Positions 1-64,000 of a stretch of DNA of 64,000 nt are shown in pieces. How positions within the stretch are numbered: position 1 is the first letter of the stretch; each line of letters opens with the position of its first letter. The stretch is taken from positions 2,904,364 through 2,968,363 of the forward strand of contig CBDCWO010000006.1 of the NCBI GenBank assembly GCA_965223405.1. Direction: 5' to 3'. Position numbers and translations under genes: made by a program. Below the pieces are notes generated by a model that did not search any database, was not told the DNA's origin, and worked only from the letters and a program-made list of their open reading frames with translations. The DNA comes from Saprospiraceae bacterium (lineage in GTDB: Bacteria > Bacteroidota > Bacteroidia > Chitinophagales > Saprospiraceae).

Positions 1-221
1 GGTATAACGATAAAGGTCGCCCATTGGTCTGCGAAATTTATTTCGCAGTCTCTAAGAAAACAAATAAACCTGCCAGCGCAGGCTGGTTTGGTTGACCATT
101 GGACTCAAAAAAGTATATATTTTACCCAAATAATCTTTCAAAGGCAGGTTAAACCGCATACGACGATTTCTTTGACATTTTCTCTTTAGAACATCAATAA
201 AAAGTATAGTTGGTACGAAAT

Positions 222-249
222 CTTTTCGGAGTAGACTCACTAGTACTAG
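222..249. repeat. Isolated terminal inverted repeat of MITE family A, the end of an element that runs off the left edge
   Basis: cttttcggagtagactcactagtactag matches the right TIR plus junction of the 276-bp units at 6.5-7.0 kb. The upstream body (1-221) is unrelated to those units. The TIR overlaps the stop codon of CDS 246-2138. Confidence 0.5.
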
Positions 250-2138
250 TCAGCGGATAAACGAACCCGAATCGTGTCGTTGCCAGCTTGCAACCTATGG
301 GGTGGAAATCGAAGCTCAATTCTTTTTAGATTTTTGATGCGCCGGTCCAACTTCAGTGGAGGAGGATCAAGTGAGATTACCGCTATCGAAAGATCAGGGT
401 GAGACAAAACTTCCATTTTTAACTTTTTCCCCTGTTGGGATAAGATAGCTCCTCCTTCTACGGTTTGTACTTCAGCAGTAGTAATCAATTGCCAGGTTAC
501 CGAGCGGGTTTCATCGTTAATCTTTATTTCATCTTCTATCAGTAGTGAAGCCGTACCTTCTTTGACAAATCTACGAGTAGCCTGGGACAATTGGTTCCCA
601 AACACTGGTGAGAGATCAAAGCTAACTTCCGGTTGACTACCGGTTTTAAAATCTAAAATGGTCGCCTGACCGTCTACCTGATGAAGCTCATTATTTACGG
701 TTAGGGTACTGTGTCCAAAATTATTTTTAGTCAATAGGCGCCAGCGCTCACATTCCTGACAGCGTCCCCAAAGTTCAAAGCCGGTTTTTTCCAATTCATG
801 ATAAGGCTGATTGCCGGGATCGATGACCCAACGTACTCCATTCAACTCAAACACAAAAGAGCCCGCATCCATATTCCCATGGTTGACAGATCCCCGACCT
901 CCTTTACAGCCTAAATAGTATTGATTAGAATCATTATGGTCACCTCTGATGATTGCTATCGGATTGGTGCCGGAGCCCTTCCAGGCGAGCGGTAATGCAT
1001 TTGATTTTTTCCCTTCAAATTGCGAAATCCAAACCAATGATGCCCCGGCATGCCGACTGAGTTTTCCCATTTTTTCAGCCGGAATTGAAAATCGGTCAAG
1101 TTCAAAAAACATGGAATTTCCGGTTTTGGTAGCAAACCAGGCTAAGGTCAAGTCCCCATTATTTGCTCGTCGGTCCCCACAGTCAGCAAAATTATAGTAT
1201 CCGCCCGAAGGAGCAACCGTCAATACGCGAAATAAAGCACTTTCCATAAATCCTGGAGACTTGCTGATTCCAAAATCAGTGCCCAACGCACTTTCTAACA
1301 TGGCAATGGTCAGTACCGTAAATCCGGTTCCATAACCCCAGTAAGTGGATCCTTCGGGATAGACACCATCGGGTTCGTATTCGGCCAAAGCATAGGGTAT
1401 TCCCTCGAGCGCCCTGCGGATGGTTTTTACTGCTAATTCCGGATTCTCTTCGGCGATGACCAGAGAAGCGGCAATCATGCCTGCATGGCATACCTGATTC
1501 CAATTGTTGGTACCCTTGATCCACCAGGTATTACCGGTCTCATCATAACTTGGTAGCAATCCTTTCTCGATTAAGGCTTTTTTACCCAATTTGATAGATT
1601 CGTCCGGTAATTGTCCGGCAGTCCAGTCCAACGCCAGGGCAACCGCCAGCGACATCTCGGCCACATCCAGATAATGGGAAGGATTCCAATCCGAAAAGTT
1701 ACATACTGCCAGCAACTCCCGATTGATCCGGTCCAGGACCTTCGGATCCCTTTCCATGCGATAGGTCATTCCGAGAATGTTCATTCGATAGAGCATTTCC
1801 CTGGATGTGGACAACAATCGGCGTCCGATCATTACCCTTTTTAACAAAGGTTGTTTTTGGATTTGCTTGGCATTGTATTGCAGCGCTTGATACAGGTTTT
1901 GCACTACGGTGTCTGATCGTGACTTTTGACGGAGATCGTTTTCCAGTCTTTTGTTTAGGATCAGTCGGGGAGATTCCGGGGTCAGATTTTCTTTTAAATA
2001 TTGAACCGTGACCGGATTTTCAAGCGCATGCTCTTGAGCCTGAATCGGCATCCATAGGATAATTACAAAGAATACTCCAAATATCGATTTGACTAGGAAG
2101 TTATCCATAATTCTAATTTGTCTTGTGGTAATGAACAT
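246..2138 (-). CDS. Heparinase II/III family polysaccharide lyase, secreted
   Basis: 630-aa ORF with an N-terminal hydrophobic signal. It has an alginate-lyase-like N-terminal half and the NHGNMDAGSFVFELNGVRWVIDPG block typical of the heparinase II/III C-terminal domain. Confidence 0.8.
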   Translation of the reverse strand: MFITTRQIRIMDNFLVKSIFGVFFVIILWMPIQAQEHALENPVTVQYLKENLTPESPRLILNKRLENDLRQKSRSDTVVQNLYQALQYNAKQIQKQPLLKRVMIGRRLLSTSREMLYRMNILGMTYRMERDPKVLDRINRELLAVCNFSDWNPSHYLDVAEMSLAVALALDWTAGQLPDESIKLGKKALIEKGLLPSYDETGNTWWIKGTNNWNQVCHAGMIAASLVIAEENPELAVKTIRRALEGIPYALAEYEPDGVYPEGSTYWGYGTGFTVLTIAMLESALGTDFGISKSPGFMESALFRVLTVAPSGGYYNFADCGDRRANNGDLTLAWFATKTGNSMFFELDRFSIPAEKMGKLSRHAGASLVWISQFEGKKSNALPLAWKGSGTNPIAIIRGDHNDSNQYYLGCKGGRGSVNHGNMDAGSFVFELNGVRWVIDPGNQPYHELEKTGFELWGRCQECERWRLLTKNNFGHSTLTVNNELHQVDGQATILDFKTGSQPEVSFDLSPVFGNQLSQATRRFVKEGTASLLIEDEIKINDETRSVTWQLITTAEVQTVEGGAILSQQGKKLKMEVLSHPDLSIAVISLDPPPLKLDRRIKNLKRIELRFPPHRLQAGNDTIRVRLSAD

Positions 2139-2378
2139 ATGAATACCGGTATGCTTATCTGTAAATATAAAGAGATCTGGAGGGTGATTACACTTTAGTA
2201 AGTGTTTATTCCCATTTATTTAGTCACCAAAATCGCAAACTTTACCAATAGTTGTATCGAGTTGAATGATTTACTTCTTGATCTAACCCTTGTTGCAGGT
2301 TTAGAAAAAGGGAAATACCAACGTTCCGGGTTCTCAATTAATGAAATAAATTCAATATAAATACTCAGCATAGATCTG

Positions 2379-2540
2379 GAAGTGATTTAAGAACAAATTG
2401 TTAATTGATTTGCATGCCATTGATTCTCAATACGTCAGCTTTATCTCGATCCATAACTGTGGCTATGAATCTCAAAAAGAGCTTCGTCTTGAAAATCAAG
2501 CGCATACAACTCATTTTAACATCTGTTTTTAAATCACTTC
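2379..2540. mobile_element. MITE-like element family B, copy 1 (162 bp)
   Basis: Terminal inverted repeats gaagtgatttaagaaca / tgtttttaaatcacttc. A diverged second copy with the same ends lies at 57259-57440. It has no coding capacity. Confidence 0.6.
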
Positions 2541-2620
2541 CTGTAAAAAATAAGCATGGAGGATGTCGAAAGGACCTTAAGATTTTTCGTTAAAAAAATC
2601 TTAGAGTCTTGATTTTCTTT

Positions 2621-2700
2621 GTCTCCGACGCGCCATAGTCGCTCTGGCGACGGAGCGGTTCGTTTCTTGCATCAAGGCAAGAAATGAACGCCGCGCCGGC
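2621..2700. other. GC-rich structured island (two adjacent hairpins) in an AT-rich spacer
   Basis: An imperfect hairpin ctccgacgcgcc...ggcgacggag is followed by a 12-13 bp stem, ggttcgtttcttgc-atcaag-gcaagaaatgaacc-like (about 2658-2689). Local GC is far above the flanking sequence. Confidence 0.4.
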
Positions 2701-3020
2701 GAGGTGTGTCATAATTGACAAATTGTTTAATAATTCCATTATTGTGTTTTAGTTTTTGCTCTATGCTTGTAGTTTACTCGTTCCTTGTTAATCTTTTTTT
2801 CTCCTTCCTTTTTCGGATGACAAATTAACAATTTGTTGTCGTCTAGTCGCTAAGAACATTTGCATATTGCTTTAAGTTCGGATTAGCAACTTGGACGTTC
2901 TGGGTTTTATGTGAAGAATTAAATTCAGTACTTATTATTCATTATTGCACTTTTTGGTTCTAGCTCACCCAGCTTAGTTTTTAAACGACAAAGTCAGTGA
3001 ACACCCAGTCGGACATTGAA

Positions 3021-4193
3021 TCACTTACCACCAATACCCAGATATTTCATCACCATGTCATCACCCTGTAATGCTGTTTCCGGTCTGGGAGTTTGGGTAG
3101 TGAAAATCTGGAGTTTTTCTTTTGGCAGGATAGTCACAAAATCCTCCAGGTATCCTTCCTCGTAAGGGATGCGATTTTTATTCAATCTGAGGTGGTGGGC
3201 CAAAAAATTATAGGCGGCAGTTCTTTTAGAATAACCATAGTCATGTTTTTCTGCTGGTAAATGGACATTTTCGATTTTATGTTCGGCATCGTAAAGAGCA
3301 TAGACCCTGCGAATATAGGGGTATTCGATTCGTGGCGTATTGCGTGTCCAATCGCCACCATTCGAAATCAACATCATCGGTCGCGGCGCACACAAAGCGG
3401 CAATTTCAACATTATTGGTCTGATGGTGGGCACTCTTGTGTACAGGCATTCCACTTTCACAAATGCAACCGCCGAAAAAGTGGGCCGACACTTGTACTAC
3501 CGGAACCGAAACTTTGATGCGGTTGTCAATTGCGGTAAGCATAAAGGTTTGGGTACCTCCTCCCGAACCACCGGTCATACCTATTCTTTCGGGATCGACT
3601 TCAGGTAAAGAAAGCAGATACTCCAATACTCTTTTACTATTCCAGGTCTGCAATAATAGCGCGATCGGCATCCGGTGATTCACCTGATTGGATTCACCAT
3701 ATCCGATCATATCATAAGCGAAGACGATAGCTCCCATCCTGGCAAGTACTGCACTTCGTTTTTGTACATCTTCTCTAAAACGCTTATCACTAAGATGTCC
3801 ATGGGGGCATAGTATCGCGGCATGCCTTCCGTTGACCTCTAGTGGTTTATACAAATTTCCCGTGATATAGAATCCAGGAAAGCTCTCAATCGTTATATTC
3901 TCTACGCTATATCCGTCCTGCTTTTTATAACCTCTGATAATCGGATTAAAGGCCTGGTCAATGATGGGCATTTTATCCAATTGCATACCCTGAATAATGC
4001 CTTGTTTGATTACCTCACGTCTTTTCTCCCAGGATTCCTGATCAGTCCACTTGGAAGCAAATTCTTTCATCTTCAGATTCGCTTCATCTTCGGTCCAGTG
4101 ATAACCCATACATAGTTCAGCATCTTGACTGGATAAACTTAGAGATGTTAAGCACAGAAATATGGAGGTAAATAGTCTCATTGTCAAATTCAT
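3021..4193 (-). CDS. Alpha/beta-hydrolase carbohydrate esterase (acetyl-xylan-esterase/dienelactone-hydrolase-like), secreted
   Basis: 390-aa ORF with a signal peptide, a nucleophile elbow GMTGGSGGG (GxSxG) and a conserved His-rich C-terminal part. It sits between the lyase and sulfatase genes. Confidence 0.7.
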   Translation of the reverse strand: MNLTMRLFTSIFLCLTSLSLSSQDAELCMGYHWTEDEANLKMKEFASKWTDQESWEKRREVIKQGIIQGMQLDKMPIIDQAFNPIIRGYKKQDGYSVENITIESFPGFYITGNLYKPLEVNGRHAAILCPHGHLSDKRFREDVQKRSAVLARMGAIVFAYDMIGYGESNQVNHRMPIALLLQTWNSKRVLEYLLSLPEVDPERIGMTGGSGGGTQTFMLTAIDNRIKVSVPVVQVSAHFFGGCICESGMPVHKSAHHQTNNVEIAALCAPRPMMLISNGGDWTRNTPRIEYPYIRRVYALYDAEHKIENVHLPAEKHDYGYSKRTAAYNFLAHHLRLNKNRIPYEEGYLEDFVTILPKEKLQIFTTQTPRPETALQGDDMVMKYLGIGGK

Positions 4194-4220
4194 TTGATGT
4201 TGATTTGGGGATATTCAAAT

Positions 4221-5564
4221 TTACATATTCGCATCAAATTGTTCCATCAAATCAGATAGTTTACGTACGATATCGGGATATTGATCTGCCAGGTTTTCCG
4301 TTTCTTCAATATCCCGATCCAAGTCATATAAAGAAATTGGAAATTTTCCCTGCTTCGGTTCTGACCATCCGATACTCTTTTTCAGGTGAAGTTTCCACTT
4401 TCCTAATCGAATGGCTTCTAAATCTCCATTACGCGCATAATAATAAAAAGGGCGTTCGGCCACTTTCGAGTCATTTGGTTGCATCAGGTAATTACTAATA
4501 TCAATTCCATCATATTTGAGATCAGGGGGAATCTGGGATCCGGAGAATGTGGCCAAAGTGGGTAGCAGATCCAATGTGGTCACCATTTCATTACTTACGG
4601 TACCCGCAGCGATTTTGTTCGGCCAGGTGATGATGCCGGGCACGCGTTGCCCACCTTCCCAAGTTTGCGCTTTTTTCCCCCGCAGTGGTTTTGCAGAACC
4701 CACTTGGGGTCCATTGTCGGAGGTGAAAATGAAAATCGTATTGTCATACAATCCTTCTTGTTTTAATGTTTTGGTAAGTTCTCCGACGCTCCAATCCAAT
4801 TCCATAATGACGTCTCCATACATTCCTTGTTGACTTTTTCCTTTAAAATCCGGCGAGACGTGTAATGGAGTATGAGGCATATTGTGTGCCAGGTAAATGA
4901 AAAATGGGGTTCCTTGATTTTCTTTTATTTGCCGGATGGCTTCCTCAGTATACCTTTTAGTCAAAAATCTTTGATCCGGACCGCTTTCGATTAGTTCCTG
5001 GTTTCGATGTAATGGAAGTGGGGGAGACTGAAATTCATTGTGATTGTAGTAATGATTGTCCATATCATTGGAATAGGGTACTCCGAAATATTCATCGAAC
5101 CCATGATTGTTGGGCATAAATTGGGGCAGATGTCCTAAATGCCATTTTCCAATACAAGAAGTAAAATAGCCGTTATCCCGCAACATTTCTGCCATGGTAT
5201 GGGTTTCCGGAGGAAGTCCATCCTCAGAATATGGAAAGAGCACCGCTTCATGAAGGTTGTGCCGTTTTGGATACAGACCCGTTAGTAACCCGGCTCTGGA
5301 TGGGGTACAAACCGTCGCCGGTACATAAAAGTTTGTAAAACGAATGCCCGCTTGAGCCAGTTGATCTAAATGTGGGGTTGTATATCCTTTGGCCCCGAAG
5401 CATCCCACATCCGCATATCCCTGGTCGTCGGTAAAAAAGATGATGATGTTGGGCTTGCTACCGGCAAAATTGCTTTGATTGGGGCATGCGGAAATAACAA
5501 TAATAAGTATGACACAGCCCAATACTTTTTTGATGTATTTAGAAATTTCGTTCTTCACTTTCAT
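4221..5564 (-). CDS. Arylsulfatase-family sulfatase (formylglycine-dependent)
   Basis: 447-aa ORF with a lipoprotein-like signal, the IIFFTDDQG metal-binding start and the CTPSRAGLLTG formylglycine motif (C-x-P-x-R). Confidence 0.9.
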   Translation of the reverse strand: MKVKNEISKYIKKVLGCVILIIVISACPNQSNFAGSKPNIIIFFTDDQGYADVGCFGAKGYTTPHLDQLAQAGIRFTNFYVPATVCTPSRAGLLTGLYPKRHNLHEAVLFPYSEDGLPPETHTMAEMLRDNGYFTSCIGKWHLGHLPQFMPNNHGFDEYFGVPYSNDMDNHYYNHNEFQSPPLPLHRNQELIESGPDQRFLTKRYTEEAIRQIKENQGTPFFIYLAHNMPHTPLHVSPDFKGKSQQGMYGDVIMELDWSVGELTKTLKQEGLYDNTIFIFTSDNGPQVGSAKPLRGKKAQTWEGGQRVPGIITWPNKIAAGTVSNEMVTTLDLLPTLATFSGSQIPPDLKYDGIDISNYLMQPNDSKVAERPFYYYARNGDLEAIRLGKWKLHLKKSIGWSEPKQGKFPISLYDLDRDIEETENLADQYPDIVRKLSDLMEQFDANM

Positions 5565-5876
5565 GATGACTTAGGTATAAGAGAGGTAAAAGGTAATTAA
5601 AATATTGTTTAAAAGGGAAATTGGAAGCGGTATCATCTGATGATGAAATGACAAAACCTCCGGTCGTCTGAAAAGAATGCAGGGAATAAGATGAGCCTTG
5701 AACGAGTAAACTACAACCACAAACCAAAAAATTACAAAACACAACCAACTTTTGACTATTTGTAGGTAGAAGTAATTGACCAAGTGTCGAATTCGGTATC
5801 GAATTTGCAACAGTAAACTCAACATCCGATGTGACCATCTGAAAACTCAACGTCTAATTATCAAAATTGTCTTGTT

Positions 5877-6479
5877 GTGGAAAATATTCAACTTCTCATT
5901 TCAGAAATTCAAAATAGATTGCAATCCGGATTATCGTCACGATTGACCTATCATCATTTTGATCACACCCTTTCGGTTGTTGCCACATGTAACCAGTACA
6001 TTGCACATTATGGAATTGATAAAAAGCAGGCTCAATTACTACGACTGGCAGCATGGGGGCATGATTTGGGATTTGTCAATACCTATAAAGATCATGAAGT
6101 GGAAAGTGCCAGACTTACGGCTGAGTTGATGTCCAAGTATGGATATGACAAGGATGACATTCAAATAGTGGAATCCCTGATTCTGGCAACCCGCATACCA
6201 CAGTCTCCCAATACATTGCTGGAAAAGATCCTATGTGATTCAGATTTGGATTATCTTGGTAAGGCCAATTATTTTCCCATCAGTAATACACTATACCAAG
6301 AGTTAAAAAGTTATGGTGTAATCCAAGATGAAGACCATTGGTTGGACTTGCAAATCTCCTTTTTAAAAAAGCACCATTATCATACCCTATTTGCCCGAAC
6401 CCATCTTGCTCCTCAGAAAGAACAAGTTTTACAAAAATTACAAAAACAAAAACAGGATTCGTTCAACTCAGCAGCTTAA
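5877..6479 (+). CDS. HD-domain phosphohydrolase
   Basis: 200-aa ORF with a GTG start. It carries the H...HD signature (YHHFDHTLSV, WGHDLGF) and a later D (CDSDLDYLG). Confidence 0.75.
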   Translation: MENIQLLISEIQNRLQSGLSSRLTYHHFDHTLSVVATCNQYIAHYGIDKKQAQLLRLAAWGHDLGFVNTYKDHEVESARLTAELMSKYGYDKDDIQIVESLILATRIPQSPNTLLEKILCDSDLDYLGKANYFPISNTLYQELKSYGVIQDEDHWLDLQISFLKKHHYHTLFARTHLAPQKEQVLQKLQKQKQDSFNSAA

Positions 6480-6488
6480 CTAGCTAGC

Positions 6489-7044
6489 CTAGTAATAGTG
6501 AGTCTACTCTGAAAACTGTCATATAAAAAGAATACTTGAAATAATGCAAAATATTGTATACTCCCCCGCCACCCTAACCCTAAAGGGCCTCCGCCCACAA
6601 ATCCATTCTTTACCCTAGCCCAAAAGGGAATGCAGTCGCGCATTCATTTACAGCAAGTTATGCGGGAGGACTTTCCTTTAGGAGTCGGAGGCGAGCGTGG
6701 GCAAATTCTAAAACCAAATTATATTTACCGAAGGCTTTGATGTTGACTTTTCGGAGTGGACTCACTAGTACTAGTGAGTCTACTCTGAAAACTGTCATAT
6801 AAAAAGAATACTTGAAATAATGCAAAATATTGTATACTCCCCCACCACCCTAACCCTAAAGGGCCTCCGCCCACAAATCCATTCTTTACCCTAGCCCAAA
6901 AGGGAATGCAGTCGCGCATTCATTTACAGCAAGTTATGCGGGAGGACTCTCCTTTAGGAGTTGGAGGCGAGCGTGGGCAAATTCTAAAACCAAATTATAT
7001 TTACCGAAGGCTTTGATGTTGACTTTTCAGAGTAGACTCACTAG
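6489..7044. mobile_element. Two tandem 276-bp MITE-like units (family A), each bounded by about 21-bp TIRs
   Basis: Unit 1 is about 6497-6768 and unit 2 about 6773-7044. They differ by only a handful of substitutions. Each starts with agtgagtctactctgaaaa and ends with ttttc(g/a)gagt(g/a)gactcact. The units are joined head to tail through actagtactag. Confidence 0.65.
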
Positions 7045-7050
7045 TGGTTT

Positions 7051-8084
7051 AACGTGAATAATGGATAAAAAAACTGTTGTTTTAATTTAAAACATAGGAG
7101 GATATTTAATATATTAACAGTTGAAACACAATTAAATAATATTAAACTCCTCCATATGTTTGATGATAAAATTACAGAAATTTATGTTGCTGTGGATGAC
7201 TTTTATAAAGAATTCTCTCAACAAATTCAATATTTCAGGCTTCAAGACGGTAAAAAATGTACACGCAATAGGAAAAGTAGACTATCAGACTCTGAAATGA
7301 TGACCATATTGATATGCTTTCATCATAGCCATTACACTAATTTCAAGTCATTTTATAATGAAATGGTTAGACGATATTGGATGCACTTGTTTCCTGATCT
7401 TGTTTCCTATGAACGGTTCAACCAAACACAGCAAAAAGTAATAATTCCTCTACTATTATTCCTCAAACAGTATGGATTAGGTTGTAGTAGAGGTATCAAT
7501 TTCATAGATTCTACTACGATTAAGGCATGTCATATTAAGCGAGAAAAACAACATAAAGTAATGAAGGGGTTTGCAGCAAAAAGTAAAGGTACCATGGGTT
7601 GGTTCTATGGTTTCAAGTTGCATTTAGTAATTAATGATATGGGAGAAATTCTGAGTTTTTACCTAACAAAAGCCAATGTAGATGATCGTAACCTACAGGT
7701 AATCACTTCTTTAACTGAAAACATATTTGGAAAACTTTACGGGGACAGAGGCTATATTTCAAAAGCTCTGGCCGACTTTTTATGGAATGATGGTGTACAT
7801 CTAATTTATAAAACACGCAAAAACATGAAAGATCAAAATCTATCAGATATCGATAAAATCCTCTTGAGAAAAAGAGCTCTTATCGAATCGGTCAATGATG
7901 AATTGAAAAATATCTGTTCTATTGAACATTCCAGACATAGAGCCCCTAAAGGGTTTTTTATAAATCTGGTTGCTGGGTTAATAGCATATCAGTTCTTACC
8001 AAAAAAACCTTCTTTGAATATCTCAACTGAAAAAACTGATAATTTACAGCTCCTCCTTACAGCCGCTTAAACATTATTCACGTT
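7051..8084 (+). mobile_element. IS982-family insertion sequence (1034 bp)
   Basis: Terminal inverted repeats aacgtgaataatgg / acattattcacgtt (13 of 14). It is flanked by a 5-bp direct repeat GGTTT (7046-7050 and 8085-8089) and contains a single transposase ORF. Confidence 0.8.
7156..8070 (+). CDS. IS982-family DDE transposase
   Basis: 304 aa. The N-terminus KITEIYVAVDDFYKEF is typical of IS982 transposases. The DDE-type core contains IDSTTIKA, YGDRGYIS and IESVNDELKN. Confidence 0.85.
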   Translation: MFDDKITEIYVAVDDFYKEFSQQIQYFRLQDGKKCTRNRKSRLSDSEMMTILICFHHSHYTNFKSFYNEMVRRYWMHLFPDLVSYERFNQTQQKVIIPLLLFLKQYGLGCSRGINFIDSTTIKACHIKREKQHKVMKGFAAKSKGTMGWFYGFKLHLVINDMGEILSFYLTKANVDDRNLQVITSLTENIFGKLYGDRGYISKALADFLWNDGVHLIYKTRKNMKDQNLSDIDKILLRKRALIESVNDELKNICSIEHSRHRAPKGFFINLVAGLIAYQFLPKKPSLNISTEKTDNLQLLLTAA

Positions 8085-8275
8085 GGTTTAAGAACAAAAT
8101 AGTAAGAGGTTATAACTCGATCTTTTTCCCAATATCATCGTTGAAAAGCCTCGACGTAACTATGGTTATACCTACGTTTTTCAACTTGATCTTAGAAAAA
8201 ATCTACATCGTTCTAACCTCACATTACTTCGTTCTTAAACCTCTAGCCTTTGACATCATAGGTATACTGTTGGAT

Positions 8276-10468
8276 TTAATATTCCAACAACTCCATTTCG
8301 ACTTCTTTGCGATCCAGGTCGGCTTCTACGATTTTTACTTTCACCATATCACCAAAAGAAAAAGCGTGACCGGAATGGTTGCTCATTGCCCGGAAGCGGT
8401 TTTCTGACACGGTATAGGACTCTCCCATCGTATTAAAAGGTACTAATCCTTCACACTTGCTATCCTTCAATTCAACAAAAATTCCCTTGTCAATAATACC
8501 CGAAACATATCCGACAAAAGTTTGTCCTATGTACTTTTGCATAAATTCTACTTGCTTGAATTTGACGGATTCCCTTTCGGATTCGATGGCTTTTCGTTCC
8601 TGTAAGGAGATGTGGGTACATTTTTCTTCCAGTAGTCTACCATTCACTCGGTGCAGACTTTTGAGATTTTTTTCGAGGATGCGGTGAGCAAGTACATCAG
8701 AATACCTCCGTATGGGTGAAGTAAAATGGGTATAATTGGCAAAGCCCAAACCAAAATGACCGATGTTGTCGGTAGAATATGCCGCTTTGGCCATGGTGCG
8801 AATGGCTAGTGGCCCTAAAGCTCGGAGCGCTGGGTCTTTGGCCACCGCATACTGTATGCTATTCAGCGATTCTGCAATTTTTCTTGGCGTATCAATCTGC
8901 ATGGTAATTCCCAGCTCTTTAGCAAACAAGCTGAATTCTCTGATTTTCTCCACATCAGGTAGATCATGAATCCGGTAGATAAAAGGAATTTCTTGTTCCT
9001 GTCCTTTGCGGGAAATAAAAATAGCTACTTCCTTATTGGCCAATAGCATAAAATCTTCAATCAATAGATGGGCATCCTTTCTTTCTTTTACCTGGATGCT
9101 TACGGGTTCATTATTCTCATTGAGTACAAATTGTACTTCACTGGATTCAAATTGAATTCCACCACCCTTCAGATTTTCATTGCGTAGTTTCTTGGCAATG
9201 GCGTTCAATTTGCGTAATTCTTTGGCAAATGGTCCGGAACCTGTCTCGATGCACTCTTGTGCCGCTTCATAAGTAAAGCGATGATCGGAGTGAATAATAC
9301 CCTTGCCAAACCATCTGTTGACTAAGCGCCAGTTCCGATCAAAGGTAAATAAAGCAGAAAAAACCAATTTGTCTTCATTAGGCTTTAAAGAGCATAAATC
9401 ATTGGATAATTTTTCCGGCAACATAGGTAACACCCGGTCTACCAGGTATACTGAGGTCGAGCGCTTATATGCTTCCCGGTCAAGCTGGGAGTCTGGTTTT
9501 ACAAAATGGGTTACATCCGCTATGTGGATTCCAATTTCCAGGAATCCATTTTTGAGTACTTTATAGGATAGGGCATCGTCAAAATCTTTGGCCGTTTTAG
9601 GATCGATGGTAAAGGTTAATTCCTGGCGAAAATCTCGGCGATAATTTATTTCAGTTTCCCAATCTATTTTTAACCGATCAGCTTCCAGGTTTGCCGCTTT
9701 GGGAAACCGTAAAGGAAATCCATGATTAATCAAGATAGATTGCATGGCATAATCATTATAATCGGTACCTTCCAGTGTAGTCACAAATTCACCTAATACC
9801 AGATTTTTACCATAGTTCCAATCCAGGATTTCCACAATTATTTTATGATCAGGGTCCACATGGGCAGGTATTTGTTTAAGTAAAATATCAAAAGGGACCA
9901 TCGGGTTATCAGGGATCACATAGATCTTTTTCCTGGATATAAATGGTGTGCCTATAAATTGGTTTGTGGATCGTTCCAACACTTCGATAACTTCGCCCTT
10001 GGGCTTTCGGCCTCTGATTATTCCATTGATTTTTACCTTTACTAAATCACCATGCAATGCGGAATTTAGAGATCGTACATTCACATAAATATCGTCGGGT
10101 AAGTCGGTATCCGTAATGTATGCCGCGCCACTTTGAGTTTGATCTACATAACCGGTAAAAAGTTCGTCATGATTGGAGTTTTCTTGATTTCCAAAAATAT
10201 AGCGACTGTTGATTTTTCGGATGGCGCCTTCTTTTAAAAGTTTTTCCAGTATTTCAGATATCTCCCGTTTACTTATATGTATTCTGGATCTTTTTTGTAT
10301 TTGTTTGAGTGTAAATTGTTTCCCCGGATTCTTCCTGAACATATGGAACACCGCACTCTTTGCCGGCGTACGCTTATAACGATTTGTTTTGTTGTTTTTC
10401 TTTTTCTTCAAAATATGAATATTTGGATTTAGTTGTAAATAAATTATTGTGGGATAGAGATATCTCAA
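8276..10468 (-). CDS. rnr: Ribonuclease R (RNB exoribonuclease with C-terminal S1 domain)
   Basis: It has the RNB block TIDPKTAKDFDDALS, FTSPIRRYSDVLAHR, and the S1 domain GQTFVGYVSGIIDKGIFVEL. The true start is probably internal (TTG at about 10411 before the KKKKNNK basic tail, or ATG at 10342). Confidence 0.9.
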   Translation of the reverse strand: MRYLYPTIIYLQLNPNIHILKKKKNNKTNRYKRTPAKSAVFHMFRKNPGKQFTLKQIQKRSRIHISKREISEILEKLLKEGAIRKINSRYIFGNQENSNHDELFTGYVDQTQSGAAYITDTDLPDDIYVNVRSLNSALHGDLVKVKINGIIRGRKPKGEVIEVLERSTNQFIGTPFISRKKIYVIPDNPMVPFDILLKQIPAHVDPDHKIIVEILDWNYGKNLVLGEFVTTLEGTDYNDYAMQSILINHGFPLRFPKAANLEADRLKIDWETEINYRRDFRQELTFTIDPKTAKDFDDALSYKVLKNGFLEIGIHIADVTHFVKPDSQLDREAYKRSTSVYLVDRVLPMLPEKLSNDLCSLKPNEDKLVFSALFTFDRNWRLVNRWFGKGIIHSDHRFTYEAAQECIETGSGPFAKELRKLNAIAKKLRNENLKGGGIQFESSEVQFVLNENNEPVSIQVKERKDAHLLIEDFMLLANKEVAIFISRKGQEQEIPFIYRIHDLPDVEKIREFSLFAKELGITMQIDTPRKIAESLNSIQYAVAKDPALRALGPLAIRTMAKAAYSTDNIGHFGLGFANYTHFTSPIRRYSDVLAHRILEKNLKSLHRVNGRLLEEKCTHISLQERKAIESERESVKFKQVEFMQKYIGQTFVGYVSGIIDKGIFVELKDSKCEGLVPFNTMGESYTVSENRFRAMSNHSGHAFSFGDMVKVKIVEADLDRKEVEMELLEY

Positions 10469-10477
10469 CCGGTCCGA

Positions 10478-10987
10478 TCAGGACATGTCGCGAGGAGTGT
10501 AGATAGTACCATCTGCTAAAATTTCTCGATAACTACTCTGACTGGTATGTGCATCGAATTCCGCAAGATCGTTTTGGATACCGGTCATAGTATGAATTAC
10601 CCAGTCCGGATCGATCATCGCTACCTGAACTTTAAGCACAGATCCCTCACAGGATGTACTGGCAATTATTTCCCGATGGATAAAATCCCCTTTTTCCGTA
10701 TAAGTGAGCAGATGATATTGATAGTTTAACATAGATGCTTTCCAAATGATGATCGCCGCAAACTTGCCTGTATCTTTTAATCTGAAGCAGGGGACATACT
10801 CGGTGTACTCATCTTCCATATCCATCCATTCACTGATATATTGACTCACCATTCCCTGGGGTAAAGGATCATTTTGTTGGCTAAAATCATGATGAGTGTC
10901 CTCTCCCAAGGTAACCGGAAGATCAATAATTGGAAATTTGCTTAGAAATTGTTGAAATGTATATTTCTGTTGTTTTTTGATATTCAT
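10478..10987 (-). CDS. Hypothetical protein
   Basis: 169-aa ORF in the same orientation as rnr and 10 bp upstream of it. No motif recognised. Confidence 0.5.
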   Translation of the reverse strand: MNIKKQQKYTFQQFLSKFPIIDLPVTLGEDTHHDFSQQNDPLPQGMVSQYISEWMDMEDEYTEYVPCFRLKDTGKFAAIIIWKASMLNYQYHLLTYTEKGDFIHREIIASTSCEGSVLKVQVAMIDPDWVIHTMTGIQNDLAEFDAHTSQSSYREILADGTIYTPRDMS

Positions 10988-11220
10988 TCAGGTTGCAAAG
11001 GTAATACTTATTCAATTCAAAAAAACAAAACATAGATAAACTCGTCACAAAATAATGGTTTACATGGCCTATCCTGGACCTGGAGATTGTGAATCTGGAT
11101 AGTCTTTTTTAGAATTATTCTAAATAACTATCTTGACGATTCTATTCTTTGAGTAAGCAGGTATAATTAATAGTTTTGGGGCTTATTGCGAGACATGAAT
11201 CAATCAACAAATAGTAATAT

Positions 11221-11907
11221 ATGGGCTGGGTAAGCGACTTTTTTACTTCCTCGCTTGGAAGGAAGCTGGTAATGAGTCTGACAGGCTTATTTTTGATTTT
11301 ATTTTTAGTAATTCATTTAGTCGGAAATCTACAATTATTGAAGACCGATGGAGGTGAGGCTTTTAATATCTACACTGCTTTTATGAGCAAGAATCCCCTC
11401 ATCCAATTGGTTTCCAAAGGACTTTATCTTTTTATATTGATCCATACATTTTTGGGAATAAATCTATGGTGGAAAAACCGCAAAGCCAAAGGTCGAAGGT
11501 ATTTGGTCAGGACCAGTGCGAATGCTTCATTTGCTTCGAAAAACATGGCCCTTTTGGGTATTTTGATTTTTGCATTTATATTAATCCATATGGGTGATTT
11601 TTGGTTTAAAATAAAATTTACCCCGGATATATTTGCGATGATGGAATACGAGGGTATGGATTATGCTGTAAAAAATGCCTATCAACAAGTAGTAATTACA
11701 TTTGAGAAACCCATTTTTGTAATCACCTATGTAATAGGAATGATCGTATTGGCATTTCATCTCTGGCATGGATTCCAAAGTGCTTTTCAAACTCTGGGAT
11801 TAAATCATTCCAAATACACCCCCGCCATTGAATGGATAGGCAAGGCATTTTCAATACTTGTACCTGCCTTATTTGCTTTAATTCCTATTTATATGTATTT
11901 AGCTTAA
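11221..11907 (+). CDS. sdhC: Succinate dehydrogenase/fumarate reductase cytochrome b subunit (b558 type)
   Basis: 228-aa polytopic membrane protein with conserved His residues, ending 2 bp before the flavoprotein subunit gene. Confidence 0.8.
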
Positions 11908-11908
11908 T

Positions 11909-13912
11909 ATGAAGACAATGAAACTGGATGCCAAAATACCAAGTGGAGAATTAGCGGAAAAATGGACCCAATACCGGTCTACCATGAATCTGGTTGCTCC
12001 CAACAACAAACGAAGGATAGAAATAATCGTAGTTGGAACCGGCCTGGCTGGAGCTTCAGCGGCCGCCTCATTGGGAGAACTTGGATACCAGGTAAAGTGT
12101 TTTACCTTCCATGACAGTCCCCGCCGCGCACATAGCATCGCTGCCCAGGGTGGTATCAATGCTGCCAAAAATTATCAAAATGATGGTGACAGCATTTATC
12201 GATTGTTTTATGACACTATCAAAGGAGGGGATTACCGTTCCCGCGAGGCTAATGTACATCGCCTGGCTGAAGTAAGTGTCGATATCATTGATCAATGTGT
12301 TGCTCAGGGAGTCCCCTTTGCCCGCGAATATGGAGGGTTGCTTGAAAACAGGTCTTTTGGGGGAGTTCAGGTTTCCAGGACCTTTTATGCCCGCGGTCAG
12401 ACAGGACAACAGTTATTGATAGGAGCATATCAGGCATTGGCACGTCAGGTAGCCAGTGGAAGTGTCCAATTGTACCACCGCCATGAAATGTTGGACTTGG
12501 TTGTAGTAGAAGATAAAGCCAGAGGGATTATTACCCGCAACCTGATTACCGGTGAAATTGAGCGCCATGCAGCTCATTGTGTGGTATTGGCAACCGGAGG
12601 ATATGGGAATGTCTTTTATTTATCTACCAATGCCATGGGCTGCAATGTAACCGCTGCCTGGCAAGCTGTGAAAAGAGGAGCTTTGATGTCTCACCCTTGC
12701 TTTACTCAAATCCATCCAACCTGTATTCCTGTTTCCGGTAGTTATCAGTCTAAACTGACCTTGATGTCTGAGTCACTCAGAAACGACGGGCGGGTATGGG
12801 TTCCCAAAAACTTAGAGGATGTAAAGGCCATTCGGGAAGAAACTAAATCTCCCAATGATATTCCTGAAGAAGACCGGGATTACTATCTGGAAAGAAGATA
12901 TCCGGCCTTCGGCAATCTGGTGCCCAGAGATGTAGCCTCGCGAGCAGCAAAAATGGTATGTGACGATGGATTCGGAGTAAATAAAAGCGGATTGGCGGTT
13001 TATCTGGATTTTGCCGATGCTATTGTGCGCTATGGCAAATCCAGAGCACAATCTCTGGGTATAAAAAATCCGGATGCAAAAACCATTAAGAAATATGGAG
13101 ATGAAGTAATTGCTGAAAAATATGGAAACCTATTCCAAATGTATGAAAAGATTACCGGTGTAGATCCATATAATAATCCAATGATGATTTATCCTGCAGT
13201 TCACTACACCATGGGAGGATTGTGGGTAGATTATAATTTGGAAACCAACATCCCCGGACTGTTTGCTTTGGGTGAATGCAATTTTAGTGATCACGGAGCC
13301 AATCGTCTTGGAGCCTCTGCTTTGATGCAAGGTCTTGCAGACGGATACTTTGTGATCCCGTATACGATAGGACAGTTTTTGTCCGGAGAAATAAGGACAC
13401 CGGCTATTAGCGCCGACTTGCCGGAATTTAAAGCTGCTGAGGAAAGTATCCGCAATAAAATCGAGCGGCTTATGAATATTGGCGGCAACCGGTCAGTAGA
13501 AAGTTTCCATCGCGAATTGGGATTGATCATGTGGAACCACTGTGGGATGTCCCGATCTGCTGAAGGCTTAAGGGAAGGTCGAGAGAAGATCCGAGCCCTT
13601 AGAGAAGAATTTTGGAAAGATGCATTTGTTCCGGGTTCTGCTAATGAATTCAATCCCGAACTTGAAAAAGCTTCCCGAGTAGCAGATTTTCTGGAACTGG
13701 GAGAAATGATGATTTTAGATGCCTTGGATCGCAATGAATCGTGCGGTGGTCATTTCCGTGAAGAATACCAAACTCCGGAGGGAGAAGCGATGCGGGATGA
13801 TAAAAATTATGCTTACGTTTCGGCTTGGGAATGGGACGAAAATGAACCTGTGATGCACAAAGAACCCTTGCACTTTGAAAATGTAGAATTAAAAACCAGA
13901 AGTTATAAATAA
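11909..13912 (+). CDS. sdhA: Succinate dehydrogenase/fumarate reductase flavoprotein subunit
   Basis: 667 aa with the FAD dinucleotide fold [15 protein letters not shown], the HPTCIP covalent-FAD His region, and the [11 protein letters not shown]-terminal motif. Confidence 0.95.
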
Positions 13913-13987
13913 ATGAAAGAGAGGATGAAAATCCTAGTTCTGTCGTATGAAGTTTATTCTCTCTGTATTAACAAATTCAATTAGCAG

Positions 13988-14734
13988 ATGAAACTGACAC
14001 TTAAAGTCTGGAGACAAAAGAATGCTCAATCAAAAGGAGGATTTCAATCCTATCAGGTCGAGGCCAATGAACATATGTCATTCCTGGAAATGCTTGACGT
14101 ATTGAATGAATCATTAGTAGCTAAACGGGAGGAACCGGTTGCTTTTGACCACGATTGCAGGGAAGGTATTTGTGGTGCTTGCAGCCTGGTCATCAATGGC
14201 AGACCCCATGGATCATTGCAAGGAACGACTGTATGTCAGTTGCACATGCGCTTCTTTAAAGATGGAGAGACTGTAGTGATAGAACCATTTATTGCCCGTG
14301 GATTTCCAGTCATTAAAGATCTGGTCGTTGACAGAACCGCTTTCGATCGGATCATTCAGGCCGGGGGATTTATCTCTGTCAATACCGGTCAAGCGCCGGA
14401 TGGAAATTCAATCCCGGTAGAAAAGGATATCGCTGAAAAGTCCATGGATGCTGCAGCTTGTATCGGATGTGGAGCCTGTGTTGCCGCATGCCCCAATGGT
14501 TCGGCGATGTTATTTACCAGCGCCAAAGTGGCTCACTTAGGTCTGTTACCTCAAGGAGAGGTTGAAAAACAACGCCGGGTACAATCCATGGTAAAACAAA
14601 TGGATAAAGAGGGATTTGGAATGTGCTCGAATATCAAAGCGTGTGAAGTGGAATGTCCCAAAGAAATCAGCGTGGAAAACATTGCCAGAATGAACCGCGA
14701 CTATTATAGTTCGATGGTTTCATCGGATAAATAA
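13988..14734 (+). CDS. sdhB: Succinate dehydrogenase/fumarate reductase iron-sulfur subunit
   Basis: 248 aa with three Cys clusters: [22 protein letters not shown] and [12 protein letters not shown]. Confidence 0.95.
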
Positions 14735-14794
14735 AGTGGGTCAGAGTAGCAGATCGAGTTATGGCCGAACTGTTAATTTCACAAATCTAAGATA

Positions 14795-16159
14795 TCAAAA
14801 CATGCTTTCCAACCATTCTTTTTCGGCAATGGAATTCTCAGCGATAAATCTGGATCTTATTTTTTGTTTTTGCACCGGATTGAGATAATCCCATTTGATC
14901 AATTCCTCCAAATAGCGAATAAAATTCAGAAAAGCCTTTTTGTGATATCCTATTCTTTTTTGACGATAGATGTATGCTTTCATCGCCAATAAATGATATT
15001 CCAATAAAGACCAATCCTTGCTTTCAAAATATATTTTAGCTAGTAATGATTTACTAACCAAATTAAAAAGTAGGCTCTTGAAATGAATATTTAGTAATTG
15101 TGCAGATGCTCGCTCATATTCTCGGGTCACATAATAAATCCTGGCAAGACTCAGTTTGTACAACTCTTCTCTCTGATCCGGTGCTAGATGTGGCTTATAC
15201 GTTTCAATGAACTTTTTTGTCCAATTGATTTCTTGATTTTTTATGGCCAGAGCAGTAATATTGGTGTAAGTGAAATTGCTCATCAGATTATTTTCTAATA
15301 ATACACCCATTTCCAATCCCAATTTGTAAAGGTCTAGCGAAATCACTTCATAATCCTTATTTCCTTCATTAAGTTTCTTTATGGAATAGTTATTTACTAC
15401 CATAAATAAGTCCCTTAATTCCGTTTGGGGGAATTGTCTGAAATTCTCCATCATATTCGAAAATACTCGATGAAAATATTTTTCATCCTGGGTGGTTACC
15501 ATATGGTAATAATCATAATAGATCCGGATAGTAGGTAATTCCAATAGATTTTCCTTTTCGATGTATTCGATTACTGATGGCAGTATGCCAAAATCAAATT
15601 GGGTATTAAATACCGAACTATTGGCTAAAAGGGGATAGCTATTTCTCATGATAGCCGAAATAAACGCGAGATTATTGGCAGAAAATTGACGCTGAATGGT
15701 TTCAGGATCGTTGGTCTGTCCCAGTTTATCTCCTAAGATCATTTGTCTCCAATAATGGTCTGCATTGCGATAGGGTAGTTCGCGGTTTTTCTTTTCCAGC
15801 CGGTGATGAATTTGATCGGCGTACTTTTTAAGGCCTTTTTGTTTGTAGATTTCAGCTAGATGAAGTTGATATTCGTATGATTCGGGGGACAGCAACGCAT
15901 TTACCAGATATTGCTCGACTTTTTTTAACAAATCGGATTTTAATAATCGAATCTTAATGTCTTGATAGATTTGTCCTGGATAGAGTCTTTGAAAAATTGT
16001 TTGTTTAAAAACTTCCGAAACAATCCATCCATTTTCTTCCAGCTCATTGAAAAATAATTTTGCTGGACTTTCCTTACCTGATTTATCCAGCATCATGAGT
16101 TTCAGGTTCTCCAATTCACGCAAAGTCAGAGACTTTAACAAATCTTCTAATTTGGCCAT
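14795..16159 (-). CDS. Hypothetical all-helical (TPR-like) protein
   Basis: 454-aa ORF rich in helical repeats. No catalytic motif recognised. Confidence 0.6.
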   Translation of the reverse strand: MAKLEDLLKSLTLRELENLKLMMLDKSGKESPAKLFFNELEENGWIVSEVFKQTIFQRLYPGQIYQDIKIRLLKSDLLKKVEQYLVNALLSPESYEYQLHLAEIYKQKGLKKYADQIHHRLEKKNRELPYRNADHYWRQMILGDKLGQTNDPETIQRQFSANNLAFISAIMRNSYPLLANSSVFNTQFDFGILPSVIEYIEKENLLELPTIRIYYDYYHMVTTQDEKYFHRVFSNMMENFRQFPQTELRDLFMVVNNYSIKKLNEGNKDYEVISLDLYKLGLEMGVLLENNLMSNFTYTNITALAIKNQEINWTKKFIETYKPHLAPDQREELYKLSLARIYYVTREYERASAQLLNIHFKSLLFNLVSKSLLAKIYFESKDWSLLEYHLLAMKAYIYRQKRIGYHKKAFLNFIRYLEELIKWDYLNPVQKQKIRSRFIAENSIAEKEWLESMF

Positions 16160-16319
16160 TTACACATATTTAGCATTTGTAGTCATAAATATTTGATAAT
16201 CAATAAAAATAGCTTAACTACAAATCTAAATCATTTCTACAATTGTTATAATTAATAATTGCGAAATTCAAAAAATAAACCCAATTTTACTTCATCAATG
16301 AAGTTTTCACCATAGTCCA

Positions 16320-18536
16320 ATGAATTTGATCACTACATATAGCCGGAATTTCATCAAAGTCCTGTTTTGGATATTCCTTCTGGGTCTTTCGAAGATCAGC
16401 TTATCTCAGGATGGGTTACTTTCTGTGGAAATTTCAGAATCGACTGACGATGTAACTGCCATAGTATCTCTACAGGCAGAAAGTAAGATATTGGGGATGC
16501 AATTTAGCGTAAATTGGGATCCCGTAGTATTACAATACGCCAATATAGAATTGCTTCAGAATTTTAATCAAAGACCAGAATCTACCGTTGGCATTAGTGC
16601 TCCCAAAGGAGTATTATCCTTTCTGTGGATCGGACCTGTACTAGAAAATGACAATCCGTTCGATTTTACCAATTCCCTTCCTCTTTTTAAACTGACTTTT
16701 AAAAAACGGATTCCGGTTGCTCCTTTTGTATTTGTAAATGACGATCCCACCATCATTGAAATCTTTAACTATGCCGATCAGATTTTAGCCATTCAGACAG
16801 CAACCAATCTGGAAGGAATTGCCATTACCAACGGTAAAGTTTATTGGGATGAAGACGATAATTGCATTAATAACGACGAAACTAATTTGGCCAATAAGAT
16901 TATCGAACTCATCAATCTGGAAAATGGACAAATTCAGAGTAGAATTACCAATGAAAATGGAGAGTTCTGGTTTCCGGTAAGTGATGGAAATTTTGCGATT
17001 ACCGCTATCAACCCACATCAATTGTGGGCACCCTGTGAAGACACCCTTTTCTTTGCTGTAGAGAATCTTTCTGCTCCTTTTATCAACCTGGGATTGAAAC
17101 CGGCAAAGATATGCCCAAAGCTGGTGATCGAAACACAAATCCCGGTACTACGCAGATGTTTTGAAAATGATGCCTACATCCAATATCGCAATATCGGTAC
17201 GGCCCTGGCCGAAAACATTTCTATTCGACTGAAATTAGATCCGCTACTTACCCTAACTCAATGTCCATTTCCCTATGTGGAGGACGGGGATTCGGTTTAC
17301 ATTCAAATACCAGATCTTGGGATCAATCAGGATTCTACATTTCGCATCAAATTATTGGTTGATTGTGACCATTCCTTCTTGGGGCAAACTCATTGTTTTT
17401 CGGCAACCATACATCCTCACGACGCTTGTGGGGAATTTCAAGGAACCTGGGAAGGAAGCCAACTGGCGGTACGCACTAATTGTGAGAATGATTCGGTAAA
17501 ACTTGAGCTTCGCAATATAGGACCCGGTCCGATGAATACCCAAACCCGGTTTATCGTTACTGAGGATATTGTGATATTCCTTAAAGAGGATGTTCAATTG
17601 GATTTTCAGGAAGATTTCCGTCTCGATATTCCGGCTACTGGTAAAACGTACCGCTTGCACGCCGTTCAGGAAACAGGATATCCCGGTCCACAAGATGTAG
17701 TGGCATTTGTGGAAGGATGCGGTCAGGGTAATCCCATCAGTAAAGGGATTCCTACCCAATTTCAAGATTATGACGATGTCACCTATTACGCATTGGAATG
17801 TGTGGAAAATAAAGGATCATTTGATCCCAATGACAAATCAGCTATCCCCAAAGGTCTAGGTGAAAACCATGAAATTGATTCCATCACTAAACTGGAATAT
17901 TTAATCCGGTTTCAAAATATAGGAACAGACACCGCTTTTTCAGTCATCATTTTGGACACACTGGATCCAAATTTGGATACCTACACACTGCAGGTCGGAC
18001 CCAGTTCCCATCAATTCAGCTTCGATGTTAATGAGTCCGGAATATTGAGAATTATTTTCGATCAAATCAATTTGGCAGACAGTAATACCAACGAATTGGA
18101 ATCGCATGGTTTCATCAAAGTTTCCATAAGAGTAAGATCTGATGCAGAGATTGGAACGATTATTAATAACCGCTCTGCCATCTATTTTGATTTCAACGAC
18201 CCAATTCTGACCAACACGGTTCAACATCAAATCGCAGAACCTTTGATAGACATCCGATCATTTATTTCGATTAATAAGACAAACCCTATTCAAGTGGTCA
18301 TTGTCCCAAATCCGGTAGTAAATGACAGTTATTTACGCCTCAAAGGTGATGAGTCGAACGATTGGCAAAACTACAGGTTCGGAATCTATGACATGCAAGG
18401 TAGAATGGTTCAACATTTCCGGGCGGATGGGAGCCACACCAGATATGTACCCTTAAGTGGAATGCGAGGGATTTATTTTATCAAGGTCTATCGCGACCGT
18501 AAAATACAAGGGGTAGGAAAGATGATCATACCCTGA
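16320..18536 (+). CDS. Secreted multi-domain cell-surface protein with a T9SS type-A C-terminal sorting domain
   Basis: 738 aa with a signal peptide, the FDPNDK motif region, and a C-terminal block of about 80 aa, VVIVPNPV...GIYFIKVYRDRKIQGVGKMIIP, typical of Por/T9SS sorting tails. Confidence 0.8.
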   Translation: MNLITTYSRNFIKVLFWIFLLGLSKISLSQDGLLSVEISESTDDVTAIVSLQAESKILGMQFSVNWDPVVLQYANIELLQNFNQRPESTVGISAPKGVLSFLWIGPVLENDNPFDFTNSLPLFKLTFKKRIPVAPFVFVNDDPTIIEIFNYADQILAIQTATNLEGIAITNGKVYWDEDDNCINNDETNLANKIIELINLENGQIQSRITNENGEFWFPVSDGNFAITAINPHQLWAPCEDTLFFAVENLSAPFINLGLKPAKICPKLVIETQIPVLRRCFENDAYIQYRNIGTALAENISIRLKLDPLLTLTQCPFPYVEDGDSVYIQIPDLGINQDSTFRIKLLVDCDHSFLGQTHCFSATIHPHDACGEFQGTWEGSQLAVRTNCENDSVKLELRNIGPGPMNTQTRFIVTEDIVIFLKEDVQLDFQEDFRLDIPATGKTYRLHAVQETGYPGPQDVVAFVEGCGQGNPISKGIPTQFQDYDDVTYYALECVENKGSFDPNDKSAIPKGLGENHEIDSITKLEYLIRFQNIGTDTAFSVIILDTLDPNLDTYTLQVGPSSHQFSFDVNESGILRIIFDQINLADSNTNELESHGFIKVSIRVRSDAEIGTIINNRSAIYFDFNDPILTNTVQHQIAEPLIDIRSFISINKTNPIQVVIVPNPVVNDSYLRLKGDESNDWQNYRFGIYDMQGRMVQHFRADGSHTRYVPLSGMRGIYFIKVYRDRKIQGVGKMIIP

Positions 18537-18600
18537 TTTAGTAAGGTTATTCCGGGTTATCTTTTAGGATAACATTTTTATAAAGAATGCTTCATGGACA

Positions 18601-18640
18601 AAAGCCGCAGCTTAAAGAAGATTGCGGCTTTTGTTATTTT
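18601..18640 (+). terminator. Rho-independent terminator after the T9SS substrate gene
   Basis: aaagccgca-13 nt loop-tgcggcttt stem (8-9 bp) followed by a T-rich tail ttgttatttt. Confidence 0.6.
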
Positions 18641-18699
18641 AAGTCCGAAGTATGAACTAAGGATGATCGAACATCTTACAACCTATCGACATAAAATCT

Positions 18700-19010
18700 T
18701 TCAGCAGCAATACATCACAACTTGATATTTAATCAATTAAGTAAAATACTATGCGACCCCTCCAAAGGTGTCTCCACGGAGTCATGACCTCTTGGACACC
18801 AAATAACAGGGATGCCATTCATGAACCCTTTACCGCATTTATCGCGCAGGAATTTCCTTCGATTTAATCCATTAAATCTTCAGAAAATAGCCTTATTGGT
18901 GAAATTTTCTACGGATTCTCCGCCGGCCAAAGTCTCGTACGGATATTTGTACCAGAGCTTATAGCCCCGGAGGGCGGGCTGGTACTTCGCAATAATTCAG
19001 GTTTAAACCA
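18700..19010 (-). pseudogene. Possible decayed gene remnant
   Basis: No ORF of 60 aa or more occurs in about 650 bp. Minus-strand frames still read protein-like stretches (KLWYKYPYETLAGGESVENFTNKAIF; GFMNGIPVIWCPRGHDSVETPLEGSHS) that are interrupted by stops and frame changes. Confidence 0.3.
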
Positions 19011-19306
19011 ACCCAATGAAGAATAACCTGCTTCCTTGGCCAAAATCTGTGCTAATTTTTACTAATGACGAAAATATAGTAACTTTAATATGGAATTTTG
19101 GTCCTAACTACAATCTCGGATTCTTGTGTATCAGGTACTGAAAAATATAACGCTCAAAATGGAATCCCACCAGTCAAATTATTCTTGCTGTAGAGCCCGT
19201 CGCATAACTCACCATGTTTATGGTCTCTTCTTTGAAAAAACCACATCGCTACGCCCAAAAAGCGCAATTACAATTTTAAACATAATGTAATCCTTAACCA
19301 AATACC

Positions 19307-20164
19307 ATGAAGAAATTAGCCATTCTGATCTTTCTAGTCAATACAATAATAATCTGTGATGCGCAAATTCAAAAAATGGATATTTATAGTGATGGCACCT
19401 TATTAAACGCTTATATATACCAAACTGAGGGTACTGGGCAGCCGACTTTGATATGGTGTCATGGCAATCCGGGAATGAAAGAAAATGGAGAATCAAAATT
19501 TGCGGTGGCATTAAACAAACTTGGAATAAATGTTTTAAGATTTAACTACCGGGGATTATGGGATACTCCGGGGATTTACAAATTAAGCAACTCTATCGAG
19601 GACCTGGCCAATGTTTTAGATCATATCTATAAGCCTGAAATAATTACAAAACATAAGATAGATACTAATCAGATCTTTGTAGGTGGATATAGCTTTGGAA
19701 CTCATGTTGTTTTGGTTTCAGCCCTTGATAATCAAAGGATAAAAAATATTTACTGTCAGGGGATCGCAGATCACAACTATTTTTACTTTACACCCAAATC
19801 CTTGGACCCCAATAATGTGAAGCAGTGGAGAGAATTGCTTCCTTCTGTTAATGAGGTACTCTGGGGATCTGAACCAAAATTTGATGAAATATATAATCCT
19901 TTCAATACGGACATCCTTAAGAACACTTATGAGTTTGACTTTGTATCGAATGCGGAAAAACTTAAAGACAAGAAAATATTTATTGTCGTAGGACTAAATG
20001 ACTTGACCGTTCCCATTGAATTTAATTTTTTACCATTTCACAGAAAACTTGTGAAAATGAACCATGAAAACTACACCTATAAAATATTGGAGTCAGATCA
20101 TTATTTCAGAAATGTCAGTGTAGGTGAAAGAGCTCAATTGATTGCTGATTGGATCAATAACTAA
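19307..20164 (+). CDS. Alpha/beta hydrolase, secreted
   Basis: 285 aa with a signal peptide, an HGNPG oxyanion region, and the nucleophile elbow GGYSFGT (GxSxG). Confidence 0.75.
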   Translation: MKKLAILIFLVNTIIICDAQIQKMDIYSDGTLLNAYIYQTEGTGQPTLIWCHGNPGMKENGESKFAVALNKLGINVLRFNYRGLWDTPGIYKLSNSIEDLANVLDHIYKPEIITKHKIDTNQIFVGGYSFGTHVVLVSALDNQRIKNIYCQGIADHNYFYFTPKSLDPNNVKQWRELLPSVNEVLWGSEPKFDEIYNPFNTDILKNTYEFDFVSNAEKLKDKKIFIVVGLNDLTVPIEFNFLPFHRKLVKMNHENYTYKILESDHYFRNVSVGERAQLIADWINN

Positions 20165-20251
20165 TCCAGTTTGGCTGCGCCGCCAATTTAGGGAGTACCT
20201 CAATTAATTGCTTAACCGACCTTATTTTATGAATCTCATAACCGTATAACG

Positions 20252-20746
20252 ATGAAACCACTTAGATCGATTGGTGTAATATCAATTATTCTATTCTTAG
20301 TCAATTGTACCGCCTACGACTCAGTCGACTTAATGGAACGCAACAAAAAACTTGTCATGAAAATGAATGCTGAAGTGTGGAACAAGGGAAATATTAAAGC
20401 GATTGAAGATTATTTTTCAGTGGACTTTGTACAGCATTTTATACCCGATAATTCTGAGCGTAAAGGCCTCGGTCCATTACGTCAGCATATTATAGATCAT
20501 AGGAAAGCTTTTCCCGATTGGAAAGAAGAAATAATCCATATAGTTGCAGAAAATAATCTTGTGGTTATTCATTTTAAATCGTCGGGAACCAATCTTGGAG
20601 ATTGGATGGGTAAACCCGCAACTGGTAATTACATCAACATTAATGAGTTTTCAATCTTGAGAATTAAAGATGGGAAGATCGTAGAACAATGGTTAATGCC
20701 GGACTTGTTTAATTTGATGGATCAACTTTACAACGAGAAAGAATAA
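20252..20746 (+). CDS. SnoaL-like/ester-cyclase (NTF2-fold) lipoprotein
   Basis: 164 aa with a lipobox LVNC. The EVWNKGN...DYFSVDFVQH pattern is typical of SnoaL-like predicted ester cyclases. Confidence 0.75.
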   Translation: MKPLRSIGVISIILFLVNCTAYDSVDLMERNKKLVMKMNAEVWNKGNIKAIEDYFSVDFVQHFIPDNSERKGLGPLRQHIIDHRKAFPDWKEEIIHIVAENNLVVIHFKSSGTNLGDWMGKPATGNYININEFSILRIKDGKIVEQWLMPDLFNLMDQLYNEKE

Positions 20747-20822
20747 AATTTCTACCATATGTCTAAATTTCTTCCCATAACGTCTTTTTTTTAAAATCAA
20801 AGGTTTAGTAAGTATAGTAATT

Positions 20823-21395
20823 ATGGTTTTGATACTCATCTTGAGTTGTCAATCAGATAATAGTCATCATCTTGAAGAACTACTAAAGGACTACATCCGG
20901 GCCAGCAACAATCATGATATTGAAGCCATGGAAAAAATGACCCATGATAGCATCATCTGGATACTGGGCGCTTATACTTTGAAAGGAAAAGAAGCAGCAC
21001 TGAGCCCTAATTGGTATGATAAAGGGGTTGGAACCTCATTAGAATACCACGTAACCCGTATACAGGAGGATACCATTGAATGTGAGTTTTTTGAGCGAAG
21101 TCCAATTATTTCATCGGTCGGCATGGAGTGTATCAAACAATTTCCCCGGTTTATTTTCCAAAATGGGAAACTAATTAAAAAAGAACCGTGGAAAATATCG
21201 TCCGATCTGGCCAAACTGAACCAACTTTCTGCACCAAAAAGAAAATGGATAAGAGAAAATTACCCGGATGTAATAAAGCAATTAATAGATGCTAATGGAA
21301 ATTTCATTTTTTCAGAGGAAAATGGAAAACTAATGGCGCAAATGTCCAAAGAATGGGAAAAAGCAATGCAATCCCCCAAAAGATCTAACAAATAA
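20823..21395 (+). CDS. Hypothetical NTF2-like lipoprotein
   Basis: 190-aa ORF with a short lipobox LILSC. The N-terminal YIRASNNHDIEAMEKM resembles the SnoaL/NTF2 start. Weak call. Confidence 0.5.
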   Translation: MVLILILSCQSDNSHHLEELLKDYIRASNNHDIEAMEKMTHDSIIWILGAYTLKGKEAALSPNWYDKGVGTSLEYHVTRIQEDTIECEFFERSPIISSVGMECIKQFPRFIFQNGKLIKKEPWKISSDLAKLNQLSAPKRKWIRENYPDVIKQLIDANGNFIFSEENGKLMAQMSKEWEKAMQSPKRSNK

Positions 21396-21492
21396 ATAAA
21401 GCAGCTATAAGTATTACTACGTCTGCCTGCCGCTTTAGGTTGATTCTCGCGATGCCGAAAGGTTAAACATCTGCGATGTTCTTTCTTTGGGG

Positions 21493-21534
21493 GCCTGCTC
21501 GTGATTGTAGTCCAGGAGAGCCATAGACTTTGAT
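21493..21534 (+). repeat. 42-bp conserved block, copy A (relic-associated repeat)
   Basis: gcctgctcgtgattgtagtccaggagagccatagactttgat is 34/42 identical to 24386-24427. One frame of both copies reads PARD[CD]SP.E..TLI.GK. Confidence 0.5.
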
Positions 21535-21537
21535 CGG

Positions 21538-21780
21538 AAAGATTTGAAAACCCCGAATGCCGAAGTGCCGGCAAACACCATTATTATACACGGCGAGTAG
21601 GTTTTGGACATAGCAGTGGTTGATTCTTCCTTATTCGGAACACCGTCCCCTGGACCTGTGGGGGCCTACCAATTCTCCAATAAATCTGTGTTGGTACGCT
21701 TTTATTGCATGAATGCCAGAACCTAATGGAAAATGATCTTTGAAAAAATTGACTTGAGTGCGGGAGTAAATTCAAGTATT
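21538..21780 (+). pseudogene. Fragment of a paralog of the 24671-26464 gene (choice-of-anchor-J-like domain) with in-frame stops
   Basis: It aligns at the DNA level to 25790-26033. Translation DLKTPNAEVPANTIIIHGE*VLDIAVVDSSLFGTPSPGPVGAYQFSNKSVLVRFYCMNART*WKMIFEKIDLSAGVNSSI compares with EGFETTPNAAVPANTIILRNEVFDMSVVDASVFGSAPGPVGAYQLSNKSVLVRFFNMAAGTTSEMIFEKIDLSTRVNSRI. Confidence 0.65.
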
Positions 21781-21896
21781 TTTCACTTTTGGGTAACGTT
21801 TTTAGCGGTCTACTACACGTATTGATAATTCAACTATAGAAGTATTTAATGACCCCTGCAGGTGTAATAGTGCGCTTTGCAAATAAACTAACTATC

Positions 21897-23546
21897 ATGG
21901 CTAAGAAAAAAGAAAGCAAATCACAAAAAGCAGATCTCGAATGGTTTCGATCTTCGGATGACGTACACAAGACCACCATCAGAGGGCTGGTGGACGGCCC
22001 TAGTAAATATGCCTTTGGCGAGAAAGAAATTACCTATTCAATAGTAGATGGAATACCAATTTTTGAAGGAGATATAGCCATAGGACTAGGCAGTTCAGAA
22101 GTTCCTGGGGATGTTCCGGAAGGTGTAGAGTTCGCTGTGGCTATTACCGGACAACAATACCGATGGCCAAATGGGGTTGTCGCTTATACTATTCACTCAA
22201 ATCTTCCAAACAAGGCTAGGGTTACAAATGCAATTGCTGAAATTCAAGCAAATACAAGTATTCGATTTGTCAAAAGAACTTCTGCCAATGCAATGGACTT
22301 TCCCAATTATATAGAGTTTTTTGCCGGTTCGGGCTGCTGGTCGTATGTGGGTATGAGGAGAGGAAAGCAACAGATTTCTTTAGCAGCAGGATGTGGAAAT
22401 GGTTCTACAATCCACGAAATACTTCACGCACTTGGTATGTGGCATGAACAGAGCAGAGAGGATAGAGATAAATTCGTGACCATCAACTGGGATAATATTC
22501 AGGATGGCCGAGAGCACAACTTTAATCAACATATAGTGGATGGTACAGACATTGGCCTTTACGACTATGGATCAATTATGCATTATGGACGATTTGCTTT
22601 TAGTAAAAATGGACTTCCTACCATAGTGCCAAAGGGAGGAAATGCCATCGGACAGCGCAGTGGAATGAGTAATTTTGACATCGCAGGAATCGAAGAATTG
22701 TATCCAGGTACCTGGTTGCAGGGTGCATTTACAATTCAGCAGAAGTCCAATCATCGTTACCTCGATGCTTATGAATCGTCAAATCGGGATTTTGAGGTTG
22801 TTACTCGGAAATCTCAAAATAATAACACACAAAGGTGGGAGTTAACACCAGTTGGCAGGGTATATTCTATTCGACAGGCAAGCACTGGGAGATTTCTTGA
22901 TGCTTACGGGTCTGCATCAAAAGACTTTTCAGCTGTGACGCGAAATGCTCAGAATAATGATACACAGCTTTGGATCGTTACTCATCTCGATAATACACTT
23001 GGTCAATATACTATTCAGCAACTCAATAACGGTCGGTTTCTAGATGCTCATGTTTTTGCCGGAAAAGACTTTGATGTTGTTACCCGAGCTGCCCAATTTA
23101 ATGACACCCAAAATTGGTCACTTATACCCCTCGGTAACAATCGTTTTCACGTCAAACAAATGATCAACAATCAATTTCTTGATGCATGGGAGTCGGCACC
23201 TAAGGATTTCAGAGCCGTGACTAGAACAGCGCAAAACAATGAAAGCCAGGAGTGGATTTTTGTGCCAAAAGGGGCGGTTTACACTATCCAACAGAAGAGT
23301 GGGCTAAGATTTTTAGATGCTCATGAAATTGCTTCTCGAGATTGGAGAGCCGTCACAAGGGGGCCTCAAAACAATGCGACACAGAGATGGGTAATCATGC
23401 CTTACAATGGTACCTCTTTTACTATACAACAAGCGAGTAACGGTAGGTATCTGGACGCTCACGAACATTCCGGTCAGGATTTCAGAAGTGTTACCAGGCC
23501 TAGACAAAATAATAACACCCAGCGATGGATAATCAAGAAAGTATAA
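21897..23546 (+). CDS. Astacin-family (M12A) zinc metalloprotease fused to six ricin-B-type lectin repeats
   Basis: The zinc site HEILHALGMWHEQSREDRD matches HExxHxxGxxHE, with a Met-turn SIMHY. This is followed by six repeats of about 45 aa, each with FLDA and a Q/T-x-W motif (TQRWEL, TQLWIV, TQNWSL, SQEWIF, TQRWVI, TQRWII), consistent with two beta-trefoils. The start is taken at MAKKKESK. The ORF track extends to 21849. Confidence 0.85.
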   Translation: MAKKKESKSQKADLEWFRSSDDVHKTTIRGLVDGPSKYAFGEKEITYSIVDGIPIFEGDIAIGLGSSEVPGDVPEGVEFAVAITGQQYRWPNGVVAYTIHSNLPNKARVTNAIAEIQANTSIRFVKRTSANAMDFPNYIEFFAGSGCWSYVGMRRGKQQISLAAGCGNGSTIHEILHALGMWHEQSREDRDKFVTINWDNIQDGREHNFNQHIVDGTDIGLYDYGSIMHYGRFAFSKNGLPTIVPKGGNAIGQRSGMSNFDIAGIEELYPGTWLQGAFTIQQKSNHRYLDAYESSNRDFEVVTRKSQNNNTQRWELTPVGRVYSIRQASTGRFLDAYGSASKDFSAVTRNAQNNDTQLWIVTHLDNTLGQYTIQQLNNGRFLDAHVFAGKDFDVVTRAAQFNDTQNWSLIPLGNNRFHVKQMINNQFLDAWESAPKDFRAVTRTAQNNESQEWIFVPKGAVYTIQQKSGLRFLDAHEIASRDWRAVTRGPQNNATQRWVIMPYNGTSFTIQQASNGRYLDAHEHSGQDFRSVTRPRQNNNTQRWIIKKV

Positions 23547-23615
23547 CTTGGTGTATACCGAAAATAATATCCTTTGTTAGTCGAAATGAGTTTATATTTT
23601 GCATAAATAGGATAG

Positions 23616-24038
23616 ATGTTGTTATATTCTACAATTATTTATAGCGTTACCTCTGATTTTGATTGGATGATGGAAACTAAAAGGGAACATAAACCTCCCC
23701 TTCTAATCGAGGGGGAACTGTTGATTGAGAAAAGCAGCGCGATTGGAAAATCTGAAGTAAAGATAAGAATCTTGGATATTACACATATTGACAAGAAATC
23801 GATTGTACTGGCTGAGTCAATGGAAGAGCTTATGATTGATAAGGAGCTGACGAAGATACCCTACAAGGTTTTTGGTCCTCCACCAGATCCTTCGTGTAAC
23901 TATATCGTAGTTGCAACTATTTCAGTTGAAACAGAAAAAGGAATTAAAAAGACCCTATACCGTACAACTCAATCAATTCCTGTATTCAGGGGAGGTGAAT
24001 CAAAAAACATTGAAATTCCACTTACGAAAATCGATTAA
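23616..24038 (+). CDS. Small protein with YbaY/YscW-like domain pattern (tentative)
   Basis: 140-aa ORF (likely start MMETK at 23667). VKIRILDITHIDKKSIVLAESME...IPYKVFGPPPDPSCNYIVVATISVE...LYRTTQSIPV resembles the YbaY-type pattern. No signal peptide or lipobox. Confidence 0.45.
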   Translation: MLLYSTIIYSVTSDFDWMMETKREHKPPLLIEGELLIEKSSAIGKSEVKIRILDITHIDKKSIVLAESMEELMIDKELTKIPYKVFGPPPDPSCNYIVVATISVETEKGIKKTLYRTTQSIPVFRGGESKNIEIPLTKID

Positions 24039-24385
24039 TAGCACATCTAAATTGAATTAAAATAGGTCCTTCATAGTTGTGGCGAGAGTCTCCTTAATTG
24101 CATCAGTATTTTTATTTGCCAGAATCGATATTGAAAATTTATTTATTTACCCAAACCTATTTCGTATTTCTACTTTGAACTAAGAAGATCCAATCGGTAT
24201 TTTCACTTCATTCCACCTAGGTGCTATGTCAAAGTTTGAATGACGAGTTGGATTAGAGTGAAGTTTAACTTGGGCTAGGTCCGCGACTCTTATGGAGGAG
24301 CTAACTGCCATTATGCCTGCGTTTTTCGCTCCGTAAAGTCTCCCAAGTCCACGAAAGTCGCAGACTCAAAAGAGTGCCTATTCGA

Positions 24386-24427
24386 GCCTGCTCGTGATGA
24401 TAGTCCACCAGAGTCACGGACCTTGAT
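24386..24427 (+). repeat. 42-bp conserved block, copy B
   Basis: gcctgctcgtgatgatagtccaccagagtcacggaccttgat. See 21493-21534. Confidence 0.5.
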
Positions 24428-24670
24428 AATGGGAAAAATCTCCTTCGTTGGTTCTGTTATTTTGTTGTATCCATCGACCTGAGAAATCCAACTCAATGAG
24501 GTAAAAAACCGCGTGAAGTTTCGACAACTAATATATTATTATTACATTTAATAAGTTAATAGCTCATGATCAGGTTTATATTCTGGATTATGGCATTATT
24601 ATTTTTCGTACTACCATTAAAAAAAGTTTTATGTAAAAAATATCTTTGCACGAAAAACTCTGAAAAACCA

Positions 24671-26464
24671 ATGTTGAAAAAAATTATTTTTACAATAATA
24701 TGTCTTACCACTTTTGGAACCACTTTACTCACCGCTCAGGCTACCAGGAAAGTGATGGTGGAAGAATTTACCAATGCATCCTGTGCCCCATGTGCCGCCC
24801 AAAATCCGACTTTTGACGCATTAATGTTGGCCAATAAGAGTAAAGTTACTCTGTTGAAATATCAAGTTTGGTGGCCCGGATCTGACCCCATGTATGATCA
24901 AAACACGGCAGATGTAAGAGAAAGAACAACTACATATTATGGGGTAAACGCTGTGCCATATGGTATAGTTGATGGTATAAATACAGGTGTTGCTGGTAAT
25001 GTCGACCAAACCCTTATTGACAATGCAGCTGCCATTTCAACCCCTCTTGAAATCAAGTTGGATCATAATCTTACCGTTGCTTTGGATTCCATAAAAATCA
25101 GTTGCACCATCAAAAATGTTGATGTTTCGGCATTTAATCCGGGTAATACGGTTGTGCAAATAGCCATAGTGGAGACCATTAATTTCCCCAGTCCTCCCGG
25201 TACTAATACTGAACAGGACTTTATTCAGGTTATGCGTAAAATGCTACCCAATGCACTGGGTAGTTCCTTGCCGGCAATACCTGCTGGCGATTCAGTAACA
25301 TTCAGTTTTTGTGATTCTATCCCAGACTATATCTATGAATATGGAAAAATAGGCGTTGTTGCTTTTGTCCAGAACAATACGACCAAAGTAGTTTACCAAT
25401 CTGAGCTGAGTGAGCCTAAACTTTTACCATTTCCAAATGATGATGTAGCCGTAGTGAATAGTTCAATTGAGCCTCTGGGGTTTTGTGATTACAACTTCGA
25501 ACCGAGATTAACGATCACTAATGTGAGTGCGACCAACATTACACAGATTGATGCCAGTTACCGTGTTAATGGAGGAATACCGGTATCCATGTTATATACC
25601 AATACACTAACTCCTGCAAATTCTAATGAAATCATTTTTCCTCAGGTAAATCTACCTGGTGGAACTAACATAGTTACTTATGATGTATTAGTAAATGGTC
25701 ATCCCGATCTCAATCGACACAACAATGATCTTGGCCCGCATGAATATCATCTATTGCAAGTTACTCCGGTATTTTCCGGAACATTATCCGAGGGATTTGA
25801 AACAACACCAAATGCCGCAGTGCCTGCAAACACCATTATTTTACGCAATGAGGTTTTCGATATGAGTGTGGTTGATGCTTCGGTCTTTGGTTCAGCACCA
25901 GGTCCAGTGGGAGCCTACCAGTTATCCAACAAGTCTGTGTTGGTGCGCTTTTTTAACATGGCTGCCGGAACCACATCGGAAATGATTTTTGAAAAAATTG
26001 ACTTAAGTACAAGGGTGAATTCGAGAATTACCTTCGACCATGCCTATCGCTCCTATCAAGGAGAAAATGATCGCTTGCAAATTATGGTATCACCTGATTG
26101 TGGAGCCAGTTGGGACATCGTTTATGATGAACAAGGAAGTAGTTTGGCCACACTTCCACCTAGCACGGTCCAATTCATACCAAGCGCTCAGGACTGGACT
26201 TCAGACACCATTGATATTTCTCAATACGATAATGCACCTGAATTGACGATGCGTTTGGTGGCAACTTCTGCTTTTGGAAACAACCTCTTTTTTGACAACC
26301 TTCAGATTTCCAGCGATTCGCTTCCGGCTACGGGCTCAGCTATTCCTACCGTGAGTCAATGGGGGCTTATCCTATTAGTGCTTGGATTTCTAATTTTATC
26401 GGTGGTTGCGATTCATAATCAACAAAGAGCATTATCGCGAATCGAAGATCCGGTTAGACCTTAG
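24671..26464 (+). CDS. Secreted protein: thioredoxin-like/Omp28-related N-terminal region, choice-of-anchor-J-like domain, and IPTL-CTERM-like C-terminal anchor
   Basis: The start is taken at MLKKIIFTIICLTTFGTTLLTAQ (signal peptide). The ORF track starts at 24566. It has EEFTNASCAPCAAQNP, a C-terminal domain GFETTP...RLQIMVSPDCGASW...LFFDNLQISS, and the final IPTVSQWGLILLVLGFLILSVVAIHNQQR. Confidence 0.75.
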   Translation: MLKKIIFTIICLTTFGTTLLTAQATRKVMVEEFTNASCAPCAAQNPTFDALMLANKSKVTLLKYQVWWPGSDPMYDQNTADVRERTTTYYGVNAVPYGIVDGINTGVAGNVDQTLIDNAAAISTPLEIKLDHNLTVALDSIKISCTIKNVDVSAFNPGNTVVQIAIVETINFPSPPGTNTEQDFIQVMRKMLPNALGSSLPAIPAGDSVTFSFCDSIPDYIYEYGKIGVVAFVQNNTTKVVYQSELSEPKLLPFPNDDVAVVNSSIEPLGFCDYNFEPRLTITNVSATNITQIDASYRVNGGIPVSMLYTNTLTPANSNEIIFPQVNLPGGTNIVTYDVLVNGHPDLNRHNNDLGPHEYHLLQVTPVFSGTLSEGFETTPNAAVPANTIILRNEVFDMSVVDASVFGSAPGPVGAYQLSNKSVLVRFFNMAAGTTSEMIFEKIDLSTRVNSRITFDHAYRSYQGENDRLQIMVSPDCGASWDIVYDEQGSSLATLPPSTVQFIPSAQDWTSDTIDISQYDNAPELTMRLVATSAFGNNLFFDNLQISSDSLPATGSAIPTVSQWGLILLVLGFLILSVVAIHNQQRALSRIEDPVRP

Positions 26465-26758
26465 TCCAAGCCTGACTACTTGCAAGGAAAACGGATAACC
26501 ATATAATATGAGCAACACTTAATCGGTTCATATAAGGAAGGCCGCACGGTATTGTAGCTTTTCCGATACCTTGTATGTTGGCTTTTCTGACCGCATGGAC
26601 CATGTAAGTTGCGATTAGAATTATCGCTAATTGCAGCTGAATTCACTAATTGGAATCGGTTACAATTTACTATCTTTCGGTAAGGTCGCAGAATCTTATC
26701 TGATTTTCCATCGCGAACCATACATGAAAGGTAGGCACATTTTGAAAAACTATAAATC

Positions 26759-27745
26759 ATGATATCTAAGTCAAAGAACCAATTAATTTTCATCTTACTC
26801 ACCATGGGATTTTTTTTATTTCCCACCTTTGGAATTACCCAACAAAGTGCAGAGCTTTCAAAAGCAAAATCTTCAGAGTGGGGGCCAGATGATCAGAAGG
26901 GCGCAAAGAATCGAATCACTCCTGAAAAGGTAATTGAAGCAGCAAACCTGATTACTGAAGGAAAGATTTATGAACTTGGTCAAACTTATGAAGAGAGCAT
27001 GCCGACAGGAGGCAGAACTTATACCCTTCATCTGATTAGCCCCCCTCCCATTGATTCAACAAACCAAAACAGATTGGTTGGAAACCTTGATTTTCATGCT
27101 GGAGAATTGGGTCAAATAGGTACTCAATTTGATGCCTTAGGTCATGTTGGTTATAGAAAAGAAACGGAAGATTATTATTACAATGGTTTCACAGGAACTG
27201 AATTGTACTCATCCAAAGGATTAAGGAAATTAGGGGTGGAAAACGCCGGTCCTTTTTTTACAAGGGGTGTTTTAATAGATGTTGCCGGATTTAAAGAAGT
27301 TGAGAGGTTAGAAGCTGGATACGAGATCACTGTGAATGACTTAAAAGGGTCATTACAAAAACAGCAAATTGAGATCAAAGATGGAGACGTAGTTTTGATT
27401 CGTACCGGCCATAGCAAATTATGGAAAGTTGATAATGAGGCTTATTATAGTTGGGCTGGAGGAGAACCTGGAATCGGCACATTGGCTGGTCAATGGTTGG
27501 CTAACCAGAAAGTGGTAATAATAGGTGCTGATAATTTTGGGGTGGAAGTAGTGCCTTTTGCCAAAGCAGACACTAATTGGCCAGTACATTTAATGATGCT
27601 AAAAGAAAATGGAATATATTTATTGGAAAGTCTAAACCTGGAAGAATTATCTAGAGATGCGGTGTATGAATTTACATTTGTGTTTTCTCCACTTCCAATT
27701 AAAGGAGCGACCGGATCGCCGGGAAATCCGATTGCAATAAAGTGA
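26759..27745 (+). CDS. Cyclase-family protein (kynurenine-formamidase-like fold), secreted
   Basis: 328 aa with a signal peptide and the IGTQFDALGHVG motif (the HxGTHxDxPxH-like region of the putative cyclase family). Confidence 0.75.
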   Translation: MISKSKNQLIFILLTMGFFLFPTFGITQQSAELSKAKSSEWGPDDQKGAKNRITPEKVIEAANLITEGKIYELGQTYEESMPTGGRTYTLHLISPPPIDSTNQNRLVGNLDFHAGELGQIGTQFDALGHVGYRKETEDYYYNGFTGTELYSSKGLRKLGVENAGPFFTRGVLIDVAGFKEVERLEAGYEITVNDLKGSLQKQQIEIKDGDVVLIRTGHSKLWKVDNEAYYSWAGGEPGIGTLAGQWLANQKVVIIGADNFGVEVVPFAKADTNWPVHLMMLKENGIYLLESLNLEELSRDAVYEFTFVFSPLPIKGATGSPGNPIAIK

Positions 27746-27837
27746 GCATTTAATATTTAACCATTATCTTTTAACAGACCCTTTATCCATAAAACCTATA
27801 AAATTGGATTGCTAATAAATAAGGAGAAGAATTCAAA

Positions 27838-28266
27838 TTGAAAAATAGTCGACCATATAAAATCCTATGGTGGTCAATGCCGATATTATTTCTACCAATC
27901 GCATTCGGAAGTGATAGCGCTTTCGATTTCCAATTTCATGAGACTTACTTTGTGGTGAGCTCAGTACATCTAGCCATAATATCCACACTATTTTTAGGAA
28001 TTTTAGGAGGAATTTATTGGTTTCTAAGGAAATATAACCTGAAAACCACCCTAAGTATTTTCCATGCAATAGGTACTTCATTCTCCTTAATTGGAATTGG
28101 TTTAATAGCCATCATACAAACTACCTATTGGACTAAAGATCTTGAGTTGTTTAGGTTACTAAATCTAATAGGGGCGATCGTAATCTTGATACTAATAATT
28201 GTACAAATTATATTCATGGCGAATGTAATTAATGGTTTAATTAAGGGAAAAGGGAAAGGCATCTGA
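27838..28266 (+). CDS. Small 4-TM membrane protein resembling a fragment of heme-copper oxidase subunit I
   Basis: 142 aa with a TTG start. FQFHETYFVVSSVHLAIISTLFLGILGGIYWF parallels the Cox1 segment [31 protein letters not shown]. Confidence 0.5.
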   Translation: MKNSRPYKILWWSMPILFLPIAFGSDSAFDFQFHETYFVVSSVHLAIISTLFLGILGGIYWFLRKYNLKTTLSIFHAIGTSFSLIGIGLIAIIQTTYWTKDLELFRLLNLIGAIVILILIIVQIIFMANVINGLIKGKGKGI

Positions 28267-28359
28267 CGCACCGGCGGCCTTGAGGGCAGATGGGCTAGCG
28301 TCAGATCCACCATCTCAAATCCGTCCGTTGTATTAATTGCTGAATAATTAAAAAATTGA

Positions 28360-28788
28360 ATGATGATAAAACTAAACAATGAAATGATTAAAAAGGGATT
28401 TATCCTTTCAGGAATTATGAATATAGGTGGAGTATTAATTCTATCCCGGCTGTTTACGAATGATGTAATACCTGAGGCTGACCCAGTGGTTATGTCAAAT
28501 TTTGGATTACTAATGATTATTGTCTGGGGATTGGTTTTTCTTGCAACGTCCCAAAAATATGAACAATTGAAGTGGCTTGTCGGGGTATTTGTAATTGAGA
28601 AATTTATCTACGGATTGGTATGGGCCAATTGGATCTTAAATAATGACCTTGCTTCCGTCTACAACCAAGATACCATGGCTGGGATTTTCTATACAATCTA
28701 TGGAGTAAACGATTGGTTTTTCTTTTTGTTTTTCCTGATAGTCTTTATCAGACTAGTGAATCCGACCGAGAAGTATATTAGAAAATAG
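28360..28788 (+). CDS. Hypothetical 4-TM membrane protein
   Basis: 142-aa hydrophobic ORF. No motif recognised. Confidence 0.5.
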   Translation: MMIKLNNEMIKKGFILSGIMNIGGVLILSRLFTNDVIPEADPVVMSNFGLLMIIVWGLVFLATSQKYEQLKWLVGVFVIEKFIYGLVWANWILNNDLASVYNQDTMAGIFYTIYGVNDWFFFLFFLIVFIRLVNPTEKYIRK

Positions 28789-28985
28789 ATGATAAGTCAC
28801 CAGTGCCTCAGCGTGCTTTCATACGATGTCGACTTTGCTCAAAAAATCGGTTCACTTTGCGAATTGTAGATCTTTATCATAAAGCGTAATTGTAAATATA
28901 AATGAGCGAATTACTGGCCACCAGGAATCCAGTGAGTTTATTATTCAGAAGAAATGTAATATTTTCTATCTTCGCAACTCAATAA

Positions 28986-29941
28986 TTAATTAACCCAAGT
29001 TGCGAACTATAGATTGATAGACCTAAAAAAGGTGTAAGCTAACACAAAAAGGAATATTTTGATCAAAAAGCCTTGGGGCGTGACTGCATGGATTTTAGCA
29101 GGCATCATTTGAGCTATTTCACTAAAAGTGGTTTCAATACGTTTTCTTTTATTTTCTATTAAATAATCTGTATAGGGTTTATGTTGTCTTTTGAGGTTGG
29201 ATTTTCTTTGTACCAGTAAATGAATTTGGTCGCATTCCATCAACAAATCTTCGTACTGATAATCGTTGTAAATAGCATCTGCATACAAGGTGCTATCAAC
29301 AGGTAAATCCAAATTCATAGATTTAAAAGCGGTTATGTCGGAGAAAGAACCAGCCGCAATATAATAGTCCACTGGTATTCCATTTGCATCCACTACCAAT
29401 TGGACTTTAAAACCATAAAAATACTCCCTTTTAGAAACACATTTGCCACGATAAGCTTTGTTTTTCAATAACTTACAGTTTGGGATTCGAATGTTGTGAC
29501 ACACTTTAACCGGAAATGAATCAATGATGTATTCACTACTTATATTTAGATTTTTGATCCTTTGTCCAAGACCTCGAAATAGACTCCATAATAAAAATTC
29601 TAATCCATGAAGTCTTCTATTAAATCCGCTTTTATCAATAAATACAACTCCATGATGTGACCTCATATAACCTCTGGCTTTGACCATGTTGCATCCAAAA
29701 TATCTGGATGCTATAATTGCGGTTGTTAAAATTTCAGCATCAGTAGTTTTTCTTAATGATTCATCTTTTTTTCTTGAAATCTTGACAAAATCATCAATAA
29801 AGCAATAAATTGTAATTACATAATTTTCCATAATGGGTGTAGATTTTGGTGGGATGAGACCTCCTTAATTTACACCATTATGGATTCTTTAGCAATATGT
29901 ATTATCATTTATTTTAATACGTCGCAACTTGGGTTAATTAA
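28986..29941 (-). mobile_element. IS982-family insertion sequence, copy A (956 bp)
   Basis: Perfect 20-bp TIRs ttaattaacccaagttgcga / tcgcaacttgggttaattaa, flanked by a 3-bp direct repeat TAA (28983-28985 and 29942-29944). By eye the sequence is identical to copy B at 55712-56667. Confidence 0.85.
29007..29831 (-). CDS. IS982-family DDE transposase
   Basis: 274 aa. The N-terminus YVITIYCFIDDFVKI has the IS982 pattern. The protein is identical to the product of 55733-56557. Confidence 0.85.
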   Translation of the reverse strand: MENYVITIYCFIDDFVKISRKKDESLRKTTDAEILTTAIIASRYFGCNMVKARGYMRSHHGVVFIDKSGFNRRLHGLEFLLWSLFRGLGQRIKNLNISSEYIIDSFPVKVCHNIRIPNCKLLKNKAYRGKCVSKREYFYGFKVQLVVDANGIPVDYYIAAGSFSDITAFKSMNLDLPVDSTLYADAIYNDYQYEDLLMECDQIHLLVQRKSNLKRQHKPYTDYLIENKRKRIETTFSEIAQMMPAKIHAVTPQGFLIKIFLFVLAYTFFRSINL

Positions 29942-30081
29942 TAATGTATTGCATTAACCGCAAATCGGCAAGATGAGTTATCTGGAAGCACATTTACAAT
30001 TTGATTTTATGACCAAGTTACTTTTTCAGGAAGCAGCAATAGATAAGGATTGATCTAATCTAAAAGAATATCATATTAAAC

Positions 30082-30112
30082 AGCGTCCTGCAGAAGTGGG
30101 ACGCTTTTTTTT
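30082..30112 (+). terminator. Rho-independent terminator (orphan)
   Basis: agcgtcc-10 nt loop-ggacgct stem followed by T8. No intact plus-strand gene lies upstream, since IS copy A is 140 bp away. Confidence 0.55.
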
Positions 30113-30320
30113 ATGAAAATATTAAATAAAATATGCAGAAATAAAGTCAGATATAGGAATTGGAGGATTTTGCACAAATGGCAGTGGTACAACGAATTAC
30201 AAAATCCAGAGTATAACGTCTTATGGCGAATGGGAATTCCTATATCTAACCTTAGTCAAAAGCAATTGATTATCAGATATTTAGGTTGGAATAGATTTGG
30301 AAATGTAAATACAATTTATA

Positions 30321-30328
30321 TACCTTTG
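30321..30328 (+). promoter_or_regulatory. Bacteroidota-type -7 promoter box (TAnnTTTG)
   Basis: tacctttg lies 21 bp upstream of the ATG at 30349. Confidence 0.35.
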
Positions 30329-30348
30329 CGAATCGAAATTAAATAGAA

Positions 30349-30450
30349 ATGATAGGACTAAAATTTATTGGGAATAAGAACTGTGTAAGCCATGATCTAC
30401 ACCAGGATAATTATTTAGACGTATTATGCAAAGAGGCAAGAATGATGTAA
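30349..30450 (+). CDS. Candidate 33-codon small ORF (or small RNA) between a promoter box and a terminator
   Basis: MIGLKFIGNKNCVSHDLHQDNYLDVLCKEARMM. It is bracketed by the TAnnTTTG box at 30321 and the hairpin plus T7 at 30479-30510. No similarity recognised. Confidence 0.2.
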   Translation: MIGLKFIGNKNCVSHDLHQDNYLDVLCKEARMM

Positions 30451-30478
30451 TCTCATCGATTATATAAGATACATTAAG

Positions 30479-30510
30479 GCATCTCTTTGCATCAAGGAGG
30501 TGCTTTTTTT
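30479..30510 (+). terminator. Rho-independent terminator
   Basis: gcatctc-11 nt loop-gaggtgc (7 bp with one G-U pair) followed by ttttttt. Confidence 0.5.
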
Positions 30511-30535
30511 ATTTCTGCATTTCCCCATTTCAAAT

Positions 30536-30607
30536 AGTGTCGTAGTTCAGTGGTAGAACATCCGACTGTCTATCGGAAGGTCGCGAGTTCGATTCTCGTC
30601 GACACTG
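30536..30607 (+). tRNA. tRNA-Asp (anticodon GTC), non-canonical details
   Basis: Hand-folded cloverleaf: acceptor agtgtcg/cgacact, D arm gttc-agtggta-gaac, anticodon arm tccga-ctGTCta-tcgga, variable region aggtc, T arm gcgag-ttcgatt-ctcgt. Unusual features are A1-U72 and a pyrimidine (U) at position 37. No encoded CCA. Confidence 0.6.
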
Positions 30608-30685
30608 CATTTTTCTTTTGCGCTGATGATTATACCGGACTTTGTATCGGAATATGGAGATTCATTTTCGCTCACTTAATAACCC

Positions 30686-30759
30686 TGTCCTGTGTTGTAA
30701 TGGTAGCATTTGAGAATTTGGATCTCAGGGTAAAGGTTCGAATCCTTTCGGGATAGCCA
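30686..30759 (+). tRNA. tRNA-Gln (anticodon TTG) with encoded CCA
   Basis: Acceptor tgtcctg/cgggata (two G-U pairs, U1-A72 and G73 as in bacterial tRNA-Gln), anticodon arm tgaga-atTTGga-tctca, T arm aaagg-ttcgaat-ccttt, then gcca. The D stem is weak (3 bp plus a U-U pair). Confidence 0.6.
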
Positions 30760-30973
30760 ATGATATTAAATTAACAATGCGACGGGTAACGACTCTTCGC
30801 ACTAAAATTGAAAAATCGATAAAGAAATAGTCACAGTCAAGTGACAGAAGAAGGTTTTTTGATAATGATTGAGATAGCACGATGCGGGTTTCTGTATAAC
30901 CCCATGTAACCAGGACAATAGTCATTAGGTTTGACGATCGAAGCATTATCAGGAATCCCAAACTCCAAGTGTC

Positions 30974-31116
30974 GTGGGTTCGATTCCCACTCATGCCGCT
31001 GGTGTGATAGTTCAGAAGGTTAGAACATTGGAATTTTTGATTGCGCAGGTTCGAATCCTGCCAGGCCTCATGAGGCCTGTGGCGGAATTGGTTGACGCGA
31101 TAGACTTAGGATCTAT
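30974..31116 (+). pseudogene. Three tRNA-like fragments
   Basis: (a) 30974-30998: T arm gtggg-ttcgatt-cccac plus 3' acceptor tcatgcc, with no matching 5' half. (b) 31001-31069: an Asp-like 5' acceptor and D arm (ggtgtga ta gttc-agaaggtta-gaac), only 18 nt where an anticodon arm should be, then T arm gcagg-ttcgaat-cctgc and 3' acceptor caggcct. (c) 31073-31116: 5' half of tRNA-Leu (acceptor aggcctg, D arm gcg-gaattggttga-cgc, anticodon arm ataga-ctTAGga-tctat) with no T arm after it. Confidence 0.5.
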
Positions 31117-31448
31117 TAATCATTTCAACTGAGCTGATCCCTCGTAAAAGGATTACCACTTGAGGATTTGGTCTTTAGAATCGCACTGATTTAGGTTGGT
31201 CTATTCGGTAAAAAAGCTGAAAGACGCTACCATGAATTAGAAAATTAACTTTTGATAAGAGTGAAGTTGGATACCGTCTGATTGAGGCTCTACTCTGATA
31301 GCATACCTATATTTTCAATGAGAATATACATGTGCCGATCACAGTTTTACCGAAATCTGGCTTAAAGCTGCATCCATCGGCAGTTGATGATTCTAGGGAC
31401 CGGTTCTCTATTTCAAAATGGATTTTATAACTATTTAAATATTAAATC

Positions 31449-32552
31449 ATGAGACATGTTAGAATTGCAGTAAATGCGTATGAAAAAGCATTGGTTTTCA
31501 GAAATGGTGAACTTGTCAGGGTATTGGATAGTGGAAAATACTGGATAAGCCCGTGGGCAAAAGTCATGAAGTATGATATTACAGAGCTATTCTACCATGA
31601 AGTAGATCTCGATATATTGATGAAGTGCGAAGATTTGAATTCGAGATTGAATGTTGTGGAGGTAGCCGATCATGAAATAGTAATCCAATGCAGGCATAAT
31701 AACTTCAATCAGGTCCTGACTCCGGGTAGATATGCGTACTGGAAAGAGGGATTAGAGTATTCCTACGAGCGGGTGGATCTCAATGTCATCGAGGTAAGTG
31801 ATAAACTACCTCGTAAAATATTGCATAGACCAGAGGTCTTGAAATACTTGGATGTTCATACTGTTGAAAGCTATGAAAAAGGATTGTTGTTTGTCGATGG
31901 AGAATTGTACAAAAAATTGAATCCTGGTCTCTATTACTTTTGGAAGGGTGAACAAAACGCCATCTTGACCAAAGTGGATACTCGTAAGCTACAAGTTGAA
32001 GTGAGCGGTCAGGAGCTATTGACTCAAGATAAGGCGGCAATTCGGTTGAGTTTGTTTGCCAATTATCAGGTCATCGATATTATGAAGGCTTTGGCTGAGA
32101 GCAAAGACTATGCAAAACAGTTGTATGTAACTTTGCAGTTAGGCTTGAGAGAGTATATAGGTCAATTCACTTTGGATCAATTGCTACGTAATAAGTCTGC
32201 TATTGCGCCAAACATCATGGAGTATGTGGAAGAACGCGCTTCAGAACTTGGTGTCCAGCTGATAGATTGTGGTATCAGAGATATCATCTTACCTGGCGAT
32301 ATCAAAGAGATCATGAATCAAGTATTGGTAGCCGAGAAAAAAGCTCAGGCCAACACCATCATGAGAAGAGAAGAGACTGCGTCCACTCGAAGTTTGCTTA
32401 ACACAGCCAAACTGATGGAAGACAACGAAATGCTCTTCAAACTCAAAGAGATGGAATACATGGAGCGTATTGCAGATAAAATCGGTGAGATAACGGTCAA
32501 TGGCGGTATGCGTGTAGTTGATCAGTTGAGAGAGCTTGTAGGTAGCAAATGA
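31449..32552 (+). CDS. SPFH/band-7 (slipin-like) domain protein
   Basis: 367 aa. The C-terminal two thirds show the SPFH pattern (LLTQDKAAIRLSLFANYQVID...IRDIILPGDIKEIMNQVLVAEKKAQAN). The N-terminal region of about 120 aa repeats the start of the domain. Confidence 0.75.
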   Translation: MRHVRIAVNAYEKALVFRNGELVRVLDSGKYWISPWAKVMKYDITELFYHEVDLDILMKCEDLNSRLNVVEVADHEIVIQCRHNNFNQVLTPGRYAYWKEGLEYSYERVDLNVIEVSDKLPRKILHRPEVLKYLDVHTVESYEKGLLFVDGELYKKLNPGLYYFWKGEQNAILTKVDTRKLQVEVSGQELLTQDKAAIRLSLFANYQVIDIMKALAESKDYAKQLYVTLQLGLREYIGQFTLDQLLRNKSAIAPNIMEYVEERASELGVQLIDCGIRDIILPGDIKEIMNQVLVAEKKAQANTIMRREETASTRSLLNTAKLMEDNEMLFKLKEMEYMERIADKIGEITVNGGMRVVDQLRELVGSK

Positions 32553-32554
32553 TG

Positions 32555-32592
32555 ATTCCCCTCCTAGATAAATGTCGGAGGGGAATTTTTTT
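32555..32592 (+). terminator. Rho-independent terminator
   Basis: attcccctcc-12 nt loop-ggaggggaat (10 bp) followed by T7, 3 bp after the stop codon. Confidence 0.75.
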
Positions 32593-32938
32593 ACCTGGCC
32601 AAAAATTCAGAAGTTGATTAGACAATGTAAGGAGTCGTTGTTCATTTCAAAAGATGCTTAATTTGATCAGAACTCATTGCACAAATGGCTATTTCAACAC
32701 GTATACACCGGTATCGAGTATTAAGACAAATCACCAACTTGTGCCTCAACGTGATAAGTCATATAACCAAACTCCTGAAGTAAGAAATCATTAAGAAGAG
32801 GTATTAATTCTCACCGAAAACCGGCCGGTCCAGGAATGATGGTCTCCTCTCTTGGAAAGTGAAATGCAAGTTGTCAAACAGATCAAAATGCCTATCTAAT
32901 GATTCGAAACTTCACAAAAGTTGAAAAATGTTTGATAA

Positions 32939-32962
32939 AGTTAGGATTCCTAACTATATTTG
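32939..32962 (+). promoter_or_regulatory. 17-bp perfect palindrome overlapping a TAnnTTTG promoter box (candidate MarR operator)
   Basis: agttagga-t-tcctaact (32939-32955) shares its last base with tatatttg (32955-32962), 42 bp upstream of the ATG at 33004. The half-site agttagga recurs at 33691, upstream of the MarR-type gene. Confidence 0.45.
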
Positions 32963-33003
32963 CTGAGGCGATTTTGCCACCATAGAAATAAACATCATCT
33001 AAA

Positions 33004-33237
33004 ATGAGTAATTCAATTTTTTATCATGCCGGATGTCCGGTTTGCGTCAGCGCAGAAAAGGAAATCATCGATTTGATTGGCGCTGAAAATGTAGAAATTG
33101 TACATTTGGGTGAAGACCAAGGTAGAATTGAAGAAGCAGAAAAAGCTGAAGTAAAGTCTGTTCCTGCATTGGTCACACCTAATGGAAATGTACTTCACAT
33201 CAACTTTGGTGCCTCAATGGCTGATGTAAAGGGGTAG
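33004..33237 (+). CDS. Small thioredoxin/glutaredoxin-like protein (CxxC)
   Basis: 77 aa with the CPVC motif near the N-terminus and a cis-Pro region SVPALV typical of the thioredoxin fold. Confidence 0.7.
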   Translation: MSNSIFYHAGCPVCVSAEKEIIDLIGAENVEIVHLGEDQGRIEEAEKAEVKSVPALVTPNGNVLHINFGASMADVKG

Positions 33238-33400
33238 GTTCTTCCGCCTGTACAATGAGGTCTAACCACTGGTTCATCAGGGACAAAGTAATTAATTAGA
33301 ATCACCTGAAATTTATTTTGTGCTTGATGAACCAGATATCAATTTGGATTTTGCAGTGTTAATCTTAATTGTAACATTAAATTCACCAACAATCACGTTT

Positions 33401-33682
33401 ATGGAAAATACAACTCGACACAAAGTAAATGTCTGGGATACTTACGTAACCAAAAAAAATGGTACCATCATGCATTTTGATATTATTGCTCCAGTAGAGA
33501 TAACCGATACCAGGACCATCTACAATTATGGCAAGGAATATCTTAAAAGTAAAGGCCAAGAGGGTCAACCTCTCGATTCAAGGCAATGCAGACTTTGTCA
33601 CATTGAAATCCTAAAACCTGAATGGAAGGATGATATTGCCGATAAAGGATACTTCATAATAGAAATGGAAGGATGCAAATAG
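33401..33682 (+). CDS. DUF2024-like small protein
   Basis: The start is taken at MENTTRHKVNVWDTYV. The WDTYVTKKNGTIMHFDIIAP...GKEYLKSKGQEG...CRLCHIE...GYFIIEMEGC pattern matches my recollection of the DUF2024 family. The ORF track starts earlier, at 33320. Confidence 0.6.
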   Translation: MENTTRHKVNVWDTYVTKKNGTIMHFDIIAPVEITDTRTIYNYGKEYLKSKGQEGQPLDSRQCRLCHIEILKPEWKDDIADKGYFIIEMEGCK

Positions 33683-33744
33683 TATTTTAAAGTTAGGAAT
33701 GCTTACTTTGTGATCATTCTGGTTTTAGAAAAAATAGGTAAGCA

Positions 33745-34326
33745 TTGAGTTTAGAAGCAAAGATACTCAGCGGGTTAGAGCGAATTTCGGAAACTTTAAA
33801 GTCTTTGTTATGGGAAAAAGCTAAAGCTTTTGGAATCAGCCCTATACAAATACAAATCTTATTATTTGTGTCCAATCATCAGACAGATCTCTGTAATGTA
33901 AGTTACCTGGCGAGAGAATTTAATGTAACGAAAGCCACTATAAGTGATGCAGTCAAAGTGCTGTTGAAGAAAGAACTTTTAGATAAAGATTTTTCTCCAG
34001 TAGACAATCGCCGGTATAATATACTTATTACCCATAAAGGAAGAGAATTGGTAAATAATTTGTCGGATTACTCTAAGCCTATTTCGGATGAGTTATCTAC
34101 TTTGGATCAAAAAGATCTAATCGGCATTTTCAACTCATTAACCAAATTAATATTCCAATTAAACCAGCAAAACATTATTAAAGTCCAACGGACTTGTTTT
34201 AAGTGTCAATTTTATCAGGGCGATAAGATAAGTGATCATTTTTGTAATTTAATTGGCAGTCAATTAAATGTCCAGGATCTCAGGCTGGATTGTAGTGACT
34301 TTATGGAAAAAACCAATGCCTGTTAG
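33745..34326 (+). CDS. MarR-family winged-helix regulator with C-terminal Cys-rich extension
   Basis: 193 aa with a TTG start. The wHTH region is ISPIQIQILLFVSNH...VSYLAREFNVTKATISDAVKVLLKKELL. The C-terminal part carries CFKCQFY...HFCNL...LDCSDF. Confidence 0.7.
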   Translation: MSLEAKILSGLERISETLKSLLWEKAKAFGISPIQIQILLFVSNHQTDLCNVSYLAREFNVTKATISDAVKVLLKKELLDKDFSPVDNRRYNILITHKGRELVNNLSDYSKPISDELSTLDQKDLIGIFNSLTKLIFQLNQQNIIKVQRTCFKCQFYQGDKISDHFCNLIGSQLNVQDLRLDCSDFMEKTNAC

Positions 34327-34520
34327 TCAGGTATTAAATTGAACAATCGTTCCACCTCCTTCATTTGAGCCGATTTGCTCTATTTTACTCCTAATGAAAC
34401 TATCTAGCCCACATATTGTTTTTTGATAATGAGGACTTTAATAATAAGGTTCATTGGGAGTTGGTTACAATAATTCATCCGAGTATATTTGTAACATAAT
34501 CTTTTTGAAAACATTCAGTA

Positions 34521-35342
34521 TTGGATAAGAAAGTAGCAATTGTTACAGGAGCATCATCCGGAATTGGAGAAGCATGTGCCTGGCAGTTTGCCAAGGAGGG
34601 GTATCACGTGGTATTGGCGGCTAGAAATGAGGCAAAAATTATCCAAATGTCCAAAGAGTTAACCACCTTTGGAGTCAATACACTGGCAGTAAGAACTGAT
34701 GTAACCAAAGAAGAAGATTGTAAGCATTTGGTTGAATCCACCATTAAAAACCTGGGTCGAATCGATGTTTTACTTAATAATGCCGGTATTTCCATGCGGG
34801 CTCAATTCCAGGATGTAGATATGCAAGTCCTCAGAAAACTTATGGATGTCAATTTCTGGGGTACGGTAAATTGTACGAAGTATGCCCTTCCTCATATTCT
34901 GAAAACTAAGGGATCCATTGTGGGTGTTTCCTCCATTGCCGGTAAGCAAGGCTTGCCTGGAAGAATCGGTTATTCGGCCTCTAAATTTGCTATGGAGGGA
35001 TTTTTAAAAACCTTGCGGATAGAGCATATGGAGGATGAACTACATGTATTAATTGCCTGTCCGGGATTTACCGCATCTAATATTAGGGTTTCCGCTTTAT
35101 TAACCGATGGCGAACCACAAGGAGAAAGTCCTTTGGAAGAAAAGAAAATGATGACGGCAGAAGAGGTTGCCAAACATATTGTAGCAGCAATTCAAAAACG
35201 CAAGCGTGATATAGTCTTGACCTTGCAGGGTAAAGCCATCGTAGCATTTAACAAAGTCTTACCTGAGTGGGTAGATGGTAGAGTGCATAAATACATGAGT
35301 AGGGAAGATCAACGTGGTGATTTCGCCAAACCCAATACATAG
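34521..35342 (+). CDS. Short-chain dehydrogenase/reductase (SDR)
   Basis: TGASSGIGEA cofactor motif, NNAG, and a catalytic YSASKFA (YxxxK). Confidence 0.9.
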   Translation: MDKKVAIVTGASSGIGEACAWQFAKEGYHVVLAARNEAKIIQMSKELTTFGVNTLAVRTDVTKEEDCKHLVESTIKNLGRIDVLLNNAGISMRAQFQDVDMQVLRKLMDVNFWGTVNCTKYALPHILKTKGSIVGVSSIAGKQGLPGRIGYSASKFAMEGFLKTLRIEHMEDELHVLIACPGFTASNIRVSALLTDGEPQGESPLEEKKMMTAEEVAKHIVAAIQKRKRDIVLTLQGKAIVAFNKVLPEWVDGRVHKYMSREDQRGDFAKPNT

Positions 35343-36136
35343 ATACATTCTTTCTTTTCCAAGTTCGGAATTCCAGAACTTTTCCAATCTTTTATTTTCA
35401 AGGTCCGGCTGAATTCATCTTCTGCAGTAAGCCGGCAAGAAATATTCAGATATAATTCTCCCTTGATCTGATCGAGAATGGCTGATACCAGCGACCTATT
35501 GCGGTACGGAGTTTCAATAAAAATCTGACTGGAGTGAGTTTTTAAGATTTCTTGTTCCAGGGATTTAAGACGAGATCGCAGAAGGGGTAATTTCCGGGGA
35601 AGATAGCCCACAAAACTAAACTTTTGACCATTTAGTCCACTGGACATAAGAGCCAATATGATCGATGTCGGTCCTACCATTGGCCGTACCCTGATCCCTT
35701 TTTTATGGGCTTCCATTACCACTTCAGCACCTGGATCGGCAATTCCCGGACATCCTGATTCCGATACCAATCCCACATCATGGCCTAACTCGGCCGGCTT
35801 TAGCCAGGAGTTGATATCCTGTGTTCCATGTTTGTCATACTCATAAAATGTAATGGAATCAATGTTGATATGCGGATCGAGATTTTTCAAATACCTGCGG
35901 GTGGTACGTGCACGTTCAGTGATAAAATACTTTAGTTTAGTGGTAATGTGTATCAAAAACTCGGATATAACTTGGGTATTTCCCTCATTGATGGGTGTGG
36001 GGATCAGCCATAGATCGCCTTTTGATTTCCTAATCACTACGGCAAGATAATAATACCAACGCGAAATAAAGTAAGAAAAAACGATCGTCATCCTGAACCC
36101 ACCTCTGACGGGCAAGATTTGCTGCCCCGGCGGCAA
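35309..36136 (-). CDS. rsmI: RsmI-like SAM-dependent 2'-O-methyltransferase (tetrapyrrole-methylase fold)
   Basis: LWLIPTPI...SESGCPGIADPGAEVV pattern. The real start is probably the GTG at 36037 (MIRKSKGDLWLIPTP). The 3' end overlaps the convergent SDR gene by 34 bp. Confidence 0.65.
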   Translation of the reverse strand: MPPGQQILPVRGGFRMTIVFSYFISRWYYYLAVVIRKSKGDLWLIPTPINEGNTQVISEFLIHITTKLKYFITERARTTRRYLKNLDPHINIDSITFYEYDKHGTQDINSWLKPAELGHDVGLVSESGCPGIADPGAEVVMEAHKKGIRVRPMVGPTSIILALMSSGLNGQKFSFVGYLPRKLPLLRSRLKSLEQEILKTHSSQIFIETPYRNRSLVSAILDQIKGELYLNISCRLTAEDEFSRTLKIKDWKSSGIPNLEKKECIYVLGLAKSPR

Positions 36137-36288
36137 ATGTTCAGAAGCTCTGTTGTTTGGGGTGTCCTCGCCTCAAACGGGATTTGGAATTAAAGCACTA
36201 AGCGAAGACGCCTAAAGCAATGCAGTATTGAGTAGCCAGTATTGAATAATGAGATGAAAAACCAGTTCCACCATTATATTTCGAAAAA

Positions 36289-36861
36289 TCAGGAACTTTC
36301 CGAAATGGGCTGATGCATCCTGTCAACTGCACGAGTCAACCATAAAAAGTCATCCAAAAATGCGGTGAACTTTTGCTGTAGTTGCTCGTCGAATATTTTC
36401 CCGTTTTGATCAACTGTATTCTTTATTTCGGATACCAGCAACATATGGGGAATAGGATATCCCCACAATCCCAGTACTAAATTCTGCATTTGCATAGCCC
36501 CACGCATGCCGCCCAATTTTCCGGCAGAAACGGAAACCACACCAATGACCTTCTTCCTGAACGCCGTTTCATCCAAATGATCAACCGCATTTTTCAAGGC
36601 CGGGGTATAACTTCCGTTATATTCGGGAGATACAAAAAGGATACCCTCGGCATTGGTAATCTCCTGATTGAATCGCATTAAGTCAGCATTTGGATTGGAT
36701 TGTTCAGCAAGAACTTCTTTAAAAAATGGAATGTCCATTTGTCCCAAATCCAAGGTGATGGCAGTGACCCCCATTTCTTCCAATTGATTACATAAGGCGA
36801 ATGCCACCCGGTTGGAAAGTCGGTTTACTCGGGTAGAGCCAGATACAATCGCAATCCGCAT
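36289..36861 (-). CDS. NAD(P)H-dependent FMN reductase family oxidoreductase
   Basis: 190 aa with the flavodoxin-like start MRIAIVSGSTRVNRLS and SPEYNGSYTPALKNAVD. Confidence 0.8.
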   Translation of the reverse strand: MRIAIVSGSTRVNRLSNRVAFALCNQLEEMGVTAITLDLGQMDIPFFKEVLAEQSNPNADLMRFNQEITNAEGILFVSPEYNGSYTPALKNAVDHLDETAFRKKVIGVVSVSAGKLGGMRGAMQMQNLVLGLWGYPIPHMLLVSEIKNTVDQNGKIFDEQLQQKFTAFLDDFLWLTRAVDRMHQPISESS

Positions 36862-36950
36862 TTTATTTTTAATTTCTAGTTAAACAAAATGTTGACCGGA
36901 TAGTTGCTGTTGATTCCACCTTTATATTTAACTTTGAAATTACGTACAGA

Positions 36951-37697
36951 ATGACTTATACTGTAAAAATAAAGCAATTTGAAGGTCCATTTGATCTCCT
37001 TCTTTTCTTTATAGAAAGGGATGAATTGGATATCAACGACATTCCAATTTCCAAAATTACCGATGATTTTTTAGCCTACCTCAAAAAATTGGAATCAATG
37101 AATATCGATGTGGCCAGTGAATTTATCCTGGTAGCGGCAACATTGATGAAGATTAAAGCCCGGATGCTTATTCCCCGCAAACACATAGATGAACAGGGTA
37201 ATGAAATTGATCCCCGTGAGGAATTAGTTCAGAGGCTTTTGGAGTATAAAAAGTTTAAAAGTGTCCTGGATGACTTCCGCAGCCTTGAAGCAGCTCAAGC
37301 GATTAAAGTTCAGCGTGGGAACATTGTTCCGGAACTAAAGAAAATGGCAACCAAAGCTTTAGTAGATGTCGAATTGGAGTCGCTAAATCTTTTTAACCTG
37401 CTAAAAGCCTTTGAAGCAGTTATTGATCGTTACGAACATTCTGAAAAGGTTGTTCACCACATTGCGAGATATAACTACACCATTAAAGATCAACAAACTC
37501 AGATTTTCGCTATCCTGAATAAGTCAAAACGAGCAGATTTCACCGGATTGTTCTCTGCCTGTGAGAACAGAATCCACGCTATCGTGACCTTTCTGGCCCT
37601 ATTGGAACTGGTAAATCATCAAAAAATCAAAATAATCGGTGGTACTACAATTAACAGTTTTTGGATAGAGGAAAAGGAAAATGGAGTTCCGGATTGA
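36951..37697 (+). CDS. scpA: Segregation and condensation protein A
   Basis: 248 aa with the FEGPFDLLLFFIERDELDINDIPISKITDDFLAYL N-terminal signature of ScpA. Confidence 0.85.
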   Translation: MTYTVKIKQFEGPFDLLLFFIERDELDINDIPISKITDDFLAYLKKLESMNIDVASEFILVAATLMKIKARMLIPRKHIDEQGNEIDPREELVQRLLEYKKFKSVLDDFRSLEAAQAIKVQRGNIVPELKKMATKALVDVELESLNLFNLLKAFEAVIDRYEHSEKVVHHIARYNYTIKDQQTQIFAILNKSKRADFTGLFSACENRIHAIVTFLALLELVNHQKIKIIGGTTINSFWIEEKENGVPD

Positions 37698-37719
37698 GTT
37701 AGATATGACAAATAGTTTA

Positions 37720-38421
37720 TCAAATGTATCTTTCCCGCTTTTGTAAATTTATCAGAGCACCTAGGATAAAAACTACCGTTCCCACGCTTAAGAAAATCCG
37801 GCTTTTCCAAACGATTTGCTTCCAGGCCAGCTGACTGAATCCCCTGCGTGGGTCATAGGGATTTAAAAATACGTTCCAAAAAGTATCTTCCAGGAACTCA
37901 CTGAATATGGTCAATCCAACTCCGAGTATTACCATAACAACCGCCGTTGCATTACCATTTTTTATCCAGGTGGAAATCAAAAAAGCCAAACTACCCAGGA
38001 AGCAGATGGGAAACAACAATTGGATCGCTACTGAAACTGGATTTATTGGATACAACAACCAGGAACCAAGAGCAGCGAAAAGTATGAGTAAAATAAATAT
38101 TTGAGTAAATATCAGTACTAATCGAACCAGCCAAACTTTATAACGATAATCCGGAATACCAAAGTGGATTTCCAACATACGCGCATCCTCATCCCGTTGA
38201 ATCCCAAATACCACGGGATAAAAAATCAATAGAATGGCTGGAAAAAAAGTTAAAGAATAGATTGACCCAATATTGATTTCATCGTTTTCAAAAACACTTA
38301 TCACCATAAAAAATAGATAAAAAGCCAATGCGGCTACCAAAAACCAAAGAAAGCGTCCGGCAAAGATGACTTTCAAGTTATACTTGATCAAACTGCGGAT
38401 ATTTGTAATTGTATTGCGCAT
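37720..38421 (-). CDS. ABC-2-type permease-like 6-TM membrane protein, translationally coupled to the RND-ABC fusion gene
   Basis: 233-aa polytopic ORF. Its ATG overlaps the TAA of the upstream gene (TAATG at 38419-38423). Confidence 0.7.
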   Translation of the reverse strand: MRNTITNIRSLIKYNLKVIFAGRFLWFLVAALAFYLFFMVISVFENDEINIGSIYSLTFFPAILLIFYPVVFGIQRDEDARMLEIHFGIPDYRYKVWLVRLVLIFTQIFILLILFAALGSWLLYPINPVSVAIQLLFPICFLGSLAFLISTWIKNGNATAVVMVILGVGLTIFSEFLEDTFWNVFLNPYDPRRGFSQLAWKQIVWKSRIFLSVGTVVFILGALINLQKRERYI

Positions 38422-41400
38422 TAGTTTTTAATATTCTTTAATAAACACAAATAGGCATCCTCCAAAACGGGATCAACGGAAATGGCCGATTCCTGGGGTT
38501 TATGTAGGGAAATACATCGGACCCGTATGTGATCACCTTCACGCAGGTGATTAACTACAACCTCTTCTGATTCAACCGTGGCAAAGTCCACTGCCGGGAT
38601 GATATATTCCCAAACCAGTCCTTGCGCCAGACCAAGCATATCCTGTGGTGAACCCTGGTATTTTACAGCACCATGATCCAACACGGCCAATTGATTGCAA
38701 GAACTGGCGATATCTTCGATGATATGAGTAGAAAACAGGACAATCCGATCACGGCTTAATTGTACCAGGAGGTTTCTGAAACGAATACGTTCGCGAGGAT
38801 CCAATCCGGCTGTCGGTTCATCGACGATTAATATTCGAGGCAAATGAAGTAATATTTGAGCGATACCAATACGTTGTTTCATTCCACCGGAAAAGGAACC
38901 GATTTTTTCATGTTTGCGATCCAACATATTTACAGAATCCAACACATAGAGTAATCGTTCCTCCCTTTTATTGCGGTCATGCAATCCTTTGAGGATGGCT
39001 TGATAATCAAGAAAAGCCCAGGCCGTCATATTGTCATAACTTCCAAATGCCTGAGGTAGATACCCAATTAATCCCTGAAGTTCTTCACGTTTCTCCTGCG
39101 TATCAATACCATTGATCCAGATCTTGCCATAACTTTGTTCGAAGATTCCAGAGATGATACGCATTAAAGTTGATTTCCCGGCTCCATTGGGTCCTAGCAG
39201 CCCATACATGCCGGTACCAATATTCAATGACACGGTATCAAGGGCCTTAAATGGGATTTTACGTCTACCAAGCAGTGGGATGCTGATAATCGAGCGATAA
39301 TAAAATCGTCTCAGCTTTCCCTTTATCCTTTCAACCTTTAGCTGTTTACGGTAGAAATATGCCGACGATTTATAAACAATCAATACCAAATACCAAACTA
39401 AACCCCAAAAAATGGTATATCCCCATTCCTCCCATTTCTGATTCATTTGAAAAAGTAATACCAGCGGACTGGCCCAAAATAGGAGTTCTCCCAAAATCAT
39501 TGGGATCCATTTCTTTTTATCAGAATAAACTAAATTAAAGGCTAACTTGAACGGTTGCCATATTCCCAATAATAGAAGATAAATGCCTATTCCAATCAGG
39601 AGTATCCAAAAGCCATCCTGCAAATAAGAAAATGCAAACCATCCTAAAAAGATTAGAAGAGGAATTTTCCAAATAAACTCACTTAACAATGCACCCCAGC
39701 GAATCTTACCTTCTTCGGATTGAAGAACAAAAGATGGTGTTTTGCTGTTTGACCACTCTCTTGAAAACCGACCGGGTCGATTGTAAATCTTTACCAGGTT
39801 TTGGACCTTAATGTATAATGCTTCATCGGTAGAGATCAGCCTGGTCTGAGCACGTTTTAGACTCGCTAAAATAAAATATGTAATAGCCGGAATCAGGAAG
39901 ACCAATAACAGGATATCCAGCAATTGCCATAGAAATGAAGTTACTCTGAAATAGATCAGTAACCCTCCACAGACGAAAAGGATGACATTCAATATTTTTA
40001 TCCATAGAGATAAACCTCTAAACCAATTAATGGTATTTTCTAACCCCAAATAGACTGTGGGGATCACGATTAAAGTAAGTACTGTTCCCAAAGCCAAACC
40101 TCCAATCACAGTTATTGCAAAAGGTGCTCCAATTACACTGACATATTCTGCTGTACCCAACGCCAAGGGAAACATAGCGGCAATAGTAGTAATAGCTGTA
40201 ATCAGGATTGGGCGTAACCTATGAAGTCCAGCAGTGATTAATGCCCGGATTTTACGATAGCCCTTTCTCCTCAAAGCATTGACATAATCAATCATGATGA
40301 TGCCATTGTTGACAATAACACCCAAAAGGATTAAAAATCCGGTGAGGGTATTGGCGTTGAATAATCCATTTCCGGTGATTGTTAAGGCTAATAGTGACCC
40401 TGTAGCGGCTAGTGGCACGGAAAACATCAATACAAAAGGTGCTGACAAAGATTCAAACACTGAAGCCAGGATAATGAAAATAAGGAGAATGGCTGCTCCT
40501 GCCAGTGCTTTAAAATCTTTGATCTGATCCTGGGCTGCTTCCATTTCGATAGCAATTCCCGGAGGGACCGGGTAGTTTGAGATTAGCAACTTTATGCTTT
40601 CCTGGTGCGCTTCCAGAAGTTCTTTTGACTGATTGGCTTCTTGAGAGCGAGTGTAAGAAATCTGTATTTGTTTCTGTTGGTTGATACGCCTGATATCATC
40701 ATAACTTTCACCTGTACGGATAGCAGATAAGGTGGACATTTCATGAGCTCCACCTTCTTGATCAATAACTTCCAACTTTTTGAGATCTGACATGGTTTTG
40801 GGTTGGAATCCTGATTGAAGGTCTTCATTATCGCGTATGATAATATTGTATTCATCGTCAACATATCTGAACTTGGTGTCCGCAGGTGCCTCTTGTTCGA
40901 AATTTCTTAATGCGATAGCAATATTTTCCGGAGTGACTTTATTTCTGGCCAGGGTTAAGGGGTCAAAGGCCAGCAATACTTCAGGTCGGTTGCCACGAGT
41001 GCTAAGATTAGCATTCCGGGTATCGTCCAGGTTTTGGATATAATATAGAAGATCCTGGGCAACTCTCTGCAACAATCCATAGTCCTCTCCTTTCACGACA
41101 ATTTTTTCCTGATTTTCACCAAAACCCATTAGTTGTCCCAGAGCATCCAATCCACCTAGGCCTTGAGAACCCTCACCGGAATTACTGGAAGCAAAACTAA
41201 TTCGAGCACCTCCGATGCGGCGGGTGAGATCTTCAATTTCCGATTTGATATCATTATAGGATCGATTATCTATTTTTTCAAAATCTTCTTTAAGCTTAAT
41301 ATTTACGACAGCATCTTCCTCCTGGATACGACTGCTGATATCTTGTTTCTCGGCGAGACCCTCTAGTTTAGATTCAATTTCGAGGACAATCTTATCTGTT

Positions 41401-43112
41401 TTCTCGATGGTACTGCCTTTGGCCATGGTTACAAAGACATCGATCTGATCCCTTTCTACTTCTTCAAGAGTATTAATACTGATAGCCAGAACGGCAAATG
41501 TAGTGATGAAAAACAAAACTAATCCACCAAGAATAGTTCTTGCCGGATATCGCAAACTGCTTTTTAGTAATACCAGATAGATGCGGGATGTTCGGTTCAT
41601 TTCATTCCGGCGACCAAATAGTCCTTTTTGTCGCTTACCATAAAATCCCAAACCAAGTAAAGCCAATACCGGAATCAACAACAAAGCGACTAATAAAGAA
41701 ACCATCAATGTAGATATAATCGATACGCCAATGTGTTTTCCGATCAGAGCGACCAGATAATTTCCAAAAAACAGAAAAGGGATAAATACTGTAGCCGTAG
41801 TCAAGGTTGCGGCAAAAATGGCCTTGGCTACTCCTGATACGCCCACAGAGACCGCTTTATCTGTCCGGATACCTGTAGATACTTTACGGTAAATATTCTC
41901 CAATACGACTATGCTGTTATCAAGTAACATTCCTATCGCCAGAGCCATACCTACGAGGGTTAAACTATTGATGGTTATTCCAGCTCCATAAAACAAATTG
42001 AAAGCGGCGAAAACAGAAACCGGAATCGATAAGGCTATTACAGAAACTAAACGAAGATCTTTAAGGAAAATCCATAATACGAAAACGGCCAGCAAACCCC
42101 CGATCAGGGCAAGATCTATTATCTGCTGGATATTTTCCTCCATGGTATCTGCAAGATTATTTTGAATTACAATTTGTACATCCTTGGCATGCAATTGATC
42201 ATTTAGTTGATTGATTAACTCTTTACAGCGATGTGAAAGCTCGATGATATTGGCTTGTGAGGCTTTGGTGGCAGTAAGAGAAATGGCGTCCTTTCCGTTA
42301 ACCCGGCTAATAGATGTCTCCTTGTCTACTCCAAAAGATATTTTGGCAACATCCCTTAATAGGATTGGTCCCGGGGCCATAACGGTGTTTTCAATATCTT
42401 TTACTTGGGTATATTCGGAGGCCGTGCGTACAAAAAGTCTGCGGTTTCCTTCGTACACGAATCCCGCCAGCGTTCTACTTCCTGAGTTCTGCATTAGCCG
42501 CGAACGCACTTGATCCGGAGTAATTTTATGGGGCTCGCAAGCTTGCTTATCCAATAGGATTTCAAGGGTTTTCTGTTGTCCTCCAAAAATATTAAGTGAA
42601 GCAATTCCGTCCAGGTTTTCAAAGGCTGGTCTGATTTCTTTTTCCGATATATTACGTAATCGATCGGTTCCTCCGCTACCACGAATCTGTAGTTCCAAGA
42701 ATTGATTGGTCAGCTGTTGCACATCTATTTTTGAAACTCGAACCAGGATATCTGATGGCAACTGACTCTTAACCGCATCAATCTTTTGCTGTAGTTTCAA
42801 AAAGACATATTTGAACTTAATTGATTGATCAAAACTGACTTGGATAAAAGCCCTATTACCATTAATTCGGGTATCGATCTTTTCTACTCCCTCCATGGTT
42901 CCGATTACTCCTTCCACTGGTATCACCCCCTGTTGTTCCAGGTATTGAGGGCTGATTTGTCTGGGCGATCCCACCTGTATAAAGAGCATAGGGAGCTCAG
43001 CATTTGGAAGTAACTCCACCGGTAAATATCGATAGGAAATATAACCCAATAGGCTCAAGCCTATGAATATCATACAGATGGTTACTTTCCTATGGATGAA
43101 TGCTAACTTCAT
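38421..43112 (-). CDS. Fusion protein: complete RND (AcrB-type) permease, 2 TM helices, split ABC nucleotide-binding domain carrying a 4-TM insert
   Basis: Uninterrupted 1563 codons. The RND part is aa 1 to about 1030 (nt 43112 to about 40025; TM4 GMLLDNSIVVLENI, TM10 LLGVIVNNGIIMIDYV). The NBD beta-1 strand LYIKVQNLVKIYNRPG starts at aa 1098. The hydrophobic insert is aa about 1140-1250. The NBD core is aa 1286-1563 (nt 39257-38424) with GPNGAGKST, LPQ, FSGGMKQR, ILIVDEPTAGLD and FSTH. Confidence 0.85.
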   Translation of the reverse strand: MKLAFIHRKVTICMIFIGLSLLGYISYRYLPVELLPNAELPMLFIQVGSPRQISPQYLEQQGVIPVEGVIGTMEGVEKIDTRINGNRAFIQVSFDQSIKFKYVFLKLQQKIDAVKSQLPSDILVRVSKIDVQQLTNQFLELQIRGSGGTDRLRNISEKEIRPAFENLDGIASLNIFGGQQKTLEILLDKQACEPHKITPDQVRSRLMQNSGSRTLAGFVYEGNRRLFVRTASEYTQVKDIENTVMAPGPILLRDVAKISFGVDKETSISRVNGKDAISLTATKASQANIIELSHRCKELINQLNDQLHAKDVQIVIQNNLADTMEENIQQIIDLALIGGLLAVFVLWIFLKDLRLVSVIALSIPVSVFAAFNLFYGAGITINSLTLVGMALAIGMLLDNSIVVLENIYRKVSTGIRTDKAVSVGVSGVAKAIFAATLTTATVFIPFLFFGNYLVALIGKHIGVSIISTLMVSLLVALLLIPVLALLGLGFYGKRQKGLFGRRNEMNRTSRIYLVLLKSSLRYPARTILGGLVLFFITTFAVLAISINTLEEVERDQIDVFVTMAKGSTIEKTDKIVLEIESKLEGLAEKQDISSRIQEEDAVVNIKLKEDFEKIDNRSYNDIKSEIEDLTRRIGGARISFASSNSGEGSQGLGGLDALGQLMGFGENQEKIVVKGEDYGLLQRVAQDLLYYIQNLDDTRNANLSTRGNRPEVLLAFDPLTLARNKVTPENIAIALRNFEQEAPADTKFRYVDDEYNIIIRDNEDLQSGFQPKTMSDLKKLEVIDQEGGAHEMSTLSAIRTGESYDDIRRINQQKQIQISYTRSQEANQSKELLEAHQESIKLLISNYPVPPGIAIEMEAAQDQIKDFKALAGAAILLIFIILASVFESLSAPFVLMFSVPLAATGSLLALTITGNGLFNANTLTGFLILLGVIVNNGIIMIDYVNALRRKGYRKIRALITAGLHRLRPILITAITTIAAMFPLALGTAEYVSVIGAPFAITVIGGLALGTVLTLIVIPTVYLGLENTINWFRGLSLWIKILNVILFVCGGLLIYFRVTSFLWQLLDILLLVFLIPAITYFILASLKRAQTRLISTDEALYIKVQNLVKIYNRPGRFSREWSNSKTPSFVLQSEEGKIRWGALLSEFIWKIPLLIFLGWFAFSYLQDGFWILLIGIGIYLLLLGIWQPFKLAFNLVYSDKKKWIPMILGELLFWASPLVLLFQMNQKWEEWGYTIFWGLVWYLVLIVYKSSAYFYRKQLKVERIKGKLRRFYYRSIISIPLLGRRKIPFKALDTVSLNIGTGMYGLLGPNGAGKSTLMRIISGIFEQSYGKIWINGIDTQEKREELQGLIGYLPQAFGSYDNMTAWAFLDYQAILKGLHDRNKREERLLYVLDSVNMLDRKHEKIGSFSGGMKQRIGIAQILLHLPRILIVDEPTAGLDPRERIRFRNLLVQLSRDRIVLFSTHIIEDIASSCNQLAVLDHGAVKYQGSPQDMLGLAQGLVWEYIIPAVDFATVESEEVVVNHLREGDHIRVRCISLHKPQESAISVDPVLEDAYLCLLKNIKN

Positions 43113-43431
43113 TTAGGTGTTTACTATTTCCATTGTCATTGTCATTGTCATTTGTCCATTTTCTATATGTACTTTCATTCAAAATTCCACCCCCTGCCCC
43201 CTCAAGGGTCCCTCAAGGGGGACAAAATTCTTCCATTACCATTGTGATTGCTATTGTCATTGCTATTGCCATTTGCTTATCCAATCTCCATTCATACTTT
43301 CATTCAAAATTCCACATCACATTTCCATTTGTCATCAACTTTTTCAGAAATACGGATACAATTACTATTGTCATTTATTTCAAGCAGATTTTCATTTTCA
43401 TTTCTTTATCTACTCAACATTGAATTCAATT
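43113..43431. repeat. Structured repeat spacer between the two RND genes
   Basis: Two degenerate 125-bp direct repeats each contain a hexamer tract ((cattgt)n-like at 43130-43160 and 43231-43276) and an identical 20-mer actttcattcaaaattccac (43171-43190 and 43296-43315). An imperfect 25-nt palindrome ccccctcaagggtccctcaaggggg lies at 43197-43221. Confidence 0.8.
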
Positions 43432-46400
43432 TCATTTGTCATTATTATTGTTGCCTCCAAAATCGATTGCCGAATAAACACAAGGAATCACGACAAGAGT
43501 CAGAAGCGTGGAGGTCACTAATCCTCCGATTACTGCCCAAGCCATGGGTGCTCTGAGGGCTGCACTTTCTCCAAATCCAAAGGTGAGCGGTAATAAAGCG
43601 AGTATGGTTGTAATACTGGTCATTAGAATAGGTCGTATTCGCTGCTGACCCGCAAGTACAATCGCATTGTTTCGACTTAATCCTCCACGCTTCAATTGGT
43701 TGATTCGATCCACAAGAATAATGGCATCGTTAACAGCTATGCCTACCAGCATGATGATACCTATAATGGCCATAATATTCAATGGAGTATTTAGCCAATA
43801 AAATGTAAAAATAGTGCCGACGACTGCAAGAGGAATCGTAAATAATATGATGAAAGGATGCAAAAGAGACTCAAATTGAGAGGCCATAACCATATAGACC
43901 AGGACTATGGATAAAATGAGAGAAAAAGTCAGACTTTGAAGTGATTGCTGTCGACGTGCTTCGTCTCCCACTACCGAAATACTGTAATTCGGTGGTAAAC
44001 TTATCGTGCTGGTTCGTTCTCGAATCTGGTTGGCCACGAATTCCAATGGTACTTGTTTGTCGGTTTGAGCGTAAACTTTTCCAATTCTGGCTTGATTACG
44101 TCGATGGATTTCCCGTGGTGCAATCGATGGGTTTAAAGTTGCGATTTCATGAAGACGATATTCTTTATCACCACCGTTGATGGTGATATTTTTAAAATCA
44201 TCCAGACCAATATCTGGCATCATCAGATCGATATCGATCATTTCCCCGGACTGTTCGATTTTTCCAGCAGTTTTGCCCTGCAATTGATCCTGGATTTGGG
44301 CAATCACATTACTCATATCCAAATTATACAAACCAAGTTTCAAGCGATCAAATAGAACTTCTATTTCCGGAGCTCCTTGTTCGATGGAAGTGCGCACATT
44401 TTGCAGCTCAGGCATATCCATTAAGCTATTCCGGACAGCTTGAGTAAGATCTTCTATGATATCCAAATTATCTCCTTTTATTTCCACTACCAATGGAGAT
44501 TCTTCCATGCTTAGGATGCTATTCAAAGAGGATACTTCAGGAGAGAATGAAAACTTAACACCAGATATTCCCGCAGTGATTTCATCGAGTGCCGAAATTA
44601 CATTTTGAGTTCCTAACCGGGTGCTATCAGTCAATGCTACTTCAATAATAGCGGTATGCTCACCTTGAAATAAAGAGGATCGATCTCCTCCTTCCAATTC
44701 GGTCTTCGGACCAATATGGCTATACACAAATTTAAGATCTTCATCCAATGCCTGCTGGATTATCCCTTCTACGTTGCTAATGGTAGCGGCTGTTCTGGCC
44801 AGGACAGTTCCCTCCGGCATTTGAACATTTACGCGAAATTTTTTGGTGGTGGATCTCGGCATGAATTCAGTACCAATCGAAGAATATAAATAAAGGGCTC
44901 CGGCCATAAGCAAAGCAGCGAGGAAAATAATCGCCCATTTTATTCTAAGCATGCCCTGTAGAAAGCCACCATATCTGCGGAGTTGAAATGATTTTGCCTT
45001 GGCAGGAGCATTCCTTTTTCGGTAAAAACGATGATATAACATCGGAATCACAAAAATAGCGACAAAAAGAGATGACAATAGTGAAAAGGCCACCGTCCAG
45101 GCTTGATCTTTAAACAGCTCGCCAGCTGCATCTTGTAAATAGACTACTGGCAGAAAAACAATAATCGTAGTCAATGTGGATGCAGTAATAGCCCCCCCAA
45201 CTTCAGCTGTACCAGTAATGACTGCGGATTTGGTGTCTGCGCCGGATTCGTGATTACGAAAAATATTTTCCAGGACTACAATGGCATTATCAACCAACAT
45301 TCCGGCACCCAAAGCAAGGCCGCCAAGTGTCATGATATTAATGGTCAGACCATTGAAATACATCAGTGTGAACGTCGCAATGATGGAAATAGGAATGGCT
45401 ATACCAATGATCAACGTCGTTCCAAAACGGTGCAAAAAGATAAAAAGAACGATAATTGCTAAGAGAATTCCAATTAACGCCGTTTCCTGAACTTCATCAA
45501 CAGCCGTTTTAATAAATGTGCCCTGATTCGAAATGATTTCAAAATGATATCCTGGAAGTGCAGACTCAATCACATCAAATGCCTCACTAATTTCTTCAAC
45601 GGCTTTGACCGTATTAAACCGGTTTTCCTTAAATATAGATAATCCGATGCAGCGATGGCCGTTGATCCGAACGATGTTTTTAGGTTCTTTATTAGTAAAC
45701 TTTGTTTCAGCAATGTCTTGCAAATAAATTGGAGTTCTATTGATATCGGCTTCATTTTCCGGTACGTTCAGATTTTCAGCTGTGGCTTGATCATGCTCTG
45801 AGCTTTCATTATAACCGATAATTAAATTATTGAAATCAGTCTCTGTCTCCAGCATACCTACTCCTTTTACTGTGTATCTTAGACCTAGGTCTTCTACAGT
45901 CCCTCCGGAAACATTTTGGTTGAAACTTTGAATTTTTTGGGTGATGTCATCAACGGTCAACTTGAAGGCTTTCAATTTATGCAGATCTGGTTTAATCACA
46001 ACTTCATGTTCTTCTTGTCCGGAAAGCGTAACCTGGGCAACTCCTTCAAGTCGCATTAATTCATTGCTGATGTAATTTTGGCTTATCTTCCTGAGTTCAT
46101 TTAAATCTGTAATTGAGGAATGAGAAATCCCTACTAGCATGATGGGTGCACTATTGGGATCAAACTGAGTTACATTGACGCGATCCAGTTCTCCACTTTG
46201 ATTAAAATCGTTTATGGCCTTCTGTAAATCCAGAAATGCTTCATCCATATCCTTGTTCCAATTGTATTCGATAGTCAGCTGGGCTGATCCGATACGGGTC
46301 ACTGAGGCAACCTGGGTGACACCTTGTTGTCTCATGGATAAAGCCTCGATTTGTTCTACATACTGCTTTTCAATTTCCTCCGGAGCCTTTTCACCGGCAT

Positions 46401-46551
46401 GAATTTCGATAAAAAGCCGGGGGGAGTTCAGATCCGGAAACAAGTCTACCCCTAATCGGGAGTATGATATGTACCCCAAAATGCATATTCCGAGTATTGC
46501 CATCAGAATGGTTACGGGAAAATTAACGGCAAATTGGATCAGTTTTTTCAT
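43432..46551 (-). CDS. RND (AcrB-type) efflux permease
   Basis: 1039 aa with 12-TM topology and two large periplasmic loops. TM4 is GAGMLVDNAIVVLENI and TM10 is MLVGIAVNDAIILVDRI. The start overlaps the adaptor gene stop (ATGA at 46548-46551). Confidence 0.9.
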   Translation of the reverse strand: MKKLIQFAVNFPVTILMAILGICILGYISYSRLGVDLFPDLNSPRLFIEIHAGEKAPEEIEKQYVEQIEALSMRQQGVTQVASVTRIGSAQLTIEYNWNKDMDEAFLDLQKAINDFNQSGELDRVNVTQFDPNSAPIMLVGISHSSITDLNELRKISQNYISNELMRLEGVAQVTLSGQEEHEVVIKPDLHKLKAFKLTVDDITQKIQSFNQNVSGGTVEDLGLRYTVKGVGMLETETDFNNLIIGYNESSEHDQATAENLNVPENEADINRTPIYLQDIAETKFTNKEPKNIVRINGHRCIGLSIFKENRFNTVKAVEEISEAFDVIESALPGYHFEIISNQGTFIKTAVDEVQETALIGILLAIIVLFIFLHRFGTTLIIGIAIPISIIATFTLMYFNGLTINIMTLGGLALGAGMLVDNAIVVLENIFRNHESGADTKSAVITGTAEVGGAITASTLTTIIVFLPVVYLQDAAGELFKDQAWTVAFSLLSSLFVAIFVIPMLYHRFYRKRNAPAKAKSFQLRRYGGFLQGMLRIKWAIIFLAALLMAGALYLYSSIGTEFMPRSTTKKFRVNVQMPEGTVLARTAATISNVEGIIQQALDEDLKFVYSHIGPKTELEGGDRSSLFQGEHTAIIEVALTDSTRLGTQNVISALDEITAGISGVKFSFSPEVSSLNSILSMEESPLVVEIKGDNLDIIEDLTQAVRNSLMDMPELQNVRTSIEQGAPEIEVLFDRLKLGLYNLDMSNVIAQIQDQLQGKTAGKIEQSGEMIDIDLMMPDIGLDDFKNITINGGDKEYRLHEIATLNPSIAPREIHRRNQARIGKVYAQTDKQVPLEFVANQIRERTSTISLPPNYSISVVGDEARRQQSLQSLTFSLILSIVLVYMVMASQFESLLHPFIILFTIPLAVVGTIFTFYWLNTPLNIMAIIGIIMLVGIAVNDAIILVDRINQLKRGGLSRNNAIVLAGQQRIRPILMTSITTILALLPLTFGFGESAALRAPMAWAVIGGLVTSTLLTLVVIPCVYSAIDFGGNNNNDK

Positions 46552-47603
46552 CTCAATATTTTCACTTTGGACTTATTGCGTAGTGTTTCAAATCCCTTAA
46601 CAACCAGACGTTCGTTTTCTTCTAAACCACTGATTACTTCGATCTGATCTTCATTTTCGAGTCCGGTTGTAATCATACGTTCGAAGGCGGTGTTTTCCTG
46701 AACTACAAATACCCTTTTACCTCTCTGATCAGAAATAATCACTTCCTTGGGGATGGTGATGATGTCCTCTTTTTGATCGACTTTGATAAGTATTTTGACA
46801 AACATCCCGGGACGTATCAACAGTTTTGGATTGCTGAAGCGGACTCTGCCTAAATAGGTACGGGTATTGACGTCGATGGCTGGTGAAAGTTCAGTAATAG
46901 TTCCCGGTATGGTATCATTTGGTAAGCTGTAATTGGTGATTTGCACTTTCTGTCCTGGTTTTACTTCCATCATGGTATTTTCCGGCAGACTTACATCCAC
47001 ATACATGCGAGAATAATTCATGACTGTGACCAATGGATTGCCTTGTTGAATTATACTATTTTGCGTGTAGTGTGGAAGCTTCACTATGACGCCAGAAACC
47101 GGTATTTCAACCCGCATCTTCTCCAATCGTATCTGGGCATTTTCAAGGTCTTTCTTGGCATTTGTCAGCTGCAATTCCGAATTTCGTAATTCTCGCAAAG
47201 TAACCCCACCTTTGTCGAAAACAGATTTTTGTTTTTCATATTCCTGTTGTGCCAATTCAAGATTCATTTTCACTGACTCCAATCCAATGTTGTTTACATA
47301 TTCTTTATCTTCAATTTCGACAAAAGCTTGTCCGGCTTTGACCCAATCGCCTAATTTATATGGACGTTTTCGCGTTGGATGATTTTTTAGCTTGTATTTG
47401 CCATTAATTTGGGCCGTCAGTTCAATCTCTTTATCAGCCAGCGCATTTCCAGTAGCAATGGTATGCCGGGTTAAAGAACCGCTTTTTATTTCTACAACAG
47501 ATACAGGAGCGGCAATATCTATATTGGGGCTTTCCTCTTCGGTCTGGTTACAGGCGAGAAGGATTAGCAAAGCATAAATGAGGATATAATATTGTTTTTT
47601 CAC
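46548..47603 (-). CDS. Efflux RND periplasmic adaptor (membrane fusion protein), lipoprotein
   Basis: 351 aa with lipobox LLLAC. It has lipoyl/hairpin/beta-barrel architecture (coiled-coil ELAQQEYEKQK...LENAQIRLEKM). Confidence 0.85.
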   Translation of the reverse strand: MKKQYYILIYALLILLACNQTEEESPNIDIAAPVSVVEIKSGSLTRHTIATGNALADKEIELTAQINGKYKLKNHPTRKRPYKLGDWVKAGQAFVEIEDKEYVNNIGLESVKMNLELAQQEYEKQKSVFDKGGVTLRELRNSELQLTNAKKDLENAQIRLEKMRVEIPVSGVIVKLPHYTQNSIIQQGNPLVTVMNYSRMYVDVSLPENTMMEVKPGQKVQITNYSLPNDTIPGTITELSPAIDVNTRTYLGRVRFSNPKLLIRPGMFVKILIKVDQKEDIITIPKEVIISDQRGKRVFVVQENTAFERMITTGLENEDQIEVISGLEENERLVVKGFETLRNKSKVKILR

Positions 47604-47637
47604 AAGTTTAGTTTTAATTATTTATTTGTTGATACAA

Positions 47638-49149
47638 CTAGTTATCCGACGGAAGCGCTATTGACACGGGTTCATTTTTTTCCCAATCGAAGAGTGTGAG
47701 TATTTTTAAATCCAGTAATTGTGTTTTATAATTAATTAAGGCACGAGCGTAGTCAATTTTCTTGGTAGATAGCTGATTCTGAAATTGATTAAGATCAATT
47801 CCTGATAAATCACCATTGATATACCTTTCAAGATTGATTTCATACGTTCTTTGCGCATTTTCTACACTTTTTTTGGCAATTTCGATACGAGGCATTTGAG
47901 TTTGAATATTACGGTAGGAACGGCGGATATCCATTCGTATCTGTTTGCGATCTTCAGCCAGGTCCAACCGCTGTGATCGCATGGATACTTCCTGGGCTCG
48001 AATCCGGGCTTCTCGTTCACCCCAATCGAAAATTGGTATGTTAAATGAAATTCCGATACTGGGGTTATTGGTAGGCATATTATAAATCTTGCCAAACTGC
48101 TCATCGTCCCCAAATATCCCTAGGGTCAACTGAAGATCTGCTCTAAACTCATTTTGGGCTTTAGTTCTTTCCAGTTCGAAAAATGATTTTTCAATGTTAA
48201 TTTGTCTTTGTTGGAGTTCCATGCGGGATTTCAAAGCATATTCGATGGCTTTTTCCAAATCCACGACTACAGGTATTGCTTCTAAATCAGTAGATAGCTG
48301 AATCTGCTGATCAAGGTTCATTCCAATTTCTCTTTTGAATGATTCTTCGGCATTCGTCAAAGCCAGTTCGCTATCCTGAAGTGACAGCTGAGCATTGGCA
48401 AAATTGAGTTCGGCCTGGTACAACTCCTCCTGTGCCAGCAATCCTGCTTCAACTTTGTTTTTCACGATCTCAAAATTTTTAGAAGTATTCTCCAGTTCAT
48501 CTTTGGCAATATCCAGGTTCAATTGAGCAAGATAGACATCAAAAAACTGACTGGTAATCGTTTTCTCCAGTGTTAATCGCTGAATAGCGTATTCCAAGCT
48601 GGCATTCTGATAGTTTAATTCCAATTCCTCAAGTTGCATTTTTCTTCGATTGAAAGTAAAGATCGGTTGGTTAAAGGCCAGATATAAATTATTGTAAAAC
48701 GCTTTATTGGAATTCTCTCCGAAACCCACAATTTCAGATTTGTTATTGCGCCAGCTTAAATTGTTGATTAAAGCAATAGTGCCATCGGTTTTCAAGATGG
48801 GTTGTTCTACCCGGAAAGATCCGGAAGAAAATACTTCCTTATTAGTGAACCACTGAGAAAACTGATTATCAAAACTCCGGCGGTTACTGAAGTTGAATGG
48901 ATCCAGAGTTAGGGAAAACCGTGATTTCAAGGATGCCCTTTCAGCTTCCAAGCTGAATTGATATTGTTCGATATTAAAAAGAGAACGCTGAATTGAAGGA
49001 CTTCCTTGTTCCGCTATTTCCATGGCCGACTCCAGAGTCAGTAGAGTCTGGGTAGATCCCGGTTGTGCAAGCAAAAATACAAACAACAAGAATCCGTGGG
49101 ATACAACTGAAGGTGCAATTCTAAATATTTTTAAGTATTTCATAATCAT
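47638..49149 (-). CDS. TolC-like outer membrane efflux protein
   Basis: 503 aa with a signal peptide and two tandem repeats of the long helical OEP pattern. Its position in the efflux operon supports the call. Confidence 0.8.
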   Translation of the reverse strand: MIMKYLKIFRIAPSVVSHGFLLFVFLLAQPGSTQTLLTLESAMEIAEQGSPSIQRSLFNIEQYQFSLEAERASLKSRFSLTLDPFNFSNRRSFDNQFSQWFTNKEVFSSGSFRVEQPILKTDGTIALINNLSWRNNKSEIVGFGENSNKAFYNNLYLAFNQPIFTFNRRKMQLEELELNYQNASLEYAIQRLTLEKTITSQFFDVYLAQLNLDIAKDELENTSKNFEIVKNKVEAGLLAQEELYQAELNFANAQLSLQDSELALTNAEESFKREIGMNLDQQIQLSTDLEAIPVVVDLEKAIEYALKSRMELQQRQINIEKSFFELERTKAQNEFRADLQLTLGIFGDDEQFGKIYNMPTNNPSIGISFNIPIFDWGEREARIRAQEVSMRSQRLDLAEDRKQIRMDIRRSYRNIQTQMPRIEIAKKSVENAQRTYEINLERYINGDLSGIDLNQFQNQLSTKKIDYARALINYKTQLLDLKILTLFDWEKNEPVSIALPSDN

Positions 49150-49159
49150 AGATTTTGAT

Positions 49160-52100
49160 CTAATCCATTTTTACCAATTTAATTGCATCGGCAAAAATTG
49201 CTCTGAGTCTGGATTCATTACTTAATGTAATAGTAGCTGTATCTGCTGTAAAAACATAATCGCCAAGGGAGTTCCAACCACCCGGAGATTGGTGGGATAA
49301 TTCGATACTTGGACGGTCTATTCCATTCGCATGGGGTATCACAAATTGATAATTTCCTTTTTGACCGCGATTCCAATTGAATGAATCGTCTTTATACACA
49401 TGATAAAAGACATCATATCTTCCCGGTTCGGATATCGGAATATTCCATTTGGCTTCCTTGGAGCCATCCCCGGCTTTGATGTAGAAGGCGGATCTAATGA
49501 ATTCTCCAAAAAAGCGATCATTGGTCGTTGCCGTCCAATTGAGAGGTGCACGCCATACCATAGTACCCTGATACTTGAAATCATCGTCCACTTCCGCTTT
49601 CAACCATTTGCGAAGCCGGCTTACTTCTTCAAAATGGGTAAATTCGAAACTGGGATTTTCATTGTCAACAATGATCTCATTATCATTTACGATCACCAGG
49701 GGGTTAGCAACGATTTCCTGTTTTTCTACAGCATTGGTAACCTTAGTTTTGTTAATGACTTCAAAGGAATAGTCAATCTGGTTGGGTAGATTTCCCGAAG
49801 TAAGTGTATTAAAATGGATACCGGCCGGTTCAGTCAGTGATAAATAAAATGCTTCTTTAGTTTGCCCTGGCTCGAGATATATCAATTTTTCCTGGGTATC
49901 TCCTGGGCGAAGTTTGGATTTCACTACACCTCCCGTTGTCCCCAAGTTTGAAATCTTAAAGCGAACCCGGTTCATTTCTCGATTCCCCACCAACACCTTC
50001 TCGGCCACAGGAGTGCTAAATAGATATTGAGCCATATCGGTTTCGTTAAACCATTTGGTCATATGTTGGGATAAATCCACTCCAAATTCGGCGTAAATGT
50101 GTTTTTGGAACTCTGCAAATTTTAGATTTTTGAAACGATATTCTTGCAACAACTGGATTACATATTCTCGAAACCGGTCTGTTTTTGCAATGGCTTGAAT
50201 CATTGAAAAGAGCATCTCTCCCTTTAATTCTATAACATTGTCTATCAAAGATTGGTGTTCCGATAGATTTAGAATTTGGGCAAAGGATTTTTCCTGTAAA
50301 ACCATATTGGCCAATTCATTTTGGGTACTGCCGCTTGTCTGTCGCATCCAATCCCTGCCGCGATTGTTTTCGATTCGTAAATAAGACTCAAAGACACGAT
50401 TTAGAACTGGCCAATCTTTTGAATCCAGATTGTTACACATTTCATATAATTGACCAAATTGATAGTACGGATTTAAAGTTTCTTCTACCTGCGCCCTACC
50501 GGCATTAAAATTGGTGTTGATGTTTTTGAATCGGTAAAATTCTTCTAAGAATACATGGAGTACCTCGATTTGCAATTCCTCAGCAGTTTTATTTCGGCGG
50601 CGGTTCCACCTTTTGCGACGCTTGACGGATCCATTAAAATCCAAATTCCTGGTGTACAAGCCTTTTTCCGGTATCAATACTTGTCCGGGTTGGATTGTCT
50701 GATGAACTGAGGTCCAATTGCGATCATAGGTTTTGAATTGACCAGGAACCTCGATGATTGTAAATTTATCAAATGGGTATTTTAGCCCGGATTGCCGTTC
50801 AAAATCTCTTAACCTTTCTTCAATAATTGAAGGGAGGGTATCTCTTATATCCTGAAAGGCATTATTAAAATAGTCATGGCCATCGATGTAATAGAGTGAA
50901 AACTTCATGCTATCGGTATCCAAGGTGGTCCGTTTGTAATTTCCTATTGCTACTGACAGTTGAGGTAAACCATAGTCACGTTCAAAAAAATAAGTGTTTT
51001 CTTCCAGTTGTGTAGGATGACCTTGTGAAATCGGAATCAATCCGGGCAGAGTTTTTATGGTCAATTGGTAATTGACAAAATCCTTTCGATACCAGAATGG
51101 TGATGCATTACTATATCCGACTCCTGATTGGGGATACCATTGCGCTTCAGGTGTTAACAGTAGATATTGCGGATGGATAAATGCGTATCTACTCCCAATA
51201 TCAAATAAATAATTCTTCTTTTTTTCAGATTTAAGTTTTTCATCAATATCCAAATAGCAGGCATTTTCGTCAATTGTACCCTGATATTCTATGCGCAATT
51301 CGATTGAAGTTTCAATAGGCAAAATAGTATCAAATCGAACTATCAACAATTGTAATTTTCGCTCATATTCCAATTCCTTTGCTATTGATGAAACAGATAT
51401 GACTTTTAGTCCCGGATTTAAAGTAAAAACAAATTCGCTAGCCGCTGTCTCCGTATAACCTTTTATTCTTGAAACGGCCTTGTAATCGGACTCATTTTGT
51501 TCCAATCTAATTTCATGATCTTCAATATCAATTTGGGCATGCGAGATATAGCTATTATTCAGTGCAATCATTTCTGCCGATAAGACTTTGTGTTCCTGAT
51601 AATTCTTTAAATGCTGGTGGCCGAGGTAAAGAGCAGATCCAATTGCCAGGACACCCAACATAAAAGATGAGATATTTATTAATCTGGATTGGGGTAAACG
51701 ATTTGAAATGAGGATAGAAAAAAACATGAAACCTAAACCCAAACAAGTATACATTACCCGCAGACTCAATATCGTAGGCCAGTCTCCAAAACCGACTAAT
51801 TCCGAATGAAATAAAGGGAGATAAAAGGCCATATAATCAAAGAGGTAATTGTGGGATCCGCGTAAATAAATTAAGCTGGAAAGGATATAACCCAATAGCA
51901 GAACAAAAGTCAATGCCTGATTACGGATAACTCCCATTAAAAAGATAGACAATCCAACAATAAATGTTAACGTAGGAACAGAGATTAACAGTGGATAGTA
52001 CAAATAAGCCTGCCAATCGACGTAGGTATCCTTGGCTAGTAAATTAAAAACCAGCGCCATCAACAATGCCACCACGTTGATCAATAGAAATATGGACAAG

Positions 52101-52435
52101 ATGCTCCAAACTTTACCAAACAGATATGTGGCATTACTCATGGACCGAACATAAAAGACCTCGGTGGTGTCCTGTTTTCGGTCACGTTTTATAAATTCTG
52201 AAGACAAGAATACAGCAATAATTGCCTGTGCGACATTTAGGATAAATAGATTGGCATAAGGAAGATTTGCAGGGATTGCCCGATACACCCATTCCATATC
52301 ACCCACCTCAGAAATTTCACCCATATTGAATGCAAATAGTACAAATAGTGAGAGCACCGAGAAAATTCTAAAAAACCAACTCCGCATTAGAATTTTGCGC
52401 TCGTATTTTGCTATCGTTCTAAAAGTAAAGATCAT
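49160..52435 (-). CDS. ABC-2-type permease fused to a large M1-peptidase-like extracytoplasmic region and a C-terminal golvesin-like domain
   Basis: 1091 aa. About 280 N-terminal residues are polytopic. The central region resembles the permease/M1-aminopeptidase fusions of Bacteroidota, but there is no HExxH or GxMEN anywhere. The C-terminus GRYDVFYHVY...GGWNSLGDYVF...AIFADAIKLV fits the golvesin C-terminal pattern (tentative). Confidence 0.7.
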   Translation of the reverse strand: MIFTFRTIAKYERKILMRSWFFRIFSVLSLFVLFAFNMGEISEVGDMEWVYRAIPANLPYANLFILNVAQAIIAVFLSSEFIKRDRKQDTTEVFYVRSMSNATYLFGKVWSILSIFLLINVVALLMALVFNLLAKDTYVDWQAYLYYPLLISVPTLTFIVGLSIFLMGVIRNQALTFVLLLGYILSSLIYLRGSHNYLFDYMAFYLPLFHSELVGFGDWPTILSLRVMYTCLGLGFMFFSILISNRLPQSRLINISSFMLGVLAIGSALYLGHQHLKNYQEHKVLSAEMIALNNSYISHAQIDIEDHEIRLEQNESDYKAVSRIKGYTETAASEFVFTLNPGLKVISVSSIAKELEYERKLQLLIVRFDTILPIETSIELRIEYQGTIDENACYLDIDEKLKSEKKKNYLFDIGSRYAFIHPQYLLLTPEAQWYPQSGVGYSNASPFWYRKDFVNYQLTIKTLPGLIPISQGHPTQLEENTYFFERDYGLPQLSVAIGNYKRTTLDTDSMKFSLYYIDGHDYFNNAFQDIRDTLPSIIEERLRDFERQSGLKYPFDKFTIIEVPGQFKTYDRNWTSVHQTIQPGQVLIPEKGLYTRNLDFNGSVKRRKRWNRRRNKTAEELQIEVLHVFLEEFYRFKNINTNFNAGRAQVEETLNPYYQFGQLYEMCNNLDSKDWPVLNRVFESYLRIENNRGRDWMRQTSGSTQNELANMVLQEKSFAQILNLSEHQSLIDNVIELKGEMLFSMIQAIAKTDRFREYVIQLLQEYRFKNLKFAEFQKHIYAEFGVDLSQHMTKWFNETDMAQYLFSTPVAEKVLVGNREMNRVRFKISNLGTTGGVVKSKLRPGDTQEKLIYLEPGQTKEAFYLSLTEPAGIHFNTLTSGNLPNQIDYSFEVINKTKVTNAVEKQEIVANPLVIVNDNEIIVDNENPSFEFTHFEEVSRLRKWLKAEVDDDFKYQGTMVWRAPLNWTATTNDRFFGEFIRSAFYIKAGDGSKEAKWNIPISEPGRYDVFYHVYKDDSFNWNRGQKGNYQFVIPHANGIDRPSIELSHQSPGGWNSLGDYVFTADTATITLSNESRLRAIFADAIKLVKMD

Positions 52436-52455
52436 TACTATTCAAAATTCATTTA

Positions 52456-53361
52456 CTAACTGGTCAATATCGATTTGGAATTATTTTTAATGGTATGTTC
52501 AACAAAGTAGACATAGGCATGCTCTAAATTTGGGGGTATTGCTTCCGCATTATAACCACTTACATCATCACCGACCACAATGACCTTCCAACCATCCTTC
52601 ATCATCATGGTGGATACCACTTGAAATTTTTGATTAACGTCCATGTATTCCTGCTCCGATACATGAATAGACCATACATGGTTTTGGGCCTGTTGAATAA
52701 GTTTTTCCGGAGACCCTGAAAACGCTACCTTTCCCTTATTTAAAAGAGCCATATGCTCACAAGTGCTGGAAATATCCGCCACAATATGCGTCGAAAGGAT
52801 AATAATGACATCTTGTGAACTCAAGTGGGCTAACAGATTTCGAAATCGAATACGCTCTTCGGGATCCAGTCCGGTAGTAGGTTCATCTACTACGATTATT
52901 TTTGGATTATTAATTAAAGCTTGAGCGATACCAAGTCGTCGTTTCATACCACCTGATAACTTACCTGCTTTACGGCTTCTCACATCAAAAAGACCAACTT
53001 CTTCCAGCAAATGGTCTACGGCCTGAGTTCGTTCACGTTTGGTTTTCATGCCGGCCAGTCGAGCTGCATAATCCAAAAACTCATGAGTTTTCAAGTTGGA
53101 GAAAAAGCTAAAATCCTGAGGTAAGTACCCTAGCATGCTACGTACGTAATCTCGGTTTTCTGCAACATCTTTTCCGTTTACTAACACTTTGCCACTACTG
53201 GGTTTCATCAAAGTCACCAAAATTCGCATTAAACTGGATTTACCCGCACCATTTGGTCCAAGCAACCCGAACATACCTTCCTTAATTTCAAGATTAATAT
53301 CATGGAGGGCATGATTTCCGTTTGGATAAACTTTGTTCAAGCCTTGTATTGAGATATTCAT
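52456..53361 (-). CDS. ABC transporter ATP-binding protein (ABC-2/CcmA-like)
   Basis: 301 aa with GPNGAGKSS, LPQ, LSGGMKRR, IIVVDEPTTGLD and LSTH. It is clearly paralogous to the NBD fused to the RND protein. Confidence 0.9.
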   Translation of the reverse strand: MNISIQGLNKVYPNGNHALHDINLEIKEGMFGLLGPNGAGKSSLMRILVTLMKPSSGKVLVNGKDVAENRDYVRSMLGYLPQDFSFFSNLKTHEFLDYAARLAGMKTKRERTQAVDHLLEEVGLFDVRSRKAGKLSGGMKRRLGIAQALINNPKIIVVDEPTTGLDPEERIRFRNLLAHLSSQDVIIILSTHIVADISSTCEHMALLNKGKVAFSGSPEKLIQQAQNHVWSIHVSEQEYMDVNQKFQVVSTMMMKDGWKVIVVGDDVSGYNAEAIPPNLEHAYVYFVEHTIKNNSKSILTS

Positions 53362-53551
53362 TTCATCGTGGTAAGGTTATCTGAAAGTAAGAAACTTATG
53401 CAGCGCAAATGAATTAATAGGGATGAAATTAGATTAATACCGTGATGAGCTCGACGAAATAGATGTTATTTGAGAGTTCGGTAACACACAATATCGAAAT
53501 ATCAGAAAAGGAGAGAATATTGTTTGTCTGAATAAAAGGGTGGATGTACAG

Positions 53552-54331
53552 TCAATTTTTTCTAATACCCAATAGATTGACCACACAGTTTTCCATATTA
53601 CCTACGGTAAACGCAAATTCCTGCTTTATTTTAGTGCCATCGGAGTAGCTGGCGGGACTCCAATTGGGCATGCAACGAATTGCGTTTAATAATAAGGTAT
53701 CGATTTTTTCATCCTTAAAAGGCCAAAAAATATGCGCATTAACGACTTGTCCTAGATTATCAATGGTAAATTTTACGGTAGCTAAGTCGAGATTCTGAAA
53801 GGTACTATCCGGAATTTGACTTAAGGCGTTTTCCTTCAGATAGTGTCTCAGCTGTTGTACACCACCGGGATATTTTGCATCACTTTGGGGAAGTACGGCC
53901 AGTTTAAAATCAATGACTTTGATTTCATTATGACTTAAAGTGTTATCAGGAATGTATTGAACCACAACGGCTATATCAGTTCCTGAGTCGGCCACGGTGA
54001 TCAGATCTTTTTGTTTCTGACTGAGGGTATCGTTTTTACTCCTGGCCGTTTTGGTCTGGCCTCGATAGAGTGTTATTATCTCTACCGAAATATATTCTTT
54101 GATCCAGGAAGATTGATATTTCTCATTCAGATCAATTAGGGTTTGTGCTGTTTTGAGTTCATCCTTTGTAATCGAAAAATACGGATAGATCGGATTGATT
54201 TCAAAATGAAGTTCATTGCTAAATCGCTCTTGGGATATACTAAAATGAGGGAAAGAGAGCCACACAAATATCACAGTTACAAAGAGATGTTTGATCAATT
54301 TAGCAACAAATTCAGGCATATCGAGGTTCAA
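53552..54331 (-). CDS. Membrane-anchored protein with TonB-C-terminal-like domain
   Basis: 259 aa with an N-terminal TM or signal sequence. The C-terminal KYPGGVQQLRHYLKEN...ATVKFTIDNLGQVVNAHI...NAIRCMPNWSPASYSDGTKIKQEFAF fits the TonB_C fold pattern. Confidence 0.6.
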   Translation of the reverse strand: MNLDMPEFVAKLIKHLFVTVIFVWLSFPHFSISQERFSNELHFEINPIYPYFSITKDELKTAQTLIDLNEKYQSSWIKEYISVEIITLYRGQTKTARSKNDTLSQKQKDLITVADSGTDIAVVVQYIPDNTLSHNEIKVIDFKLAVLPQSDAKYPGGVQQLRHYLKENALSQIPDSTFQNLDLATVKFTIDNLGQVVNAHIFWPFKDEKIDTLLLNAIRCMPNWSPASYSDGTKIKQEFAFTVGNMENCVVNLLGIRKN

Positions 54332-54386
54332 GGTTTATAACTATCAGTAATTAAGCAAAGTTAATCTGGAGCCTATATTTATCAAA

Positions 54387-54421
54387 TTGTAAAGTGTAAA
54401 TTAGTGTAAAATGAACGTAAA
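54387..54421 (+). promoter_or_regulatory. Array of four direct heptamer repeats (candidate winged-helix operator)
   Basis: TTGTAAA (54387), GTGTAAA (54394), GTGTAAA (54404) and ACGTAAA (54415). The last three are spaced 10 and 11 bp apart, one helical turn. The array lies 30-60 bp upstream of a TAnnTTTG box. Confidence 0.4.
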
Positions 54422-54448
54422 CCACTTCCAAAAAGGGTAATAATCCAA

Positions 54449-54456
54449 TACTTTTG
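54449..54456 (+). promoter_or_regulatory. Bacteroidota-type -7 promoter box (TAnnTTTG)
   Basis: tacttttg lies 60 bp upstream of the ATG at 54516. Confidence 0.4.
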
Positions 54457-54515
54457 TATCATAGTCAATACGAATGTCGTTCTTTAACCAATACCAATTT
54501 TGACCAAATTTTAGT

Positions 54516-55502
54516 ATGACTGCATCAAAAAATATATTTCATTCAGGTATTTTTCTTGTGAACTTGGTTATAGAAAAACAAATTAAATCAGCATACCAGA
54601 AACTTGGATTATTGGTGGTCTTATTCATAATTCCCTTCGCAGCAATTAGCTCATCGGATAAACTGGTTGATGAAAAACGTACCATGGTAGCCATGAGAAC
54701 CATCGGGCATCAGGTATTACTTAGTATCGGAGATAGCGACTCTCGGATCATGCCTATTGAAAAGACAGATGGATATTTTAAAATTCCTTTTGGAGTTGAA
54801 TTTGGATTTGATCCAGGAGATATTGTTTCAATCATTGACAGTATAATGAGAGATACAAAATTTGCATCCCATGTATTAGTCGAAGTAGGACAATGTGACT
54901 CTAATGAGATCGTACATAGTTTTGAAATTAAAAATGAAGGAAACTCCAGTAAGATTGCTTGTATCGGGAGAAAATTGCCAAAGGACTGTTATAGTCTTTT
55001 TGTTACTATTATAGACAGCAGTGGATCTGGAAATCAGAGTCCTGATAAATTATCATCTAGTGGTTTGTCCATAATTTCATCCAAGTTCAAAGAATCAAAA
55101 CTTTTTCAATCTGCATTCTTGTTGACCCCTTTGATTCTACTACTGGGTTTTTTAGGTTATTTTATCAATAAGAAAAATGAGGTTAGCAAAGATCCAAATC
55201 TGATACTAATCGGTTCTTCCGAGTTTGATACGCGGAATATGTCCCTTTCATATCAAGATAAAAGGGTTGAGTTGTCATACAAAGAAGCACAACTACTTTC
55301 CTTACTTCACACTTCTGCAAATACACCTATCGCACGCGAAGTGTTGCTCCAAAGGGTTTGGGGTGATGAAGGTGGTTATGTAGGAAGGACGCTAGATGTC
55401 TTTATTTCCAAATTACGTAAAAAACTGGAGGCAGATGCCAGTGTGAAAATTGTAAATATCAGAGGGGTTGGTTATAAACTGGTCATGAAGGCTACGAAGT
55501 AA
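54516..55502 (+). CDS. Membrane-anchored one-component regulator with C-terminal OmpR/PhoB-type winged-helix DNA-binding domain
   Basis: 328 aa. TM1 is about aa 30-45, followed by a non-cytoplasmic domain of about 150 aa, then TM2 LFQSAFLLTPLILLLGFLGYFI. The trans_reg_C pattern is ELSYKEAQLLSLLHTSANTPIAREVLLQRVWG...TLDVFISKLRKKL...IVNIRGVGYKL. There is no receiver domain. Confidence 0.75.
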   Translation: MTASKNIFHSGIFLVNLVIEKQIKSAYQKLGLLVVLFIIPFAAISSSDKLVDEKRTMVAMRTIGHQVLLSIGDSDSRIMPIEKTDGYFKIPFGVEFGFDPGDIVSIIDSIMRDTKFASHVLVEVGQCDSNEIVHSFEIKNEGNSSKIACIGRKLPKDCYSLFVTIIDSSGSGNQSPDKLSSSGLSIISSKFKESKLFQSAFLLTPLILLLGFLGYFINKKNEVSKDPNLILIGSSEFDTRNMSLSYQDKRVELSYKEAQLLSLLHTSANTPIAREVLLQRVWGDEGGYVGRTLDVFISKLRKKLEADASVKIVNIRGVGYKLVMKATK

Positions 55503-55711
55503 AGCCATTGGCTCTTGTTTTTTCTTTTACAGATGGAAGTTCAGATCTATCGATTCACTTTAATCTATTTGACAACAGAATAAGTGAGACAGTAAATTGG
55601 ATTTATTTCATTTTGCATACAGCAGTTTAAAATGTGAACCATTTCGCCAACTCCCTTGGAATATTTTTCGTCTTTTAATTAGATTAACAGATAATAATCG
55701 AACTCAGGTTA

Positions 55712-56667
55712 TTAATTAACCCAAGTTGCGAACTATAGATTGATAGACCTAAAAAAGGTGTAAGCTAACACAAAAAGGAATATTTTGATCAAAAAGCCTT
55801 GGGGCGTGACTGCATGGATTTTAGCAGGCATCATTTGAGCTATTTCACTAAAAGTGGTTTCAATACGTTTTCTTTTATTTTCTATTAAATAATCTGTATA
55901 GGGTTTATGTTGTCTTTTGAGGTTGGATTTTCTTTGTACCAGTAAATGAATTTGGTCGCATTCCATCAACAAATCTTCGTACTGATAATCGTTGTAAATA
56001 GCATCTGCATACAAGGTGCTATCAACAGGTAAATCCAAATTCATAGATTTAAAAGCGGTTATGTCGGAGAAAGAACCAGCCGCAATATAATAGTCCACTG
56101 GTATTCCATTTGCATCCACTACCAATTGGACTTTAAAACCATAAAAATACTCCCTTTTAGAAACACATTTGCCACGATAAGCTTTGTTTTTCAATAACTT
56201 ACAGTTTGGGATTCGAATGTTGTGACACACTTTAACCGGAAATGAATCAATGATGTATTCACTACTTATATTTAGATTTTTGATCCTTTGTCCAAGACCT
56301 CGAAATAGACTCCATAATAAAAATTCTAATCCATGAAGTCTTCTATTAAATCCGCTTTTATCAATAAATACAACTCCATGATGTGACCTCATATAACCTC
56401 TGGCTTTGACCATGTTGCATCCAAAATATCTGGATGCTATAATTGCGGTTGTTAAAATTTCAGCATCAGTAGTTTTTCTTAATGATTCATCTTTTTTTCT
56501 TGAAATCTTGACAAAATCATCAATAAAGCAATAAATTGTAATTACATAATTTTCCATAATGGGTGTAGATTTTGGTGGGATGAGACCTCCTTAATTTACA
56601 CCATTATGGATTCTTTAGCAATATGTATTATCATTTATTTTAATACGTCGCAACTTGGGTTAATTAA
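55712..56667 (-). mobile_element. IS982-family insertion sequence, copy B (956 bp)
   Basis: It has the same 20-bp TIRs as copy A and is flanked by a 3-bp direct repeat TTA (55709-55711 and 56668-56670). Confidence 0.85.
55733..56557 (-). CDS. IS982-family DDE transposase
   Basis: The 274-aa product is identical to that of 29007-29831. Confidence 0.85.
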   Translation of the reverse strand: MENYVITIYCFIDDFVKISRKKDESLRKTTDAEILTTAIIASRYFGCNMVKARGYMRSHHGVVFIDKSGFNRRLHGLEFLLWSLFRGLGQRIKNLNISSEYIIDSFPVKVCHNIRIPNCKLLKNKAYRGKCVSKREYFYGFKVQLVVDANGIPVDYYIAAGSFSDITAFKSMNLDLPVDSTLYADAIYNDYQYEDLLMECDQIHLLVQRKSNLKRQHKPYTDYLIENKRKRIETTFSEIAQMMPAKIHAVTPQGFLIKIFLFVLAYTFFRSINL

Positions 56668-56678
56668 TTATCGTGCAA

Positions 56679-57187
56679 ATGAATATCAAACGCCATTTTT
56701 TAATCATGACTTTCATTTCAGTGTTTGTGGCTTGTAATAAGGATGATCCACTTATGAAAGCCGTGGAAAATCTACAAATAAATTGTCCTTTCGTTGAAAA
56801 TAAGAATGGTGATGGAATAATTAGTAAACACGAATGATTAATAATGGATGAATGTATGAAAAATGCACTCTTCGAAAAGGATATTGCCAGGAAGAATCTT
56901 ATTGGGAACTGGGAACTAATTGGACATGGTGAAGGGTGGATTCCAGCAGCATCTCAGCCTTGTAGCTTTATCAATATTAGTGAGTCCGAATTAGTGCTTA
57001 CTTTTCAAAAATTGATACGATAACCATACATACCTGGGCGATCATTGAGAAATCTGGGAAAGTAGGATTATCAATTTCGCCACGCTTGATTGAAAAAATC
57101 TTCTTTAGTACAATATGTGAAAATTTCATGTTTGGGGATGCCACTTCTGTTGAAGGAAACATGTATCTGTATAGGAAAGTAGAATAA
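56679..57187 (+). pseudogene. Disrupted small lipoprotein gene abutting IS copy B
   Basis: MNIKRHFLIMTFISVFVAC (lipobox) reads 52 codons to a TGA at 56835. Protein-like sequence then continues in other frames (NLIGNWELIGHGEGWIPAASQPCSFINISESELVLTFQ; HTWAIIEKSGKVGLSISPRLIEKIFFSTICENFMFGDATSVEGNMYLYRKVE). Confidence 0.55.
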
Positions 57188-57258
57188 ATTTACTCTCGAA
57201 TACTTACATGTCGAAATCAGTAAGTCGTTTCAATTGATAATCTCCTTTTTTTCACATT

Positions 57259-57440
57259 GAAGTGATTTAAAAACAAAAAGTTAATTTGCTTGCAAGCCAT
57301 TGATCCCTAATACTTCAGCTTTTTCTCATCCCATGATTATAGCTATGAAACCTGCCTGCAGCAGCCAGGCTCAAAAATAGTATTGTCTTAGGAATCAATC
57401 ACTTACAATCAATTTTTAACATATGTTTTTAAATCACTTC
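57259..57440. mobile_element. MITE-like element family B, copy 2 (182 bp)
   Basis: TIRs gaagtgatttaaaaaca / tgtttttaaatcacttc. It is colinear with 2379-2540 apart from substitutions and an internal insert of about 20 bp (cctgcctgcagcagccaggctc). Confidence 0.6.
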
Positions 57441-57625
57441 ATTAAAAGTATCAGAAAAACCAAGTTCCCTTGATTAATACTTCTTTCCAAGTAGGATTTT
57501 CTTCGAGATAAATTAGCAATGCTTTCATTTTTATTTTAATGACTTCTTTATTGCCTTGATATCCAGGTTATCTTTGATCATTTATAAATTATTATTTTCA
57601 AAGTTACTAACAAACAAATCAAGCA

Positions 57626-58717
57626 ATGATCCAGGATGACGCGATTAGAGAAGTAAAAATATTTAATGTAACCACTGATCTAAAAAAACCTATTTCTGAC
57701 GCTACTCATACGCTAACAGAAATTTCTTTCATCGTACTGAGAATGCGCTTGAAAAATGGGGTAATCGGGTATTCTTATCTATTATCATTTCAATATTCGC
57801 CCCGTGCGATAGTAGGCGCATTAAAGGACATGGTTCCTGTGGTGATAGGTCATCGGGTTTACGAAACAGGTGCAGTTTTTCAAAAGTTAAATGCATTATC
57901 CGAATATTTTGGTAATCAGGGATTATTGAGATGGGCGCAGAGTGCAATAAATCTGGCCATGTGGGATGCTTGGGGCAAAACTTTAGGACAGCCCATCTTT
58001 AAAATATTAGGAACGTATCAAGAAAAAGTGCCACTTTATGGAAGTGGCGGGTGGATTTCTTACTCAATTGAGGAACTCATTGAAGAAGTTTGTGGCTATG
58101 TGGAGAGAGGGTTTAAAGCGGTAAAAATAAAAGTGGGATCGCCAAATGTCAAAACAGACATCGAACGATTAAAACGAGTCCGAGAAGTAGTTGGTGATAA
58201 AATAGCCATCATGATGGATGCTAATCAGGGCTTCGATTTACCTACAGCTTTGAGATTATCCCACGCCGCAAAAGATTTAGATATAAATTGGTTTGAAGAA
58301 CCGGTATATCATCAAAATTTTCAAGCCTATCAAATTCTTAAGAGCCATGCGGGTATTTCCTTGGCTATGGGTGAAAGAGAATACGATACCTTGCCGCTCA
58401 GAGAACTTGCAACCAGGAGTGCGTTAGACATATGGCAGCCGGATATCTTGAGGATTGGTGGAGTTGAAGCTTGGAGAGAGAGCGCGGCTTTGGCAAAAAG
58501 TTTCAATTTATCGGTTTTGCCCCACTTTTATAAAGAGTACGATGTACCTCTTTTATGTACTATTTCGAATGGAAAAGGCGCAGAATCATTCGACTGGTTG
58601 GATCCTTTGATCGATAATCCCATGATCGTAGAAGACGGATGCGTAAAACCACATGATTTACCGGGATGGGGATTTAGCTTTCTCGATGATAGAATGACAG
58701 AGATCAAATTGTTTTAG
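57626..58717 (+). CDS. Enolase-superfamily enzyme (mandelate racemase/muconate lactonizing family, probable sugar-acid dehydratase)
   Basis: 363 aa with KAVKIKVG, IMMDANQGF, NWFEEP, MGEREY and WQPDI metal- and base-residue blocks. Confidence 0.85.
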   Translation: MIQDDAIREVKIFNVTTDLKKPISDATHTLTEISFIVLRMRLKNGVIGYSYLLSFQYSPRAIVGALKDMVPVVIGHRVYETGAVFQKLNALSEYFGNQGLLRWAQSAINLAMWDAWGKTLGQPIFKILGTYQEKVPLYGSGGWISYSIEELIEEVCGYVERGFKAVKIKVGSPNVKTDIERLKRVREVVGDKIAIMMDANQGFDLPTALRLSHAAKDLDINWFEEPVYHQNFQAYQILKSHAGISLAMGEREYDTLPLRELATRSALDIWQPDILRIGGVEAWRESAALAKSFNLSVLPHFYKEYDVPLLCTISNGKGAESFDWLDPLIDNPMIVEDGCVKPHDLPGWGFSFLDDRMTEIKLF

Positions 58718-58857
58718 TGTTTATTTTCCTTCAAAATTTAAACTACACTCTGGATTATTATTGGATAAAATAAGAACATTTTAGTAATTTAGGATTTTCA
58801 CAAGCTCTGCTTAAGGTATCTATTTTGAATGGGCGAATTTAGCCTTTATACTCTGAT

Positions 58858-60201
58858 ATGAAATCAAAATCAAGTTCTTCGCGTGAATTGGACCGACGGT
58901 CATTTATCAAAACGGCTACGGTTATTACCGGTGCTATGACAGTCGACCCATTGGTAGGAATGGATAGGACGTATAATTCCAATAAATCAGTACTCAAACT
59001 GGCCTTGATTGGATGTGGTGGTCGTGGTACTGGGGCTGCTGCCCAGATACTGAATACCCCATATAATATTAAGTTGGTGGCTATGGCTGACGCATTTAAG
59101 GATCAATTGGAATCATCATACCATAATCTTTTTAAGAAATTCGGGGCCAAGAAGGTGGACGTTGCAGAAGACCAAAAATTCACTGGTTTTGATGCCTATG
59201 AAAGTGCAATCAAACTAGCTGATGTAGTAATATTAGCCACTCCTCCTGGCTTTCGACCCCTTCATTTTGAATCAGCTGTAGAAGAAGGGAAACATGTCTT
59301 TTTGGAAAAACCGGTAGCTACCGATGTGCCGGGAATAAGGAAAATCATCAAAACCGGTAAGTTGGCTAGTCAAAAGAATCTGAAGGTGATGGTGGGCCAT
59401 CAGCTGCGTTACCAAAAGAGTACGATCAATTCAATGCAAAAAATGAAAACGGGCATAATTGGTGATCTACTGGCGATGCGGAGTTATTTTAATTCTGGCG
59501 GGGTTTGGGTAAGACCGAGAAAGCCGAAATGGACGGAGATGGAATATCAAGTTAGAAACTGGTATTACTTTAATTGGTTAAGTGGAGATCATATTGTTGA
59601 ACAACATGTGCACAATCTGGATTTTATGAACTGGGTAAAAGGAGCCCATCCCGTCAAAGCTCAGGGAATGGGTGGCCGACAAGTACGGAATGGTCCTGAA
59701 CATGGGCAAATCTTTGATCACCATTTTGTTGAATTTACATATCCCGATGGTTCGATTCTATCAAGCCAATGTCGTCATATTAAAGGGTGTTGGAACTCTT
59801 GGGCTGATGCGATTATCGGTAGTAAAGGAAGCTTTTATAGCGAACCTAGCCGGCAGTATGTCGAATTTAAGAATCGGAAGGACAAACTTATTTATCAATA
59901 TGATGGGCAAGAAGATACACCGCCTCATCAATTGGAACAAAATGCATTTATTGAGAGCATTGTGACTGATACTCCACTTAATGAAGCCCATCAGGGTGCC
60001 ATTAGTTCGCTAACGGCAATTATGGGTAGGATGGCTACCTATTCCGGGAAGGAAATTACCTGGGAAGAAGCCTTGCAATCAAACATGAACCTATTGCCTG
60101 ATCATTTTAGTTGGGATGCCGATCCTCCGGTGTTACCCGATAAGAAAGGTATGTACCCGATTCCAATACCTGGTCGATCAGGTGTAATTTACAAAAGTTG
60201 A
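58858..60201 (+). CDS. Gfo/Idh/MocA-family oxidoreductase with twin-arginine signal
   Basis: 447 aa with the Tat motif DRRSFIKTATVITGAM, the Rossmann start LALIGCGGRGTGAA, and EKPVA. Confidence 0.85.
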   Translation: MKSKSSSSRELDRRSFIKTATVITGAMTVDPLVGMDRTYNSNKSVLKLALIGCGGRGTGAAAQILNTPYNIKLVAMADAFKDQLESSYHNLFKKFGAKKVDVAEDQKFTGFDAYESAIKLADVVILATPPGFRPLHFESAVEEGKHVFLEKPVATDVPGIRKIIKTGKLASQKNLKVMVGHQLRYQKSTINSMQKMKTGIIGDLLAMRSYFNSGGVWVRPRKPKWTEMEYQVRNWYYFNWLSGDHIVEQHVHNLDFMNWVKGAHPVKAQGMGGRQVRNGPEHGQIFDHHFVEFTYPDGSILSSQCRHIKGCWNSWADAIIGSKGSFYSEPSRQYVEFKNRKDKLIYQYDGQEDTPPHQLEQNAFIESIVTDTPLNEAHQGAISSLTAIMGRMATYSGKEITWEEALQSNMNLLPDHFSWDADPPVLPDKKGMYPIPIPGRSGVIYKS

Positions 60202-60296
60202 GCACACAGAAGAACTTCAGTGAATTACATGAAAGGAATAACCCAAGCGCATAAATAAATGGTGACCTGGACTTACGATACTCCAAATATGCCTAA

Positions 60297-61784
60297 TTGG
60301 ATTTGCTAAATGTGATTAGAAAACTGAATACAAATGGACCAATTGAAAAAAAATCATTGCTGGTTGTCATCACATTTTTATATGGCTGTACCATATCAAC
60401 TCAGCAAAATCCAAATAATCAAGAAGAGTCTTTAGCCATTCCGTCCGATATTCAGTATAAATGGCATGAGCAAGAACGCATAATGTTTGTGTGTCTGGAC
60501 CCATGCACTTGGCAGGGAAGGGAATTCGACAACCATTCAATTCCTTTAGAAAGAATTAATCCCCAAAAACTAGATACTGATCAATGGTGTGAAGTGGCAC
60601 AATCATGGGGAGCAAAGGAAATTCTATTTGTTGCCAAGCACACCGGTGGATTTTGTTGGTGGCAAACAGAAACCACCGATTACGGGATTAAAAATACCCC
60701 CTATAAACAGGGGAAGGGAGATGTGTTGAAAGAACTTTCGGAATCCTGTTCAAAGTATGGTTTAAACCTGGGTATCTATGTGTATCCCGGAGATGAAACC
60801 TGGGGTGCTGGAATTGGAAGTGGAGGTCAAACCAAAGATCCAACCAAGCAAGAAGCATACAACAAAATATTCAGGAAACAACTCGAGGAAACACTAGCGA
60901 ATTACGGCAAAGTGATTGAAGTTTGGTTTGATGGAAGTTGCGTAATCGATGTATCGGATATTTTAGAAAAGTATGCGAAAAATTCAGTTATTTTCCAGGG
61001 CCCACATGCTACCTTACGCTGGCCTGGAACAGAATCCGGAAAGCTGTTTTATCCGGCATGGAATACTGTAAAGAGGGAAGATTTGAAGACAGGACTTGCC
61101 ACTCAGATTCACGGCGATCCCAGTGGAGATGTTTGGGCTCCTTTGGAAACTAACACAACCCTTTACGATCATTTTTGGTTTTGGTCACCGGAGAAAGAGA
61201 ATAAAAGAAAATCCTTGGATGAATTAATGGACTGTTACTATAAGTCAATAGGCTTTGGAAGTGTGTTTTTGCTAAATTCCACACCAGATACCACTGGTTT
61301 GATACCTGATAAAGATGTCAAACTGTACCAGGCATTTGCCAAAGAAATTGATCGAAGATTTAAGAGTCCTTTATTTAAATTATCTAATGTAAAAGGAGGA
61401 GAAATCGAACTTTCACTTCCGGAAAGTTGCAAGGTAAACCATATAGTTACTATGGAGGATTATCGCAAAGGGCATAGAATCAGAAAGTACGACATCGAGG
61501 GAATGGTAGAAGGTGAATGGAAAAAACTTTGTTCGGGACAATCTATCGGGCGAAAAAAAATTGACTATTTTCCGGAGGTAACGGTTTCAAAGCTTCGAAT
61601 AAAAGTGACCCAATCGGTAAATGTGCCCTTATTTAAGAGGATTGCCACCTATTATGTTGATCATTTTAAACCACCGGTGCGGTATCCGGTTCGAGCTCAT
61701 TCGCAATGGGTTAATGTTGGAGAGTGGAGTCCTGAGGCATTTAGTCGGGGTCAGGTGAAGATGCAAATTAACCTTTCTAAATAA
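60297..61784 (+). CDS. Alpha-L-fucosidase (GH29-like) lipoprotein with C-terminal discoidin-like domain
   Basis: 495 aa with a TTG start and lipobox FLYGC. The GH29 pattern is WGAKEILFVAKHTGGFCWWQT...GLNLGIYVYPGD...YGKVIEVWFDG. Confidence 0.8.
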   Translation: MDLLNVIRKLNTNGPIEKKSLLVVITFLYGCTISTQQNPNNQEESLAIPSDIQYKWHEQERIMFVCLDPCTWQGREFDNHSIPLERINPQKLDTDQWCEVAQSWGAKEILFVAKHTGGFCWWQTETTDYGIKNTPYKQGKGDVLKELSESCSKYGLNLGIYVYPGDETWGAGIGSGGQTKDPTKQEAYNKIFRKQLEETLANYGKVIEVWFDGSCVIDVSDILEKYAKNSVIFQGPHATLRWPGTESGKLFYPAWNTVKREDLKTGLATQIHGDPSGDVWAPLETNTTLYDHFWFWSPEKENKRKSLDELMDCYYKSIGFGSVFLLNSTPDTTGLIPDKDVKLYQAFAKEIDRRFKSPLFKLSNVKGGEIELSLPESCKVNHIVTMEDYRKGHRIRKYDIEGMVEGEWKKLCSGQSIGRKKIDYFPEVTVSKLRIKVTQSVNVPLFKRIATYYVDHFKPPVRYPVRAHSQWVNVGEWSPEAFSRGQVKMQINLSK

Positions 61785-61809
61785 ATACATTAATCTTCCC
61801 GGTCAATAT

Positions 61810-62034
61810 GTGGTAACAATATCAGGCAATTGTGAATTGACAATATCCGGTGCAGAGATTTATTATGAAGGGAGTAAAGCGCTGGAGGAGTTTGTACAAA
61901 TTTCAGAAAATGAATTACGAATTAACAGAACGGCAATGGTTACAGAAGAGAGTAGTTCTGTTCTTCATGTTATGATTGAATCTAATAATCCGTGTCATGG
62001 AATTGCCAATTTCAAACCATCCATGATCTATTAG
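61810..62034 (+). CDS. Short ORF, possibly a detached C-terminal extension of the fucosidase
   Basis: Its frame is open from about 61756 and overlaps the fucosidase stop. It reads NKYINLPGQYVVTISGNCELTISGAEIYYEG, which continues naturally from ...KMQINLSK after a 1-nt frame change. Confidence 0.3.
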   Translation: MVTISGNCELTISGAEIYYEGSKALEEFVQISENELRINRTAMVTEESSSVLHVMIESNNPCHGIANFKPSMIY

Positions 62035-62064
62035 TTAGAGCTAATTCGAACCTATTCCATTCTT

Positions 62065-62769
62065 TCATTTGAGAATTTCTAAAATGGCCCGGTTTTCCAG
62101 AATTTCCTCCGTGGCTCCACTTAGTCCTATCTGAAACATTGCCGTTGCCAATTCAGTAGATTTGATGCTGGCATTTTTTCCCATCAATTTGATTACAGGA
62201 TAGAGCATGCGACTGATGCGATACATCAAATTGGGTTCCTTTCGTGGTGTGACCGGATAGATGTATCCCGGTCTAAAGCTGTAAAATTGTAGACCCAAAC
62301 CAGAAATTTGATTTTCAGCCATCCCCTTATAACGGGCAAATGACATTTTGCTTTTTTCCGTTCGGTCGGCTCCCGCTCCACTTAAAAAACACAGATGGGT
62401 GTTTGGGCTATACTTCTTCAATGCTTTGGCAAAGGCAATGGCATAGTCAACAGTGATTTGTTTGAATTTATCATCTGGAACCTGCCCGGTATATGCTCCA
62501 ATACAGAAAAAGGCCAGGTCCATATGTAGAAATGCATCTGATTGAGCAGAATAGTCCATAAAATTGTTGACCACAATCTCCTGTAGTTTTGGATGTTTGT
62601 GATCTGTGCTTTTTCGGACCAATGAGGTTACCTGGCTTATTTCAGGAGCAGAAAGACAATGGCCTAAGATTAAGTGACCAACCATACCTGAAGCACCCGC
62701 GATTATGGCATTTTTCATAGATTCCATTAAAAGATTAATAGATGAAGATGCTTCAAAAGAGATCACCAT
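62065..62769 (-). CDS. NAD(P)H-binding (atypical SDR/epimerase-like) protein
   Basis: The likely start is MKNAIIAGASGMVGHLIL (Rossmann GxxGxxG). The ORF is 234 aa. Confidence 0.7.
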   Translation of the reverse strand: MVISFEASSSINLLMESMKNAIIAGASGMVGHLILGHCLSAPEISQVTSLVRKSTDHKHPKLQEIVVNNFMDYSAQSDAFLHMDLAFFCIGAYTGQVPDDKFKQITVDYAIAFAKALKKYSPNTHLCFLSGAGADRTEKSKMSFARYKGMAENQISGLGLQFYSFRPGYIYPVTPRKEPNLMYRISRMLYPVIKLMGKNASIKSTELATAMFQIGLSGATEEILENRAILEILK

Positions 62770-62847
62770 TCATCCTCAAACGCAAATTTATTTTTTCAAA
62801 TAACCCATTAGTACCTTTAAGGTAATAGCGTATTCAGCAAAGATACG

Positions 62848-63645
62848 TCACTCAAAAGTTATTGATAACAATTGAAATTTACTATAGAATCCGCAATTTT
62901 GAATGGCTTTGAGTGAACCAACATTGTTTTTCTCACAGGAACATATGGGAACTTTATTCGAATCGATTGCTATATTTTTGGCCCGATGCAACAAATAAGT
63001 TCCGACTCCTTGCCTTCGATAATCTGGAGACACGACCATCCCAATATCTGCATATTCCGGGGCAGTTTTACTCTTTCTCACTTCACATGTTCCAATAATT
63101 ACACCTTTTTTTTCTAAAAAATATATTTCTTCATGATTGATTAAGGTGCTAATATATTCTCTGAGCCATTCTTGTGATGCTCCAATGCTATAACGACAAA
63201 ATTCAACAATCCTTTCCAATTCCTTGGTTTTGCACATTTTGAACGTTCCGGTTTTGGAATTAACATTTATTTCGTAGTTACCTCGAAACAAATAGGTATG
63301 GATATCTATATTAGAAGCAAAGTATAGTGCAAAGGATAGATAAATTGGATTGTTTGAACCTACAATCCCATTTTTTATATTGAACTCCTTGATAAATTGA
63401 TTAAATATTCCCATTCCATTTCTCATATATTCTGGAATCAAAAAAAATTGCAATAGTTGTTCTTCTCCAATACAAGCATACCCAATCACTTCCTTACGGT
63501 TATATATTTTAAATTTATTGGCATTATCCCTAAAGGATTCCCACATGCCGTCCTGAGGGCTGGTCAGACTTTCGAGCCATTTCTTGTGAAGACCTTTCAG
63601 TTCATGAGTGCTCGATATTGGACTAAAGGCAAAATTCTGTTGCAT
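62848..63645 (-). CDS. GNAT-family N-acetyltransferase
   Basis: 265 aa. The C-terminal GNAT core has the acetyl-CoA motif RRQGVGTYLL and NVGSLKAIQNCGF. Confidence 0.7.
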   Translation of the reverse strand: MQQNFAFSPISSTHELKGLHKKWLESLTSPQDGMWESFRDNANKFKIYNRKEVIGYACIGEEQLLQFFLIPEYMRNGMGIFNQFIKEFNIKNGIVGSNNPIYLSFALYFASNIDIHTYLFRGNYEINVNSKTGTFKMCKTKELERIVEFCRYSIGASQEWLREYISTLINHEEIYFLEKKGVIIGTCEVRKSKTAPEYADIGMVVSPDYRRQGVGTYLLHRAKNIAIDSNKVPICSCEKNNVGSLKAIQNCGFYSKFQLLSITFE

Positions 63646-64000
63646 GCGCTACCAATTTTCAATTTCTGAAATAATTAATTGGAATGTTCCACTTTAGCAA
63701 TTCTGTAAATCGGCCCCATTCAAACAATTCTTTTTCCAATTTTATAACAAGGCCACTTTATGCATATGCCAAATCTCCATTTGGGTATTTGGTTTTCTTT
63801 TATAGATTTCTTCGGCTTTAATATAATTTTGTTCGTCTTTTTCAAATAAACCTTGTTCAGTTTGCAAACCCGCTCTATGTCGGATCGAATGTGCAATCTT
63901 ATCCGAGTTTTTAGCTTTGGTGTCATACACTATGGACTCATAGTTGAAGTCTAGGGAATTTAGAATGTAATCATTGTCATGTTCTTATGGTATACGAATA

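Follow-up and report, generated by a model that had tools for sequence, protein, structure and literature searches.

In the 64,000-nucleotide stretch of DNA that we analyzed (hereafter, the window), we observed two adjacent plus-strand genes, one encoding a pro-astacin that lacks a signal peptide and ends in two ricin-type beta-trefoils (21897..23546, +), the other a small protein of the YscW/YbaY fold (23670..24038, +). The larger open reading frame, 21849..23546 (+), was confirmed as real, and its conserved start is the ATG at 21897 (MAKKKESKSQ...), giving a product of 549 aa plus stop. The closest homologues (P0004-P0008) begin at the same position, and DNA homology with relatives starts at 21882-21927, in agreement with this ATG. 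Pfam models detected in the product were Astacin (E 3e-53), RicinB_lectin_2 (E 1e-26, in four stretches), and Ricin_B_lectin (E 4e-10).

The N-terminal region of the protein (aa 1-88; 21897..22160, +), delimited by homologue conservation and pLDDT, consists of a Lys/Ser-rich disordered tip, a conserved EWFRSSDDV block, and a prosegment containing the zinc-blocking switch FEGD (aa 56-59, nt 22062-22073). In the predicted structure, pLDDT was below 50 at aa 1-14, and strands were present at aa 23-56. F56, E57, G58, D59, and I60 were invariant across 20 diverse homologues. Over a wider set of 82 related loci, the switch residue was Asp in 64 and Cys in 16, with the other two unresolved. Asp and Cys are both zinc ligands, and Asp59 is predicted to contact the zinc. 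The astacin (M12A) catalytic domain follows (22161..22703, +; PF01400), with sequence matches in the PDB to meprin beta (E 5e-42) and astacin (E 3e-34). Its zinc motif, HEILHALGMWHE (HExxHxxGxxHE; aa 173-184, nt 22413-22448), was invariant among the 20 homologues at H173, E174, H177, G180, H183, and E184, and the Met-turn SIMHY (aa 226-230, nt 22572-22586), which carries the tyrosine zinc ligand, was likewise invariant in homologues. Both HExxHxxGxxHE and SxMHY were intact in 83 of 85 related ORFs. The zinc site and Met-turn that an earlier note had recognized in this DNA are therefore present, with motif and Pfam evidence in accord.

Only two cysteines occur in the protein, C147 (22335-22337) and C166 (22392-22394). 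Both are invariant in homologues, and we take them to be the counterparts of the astacin disulfide Cys64-Cys84. Since an invariant cysteine pair at a disulfide position suggests an oxidizing working environment, the probable site of action of the enzyme is extracytoplasmic. The NCBIfam LegP model (NF045530) matched at 272.5 bits over model positions 13-243 of 244 (231/244), under the equivalog cut-off of 300; by this measure, the window astacin is a close relative of LegP and not a LegP equivalog.

The C-terminal half comprises two ricin-type beta-trefoils of three QxW repeats each, the first at aa 275-409 (22719..23123, +; Pfam, repeats, pLDDT) and the second at aa 414-546 (23136..23534, +; Pfam, repeats, structure). 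The six repeats run in register through aa 275-546, as expected from the earlier assignment of six QxW repeats to two trefoils, and share 43-64% pairwise identity. Each carries (F/Y)LDA, D(F/W), VTR, and QNNxTQxW and ends in (T/S)QxW, with the Asp of LDA, one aromatic residue, and the N/Q residues kept in all six. PF14200 (93 bits) and PF00652 (40 bits) both scored above their cut-offs. In the predicted structure, the first trefoil was all-beta, mostly at pLDDT 80-90; the second is cysteine free, as is the whole C-terminal lectin half. Carbohydrate binding is predicted from these features, and the lectin tail would tether the enzyme to glycans; retention of the LDA ... QNNxTQxW pattern in every repeat also speaks for a probable site of action beyond the cytoplasm.

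We detected no signal peptide, transmembrane segment, lipobox, or T9SS tail in the astacin-ricin protein. Signal-peptide absence was judged by a hydropathy heuristic, not a trained predictor: the most hydrophobic 19-mer of the entire protein had a mean KD of 1.04, and in 83 full-length homologues, the most hydrophobic 10-mer within residues 1-40 had a median KD of 0.78 and a maximum of 1.47. Astacins at about 80 genome loci also had a hydrophilic N terminus. Pfam did not find Por_Secre_tail in the protein; this domain is present in the neighboring gene 16320..18536, and T9SS tails occur on other proteins of this genome. Hydropathy, Pfam, and the 83 homologues thus all agree with the earlier description of a hydrophilic N terminus without T9SS tail, lipobox, or transmembrane segment. 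The alternative that the signal was lost through a start-codon or frameshift artefact, and that the gene encodes an ordinary Sec- or T9SS-secreted protease, draws on the existence of an upstream ATG at 21849 and on the description of astacins as secreted proteins with signal peptides (PMC9848320). However, the 16 additional codons from that ATG (MTPAGVIVRFANKLTI) do not resemble a signal peptide, and the stop-to-stop frame, which starts at 21840, leaves only 19 codons between the nearest upstream in-frame stop and ATG 21897, so no signal-bearing start was found by searching upstream in frame. The recurrence of the same N terminus in the 83 homologues and about 80 loci and the absence of a C-terminal sorting domain also argue against such an artefact, which we consider scarcely credible. 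Judged from these sequences, the lack of a signal characterizes the family as a whole and does not stem from one gene call. With no Sec, Tat, lipoprotein, or T9SS signal, the enzyme would start in the cytoplasm.

The downstream ORF (23616..24038) has its first ATG 69 nt past the astacin stop, from which it would encode 140 aa. The start conserved among homologues is M19 at 23670, giving a protein of 122 aa without a signal sequence and a gap of 123 nt; the signal-free small gene placed about 70 bp downstream by the earlier note is therefore found there, at 122 aa from its conserved start. A single blastn match to relatives runs through the conserved intergenic spacer (23547..23669, +). The 3' part of the spacer (23616-23669) shares the reading frame of the small gene and represents the decayed remains of a lipoprotein signal, MLLYSTIIYSVTSDFDWM. 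Relatives carry ...LLLITLLLVGC or FFLLLIFVGC at this position (homologue alignment; upstream in-frame translations at loci L001-L004). In the window, the small ORF has no cysteine and no hydrophobic leader beyond this decayed relic. Taken alone, the window partner scored 13.7 bits against PF09619 (E 0.08; gathering cut-off, 22.6), so its likeness to YbaY/YscW, which the earlier note had suggested, was weak from the single sequence. The likeness became solid by profile and fold evidence: a profile of the partner retrieved proteins that matched PF09619 in 43 of 43 tested (best E, 2e-29), and the partner has the pilotin-type beta-sandwich fold. Of 67 partner ORFs, about 60 were signal free; at least 35 had 12 or fewer codons upstream of the domain, and a plausible signal was seen in only 3 to 5. 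On these grounds, the partner is assigned to the same compartment as the enzyme. Lipoprotein-type signals were seen in a few proteins closely related to the small protein.

DNA homology to four relatives was limited to 21882-24039, which contains the two genes, and the flanks differed in every case, in keeping with a two-gene module. The left border is marked by a pseudogene fragment of an Omp28-like paralogue, with frameshifts and stops (21533..21780, +; blastn, tblastx). This fragment aligned with 25786-26029 of the intact Omp28-like gene 24566..26464 (blastn, 75% over 250 nt), and tblastx matched SPGPVGAYQFSNKSVLVRF... against APGPVGAYQLSNKSVLVRF... in the intact paralogue. The claim that relics of another gene family flank the pair on both sides therefore held upstream but not downstream, where the paralogue is intact. 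A 42-nt repeat, detected by repeat search and blastn and given no strand, lies once on each side of the module (left copy, 21493..21534; right copy, 24386..24427), the copies being 81% identical. Rfam returned no RNA family over 19000-27000 and none for the 42-nt repeat. A promoter and terminator scan performed at or below chance, and the sole terminator-like hairpin fell within the small ORF. No defense gene was present beside the pair in the window, and no secretin gene was nearby.

The analysis of related genomes covered 80 loci. At about 66 of these, which represent at least 11 phyla and include monoderm Actinomycetota, a LegP-like astacin without a signal has a YscW-like ORF no more than about 1.7 kb away, so the two genes co-occur much more widely than the earlier note had expected. 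Neither of the two outcomes that the earlier note had listed as refuting it, an upstream start with a signal peptide or a lack of co-occurrence in other genomes, was observed. The partner may be upstream or downstream of the astacin, frequently with stop/start overlap, and no YscW-like match was found elsewhere within ±6 kb of the astacin loci. The reverse test of the linkage agreed, and small-ORF homologues with a readable flank all lay behind an astacin-2x-ricin gene; a metagenome scan with a narrow partner alignment yielded one locus. Astacin and partner also co-diverged (Mantel r = 0.61, a value reached in 0 of 2,000 permutations), with faster evolution of the partner (mean p-distance, 0.73 versus 0.43 for the astacin). 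Linkage and co-divergence together demonstrate a partnership between the astacin and the YscW-like gene. No other neighboring gene or transporter was conserved, and stricter ORF clustering gave no family in more than five loci. For a matrixin-2x-ricin relative, a 142-aa upstream ORF was considered as a YscW-like partner and rejected, as it was not YscW-like by profile. Species-representative genomes contain at least 561 loci of the astacin family, and most of these come from soil and water bacteria. The nearest relatives were metagenome-assembled genomes of Saprospiraceae and Bacteroidia. Robertkochia solimangrovi CL23, Halomonas maura CECT 5298, and Alicycliphilus denitrificans Ylb10 are named strains and so probably cultured, as probably are the Kribbella and Streptomyces strains that carry the pair; the role of the partner would thus be testable by ordinary cloning and protease assays. 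We found no paper on the pairing of an astacin with a YscW-like protein, and a literature search for a bacterial astacin with a ricin lectin domain returned only unrelated tick and mussel papers.

What the first reading of the sequence had missed is that the pair is one member of a very large family that spans phyla and whose C-terminal tails are interchangeable. In 30 of the 80 related loci, an ATP-grasp peptide maturase gene is located between the astacin and the YscW-like gene, and in all 30, the astacin C terminus consists of graspetide-like, T/K/D/E-rich tandem repeats that replace the lectin tail. An LPFxLATPHH block is conserved at these ATP-grasp loci. At one locus (L055), the ATP-grasp and YscW-like domains share a single open frame. 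These loci suggest that graspetide-type repeats can be built into the C terminus of a full-size enzyme adjoining an ATP-grasp gene, an arrangement not described in the literature searched; no papers were found that join graspetides with astacins or ATP-grasp with YbaY. Given these 30 repeat-tailed astacins, one could assign the window pair itself to a graspetide-type (RiPP-like) pathway in which the astacin would serve as carrier or leader peptidase. The 64-kb window contains no ATP-grasp gene, however, its astacin ends in lectin domains instead of repeats, and no ATP-grasp gene accompanies the closest relatives (L001 and L003-L006) either. Such a pathway is very unlikely at this locus and, with the maturase absent and the astacin lectin ended, effectively refuted.

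Taking these observations together, we propose, with a probability of roughly 0.45, that the locus encodes a latent, lectin-tailed protease that is kept in the cytoplasm together with its cognate binding protein and released by a non-classical route. The first gene would specify a zinc endopeptidase held latent by Asp59 of the prosegment (an aspartate switch), which would block the zinc, while the six-site ricin-type lectin half would tether the protease to glycans. The 122-aa YscW-fold partner would bind the protease within the producer cell and keep it harmless. Release might occur by lysis, by ingestion by a grazer, or through an unlinked exporter. Outside the cytoplasm, the cysteine pair would oxidize, the prosegment would be removed, and the lectin would hold the protease on glycosylated targets. 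By analogy with proteases encoded beside small inhibitors, the partner is probably an inhibitor or guardian of the astacin, inhibitor being one of the roles that the earlier note had put forward beside immunity factor and chaperone. Several observations count against a guardian. An inhibitor seems superfluous for an enzyme that already has a prosegment; the lipoprotein signals in a few relatives of the partner would put those relatives in a different compartment unless the protease is exported; and the characterized YscW-fold proteins are only secretin pilotins, with no inhibitors among them. The most conserved partner residues, EDVSxxDA and TTxSYPV, are general to PF09619 and thus give no indication of a protease-specific reactive loop.

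Alternatively, the YscW-like protein could be a chaperone or export adaptor that binds a short astacin segment (e.g., the N-terminal EFRSSxEV block), as pilotins bind a secretin peptide, and either keeps the astacin export competent or passes it to non-classical secretion. Consistent with this role, the extreme N terminus of the astacin is conserved more than a prosegment requires, the homologue LegP of the pathogen Legionella is exported by the T2SS and also translocated by the T4SS (PMC6617341), and the L055 open frame joins ATP-grasp and YscW-like domains. However, no secretion component is conserved beside the pair, the envelopes of the carrier phyla are so different, monoderms included, that no single machine fits, and a partner that evolves fast would better fit an inhibitor or immunity protein; as for L055, its genome was assembled from a metagenome, and the fusion may reflect a frameshift error. 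We therefore regard a chaperone or adaptor role as unlikely. It is also conceivable that the two genes form an intracellular conflict or cell-death module in which phage or stress unleashes the protease and the partner acts as an antitoxin-like brake. Both proteins are signal free, the genomic contexts of the module are variable, and a sister family with a double-ricin tail (P0117) occurs among CHAT, TIR-SIR2, and nSTAND genes, all of which would suit such a module. Against it, PADLOC produced nothing significant, the astacin having no match and the partner a weak one to Csn2 (E 0.002, 15.5 bits), and the window locus has no adjoining defense genes. The cytoplasm, moreover, offers no obvious ligand for a six-site lectin, and the invariant cysteines at disulfide positions point to an oxidizing site. 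On balance, a conflict module seems quite improbable.

If the proposal of a stored, guarded protease is extended to the whole family, many phyla may store signal-less latent astacins, guarded by a hitherto unrecognized class of YscW-fold inhibitors, as toxins or digestive effectors that are freed by lysis or eating; we hold this broader idea to be a somewhat unlikely one. The six-site lectin, the graspetide-crosslinked repeats, or a 77-aa domain would then be interchangeable C-terminal "warheads." Were it true, the family would be a bacterial counterpart of the fungal cytoplasmic chimerolectins, and the partners would be the first family of protein inhibitors to act on bacterial astacins. If the partner is inhibitory, the YscW fold would have another function in addition to the piloting of secretins, and one would also have to ask how a lectin-tailed protease whose cysteines lie at disulfide positions exits the cell.

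Among known systems, LegP (Lpg2999, Legionella pneumophila) and proteins annotated "M12 family metallopeptidase" resemble the window protein in prosegment and catalytic domain, and the HExxH of LegP, at residue 166 (PMC11696984), has a similar distance from the N terminus to that of the window protein, at 173. LegP lacks the lectin tail, Lpg3000 is described as bearing a helical insertion element, from which a YscW-like neighbor is not apparent, and the window genome shows no linked secretion system comparable to the T2SS and T4SS of LegP. Animal astacins and meprins and the bacterial enzymes flavastacin and myroilysin have the zinc site, Met-turn, and FxGD-type switch in common with the window protein, the cysteines of which lie at the positions of one astacin disulfide. 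In a review, astacins of all phyla are said to carry a signal peptide as part of their minimal architecture, and bacterial astacins to be few, host associated, and sporadically acquired from animal hosts (PMC9848320). In contrast, the family described here is large, mostly free-living, and devoid of signal peptides, and it has its own dedicated partner gene, although astacins have been regarded as obligately secreted.

The pilotins YscW, ExsB, and AspS and the lipoprotein YbaY (PF09619) share the partner's beta-sandwich fold, but the partner mostly lacks a lipoprotein signal, occurs also in monoderms, and is linked to a protease where the pilotins are partnered with a secretin. Because monoderms should lack outer-membrane secretins, a secretin-pilotin role would be improbable there. 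With respect to the enzyme, Marasmius oreades agglutinin is a signal-less fungal protein that combines a ricin-type lectin with a protease and is thought to act on a predator after ingestion. Fungal chimerolectins belong to another kingdom and another protease class, so the analogy is only a lead, and we know of no partner gene for them. Small beta-rich inhibitors encoded beside their proteases are familiar from the staphopain-staphostatin pairs. Protealysin, described as an intracellular metalloprotease, has its inhibitor emfourin encoded in the same operon (PMC9505478), and the potempins, inhibitors of KLIKK peptidases in a Bacteroidota species, are proteins of 98-132 residues, some of which are lipoproteins (PMC9890683), as are a few relatives of the window partner. 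Protealysin-emfourin, KLIKK-potempin, and the window pair each place a beta-rich protein of 100-140 aa next to a protease. The protease families differ, and so do the folds: the window partner is a YscW-type sandwich, and the others are OB or up-and-down barrels or the emfourin fold.

The open reading frame (ORF) at 21849..23546 (+; 565 aa from its first ATG) encodes a Pfam Astacin domain (E = 3e-53) and a lectin half matched by RicinB_lectin_2 in four stretches (E = 1e-26) and by Ricin_B_lectin in two (E = 4e-10). Against solved structures, the catalytic part matched meprin beta (E = 5e-42) and astacin (E = 3e-34). Numbered from the conserved ATG at 21897, the 549-aa window astacin carries FEGD, the astacin prosegment switch, at aa 56-59, HEILHALGMWHE at aa 173-184, and SIMHY at aa 226-230. 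Six repeats of ∼42 residues each (43 to 64% mutual identity) occupy aa 275-546; since all six contain (F/Y)LDA, D(F/W), VTR, and QNNxTQxW, they amount to two (QxW)3 beta-trefoils, and this half was all-beta in the AlphaFold model (pLDDT 77). Pfam domains, motifs, repeats, and model thus bear out the earlier note, which had described an astacin protease fused to two ricin-type trefoils.

Of 85 related ORFs, 83 retained an intact zinc motif and Met-turn. FEG was followed by Asp in 64 loci and by Cys in 16 (two unresolved); the FEGC loci (e.g., L018, L022, L029, and L045) belong mostly to a clade with a 77-aa domain, described below. FEGC is predicted from sequence to replace the aspartate switch of astacins with a cysteine switch, and because Asp and Cys are both zinc ligands, the pattern fits the prediction of a latency switch. 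The only cysteines of the window astacin, C147 and C166, are invariant (context GCWSYVG ... AGCG) and lie at positions that we take to be those of the Cys64-Cys84 disulfide of astacin; the lectin half is cysteine-free. By these features, the enzyme seems functional, kept latent, and suited to an oxidizing environment.

The gene had been reported to lack a signal peptide, unless better start prediction uncovered an upstream in-frame start. The frame is closed at 21840, however, and the 16 residues gained from the ATG at 21849 are not signal-like. The closest homologues begin MAKKK, and the most hydrophobic 19-mer anywhere in the window astacin had a mean Kyte-Doolittle value of only 1.04. Pfam found no Por_Secre_tail, the T9SS sorting tail, on the window astacin; the window gene at 16320..18536 carries one, which marks this as the genome of a T9SS-using member of the Bacteroidota. 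Across 83 full-length astacin-ricin homologues, the most hydrophobic 10-mer in the first 40 residues had a median value of 0.78 (maximum, 1.47), and none of ∼80 species-representative genome loci showed a hydrophobic leader before the prosegment; all of these values were obtained with a hydropathy heuristic rather than a trained predictor, and their outcome was uniform. Trypsin-like, subtilisin-type, papain-like, and matrixin proteases bearing the double-ricin tail were likewise signal-less. The gene truly lacks a signal peptide, as does the whole family.

The lectin tail and the invariant cysteines at disulfide positions argue that the protease would work outside the cytoplasm. Among the neighboring genes of related loci, no further gene family or transporter was common to more than five loci; no exporter is linked to the pair, and the simplest inference would be that the protease gets out through lysis, ingestion, or an unlinked system. 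That the astacin and the small protein encoded downstream of it instead form an intracellular conflict module, which would keep the signal-less protease inside the cell, is improbable beside the lectin tail and the cysteines.

The small ORF (23616..24038, +; 140 aa) has eleven close homologues, mostly of 122 aa, whose first Met corresponds to window position 23670. Three relatives have an upstream hydrophobic stretch with a lipobox-like cysteine (e.g., FFLLLIFVGC). This lipoprotein signal (a hydrophobic run plus LVGC) is intact before the conserved Met in a few relatives (P0128 and P0131) and has decayed to a stop-interrupted or cysteine-less remnant in the window and in the related loci L001 and L003. 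In-frame remnants directly precede the partner Met at window 23616-23669, L002:7914-8000, and L003:7956-8000, which suggests that export of the partner was repeatedly lost or gained. Alone, the window partner matched PF09619 (YscW/YbaY) below threshold (E = 0.08). A profile of the eleven sequences retrieved 56 representatives among 1.84 billion proteins, and 43 of 43 aligned family members matched PF09619 (best E = 2e-29); the AlphaFold model was a beta-sandwich (core pLDDT, 80 to 90). The earlier guess of a YbaY/YscW-like protein was therefore right. Secretin piloting is an implausible task for this protein: the pair occurs commonly in Actinomycetota, and a lipoprotein signal is missing from most partners.

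Every small-ORF homologue with a readable flank lies directly downstream of an astacin-2x-ricin gene (L001, L002/L006, L003/L004, L005, and L094), as the proposed co-occurrence required; P0128 and P0131 probably share contigs with the homologous proteins P0002 and P0009, whose longest contigs match theirs in length (6,750 and 5,305 nt, respectively). Astacin-specific patterns confirmed at least 561 astacin loci in 185,579 species-representative genomes, and linkage was counted in the best 80 of these, drawn from Bacteroidota, Acidobacteriota, Nitrospirota, Verrucomicrobiota, Chloroflexota, Pseudomonadota, Gemmatimonadota, Actinomycetota, Cyanobacteriota, Planctomycetota, and Binatia. Searched with a local HMM built for the YscW-like subfamily, ∼66 of these 80 loci gave a match within ∼1.7 kb of the astacin, and there were none elsewhere within ±6 kb. 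The partner lies downstream in the window clade and cyanobacteria, upstream in Niabella, Udaeobacter, Chloroflexia, and betaproteobacteria, and divergently in Streptomyces; stop and start of the two genes frequently overlap. In the reverse direction, the YscW-like representatives P0132 and P0145, chosen blind to context, adjoin astacins. The two proteins co-diverge (Mantel r = 0.61, reached in 0 of 2,000 permutations), with the partner evolving faster (mean p-distance, 0.73 versus 0.43 for the astacin), and a signal is absent from nearly all partners. Linkage, shared compartment, co-divergence, and fast partner evolution fit a cognate binding protein. A chaperone or adaptor is an unlikely identity for the partner, though somewhat less so than a role in intracellular conflict. 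We favor, at a probability of roughly 0.45, a putative partner that would bind the astacin and guard or inhibit it.

Nucleotide homology to L001, L003, L005, and L006 (73 to 76%) starts at 21882-21927 and ends at 23550-24039, spacer included; the flanks beyond are unrelated. The module had been thought to lie between gene relics on both sides. This holds on the left, where a frameshifted pseudogene fragment (21533-21780) is what remains of a paralogue of the gene at 24566..26464, but on the right that Omp28-like/choice-of-anchor-J gene (24566-26464, +) is intact. Copies of a 42-nt repeat, 81% identical and without an Rfam match, flank the module at 21493-21534 and 24386-24427, the right one covered by a short ORF (24311-24496, −). 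The position of the pair, with an intact gene on one side and the remains of a paralogue of that gene on the other, fits a small paralogue array that received an insertion or was rearranged; the GC content of the module was not distinct. The Omp28-like product ends in a weak, sub-threshold IPTL-CTERM/"midcut-by-XrtH" match in a genome otherwise using T9SS tails. The only mobile-element gene seen near the module encodes a DDE transposase (DDE_Tnp_1_3; 29007-29831, −), ∼5 kb downstream. Farther on, a single 1,563-aa ORF (38421-43112, −) joins a complete AcrB-type RND transporter (ACR_tran, 4-1022) to an ABC-transporter ATPase domain (1292-1435), which is either an unusual fusion or the product of an overlooked stop or frameshift; then comes a second RND gene (43432-46551).

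In related astacins the C-terminal half is interchangeable. In 30 of the 80 best loci, an ATP-grasp peptide maturase gene (MvdD pre-ATP-grasp domain in Pfam; NCBIfam TIGR04187 at 205 bits, under cut-off) lies between the astacin and YscW-like genes, as at L030:6001-8500 (Robertkochia solimangrovi), L044, L059, L083, and 26 more. In all 30, the signal-less astacin ends in 130 to 190 residues of short tandem repeats in which Thr, Lys, Asp, and Glu abound (e.g., TIKEVRKDPISDP ×6, PETIKER ×8, and KKLRDDxGG ×7), followed by a conserved LPFxLATPHH block. These tails resemble graspetide cores, here joined to a full-size enzyme; a literature search found no paper on such cores fused to an enzyme with an astacin domain. 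At L055:5277-6689, maturase and YscW-like domain share one unbroken frame, either because the two are truly fused or because the metagenome-assembled genome contains a frameshift error. In 17 of the 80 loci (L017, L018, L025, L036, L043, L088, and others), a 77-aa domain (MWNNxKTV...GW.K.KTG..DGVTN; unmatched in Pfam and NCBIfam) is fused to the C terminus of the astacin and recurs as a free-standing gene just downstream, often followed by an acidic APPP-repeat ORF. The window has neither the ATP-grasp/repeat-tail feature nor the 77-aa domain.

The double-ricin tail also follows a matrixin (M10) at L090:3576-5641, with an overlapping 142-aa signal-less ORF upstream that is not YscW-like and a 335-aa upstream ORF in which Pfam matched nothing. 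This arrangement may represent an analogous pair of protease and partner in another family. A 627-aa signal-less protein with the same tail, P0117 (L092:1-9884 and L093), shows only ricin domains in Pfam, and its N terminus seems to resemble a subtilisin I9-type propeptide. Its gene is flanked by a CHAT-peptidase gene and by TIR-SIR2 and nSTAND NTPase genes, a neighborhood of conflict-system type.

Apart from the signal peptide, the window enzyme has all the sequence features of an astacin. A family review describes a signal peptide as common to astacins and the bacterial members as few in number and associated with hosts (PMC9848320); the signal-less family contradicts both statements. Legionella LegP is closely related to the window astacin, which nonetheless scores under the LegP equivalog cut-off. 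The partner belongs to the YscW fold family yet lacks its lipoprotein and secretin context. A protease with a dedicated small partner is an arrangement already known: emfourin is co-transcribed with the intracellular metalloprotease protealysin (PMC9505478), as are the potempins of Tannerella with their proteases (PMC9890683). Both are small, beta-rich inhibitors, and by analogy the partner described here would inhibit its astacin.

Follow-up and report, generated by a model that had tools for sequence, protein, structure and literature searches.

RND pumps, which are proton-driven, and ABC pumps, which are ATP-driven, are taught as separate solutions; RND pumps are trimers, whereas ABC transporters and their nucleotide-binding domains (NBDs) are dimers. 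To our knowledge, cooperation between an inner-membrane exporter and an RND duct has so far been inferred only genetically. Among the RND pumps, the permeases of AcrAB-TolC and MdtABC are full-length ACR_tran proteins with twelve transmembrane (TM) helices and two periplasmic loops, and the SwrC-type pumps of Firmicutes (NCBIfam RND_permease_2) are about 1,030-1,050 residues long and carry no NBD. Among the ABC systems, YbhGFSR of E. coli is an ABC-2 exporter with two NBDs, two different six-helix permeases and an adjoining gene for a membrane-fusion protein (MFP) (PMC7190983). In MacAB-TolC, an ATP-driven inner-membrane component works with an MFP and an outer-membrane factor (OMF) (PMC5985334, PMC8277102).

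In the window, the whole stretch of 64,000 nucleotides of Saprospiraceae DNA analysed here, both pump classes are welded into one protein, and the weld is kept in several phyla within a fixed set of seven genes (Table 1). The gene, named FUS, runs from an ATG start through 1563 codons to a TAA stop and joins a complete RND permease to a complete NBD, as established by the Pfam matches, the motifs and the homologues. The first-pass annotation had recognised this join and had given the coordinates and codon count correctly but missed the strand; the gene lies on the minus strand, and the plus-strand frame over the same interval is riddled with stops. Literature searches returned no description of an RND-ABC fusion.

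Table 1. Features of the fusion gene and of its neighbours in the window (aa, residues of the FUS product unless a protein length is given)
Feature	Coordinates	Strand	Basis
FUS, fusion gene	38421..43112	minus	ORF list and translation; Pfam ACR_tran and ABC_tran; at least 119 full-length homologues
RND permease module, aa 1-1030	40023..43112	minus	ACR_tran, hydropathy, PDB matches
Helical hairpin TM13-TM14, aa 1035-1089	39846..40010	minus	Hydropathy; helices 17-37 and 41-70 of the AlphaFold C-terminal model
Detached strand beta-1 with A-loop tyrosine Y1110, LYIKVQNLVKIYNRPG, aa 1099-1114	39771..39818	minus	Conservation, model, splice test
Beta-1/beta-2 hairpin insert, aa 1115-1287	39252..39770	minus	Hydropathy, loop charges, AlphaFold
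NBD core, aa 1288-1490	38643..39251	minus	ABC_tran, motifs, Foldseek
NBD C-terminal accessory domain, aa 1491-1563	38424..38642	minus	Beta-rich in model
P233, type V (ABC-2) permease, six helices, 233 aa	37720..38421	minus	Downstream of FUS
RND1, unfused RND permease, 1039 aa	43432..46551	minus	ACR_tran 691 bits; 29% identity to the RND part of the fusion
MFP (periplasmic adaptor), 351 aa	46548..47603	minus	HlyD_D23 and HlyD_3; position conserved
OMF (TolC-like), 503 aa	47638..49149	minus	OEP, two repeats; position conserved
PermM1, large permease, 1091 aa	49160..52435	minus	Pfam; conserved
ABC1, free-standing ABC ATPase, 301 aa	52456..53361	minus	ABC_tran; DrrA/GldA class

The fusion is kept end to end in at least 119 homologues at 53-78% identity. 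The beta-1 pattern of the NBD was matched in 231 species-representative genomes, and of these 80 loci were fetched, from Saprospiraceae, Prolixibacteraceae and Marinifilum, with cultured strains and one complete chromosome among them; about 72 of the 80 hold an unbroken frame of 1560-1613 codons. The RND-NBD junction is spanned by 53 of the best 150 50%-cluster representatives, and its residues are kept at the protein level among homologues. Divergent long forms, plus short forms of about 1,390-1,460 residues, are present in other phyla. An assembly artefact, in which a frameshift, misassembly or lost stop merged an RND gene with a separate gene for a membrane-anchored ATPase, would find some support in a 526-residue representative (P0138) whose sequence starts with TM13 and which may be a C-terminal module standing on its own, and in shorter frames at four of the 80 loci (L044, L049, L051 and L052). 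This reading is effectively refuted by frames that stay continuous down to 53% identity and across independent genomes, by long and short forms of other phyla that are also fused, and by the conserved junction residues. The earlier claim of a genuine fusion was therefore correct, and the fusion is conserved across hundreds of species within a seven-gene export cluster. Cultured hosts of the gene, which make genetics and cryo-EM feasible, include Draconibacterium orientale DSM 25947, Maribellus luteus, Mariniphaga sediminis, Marinifilum breve and Gaoshiqia hydrogeniformans.

ACR_tran matches the RND module over aa 4-1022, which covers positions 4-1018 of the 1021 in the profile, with a score of 507 bits (cut-off 28; E 1e-151). 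Hydropathy gives twelve TM helices in a 1 + 5 + 1 + 5 pattern with periplasmic loops at aa 28-330 and 545-868, and MdtB, MexB and AcrB head the PDB matches. The cut-offs of the named NCBIfam RND families were all missed: RND_permease_2 (425 versus 1250), MdtC (252 versus 1774), MdtB (237 versus 1584) and AcrB (173 versus 2150). The nearest unfused relatives are the SwrC-type pumps, with 31-34% identity over 71-74% of the query when a short form is used as query. Compared with AcrAB-TolC and MdtABC, FUS has 530 additional C-terminal residues, which comprise six helices and the NBD.

One reading of such a protein is an ATP-powered or dual-powered RND pump, in which ATP binding and hydrolysis by the fused NBD are passed on via the helices inserted at the A-loop and TM13-TM14 to the RND membrane domain, and ATP replaces or supplements the proton relay in the periplasmic pumping cycle. 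The covalent join is very strongly conserved, which speaks for this reading, and D408 and K940 of the AcrB relay are replaced. The AcrB-type relay (TM4 D407-D408, TM10 K940, TM11 R971) is absent in FUS, where TM4 reads LLDNS (D398-N399), TM10 VNNGII (N935-N936) and TM11 R967. Of the relay, FUS retains the first Asp and the TM11 Arg alone, with D-N instead of D-D and N-N instead of K. The first-pass annotation had read these residues correctly and suggested that the relay was abandoned. This suggestion is not supported, since the DN/VNN pattern is identical in 61 of the 63 nearest unfused SwrC-like pumps; the neighbouring unfused RND1 has DN/VND. On this sequence comparison, the deviation characterises the subfamily and has nothing to do with the fusion. 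Because unfused relatives carry them, the relay residues are uninformative on ATP replacing the proton-motive force (PMF) and give no evidence of a new energy source; the PMF may still power the RND part.

Divergence of the RND part is a further point for an ATP-powered pump. Between long and short systems, the RND part of the fusion shows 27-30% identity and RND1 37-39%, so that the fused copy evolves faster than its unfused paralogue; its ACR_tran score is also lower than that of RND1. Together these suggest that the RND part of the fusion may not transport in the way of a conventional protomer.

The NBD was matched by ABC_tran over aa 1292-1435 (score 98 bits, cut-off 25; E 9e-28). From FKALDTVSLNI (aa 1288) onwards, the core holds Walker A GPNGAGKST (aa 1307) with K1313, LPQ (aa 1352) with Q-loop Q1354, the signature FSGGMKQR (aa 1407), Walker B ILIVDEPTAGLD (aa 1427) with catalytic E1432, and FSTH (aa 1460) with H-loop H1463; all motifs quoted previously are present in the FUS translation. 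The catalytic motifs are invariant in the at least 119 homologues and in a set of 52, and the fused NBD is probably catalytically competent. Its closest NCBIfam matches, GldA (166 versus 403) and DrrA (154 versus 312), fall below their cut-offs, although the class resembles these families. Foldseek gave TM_1403, NosF, LptB and ABCA as the best structural matches, a point in common with type V (ABC-2) exporters such as NosDFY, PmtCD, Wzm-Wzt, ABCG and ABCA. The accessory domain lies inside the region matched to the TM_1403 and NosF chains (285-308 residues; 275-304 columns aligned), and the free ABC ATPase aligns with FUS up to aa ~1555-1560.

Unlike in type V exporters, the NBD is fused to an RND permease and its beta-1/A-loop strand is set apart by four membrane helices. 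Between beta-1 (aa 1099-1114) and beta-2 (aa 1288) lies a gap of ~173 residues. In a splice test, 18-residue windows from aa 1030-1282 were set before the NBD core and scored with an HMM built from 48 free-standing ATPases of ~290 residues. The top gain of +8.3 bits was obtained for windows ending IKVQNLVKIY (mean 0.46, sd 1.18, 236 windows), and the same windows shifted the alignment start from HMM position 17 to 3. The AlphaFold model places beta-1 as a DSSP strand (82-88), and the strand is conserved in all long and short forms. A contiguous layout, with beta-1 and the A-loop immediately preceding beta-2, was thus found in FUS by neither the splice test, the model nor comparison with the short forms, and the proposal that a four-helix membrane insert interrupts the NBD was borne out. 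The regulatory insertion of CFTR NBD1, ~30 soluble, disordered residues in the same beta-1/beta-2 hairpin, illustrates that extra sequence is tolerated there; in FUS the insert has ~173 residues with four membrane helices, or ~40-55 soluble residues in the short form. An NBD split at the A-loop by membrane helices bears on the tolerance of the ABC fold.

After the twelve RND helices, hydropathy places two more at aa 1035-1053 and 1067-1085 and then four between aa 1141 and ~1256, and the AlphaFold model of the C-terminal part has the same 2 + 4 long helices. The TM13-TM14 hairpin brings the chain back to the cytoplasm. Within the insert lie RF.REW, a motif conserved on the cytoplasmic side, four membrane helices (aa ~1139-1256; 120-144, 148-176, 183-207 and 211-237 in the C-terminal model) and a basic linker. 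Even helix counts and positively charged loops agree with the earlier placement of all NBD pieces on the cytoplasmic side. In the short forms TM13-TM14 is missing, a soluble loop of ~40-55 residues replaces the insert, and the NBD is joined via a soluble linker of ~70-100 residues with none of the six extra helices.

In an ATP-powered pump these helices would carry the transmission. The insert leaves the NBD three residues past the A-loop tyrosine and continues into the invariant motif Y.R..RF.REW, which links membrane helices to the nucleotide site and could mean more than anchoring. The same thought can be framed as a coupled pump, with an allosteric or mechanical connection from the fused NBD to the RND cycle, ATP and PMF integrated in one polypeptide, and the inserted helices letting the membrane domain and the nucleotide-binding site communicate. 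If true, this would be the first transporter uniting primary and secondary energy coupling, and the first NBD with its nucleotide site wired directly to membrane helices. However, the short forms hold only a flexible linker, which argues that the membrane insert is not the essential coupling device and is more in keeping with a tether than with a rigid part that transmits force. The insert helices are also poorly conserved relative to the NBD and to the cytoplasmic loop of the permease P233, a dedicated type V partner encoded next to FUS, and dimeric NBDs match trimeric RND pumps badly. With the relay residues explained by subfamily, an ATP-powered or dual-powered RND pump is improbable, and allosteric or mechanical coupling of the two cycles is likewise a doubtful prospect.

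P233, which the first-pass annotation missed, is an ordinary ABC membrane partner for the NBD. Its ATG overlaps the FUS stop codon (TAATG), so that the two genes are translationally coupled, and the NBD is adjoined by a six-helix permease of type V fold. The most conserved stretch of P233 is the cytoplasmic TM2-TM3 loop, the site of the coupling helix in type V permeases. Unlike the permeases of type V exporters, P233 itself has no significant match in Pfam, the ABC2_membrane models included; weak matches were found in 2-5 of 39 homologues (best E 8e-4), and the short-form small permeases match ABC2_membrane_2 and the P233 HMM.

Also overlooked earlier were the second RND gene and the conserved cluster of seven: ABC ATPase, permease with an M1-like domain, OMF, MFP, second RND, fusion and small permease. 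Upstream of FUS and on its strand come the HlyD-family and OEP genes, a layout kept in most of the 80 loci. RND1 is upstream of FUS in most loci and has an orthologue in short-form loci. PermM1 combines an N-terminal ABC-2-like membrane domain, an M1-peptidase-like domain and Golvesin_C, with a weak PmtD match; HExxH and GxMEN were looked for and neither was found, so the M1-like domain has no zinc motif. Its counterpart in short-form loci has 934-961 residues. ABC1, encoded by a conserved gene, is paralogous to the fused NBD and has every catalytic motif, and its short-form orthologues show 40-43% identity to the fused NBD. The same seven components were found in long-form loci and in short-form loci of other phyla.

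A single operon in which two adjoining RND genes are accompanied by one MFP and one OMF gene recalls MdtABC, and at the level of genes the layout of an MdtB2C-type pump, two adjacent paralogous RND genes (RND1 and FUS) with one MFP gene, is found and conserved. ABC1 with the fused NBD, PermM1 with P233, and the MFP parallel YbhGFSR, a precedent in which an ABC-2 exporter linked to an MFP has two NBDs and a pair of unlike permeases. In YbhF, however, the NBDs are fused to each other and not to an RND pump, and the YbhGFSR operon has neither RND genes nor an M1-like domain. MacB differs in being a type VII ABC protein with four helices, its own periplasmic domain and no RND module.

Gene adjacency, with orthology checked by HMM and blastp, differs between the systems: ABC1-PermM1 and FUS-P233 adjoin in long forms, and ABC-small permease and PermM1-like-FUS in short forms. 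The simplest explanation of this swap is that all four ABC parts belong to one complex. The adjacency in the window speaks for a rival reading, in which an RND pump, homotrimeric or heterotrimeric, is flanked by two homodimeric ABC-2 exporters that act independently and hand over no substrate; the fused NBD pairs only with P233, as (NBD)2(P233)2, and ABC1 only with PermM1. The fusion would then serve only co-expression or co-localisation, or the NBD would be an ATP-dependent regulator of the pump. Both NBDs have the complete catalytic motifs expected of homodimers, and at one locus (L005) FUS and P233 occur as a pair where the other cluster genes are missing, which equally supports P233 as the partner of the fused NBD in a joint complex. 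The opposite pairing of orthologous parts in short-form systems tells against such separate exporters, as does the travelling together of seven components across phyla, a sign of one shared function. For fused NBDs to form a homodimer, moreover, each RND trimer would have to contain two FUS subunits, or separate trimers would have to be bridged. We consider independent exporters rather unlikely.

Two transport machines tied together, with export in two stages by an ATP-driven type V exporter and the RND/MFP/OMF duct to which it is tethered, is the arrangement to which we give an even chance of being correct, and the helix-free linker of the short forms supports such a tether. Counting against it are the mismatch of trimeric RND pumps with dimeric ABC transporters, the faster divergence of the fused RND part, the invariant motif beside the A-loop and the lack of a significant Pfam match for P233 itself. 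The SwrC-type permease of the N-terminal 1,030 residues would probably assemble with RND1, MFP and OMF into a PMF-driven trans-envelope duct. The C-terminal 530 residues provide an ABC-2 (type V) NBD held at the membrane by the six extra helices. From gene order and fold we infer that this NBD works with P233, and probably also with PermM1 plus the free paralogous ABC1. In the first stage, ATP hydrolysis would power the type V exporter, and a presumably amphiphilic substrate would leave the cytoplasm or inner leaflet; in the second, the tethered RND/MFP/OMF would take it on the periplasmic side and carry it out through the outer membrane. The covalent link would set proximity and stoichiometry, with a heterodimeric ABC unit of fused NBD, ABC1, P233 and PermM1, and an RND trimer of one FUS and two RND1 subunits, a 1:2 ratio that is our guess patterned on MdtB2C. 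The cluster may offer a natural test system for whether a cytoplasm-to-periplasm exporter passes its substrate straight to an RND duct.

As a warning for annotators, the fusion proteins currently go by the name of one half, some as "efflux RND transporter permease subunit" and others as "ATP-binding cassette domain-containing protein"; their partner permease is listed as "hypothetical protein".

The RND-ABC fusion protein FUS is encoded on the reverse strand of the window at 38421-43112, by 1563 codons running from ATG to TAA. The first-pass annotation had placed the ends of this ORF exactly, but a plus-strand reading was ruled out because that frame is filled with stop codons. Searching FUS against Pfam returned a full-length ACR_tran match (aa 4-1022, E 1e-151) and an ABC_tran match (aa 1292-1435, E 9e-28), and all of the sequence motifs quoted earlier are present in the protein. 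Hydropathy analysis gives the 12 RND helices, two additional helices (aa 1035-1053 and 1067-1085) and then four more (aa 1141 to ~1256). In NCBIfam, the nearest class for the ATPase is GldA/DrrA (ABC-2), yet it falls under every curated cut-off, and the RND part is also under the cut-offs of named RND families.

The fusion is genuine, as the first-pass annotation had argued. A search of 5.8 billion proteins identified at least 119 full-length homologues of 1,548-1,577 aa, 53-78% identical and all carrying both domains, among them proteins of named isolates of Portibacter, Maribellus and Prolixibacteraceae. When these 119 homologues were aligned, Walker A, the Q-loop, the signature, Walker B with the catalytic Glu and the H-loop were invariant, and a beta-1-like segment, LVKIY.R, was conserved. 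A beta-1 peptide pattern taken from a six-sequence alignment was run against one genome for each GTDB species and found 231 genomes that encode a FUS relative. Eighty loci were fetched, covering Lewinella, Portibacter, Mariniphaga, Maribellus, Draconibacterium orientale DSM 25947, Sunxiuqinia, Marinifilum and Gaoshiqia hydrogeniformans, the last as a complete chromosome. An uninterrupted frame of 1560-1613 codons is present in about 72 of these loci; four have shorter fusion frames, and the remaining non-intact ones are cut by contig ends. The C-terminal 534 residues of FUS served as query in an exhaustive HMMER search, and of the 150 best cluster representatives, 53 span the RND-NBD junction: 29 complete long forms, which like FUS have six extra helices, 8 complete short forms without them (1,389-1,458 aa) and 16 fragments. 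By source name, further fusion members come from Fidelibacterota, Latescibacter and Sumerlaeota/BRC1. The homologues, the intact frames and the junction-spanning representatives exclude an assembly artefact as the origin of FUS.

Two individual records stand apart. The 526-aa protein P0138 starts at the TM13 position and has beta-1, the insert and the NBD without an RND part; either it is a fragment cut off at a contig edge, or it comes from a lineage that encodes the C-terminal module separately. Locus L042 (CAJVYQ010000047.1) has the full conserved gene order and is labelled an uncultured Deferribacteres MAG, while all other fetched loci are from Bacteroidota; the label may reflect a binning error or gene transfer.

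The second unusual feature of FUS is its split NBD, interrupted after beta-1 by a four-helix insert, and this earlier proposal is borne out. Free-standing NBD relatives (~290 aa, 41-51% identical) align with FUS aa 1289 onward only from their residue 16-18, so the first strand is absent at that place in FUS. To locate it, an HMM of 48 free-standing ATPases was used in a splice test, in which each 18-residue window of aa 1030-1282 was put before the NBD core. The biggest gain, +8.3 bits, came from windows ending in IKVQNLVKIY (mean 0.46, sd 1.18, 236 windows); with these windows the alignment begins at HMM position 3 instead of 17, and the segment is present in all twelve top windows. An AlphaFold model of aa 1020-1563 (pLDDT 77.6) has 2 + 4 long helices and a DSSP strand at aa 1101-1107, which must pair with the NBD sheet because the remaining strands of the model are all in the NBD. 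From the pattern L.K.Y and the established A-loop of NBDs (e.g., MJ0796 Tyr11), we take Y1110 to be the A-loop tyrosine, in which case the insert exits the NBD just past the adenine-stacking residue. The loop charges of FUS obey the positive-inside rule, so that every NBD piece is cytoplasmic, as had been claimed.

Compared with the NBD, the insert helices show weak conservation. The possibility that the six extra helices are a leftover type V membrane domain was rejected, as hhalign of the linker and insert against the profile of P233, the 233-aa protein encoded after FUS, gave a probability of 0.4%. Short forms are interrupted at the same NBD site by just 40-55 soluble residues and have zero extra helices from RND TM12 to Walker A. 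Five of them (P0167, P0170, P0177, P0204 and P0256) carry a conserved tryptophan-rich amphipathic motif ~10-30 residues past RND TM12, e.g., SWRWILLFW or AWRWVVLFW, at the position of TM13-14 of the long forms.

FUS is the sixth of seven minus-strand cluster genes separated by short or negative spacers, and the ATG of P233 overlaps its stop codon (TAATG). Maribellus luteus and Portibacter marinus have the same gene order with unrelated flanks, and it is kept in nearly all of the 80 fetched loci. In locus L005 (1-20801), the FUS relative and the 233-aa gene stand alone together, with S9 peptidase, DUF4932 and beta-lactamase-like genes as neighbours, and in L006 a PD40/DPPIV_N beta-propeller gene (4568-6928) is inserted between RND1, the unfused RND, and the fusion. 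A catalytic M1 peptidase in the large permease PermM1 was discarded as a candidate, since neither the HExxH nor the GxMEN motif is present; judged by its sequence, the peptidase-like domain is probably non-catalytic. Scanning the cluster for promoters and terminators gave no signal exceeding shuffled background.

Cluster genes and adjoining features in the window
Feature	Description	Position	Strand
ORF upstream of ABC1	259 aa, directly upstream; no Pfam/NCBIfam match	53552-54331	-
Gene 1	ABC ATPase (ABC1), 301 aa		-
Gene 2	PermM1, 1091 aa: ABC-2-like membrane domain + M1-peptidase-like domain + Golvesin_C	49160-52435	-
Gene 3	OEP outer-membrane factor		-
Gene 4	HlyD-type adaptor (MFP)		-
Gene 5	RND (RND1), 1039 aa		-
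RND1-FUS spacer	319 bp	43113-43431	
Gene 6	FUS	38421-43112	-
Gene 7	P233, 233 aa, without Pfam match		-

P233 has six predicted helices, with its conservation peak in the cytoplasmic TM2-TM3 loop. It gave no match in Pfam or NCBIfam, all of its 3,983 homologues are labelled hypothetical, and a scan of 39 of them yielded just weak ABC2_membrane matches amid noise. Its class was settled by fold search: the AlphaFold model (pTM 0.77) matches type V ABC membrane domains only, the best Foldseek hits being PmtD, NosY, ABCG2 and ABCG25, and P233 is thus predicted to be such a domain. The best structural matches of the fused NBD are TM_1403, NosF, LptB and ABCA. With the NBD of the matching class, an ordinary membrane partner would be encoded right after it.

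The reading we favour, at even confidence, is a tethered two-stage exporter. In the first stage, an ATP-driven type V unit would extract an amphiphilic substrate from the cytoplasm or inner leaflet; in the second, the attached RND/MFP/OMF duct, still proton-driven, would eject it across the outer membrane. FUS would then unite two known kinds of machine, a tripartite RND system and a type V ABC exporter. By analogy with the relatives SwrC and PmtCD, there is a hint that the substrate could be amphipathic peptides or lipopeptides.

Alternatively, ATP could drive the RND pump itself, as might be imagined from an insert located at the A-loop and followed by the invariant motif Y.R..RF.REW. This is improbable, however, given that the short-form linker lacks helices, that a dedicated permease, P233, is coupled to the FUS gene, and that the relay residues are common to unfused pumps. 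The relay residues noted in the first-pass annotation, D398-N399 in TM4 and N935-N936 in TM10, are indeed present and are invariant across the fusion family, but the hint of an abandoned proton relay did not survive comparison with the 63 nearest unfused RND relatives (~1,030-1,050 aa, mostly SwrC-annotated pumps of Clostridia). The identical DN|VNN is found in 61 of these 63, and the relay was rejected as a sign of ATP drive; RND1 has DN|VND. The departure from the AcrB relay is an RND-subfamily trait, uninformative about the NBD.

In three short-form loci, the fusion is accompanied by genes for an MFP, an RND, an ABC ATPase, a small ABC-2 permease and a multi-helix protein of 934-961 aa that has an M1-like region; one of these loci also has an OEP gene. 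As orthologues, blastp pairs the unfused RND of these loci with RND1 (37-39%) and the ATPase with ABC1 (41-45%); the large protein corresponds to PermM1, its sole match being weak, confined to the M1 region and found at one of the three loci. The P233-family HMM detects the small permeases (E 2e-6 to 1e-4) and not the large proteins. Together, these matches indicate that the same seven parts recur across distant phyla. In short forms the ATPase adjoins the small permease and the fusion adjoins the large one, whereas long forms have the opposite arrangement.

The simplest reading of this swapped adjacency is that all four ABC parts would belong to one complex. A looser arrangement, in which two ABC systems work independently or the NBD has a regulatory role, is considered unlikely, though less so than an ATP-driven RND pump. 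MdtB2C serves as a model for a 1:2 RND heterotrimer. Under the one-complex reading, a single FUS subunit would suffice, which would fit a 1:2 FUS:RND1 trimer. A precedent is E. coli YbhGFSR, an MFP-associated ABC-2 exporter that has two NBDs and a pair of different permeases (PMC7190983).

No description of an RND-ABC fusion was found in the open-access full-text literature, and the database names of fusion proteins are automatic, JGI giving a double name and NCBI one or the other. Between long and short systems (the window vs L083, L084 and L085), the RND part of the fusion shares 27-30% identity and the unfused paralogue 37-39%; the fusion RND part thus diverges faster (ACR_tran 507 vs 691 bits). 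The RND1-FUS spacer of the window is replaced in related loci by an overlap or ~70 bp. It holds a ~125-bp direct duplication, with GGAATTTTGAATGAAAGTA found twice and zero expected, together with hexamer repeat runs (ATTGTC/ATTGCT) and a G/C-rich segment, CCCCCTTGAGGGACCCTTGAGGGGGCAGGGGG.

What the first reader, a model, noticed from the sequence alone, without database searches (positions are those of the whole stretch)
37720..53361. Seven-gene hybrid efflux locus: two ABC modules bracket a tripartite RND system with two RND paralogs
Gene order on the minus strand is: ABC ATPase, ABC-2 permease with a huge ectodomain, TolC-like OMF, adaptor, RND1, a 319-bp spacer, the RND2-NBD fusion, and an ABC-2 permease.

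The spacers are 20, 10, 34, -4, 319 and -1 bp, with ATGA and TAATG overlaps, so this looks like one or two transcription units. The free ATPase and the fused NBD are clear paralogs. They share LGPNGAGKS.LMRI, GYLPQ.F, FLDY, ERIRFRNLL and an (L)E.AY C-terminus.

Two adjacent RND paralogs after one adaptor recall E. coli MdtABC, where MdtB and MdtC form a 2:1 heterotrimer. A trimer made of one RND1 and two RND2-NBD chains would carry exactly two NBDs. That would resolve the mismatch between trimeric RND pumps and dimeric ABC engines. This stoichiometry is my hypothesis, not an observation.

RND1 keeps one Asp in TM4 (VDNAIV) and one in TM10 (VNDAII). RND2 has only the TM4 Asp.
Basis: partly seen in the sequence, partly recalled or inferred. 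Interest (0 to 1): 0.75.

Follow-up and report, generated by a model that had tools for sequence, protein, structure and literature searches.

The report
Conserved RND–ABC fusion efflux operon
This is a seven-gene operon, conserved in hundreds of Bacteroidota species including gut Bacteroides, in which a proton-type (RND) efflux pump subunit is fused to an ATP-burning ABC engine and always travels with a second pump subunit, an adaptor, an outer-membrane channel and two ABC membrane modules; I found no paper describing this design.

Summary

The 1563-aa RND–NBD fusion is real. It is full length in more than 120 protein clusters. The gene order NBD1–PermM1–OMF–MFP–RND1–RND2·NBD–Perm2 is kept in every sufficiently long related locus of 82, and at least 588 species genomes encode a relative.

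New anatomy:
- After RND TM12 come two extra TM helices, then NBD strand β1, then a four-TM insertion, then the rest of a canonical NBD.
- This linker was found only in these fusions and in short, fragment-length entries.
- Perm2 has no Pfam hit but models as a type V (ABC-2) permease.
- PermM1 is an ABC-2 permease with a non-catalytic M1-like domain and a Golvesin_C domain.
- Both RND paralogs have lost the AcrB D408 and K940 equivalents. RND1's TM10 Asp is not conserved.

Best reading (inferred): one composite exporter in which ATP-driven ABC-2 modules are tethered to an MdtABC-like RND/adaptor/channel pump.

No literature on such a fusion was found. Novelty: a new variant of a known kind. 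Interest: 0.8.

The parts
52456..53361 (-). NBD1: free ABC ATPase of 301 aa (DrrA/GldA-like ABC-2 type) with a C-terminal domain of about 80 aa.
   Evidence: Pfam ABC_tran, E 3.6e-33. NCBIfam DrrA 206 bits and GldA 203 bits, both below cutoff. Walker A, signature, Walker B Glu and H-loop are invariant in 38 sequences. It is 42% identical to the fused NBD.
49160..52435 (-). PermM1: 1091-aa protein with an N-terminal ABC-2-type permease (about 7 TM), a large poorly conserved domain with M1-peptidase-like similarity but no zinc site, and a C-terminal Golvesin_C domain.
   Evidence: Pfam hits. Among 38 sequences scanned: Golvesin_C in 38, ABC2_membrane_2 in 22 (best E 1e-9), Peptidase_M1 in 20. 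HEXXH occurs in only 1 of 59 sequences. Hydropathy and Lys/Arg counts place the C-terminal domain outside the cytoplasm; this placement is inferred.
47638..49149 (-). OMF: TolC-like outer-membrane factor, 503 aa.
   Evidence: Pfam OEP, two repeats, E 5.8e-44. TIGR01844 TolC family, 96 bits.
46548..47603 (-). MFP: periplasmic adaptor of 351 aa with a lipoprotein-type signal (LLAC).
   Evidence: TIGR01730 RND_mfp, 201 bits, above the cutoff of 94.9. N-terminus MKKQYYILIYALLILLACNQ.
43432..46551 (-). RND1: full-length HAE-1-like RND permease, 1039 aa. TM4 is D421-N422, TM10 is N941-(N/D)942, and TM11 has R971 and R973.
   Evidence: ACR_tran 691 bits over profile positions 2-1020. Best solved relative is MdtB 9lyq, E 1e-83. 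Column counts in 73 sequences. Aligned with conventional RNDs.
43113..43431 (.). 319-bp RND1-RND2 spacer. It is built from an imperfect duplication of about 125 bp, hexamer repeats and one GC-rich repeat. It is uncommon and not a family feature.
   Evidence: In 80 related loci the estimated median gap is 33 bp, the 10th-90th percentile range is -4 to 139 bp, and 5 loci exceed 300 bp.
40023..43112 (-). RND2 domain of the fusion (aa 1-1030). TM4 is D398-N399, TM10 is N935-N936, and TM11 has R965 and R967.
   Evidence: ACR_tran 507 bits, residues 4-1022. Best solved relative is MdtB, E 3e-62. D398, N935, R965 and R967 are in 74 of 74 sequences and N936 in 73 of 74.
39858..40007 (-). TM13-TM14 hairpin (aa about 1036-1085) directly after RND TM12.
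   Evidence: AlphaFold helices 17-37 and 41-66 in model numbering, pLDDT 83-92. Hydropathy peaks at 1033-1088.
39783..39812 (-). Displaced NBD strand β1 (aa 1101-1110, IKVQNLVKIY).
   Evidence: AlphaFold strand E82-91, pLDDT about 91. I1101, K1108 and Y1110 are invariant in 74 sequences. It resembles NBD1 residues 3-12 (ISIQGLNKVY), which lie N-terminal to where the local alignments with the fused NBD begin.
39348..39698 (-). Four-TM insertion (aa about 1139-1255) between β1 and the rest of the NBD.
   Evidence: AlphaFold helices 120-144, 148-176, 183-205 and 211-236. No solved ABC membrane domain aligns with it. The linker has only 77 hits among 1.84 billion representative proteins: 17 fusion-length proteins plus short, fragment-length entries.
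38424..39257 (-). NBD2 core plus C-terminal β-domain (aa 1286-1563).
37720..38421 (-). Perm2: 233-aa six-TM type V (ABC-2) permease. Its start overlaps the stop of the fusion gene by 1 nt.

Best explanation
The seven genes form one operon encoding a single composite cell-envelope exporter.

Shown:
- The core is a tripartite RND pump: a TolC-like channel, a lipoprotein adaptor and two RND paralogs, laid out as in MdtABC.
- One RND paralog is covalently joined, through six extra TM helices, to a catalytically intact ABC-2-type ATPase.
- A second, paralogous ATPase and two type V (ABC-2) permeases always accompany it. One of these permeases carries a large non-catalytic M1-like/Golvesin_C domain.

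Inferred mechanism:
- The ABC-2 modules use ATP to extract or flip an amphipathic substrate out of the cytoplasm or the inner leaflet.
- Because the fusion anchors them against the RND membrane domain, they hand the substrate directly to the RND porter domains.
- The RND pump then expels it through the adaptor and the channel.
- This would be a hard-wired form of the known two-stage cooperation between inner-membrane transporters and RND pumps.
- I favour the ABC part being one heterodimeric unit per RND2 chain (NBD2 with NBD1, Perm2 with PermM1). In that case no match between the trimeric RND and the dimeric ABC engine is needed.
- The substrate is unknown.
For: - The fusion is real and old. 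More than 120 full-length clusters at 53-78% identity. At least 588 species genomes encode a relative. Named taxa include Saprospiraceae, Marinilabiliales, Bacteroides, Parabacteroides, Tannerella, Rikenellaceae, Cytophagia, Calditrichota and Krumholzibacteriia, and a cluster of 5082 sequences holds a member named B. thetaiotaomicron.
- The seven-gene order and strand are invariant in 82 loci. No further gene is conserved downstream: at most 7 of 74 loci share one. Intergenic gaps have estimated medians of 8-41 bp.
- Both NBDs keep all catalytic motifs. They are 42% identical and share a C-terminal domain.
- Perm2 has the type V permease fold. PermM1 carries ABC2_membrane_2 in 22 of 38 sequences. 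The conserved TM2-TM3 loops of the two permeases align in register.
- The NBD is held at the membrane by a family-specific 2+4 TM element with high model confidence. This element was found only in the fusions and in short, fragment-length entries.
- The RND parts are full-length HAE-1-like pumps with an RND-type adaptor and an OMF.
- Established knowledge, from memory: RND pumps capture substrates from the periplasm or outer leaflet and cooperate with single-component inner-membrane pumps. Type V ABC exporters handle lipid-linked or amphipathic cargo, or act as mechanotransducers as NosDFY does.
Against: - No experiment, and no multimer model or coordinate inspection, supports any physical contact beyond the covalent fusion.
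- Heterodimer versus two homodimers is undecided. Both NBDs have fully consensus sites, with no degenerate site of the kind common in heterodimers.
- The Perm2-PermM1 profile match is not significant (E 0.089).
- The PmtABCD operon, which also has two NBDs and two permeases, gave a PmtCD complex on its own (PDB 6xjh, seen).
- Both RNDs lack the D408 and K940 equivalents, so ordinary proton-driven RND function cannot be assumed.
- No substrate clue comes from the neighbouring genes.
Confidence: 0.45

Rival explanations
1. ATP-powered or ATP-gated RND pump. ATP binding and hydrolysis by the fused NBD, paired with NBD1 or with another NBD2, is transmitted through TM13-18 into the RND2 membrane domain. 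It drives or licenses the RND transport cycle, replacing or supplementing the proton relay. Perm2 and PermM1 serve as the ABC membrane scaffold rather than as a separate substrate pathway.
For: - Both RND paralogs have lost two of the four canonical relay residues: D408 to N and K940 to N. Conventional RND pumps a few kb away in the same genomes keep DD, KN and R.
- These changes are family-wide.
- The NBD is wired into the membrane next to the RND by a unique, conserved 6-TM element. Four of these helices are inserted inside the NBD fold, which looks more like a force-transmitting element than a flexible tether.
- The NBD is the most conserved part of the protein: per-position conservation is about 0.9 across aa 1281-1480, except 0.79 at aa 1361-1400.
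- There is a precedent for ABC-2 systems acting as mechanotransducers: NosDFY, the best structural match of Perm2 and NBD2.
Against: - The TM4 Asp and TM11 Arg are invariant in both paralogs. A minimal Asp/Arg relay could still couple protons, as SecDF does (from memory).
- Two dedicated ABC-2 permeases are more simply explained as a transport pathway of their own.
- No structural evidence of contact between TM13-18 and the RND core could be obtained, because the tools return no coordinates or PAE.
Confidence: 0.2
2. The RND trimer is 1 RND1: 2 RND2-NBD, so exactly two fused NBDs dimerise under one trimer and work with two Perm2. NBD1 and PermM1 form a separate homodimeric ABC transporter.
For: - Two RND paralogs follow one adaptor gene, as in MdtABC. 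MdtB is the best solved sequence relative of both.
- RND1 and RND2 always co-occur.
- HAE-1 heterotrimers exist: MdtBC (review PMC8277102).
- The PmtCD homodimeric structure shows that operons with two NBDs and two permeases can yield separate homodimers.
Against: - Nothing in the sequence fixes a stoichiometry.
- RND1 and RND2 are only 27% identical.
- The model needs the two NBD2 plus 12 extra TM helices plus two Perm2 to converge at one RND2-RND2 interface.
- NBD1 is the paralog of NBD2, so it is an equally plausible dimer partner.
Confidence: 0.2
3. Co-located but functionally independent transporters. An ordinary RND pump and two ordinary ABC-2 transporters merely share an operon, and the fusion is an incidental gene merger without mechanistic meaning.
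For: - Each component belongs to a known class.
- Efflux genes often cluster together.
Against: - The order of all seven genes is invariant in 82 loci spanning several phyla.
- The fusion is always full length, and no clearly unfused form was found in 1.84 billion representative proteins; the one 526-aa candidate is unresolved.
- The linker carries invariant residues.
- There is a peculiar 4-TM insertion inside the NBD.
Confidence: 0.05
4. Assembly or annotation artefact: a frameshift or missed stop falsely joins an RND gene to an ABC gene.
For: None found.
Against: - The same 1550-1577-aa reading frame appears in more than 120 independent clusters and in 72 of the genome loci.
- The 1036-aa members of one cluster turned out to be the neighbouring RND1, not truncated fusions.
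Confidence: 0.01

Closest known systems
MdtABC-TolC / MuxABC-OpmB (heteromultimeric HAE-1 RND pumps)
   Same: One adaptor gene is followed by two adjacent full-length RND paralog genes. An OMF partner is present. MdtB is the best solved sequence relative of both RND1 and RND2.
   Different: - The RNDs score far below the MdtB and MdtC equivalog cutoffs.
- The paralogs are only 27% identical.
- Both lack the D408 and K940 equivalents.
- One is fused to 6 TM helices plus an NBD.
- Two ABC-2 modules are obligatory partners.
- The OMF is encoded in the operon.
MacAB-TolC and DevBCA-TolC (ABC-driven tripartite efflux pumps, type VII ABC)
   Same: An ATPase, an adaptor and a TolC-like channel work in one envelope-spanning system. 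The NBD is fused to membrane helices.
   Different: - There is no FtsX/MacB-type permease and no periplasmic domain between TM1 and TM2.
- Here the permeases have the type V (ABC-2) fold.
- The 4 TM helices are inserted inside the NBD, not appended to it.
- A complete RND pump is also present.
NosDFY, PmtCD, Wzm-Wzt/KpsMT, ABCG/ABCA (type V ABC-2 systems)
   Same: Perm2's fold matches NosY, PmtD, ABCG2, KpsM and Wzm. NBD2 with its C-terminal domain matches TM_1403 and NosF, and by Foldseek the ABCA NBDs. PermM1, like NosY with NosD, couples a permease to a large extracytoplasmic domain.
   Different: - None of these is fused to, or genetically locked with, an RND pump.
- None has β1 separated from the NBD by TM helices.
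- The M1-like/Golvesin_C ectodomain is not found in them.
Functional cooperation of single-component inner-membrane pumps with AcrAB-TolC (two-stage efflux)
   Same: The logic is the same: one transporter moves substrate out of the cytoplasm or inner leaflet, and an RND pump takes it across the outer membrane. This comparison is from memory and was not tested here.
   Different: In the known cases the partners are separate, unlinked proteins with no fixed stoichiometry. Here they are covalently and genetically coupled.
GldAFG gliding-motility ABC transporter of Bacteroidota
   Same: It is an ABC-2-type ATPase of the same phylum. GldA is among the best NCBIfam matches of both NBDs.
   Different: Scores are about half the GldA cutoff: 203 and 166 bits against 402.6. 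There is no GldF or GldG equivalent, and the gene context differs.

Membership tests
Tripartite RND (HAE-1-like) efflux system | RND permease of about 1000 aa with 12 TM helices and two large periplasmic loops (ACR_tran). | tested here: met
   RND1 scores 691 bits over profile positions 2-1020. RND2 scores 507 bits over positions 4-1018.
Tripartite RND (HAE-1-like) efflux system | A cognate periplasmic adaptor and an outer-membrane factor. | tested here: met
   TIGR01730 RND_mfp scores 201 bits, above the cutoff of 94.9. OEP has two repeats, E 5.8e-44.
Tripartite RND (HAE-1-like) efflux system | The canonical proton-relay tetrad: AcrB D407 and D408 (TM4), K940 (TM10) and R971 (TM11). | tested here: not met
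   Only the D407 and R971 equivalents are kept. The D408 position is N in both paralogs and the K940 position is N in both. Conventional RNDs in the same genomes have DD, KN and R. The AcrB residue numbering is from memory.
Tripartite RND (HAE-1-like) efflux system | Trimeric assembly. | not testable with these tools
   No multimer prediction is available.
MdtABC/MuxABC heterotrimeric RND | Two adjacent RND paralog genes downstream of one adaptor gene. | tested here: met
MdtABC/MuxABC heterotrimeric RND | Orthology to MdtB and MdtC (NCBIfam equivalog cutoffs). | tested here: not met
   RND1 scores 377 bits against MdtC (cutoff 1774) and 332 bits against MdtB (cutoff 1584). RND2 scores 252 and 237 bits.
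MdtABC/MuxABC heterotrimeric RND | Mixed trimer of fixed stoichiometry. | not testable with these tools
   This needs native MS, cryo-EM or a multimer model.
Type V (ABC-2) ABC transporter | An NBD with Walker A, Q-loop, signature, Walker B Glu and H-loop. | tested here: met
   The catalytic residues are unvaried in 74 fused NBD sequences (apart from one alignment gap) and in 38 NBD1 sequences; flanking motif positions vary conservatively.
Type V (ABC-2) ABC transporter | A six-TM permease with the ABC-2/type V fold. | tested here: met
Type V (ABC-2) ABC transporter | The PermM1 N-terminal domain is an ABC-2 permease. | tested here: inconclusive
   The window protein scores 21.2 bits, below the gathering score of 27.2. 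22 of 38 sequences match at E < 0.01, best 1e-9. No structure was predicted.
Type VII ABC (MacB/FtsX) tripartite pump | A four-TM FtsX-type permease with a periplasmic domain between TM1 and TM2. | tested here: not met
   No FtsX or MacB_PCD hit in any of the seven proteins. The loops of the 4-TM insertion are short.
M1 zinc aminopeptidase | The HEXXH(X18)E zinc-binding site. | tested here: not met
   HEXXH is absent from the window protein. It occurs in 1 of 59 sequences, at an unrelated position. The Pfam match is partial (profile positions 134-218) and below cutoff.
GldA gliding-motility ATPase | The NCBIfam TIGR03522 equivalog cutoff of 402.6 bits. | tested here: not met
   NBD1 scores 202.9 bits and the fused NBD 165.9 bits.

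The most novel reading that the evidence does not exclude
The fused, membrane-inserted NBD, with its paralog NBD1, supplies or gates the energy of an RND pump whose classical proton relay has been half dismantled in both paralogs. This would be the first ATP-coupled RND transporter, and a natural chimera of the two main energy-coupling principles of bacterial efflux.
Probability: 0.2. Interest if true: 0.95.

Novelty: new variant of a known kind. Interest (0 to 1): 0.8.

Why it matters
Tripartite efflux pumps are textbook-classified by their inner-membrane engine: RND (proton-driven, trimeric), ABC (ATP-driven, dimeric) or MFS. This locus shows that nature has welded an RND subunit to an ABC engine and kept the design, with five fixed partners, across at least 588 species genomes. 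A cluster of 5082 sequences holds a member named B. thetaiotaomicron, a genetically tractable species.

- If the modules merely cooperate, this is the first hard-wired two-stage exporter and a tool for studying substrate hand-over.
- If ATP drives the RND cycle, it changes how RND energetics is understood.
- In either case the trimer-versus-dimer symmetry problem becomes directly testable.

Public annotation gives no hint of the system. The fusion is mostly named 'efflux RND transporter permease subunit', in some records only for its ABC domain or as hypothetical. Every name listed for Perm2 is 'hypothetical protein'. The system is therefore invisible to resistome and transporter surveys.

Tried and rejected
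I solved this by aligning the truncated window sequence with full-length hit ids.
- hhalign of the linker against Perm2 and PermM1 found nothing. Perm2 against PermM1 gave E 0.089, which is suggestive but not significant.
- The search for unfused forms of the linker found only fragment-length entries and one 526-aa protein (P0268) that may be a fragment. The apparent 1036-aa 'truncated fusions' in a cluster are RND1.
- The sigma-70 promoter and terminator scan gave 44 promoter-like sites against 51.6 expected and 22 terminator-like sites against 14.0 expected (sd 3.6), with none placed informatively, and this promoter model does not cover Bacteroidota.
- A downstream neighbourhood survey for substrate clues found nothing conserved.
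- The organism could not be identified. The closest named relative is Flavilitoribacter nigricans at 75% identity.
- Nine literature searches and one full-text look-up in the 2021 Chem Rev review found no description of an RND-ABC fusion. One further query was rejected for syntax.
- I rejected GldAFG, MacB-type and catalytic M1 peptidase assignments.

Full report
**1. The observation**

They are:
- 52456-53361 (301 aa)
- 49160-52435 (1091 aa)
- 47638-49149 (503 aa)
- 46548-47603 (351 aa)
- 43432-46551 (1039 aa)
- 38421-43112 (1563 aa)
- 37720-38421 (233 aa)

The spacers computed from these coordinates are 20, 10, 34, -4, 319 and -1 bp, as stated.

Pfam and NCBIfam give the following, in gene order:
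- an ABC ATPase;
- a protein with weak ABC2_membrane_2 and Peptidase_M1 matches and a clear Golvesin_C domain;
- a TolC-like OMF;
- an RND-type adaptor, above the TIGR01730 cutoff;
- a full-length ACR_tran permease (691 bits);
- a protein with ACR_tran at residues 4-1022 (507 bits) and ABC_tran at 1292-1435;
- a protein with no hit.

The two ATPase domains are 42% identical over 276 residues. The two RND parts are 27% identical over their full length.

**2. The fusion is real and the locus is one conserved unit**

A search of 5.8 billion proteins returned more than 120 clusters of 1548-1577 aa that cover 99-100% of the fusion at 53-78% identity.

The named taxa include:
- Saprospiraceae (Flavilitoribacter nigricans at 75% identity is the closest named relative)
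- Prolixibacteraceae and other Marinilabiliales
- Bacteroides, Parabacteroides, Tannerella, Rikenellaceae and Odoribacter
- Cytophagia (Marivirga, Imperialibacter, Ohtaekwangia)
- Calditrichota and Krumholzibacteriia

I ran tblastn with the seven window proteins against the 82 loci fetched by then. The order NBD1-PermM1-OMF-MFP-RND1-RND2·NBD-Perm2 appears on one strand in every locus whose contig is long enough, without exception. A further locus fetched later, L083, shows the same order. No additional gene is conserved downstream: at most 7 of 74 loci share one.

Intergenic distances have estimated medians of 8-41 bp. The RND1-RND2 gap has an estimated median of about 33 bp, and only 5 of 80 loci exceed 300 bp. 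The 319-bp spacer in this window is therefore uncommon. It consists of an imperfect duplication of about 125 bp, hexamer repeats and a GC-rich repeat.

In gut Bacteroides the fusion sits in very large clusters. One has 2426 member sequences. Another has 5082 and contains a member named B. thetaiotaomicron.

**3. Anatomy of the fusion**

Across homologs the NBD is the best-conserved part of the protein, with per-position conservation of about 0.9 for most of aa 1281-1480. The catalytic residues of Walker A, Q-loop, signature, Walker B and H-loop are unvaried in 74 sequences apart from one alignment gap; a few flanking positions vary conservatively.

The 260-residue 'linker' is not a passive tether. 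It contains a conserved stretch, I-x-(I/V)-x-N-L-V-K-I-Y-x-R..RF.REW at aa 1101-1120. This resembles the first β-strand of NBD1, ISIQGLNKVY. It also lies outside the region where alignment with NBD1 begins, at aa 1286.

An AlphaFold2 model of aa 1020-1563 was built from 82 sequences (mean pLDDT 82.1, pTM 0.70). After the end of RND TM12 it shows, in order:
- two TM helices;
- a confident β-strand at aa 1101-1110 (pLDDT about 91);
- two short helices;
- four long TM helices (aa about 1139-1255);
- an amphipathic helix;
- the remainder of a normal NBD with a C-terminal β-domain.

So the NBD carries a four-TM insertion in its β1-β2 connection, and the protein has 18 TM helices in all. That β1 pairs with the NBD sheet is inferred from the confidence values, because the tools do not return coordinates.

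A full HMMER scan of 1.84 billion representative proteins with the linker alone found only 77 hits. Seventeen are 1550-1577-aa fusions, all but one with the match starting at about residue 1030. The rest are shorter entries that look like fragments. One 526-aa protein could be an unfused form or a fragment. I found no free-standing counterpart of the linker.

**4. The other components**

Perm2's most conserved segment is the TM2-TM3 cytoplasmic loop (FGIQRDEDARMLEIHFGIPDYRYKVW), which is probably the coupling helix. It aligns in register with the equally conserved loop of PermM1 (FIKRDRKQDTTEVFYVRSMSNATYLFGKVW). The profile-profile E-value, however, is only 0.089. Paralogy of the two permeases is likely but not shown.

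*PermM1.* Among 38 sequences scanned, all carry Golvesin_C, 22 match ABC2_membrane_2 and 20 match Peptidase_M1. The HEXXH zinc site is absent: it occurs in 1 of 59 sequences, at an unrelated position. Hydropathy suggests seven TM helices with the C-terminal domain of about 820 residues outside the cytoplasm (inferred).

*Adaptor.* It has a lipoprotein signal.

**5. The RND proton relay**

Across 73 RND1 sequences the TM10 position is N in 39, D in 33 and S in 1, so that Asp is not conserved.

What is conserved, in both paralogs:
- TM4 Asp-Asn. D421 is in 73 of 73 RND1 sequences; D398 is in 74 of 74 RND2 sequences.
- TM10 Asn at the position of AcrB K940.
- The TM11 Arg pair.

Conventional RND pumps encoded a few kb away in three of the same genomes have the canonical VDDAIV, KN(A/G)I and R.RP motifs in the same alignment columns.

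Both RNDs of this system have therefore lost the D408 and K940 equivalents family-wide, while keeping the D407 and R971 equivalents. AcrB numbering, and the essentiality of these four residues, are from my knowledge of the AcrB and MexB literature. This fits either a minimal Asp/Arg relay or altered energy coupling. It does not decide between them.

**6. How it most likely works**

*Shown.* This is a self-contained operon for an OMF, an adaptor, two HAE-1-like RND paralogs, two catalytically intact paralogous ABC-2 ATPases (one fused to RND2 through a family-specific 6-TM element) and two ABC-2-type permeases.

*Inferred (confidence about 0.45).* These form one machine. The ATP-driven type V modules take an amphipathic substrate from the cytoplasm or the inner leaflet. 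Because they are anchored to the RND membrane domain, they deliver it to the RND porter, which expels it through the adaptor and the channel. This would be a hard-wired version of the known cooperation between inner-membrane transporters and RND pumps.

I favour a heterodimeric ABC unit per RND2 chain: NBD2 with NBD1, and Perm2 with PermM1. My reasons:
- The two ATPases are paralogs with a shared C-terminal domain.
- The two permeases have matching coupling loops.
- All four parts always co-occur.
- This arrangement needs no match between threefold and twofold symmetry.

Against it:
- Both ATP sites are consensus, whereas heterodimers often have one degenerate site.
- The Pmt system, which also has two NBDs and two permeases, gave a PmtCD complex on its own (6xjh).

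*Rivals.*
- An ATP-powered or ATP-gated RND (0.2). This is supported by the half-dismantled relay and by the intimate membrane wiring of the NBD.
It is neither supported nor excluded.
- Independent co-located transporters (0.05).
- An artefact (0.01; refuted).

The substrate is unknown. The non-catalytic M1-like and Golvesin_C domains hint at peptide or glycan recognition, but this is speculation.

**7. Comparison with known systems and novelty**

The closest relatives by design are:
- MdtABC/MuxABC: two RND paralogs after one adaptor.
- MacAB-TolC: an ATP-driven tripartite pump.
- Type V ABC systems such as NosDFY, PmtCD and Wzm-Wzt.

The locus fails the equivalog cutoffs for MdtB, MdtC and GldA. 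It has no MacB/FtsX permease. It lacks the M1 zinc site and half of the canonical RND relay.

Nine literature searches plus a look-up in the comprehensive 2021 review of tripartite systems found no description of an RND-ABC fusion. The review states that HAE-1 pumps are homotrimers and rarely heterotrimers such as MdtBC. The library lacks most subscription journals and transporter databases, so an uncharacterised database entry cannot be excluded.

Public annotation names the fusion 'efflux RND transporter permease subunit', 'ATP-binding cassette domain-containing protein' or 'AcrB/ABC-type ATPase'.

I rate it a new variant of a known kind. It would be categorically new if ATP drives the RND cycle. 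Interest is 0.8.

Noticed in passing
window 43113-43431: The RND1-RND2 spacer is built from an imperfect duplication of about 125 bp (43126-43190 and 43235-43315), CATTGT-type hexamer repeats and a unique GC-rich tandem repeat, CCCCTTGAGGGACCCTTGAGGGGG. Five of 80 relatives, including the closest named one (L032, about 542 bp), also have long spacers at this junction. The junction may be a hotspot, or it may hold an internal promoter.
   Followed up: partly
window 55733-56557 (-), 54516-55502 (+), 53552-54331 (-): Upstream of the operon lie an IS-type DDE transposase, a 328-aa protein with an OmpR-type winged-helix C-terminal domain (a possible regulator), and a 259-aa secreted or anchored protein. 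By eye the last has a TonB_C-like C-terminus (KYPGGVQQLRHYL...), but it has no Pfam hit.
   Followed up: partly
P0268 (526 aa): This protein consists only of the TM13-18 linker plus the NBD and starts with Met at the position of TM13. It could be a rare unfused form of the C-terminal module or a mis-called fragment. Its genomic context was not examined.
   Followed up: no
L034, L041, L045 (between MFP and RND1); L078 (several junctions): A few lineages carry insertions of about 0.6-1.3 kb between the adaptor and RND1 genes, or several enlarged spacers, while keeping the gene order. The content of these insertions was not examined.
   Followed up: no
cluster of P0346 and L083: A 90%-identity cluster of the fusion, with 5082 members including one named B. 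thetaiotaomicron, also lists 1036-aa members. For the one checked, that protein is the neighbouring RND1 gene and not a truncated fusion. This is an oddity of the clustering. L083 is a frameshift-ridden assembly in which NBD1 and PermM1 are split into pieces.
   Followed up: yes
L020 18072-22355; L044 and L071 about 19.3-24 kb: Several genomes encode a conventional RND system (adaptor plus RND, with the canonical DD/K/R relay) only 3-5 kb downstream of the hybrid operon. These served as an internal control for the relay comparison.
   Followed up: yes
window 38421-43112 and 37720-38421; homologs: Database names hide the architecture. NCBI mostly calls the fusion 'efflux RND transporter permease subunit', in some records 'ATP-binding cassette domain-containing protein' or hypothetical. 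Every name listed for Perm2 is 'hypothetical protein'. Domain-based surveys of efflux systems would miscount this system.
   Followed up: yes

Follow-up and report, generated by a model that had tools for sequence, protein, structure and literature searches.

Genomic context of the spacer

The window analysed herein, a 64 000 nt stretch of DNA from a Saprospiraceae bacterium, carries on its minus strand an operon in which two neighbouring RND genes, RND1 and RND2-ABC, are separated by an intercistronic spacer (Table 1). According to the ORF map, the RND1 stop codon (TGA) occupies 43434-43432 and RND2 begins with an ATG at 43112, leaving an interval of 319 bp. The remaining gaps of the operon range from -4 to 34 bp, and the initial annotation was thus correct in describing this as the only sizeable one.

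The product of RND2-ABC combines a PF00873 domain (residues 4-1022) with a C-terminal ABC ATPase domain (PF00005, residues 1292-1435). The architecture, an RND-ABC fusion paired with a second RND gene, is widespread in Bacteroidota, and amongst the best 120 matches nearly all are 1550-1577 aa in length with both domains present; a literature search found no description of RND-ABC fusions. The closest relatives of the locus come from Saprospiraceae and other Bacteroidota. The RND2 protein itself is alone in its 90 % cluster, the next relative being 78 % identical, and the RND2 tree of the clade that includes the window is star-like. Unusually for an operon with an RND system, the first gene specifies a 1091-aa protein with weak ABC-2 membrane and M1-peptidase matches that fall below cut-offs and a Golvesin C-terminal domain that lies above. 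Elsewhere in the window there are two direct copies of a 972-bp insertion sequence (28972-29942 and 55698-56668), which are 99.6 % identical and encode a 274-aa DDE transposase (PF13612/PF01609).

Table 1. Positions of genes and sequence features in the window and at related loci (L###; coordinates are those of each locus). 4HB, four-helix bundle.
Locus	Feature	Position	Strand	Remarks
Window	1091-aa protein	49160-52435	minus	First operon gene; ABC-2-membrane and M1-peptidase-like matches
Window	Outer-membrane factor	47638-49149	minus	Operon gene
Window	Membrane-fusion protein	46548-47603	minus	Operon gene
Window	RND1	43432-46551	minus	AcrB-family permease, 1039 aa, upstream of spacer; Pfam PF00873, E 2.5e-207
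Window	Whole RND1-RND2 intercistronic spacer	43113-43431	minus	From ORF map, Pfam and comparison with relatives
Window	Fourth, array-like stretch	43425-43457	minus	Across RND1 stop codon; repeat families D1 and D2
Window	Third, decayed array unit	43357-43375	minus	Repeat family D2, 84 % to reference copy
Window	Distal 21-mer copy	43295-43315	minus	ATG AAA GTA, then TGA
Window	Distal array	43235-43275	minus	~7 NNCAAT hexamers on coding strand, left-arm type
Window	GC-rich hairpin	43192-43227	minus	Between the two clear units; core an 11-bp stem with 3-nt loop
Window	Proximal 21-mer copy	43170-43190	minus	Coding strand GTGGAATTTTGAATGAAAGTA; holds uORF ATG
Window	21-codon uORF	43113-43178	minus	ATG at 43178, TAA at 43115-43113; peptide MKVHIENGQMTMTMTMEIVNT
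Window	Proximal array	43126-43154	minus	Coding strand (GACAAT)3 and degenerate units; 12 nt upstream of RND2 ATG
Window	RND2-ABC	38421-43112	minus	1563 aa, downstream of spacer; PF00873 and PF00005 (Pfam)
Window	233-aa protein	37720-38421	minus	Operon gene; without Pfam match
L004	Intact cassette, RND1-RND2 junction	Left arm 5435-5458; 4HB ORF 5551-5898; right arm 5960-5989		RND2 ATG at 5992
L022	Intact cassette, RND1-RND2 junction	Left arm 1-65; 4HB 102-455; right arm 526-765		Right arm of about 45 units
L103	Intact cassette, RND1-RND2 junction	Left arm 2387-2416; 4HB 2501-2851; right arm 2888-2917		Flavilitoribacter nigricans; left arm in RND1 tail
L102	Broken 4HB gene and right arm, RND1-RND2 junction			
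L001	Arms only, RND1-RND2 junction			Hairpin-forming, z -2.5
L101	Right-arm remnant, RND1-RND2 junction	263-aa gene 4121-4912		Behind unrelated 263-aa gene, no Pfam match
L117	Right-arm remnant only, RND1-RND2 junction			Upstream region rearranged
L003	Unrelated double hairpin, RND1-RND2 junction			
L005, L021, L023-L025, L046, L060	Unrelated spacer, RND1-RND2 junction			Without arrays
L119	97-aa ORF and PIN-domain (VapC-like) gene, RND1-RND2 junction	684-1496		PIN toxin-antitoxin pair
L105	4HB and arms			Adjoining DUF1501 gene
L106-L111	4HB and arms			Flavobacterium; between YggS and RNase_T/GIY-YIG gene
L112	4HB and arms			Between TctC and TctA
L113-L116	4HB and arms			Between aldehyde dehydrogenase and glyoxalase genes

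Repeats and arrays of the spacer

The spacer contains two clear array-bearing units, which had been annotated as direct repeats of 125 bp. Two such units do exist, but their homology covers only ~70 nt at ~77 % identity with one 4-nt gap. The identical word that they share is real as well, although it measures 21 rather than 20 nt, and an exact 21-mer pair had 0 matches in shuffles of the window. The hexamer tract attributed to each unit is likewise present: (CATTGT)3.7 is located at 43131-43152, and a 12-nt-period array, containing 2.8 copies of a 12-mer at 90 %, at 43241-43273. Both arrays have the same orientation, reading NNCAAT on the coding strand, where the distal example runs AATGGC AATAGC AATGAC AATAGC AATCAC AATGGT AATGGA. 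Within the 64-kb window, runs of at least three perfect ATTGNN/NNCAAT units occur in the spacer only. A further word, ATGACAAATG(A/G), recurs as the initial annotation proposed, but is found exactly only twice (43325-43335 and 43432-43442) and not three times. The array-like stretch at the far end of the spacer encodes the RND1 tail, GGNNNNDK, which is non-conserved.

Short repeats are frequent in AT-rich intergenic DNA, and the spacer could on this account be a chance low-complexity sequence that has no history in common with the arrays of its relatives. Such an origin is extremely improbable. The word ATTGNNATTGNNATTG, with at most one mismatch, has 9 matches in 64 kb versus 1.7 expected; 8 of the 9 lie within the spacer, concentrated in 150 bp. 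The exact 21-mer pair is equally at odds with chance, and several relatives carry arrays of this rare family at the corresponding junction, as described below.

All three plus-strand frames are stop-free across the spacer in the ORF map, as had been remarked previously. The three open ORFs (102-134 aa) have no Pfam match and the open frames follow from repeat composition; protein coding on this strand was therefore rejected.

The 21-mer is identical at 21 of 21 positions between units whose flanks are only ~77 % alike, and this could reflect constraint, for example as a promoter or binding site. It has accordingly to be considered whether the spacer houses an internal promoter or operator, with the 21-mer, and possibly the arrays, acting as binding sites by which RND2-ABC and the gene after it would be separately transcribed or regulated. 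The -7 box of Bacteroidetes promoters is TAnnTTTG, and the 21-mer contains GAATTTTG, which is one mismatch away; in addition, a scan that does not cover Bacteroidetes promoters returned one weak sigma-70-like match (43151-43123). Against this, the 21-mer is found in none of the 119 related loci, and the spacing to possible -33 TTG words, as read from the sequence, is inconsistent between its two copies. A promoter or operator is considered unlikely.

The GC-rich hairpin and RNA structure

The GC-rich palindrome described at 43197-43221 is present, and forms the centre of a hairpin with predicted folding energies of -21.0 (coding strand) and -15.7 kcal/mol (other strand), although z is only -1.1 versus composition-matched shuffles. 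CAAAATTC flanks it on both sides, at 43180-43187 and 43223-43230, and this pair could represent a target-site duplication, or simply a tandem-duplication junction. The hairpin may serve as a local mRNA stability element. No copies of the GC element or of the 21-mer are present in the 64-kb window beyond the spacer; a 276-bp unit at 6489-7045, present as two tandem copies of 97 % identity, carries a GC-rich word, CCCTAACCCTAAAGGGCC, that is loosely similar to the former.

Beyond the hairpin, the fold of the whole spacer RNA displays no significant structure relative to shuffles (z +0.63), and its two halves show no predicted pairing (z +2.1). No intrinsic terminator was found in 42800-43800. 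An Rfam search of the same interval gave no rRNA or other match, with noise only in the spacer (E above 4), and a known RNA family was ruled out as its identity. A cyanobacterial STRR/SDR-type repeat, suggested by low GC content and short repeats, was also dropped, the relatives of the locus being Saprospiraceae and other Bacteroidota.

The 21-codon uORF

The uORF ends in a TAA that directly abuts the RND2 ATG and is in frame with it, exactly as initially annotated, and the distal repeat indeed holds a decayed version (MKV-stop). The further suggestion, that this constitutes a termination-reinitiation leader, is not supported by comparison with relatives. As a functional leader peptide, the uORF would be translated to its TAA, with reinitiation on the adjacent ATG restoring the translational coupling of RND2 lost through the long spacer. 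The direct, in-frame adjacency of stop and start is compatible with this, as are the RND1-RND2 overlaps or few-base gaps of distant relatives, by which coupling may matter. Amongst orthologues whose spacers reach at least 40 bp, from lineages that are non-independent, uORFs of 20 codons or more that end at the start are also slightly more frequent than expected (7 vs 3.2).

Set against these points, neither the uORF nor its peptide is present in any relative compared. The array adjoining the RND2 start has the opposite orientation in most of them, and the peptide is for that reason not conservable. Of 55 orthologues whose spacer is ≥40 bp long or unknown in length, only 4 have a TAA triplet at -3 to -1 of the RND2 ATG. 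When the spacer of the window is shuffled, 30 % of the resulting sequences contain a uORF of ≥10 codons that ends between -6 and +25 of the start, and 10 % contain one of ≥20 codons. Moreover, the distal copy of the repeat unit is already broken, as expected for non-coding sequence, and the uORF peptide has no Pfam match. The leader reading is hence given a low probability. The uORF is instead judged to be a by-product of stop-free repeats, existing because (ATGACA)n lacks stops in the relevant frame and an ATG is provided by the duplicated 21-mer, and the TAA-ATG junction is judged to be fortuitous. A conserved hydrophobic micropeptide was also contemplated, given the resemblance between MAIAM... 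of the window and MLMAIAMAMAILMGMEN of L004; however, a coding role was rejected because the arrays occur in both orientations and with variable length and frame.

The RND1-RND2 junction amongst relatives

For comparison, 119 related loci were assembled, 100 of which (904 kb) were scanned for arrays. RND1 and RND2 are widely conserved as neighbours, and the gap between them ranges from -4 bp (an ATGA overlap in distant relatives) to about 900 bp. Across the 100 loci, runs of at least three perfect ATTGNN/NNCAAT units were found only at the RND1-RND2 junction of three relatives (L001, L004 and L022), apart from two 3-unit chance matches. Junction arrays of relatives comprise between 3 and about 45 units, with higher-order periods of 12, 18 and 51 nt, and they flank, in inverted arrangement, a 115-117-aa ORF for a four-helix-bundle (4HB) protein. 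The 4HB ORFs of L004, L022 and the distant L045 score above the curated cut-offs of PF05635 (named '23S rRNA-intervening sequence protein' in Pfam) and TIGR02436 ('four helix bundle protein' in NCBIfam), whilst for L103, L105, L106, L112 and L113 the PF05635 assignment comes from precomputed matches. The intact cassette of Flavilitoribacter nigricans is represented by two loci, L103 and L104.

Other relatives display all stages of cassette decay, or entirely different arrangements, at the same position (Table 1). In L003, the unrelated double hairpin (5936-5990) is a near-identical stem-loop pair, CTCGGATT(n3)AATCCGAG, with a predicted RNA fold at z -9.5. With 4HB cassettes, a PIN pair, a 263-aa gene and hairpins all represented, the junction looks like a hot spot for insertions. 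These insertions vary by lineage, and therefore the coupling of RND1 to RND2 differs widely between lineages. Variation extends into RND1 itself, in that the C-terminal tails beyond ...VIPCVYAVIDF vary and are array-encoded in L103 (2387-2440) and L001 (5890-5929). The L103 tail, ...NFNSNSNFND..., is N-rich, and that of the window (43432-43457) is likewise partly array-encoded. It would seem, from these sequences, that arrays have been absorbed into the upstream RND1 ORF.

The range in array length also bears on the earlier description of the spacer as a slippage-prone tract, which holds in the broad sense that the unit numbers of junction arrays vary between relatives (3 to ~45). In the window, the arrays are short and degenerate, and therefore poor substrates for slippage. 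A related reading is that of a simple-sequence contingency tract, in which slippage alters the length or structure of the leader and so tunes RND2 expression or the RND1:RND2 ratio. Alongside the range amongst relatives and its higher-order periods, there are precedents in the variable heptamers of the Coxiella intervening sequence (PMC4990558) and the heptamer array of Haemophilus influenzae hmw (PMC12721329). Yet the window holds at most 3.7 perfect units, with no inverted partner for hairpin formation, and for this spacer a contingency tract is improbable. Of the regulatory readings, array instability is thus supported and the uORF leader is not, which amounts to partial support at best.

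A hexamer-armed 4HB cassette family

In its intact layout, the cassette follows an upstream stop codon with (NNCAAT)n, a 4HB gene (PF05635/TIGR02436) of 115-130 aa, (ATTGNN)n and a downstream start codon. Every part runs in the direction of the host operon, and the two arrays form inverted repeats. Members of the same 4HB subfamily, 65-88 % identical between Saprospiraceae and Flavobacterium, are accompanied by the same arms at four unrelated co-directional junctions in Bacteroidota (Table 1), and from this distribution the arrays are taken to belong to the 4HB gene, not to the RND locus. A more distant 4HB gene (37 % identity) in L045 has inverted arms that are heptamers instead of hexamers, (GATTAAC)4 and (GTTAATC)4, and the repeat unit may therefore differ with 4HB subfamily. 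This gene (6981-7440) sits after the RND2-ABC gene, not before it.

As the arrays are inverted, a long stem is predicted around the small gene on the operon transcript. The predicted arm duplexes have z values versus shuffles of -10.9 (L022), -10.2 (L045), -6.0 (L112), -5.0 (L004) and -2.3 (L113). In the full fold of L004 the arms pair across the ORF, bringing the region of the RND1 stop together with that of the RND2 start. Nothing reached the gathering threshold when Rfam was applied to cassette loci L004, L106 and L112.

The most extensive arrays surround the 4HB gene of L105 (2250-3860), where ~1.5 kb of CAAT hexamers show a 51-nt higher-order period, and five called 'genes' of 56-78 aa in or beside them are probably spurious. 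Assemblies frequently end beside these genes, many 4HB contigs being <2 kb in length. Arrays beside 4HB genes explain both these frequent assembly breaks and the spurious ORF calls.

A literature search for hexamer or heptamer repeats with 4HB or S23p genes in Bacteroidetes gave only the Coxiella paper discussed below; its coverage was incomplete, and the missing descriptions of the cassette are therefore absence of evidence only. A 4HB subfamily that travels with inverted CAAT-hexamer arrays is, apparently, an undescribed association.

Origin of the spacer

Taken together, the spacer is probably, with a likelihood of roughly two in three, a decayed and gene-less relic of a hexamer-armed 4HB cassette, which is itself intervening-sequence-like. 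As in the relatives, NNCAAT arrays are located at the junction of a co-directional operon. The distal array is 96 % identical to the left arm of L022 over 26 nt and 93 % identical to that of L004 over 27 nt; by virtue of the motif alone, any two NNCAAT arrays are at least 67 % alike, and these values therefore indicate the same array family and not strict orthology. A tblastn search with the 4HB protein found no 4HB gene in the 64-kb window, and the coding strand of the spacer has no ATTGNN partner that could act as right arm. With only one arm orientation and no gene, the window is classed as a relic, not as an intact member of the family, and with both arrays running in the same direction no stem is possible. 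The proximal array was entertained as an inverted right arm, but this was rejected: both arrays have the 21-mer on their upstream side, an order that indicates tandem duplication.

Under this interpretation, the 4HB gene and right arm would have been lost from a cassette, whilst left-arm-type arrays would persist in four tandem higher-order units, two of them clear and two decayed, with the GC-rich hairpin standing between the clear ones. The first array-like unit would have been absorbed into the C-terminal tail of RND1. RND2 would be left behind a 319-nt AU-rich untranslated leader, and would therefore be translated independently of RND1; in distant relatives, the two genes have an ATGA overlap. 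With the next relative only 78 % identical, direct descent of these arrays from an intact cassette is inferred and not traced. In addition, the window retains the left-arm type, as opposed to mostly the right arm in gene-less relatives, and a separate history of loss and duplication is needed to accommodate it. The 21-mer, the GC hairpin and the ~160 bp following RND1 have no counterpart in any of the 119 related loci. The arms of intact cassettes would presumably be transcribed and processed by RNase III, and the relic would presumably be without function.

Comparison with known systems

Intercistronic REP/BIME-type hairpins and uORF-based translational coupling are known arrangements to which the spacer bears some likeness, in that two cistrons are separated by a stable GC hairpin and the stop of a uORF directly precedes the following start. 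Its hairpin is, however, single-copy and not significant versus composition-matched shuffles, and its uORF is not conserved.

The closest known analogue of the cassettes is the S23p-encoding intervening sequence (IVS) of 23S rRNA, which is found in Coxiella burnetii, Leptospira, Xanthomonas and Brucella (PMC4990558). In C. burnetii, 28-bp terminal inverted repeats pair into a stem that RNase III cuts, and the loop of this stem contains an ORF of the PF05635 family (S23p) (PMC4990558). Upstream of this decaying ORF are GACAGAT heptamers, the number of which varies by strain (PMC4990558). The cassettes of the relatives similarly have a PF05635 4HB ORF inside terminal inverted repeats, with a long stem predicted on the host transcript in L004, L022, L112 and L045 (z -5 to -11). 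They also share short tandem repeats of variable number beside an ORF that is dispensable and decaying, and a dependence on host read-through transcription. In contrast to the IVS, the cassettes lie between protein-coding genes of operons and not in helix 25 or 45 of 23S rRNA, and their arms are CAAT-hexamer arrays, or heptamers in L045. The window differs further, having one arm type only and neither a 23S location, stem-forming inverted repeats nor a PF05635/TIGR02436 ORF.

A second parallel is the hmw 5′-UTR of H. influenzae, where a heptamer simple-sequence array of varying repeat number is one arm of a hairpin processed by RNase III (PMC12721329). Here too, a tandem-repeat array in a gene leader acts as the arm of a long hairpin; however, hmw has no enclosed gene, its partner arm is G-rich and its phase variation is demonstrated (PMC12721329), whereas in the window no hairpin is possible and no variation is documented. 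Finally, the diversity-generating retroelement (DGR) accessory protein Avd is a PF05635 homologue (PMC10053308), and so shares its four-helix-bundle fold family with the gene carried by the relatives' cassettes. Unlike DGRs, the gene tables of the cassette loci contain no reverse transcriptase, template repeat or variable repeat, and the window has no 4HB gene.

Wider implications

With regard to the family as a whole, it is possible, although doubtful, that armed 4HB cassettes are an undescribed IVS-like class at co-transcribed junctions of Bacteroidota. The 4HB protein would recognise its own arms, these being RNase III substrates that split or re-balance the operon transcript, and the window would be a domesticated, gene-less derivative that sets the RND1:RND2-ABC ratio via arrays, hairpin and uORF. 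The repeat unit differs by 4HB protein subfamily, with CAAT hexamers here, GATTAAC in L045 and GACAGAT in Coxiella, and this apparent co-variation would suggest recognition of the arms by their own protein. If true, the cassettes would be a messenger-RNA counterpart of the S23p-encoding IVS of 23S rRNA.

For the window, a seemingly designed uORF leader becomes, on the preferred reading, the probable scar of an inserted element, which urges caution when stop-free repeat tracts are read as functional. The spacer is in itself of modest interest, and the cassette family is the more interesting result. It raises the questions of whether the 4HB protein binds the arms and whether the arms are RNase III sites. 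The presence of this 4HB subfamily and its arms in at least five operon contexts, across Saprospiraceae and Flavobacterium, may thus offer a handle on the function of the enigmatic S23p/Avd-like family.
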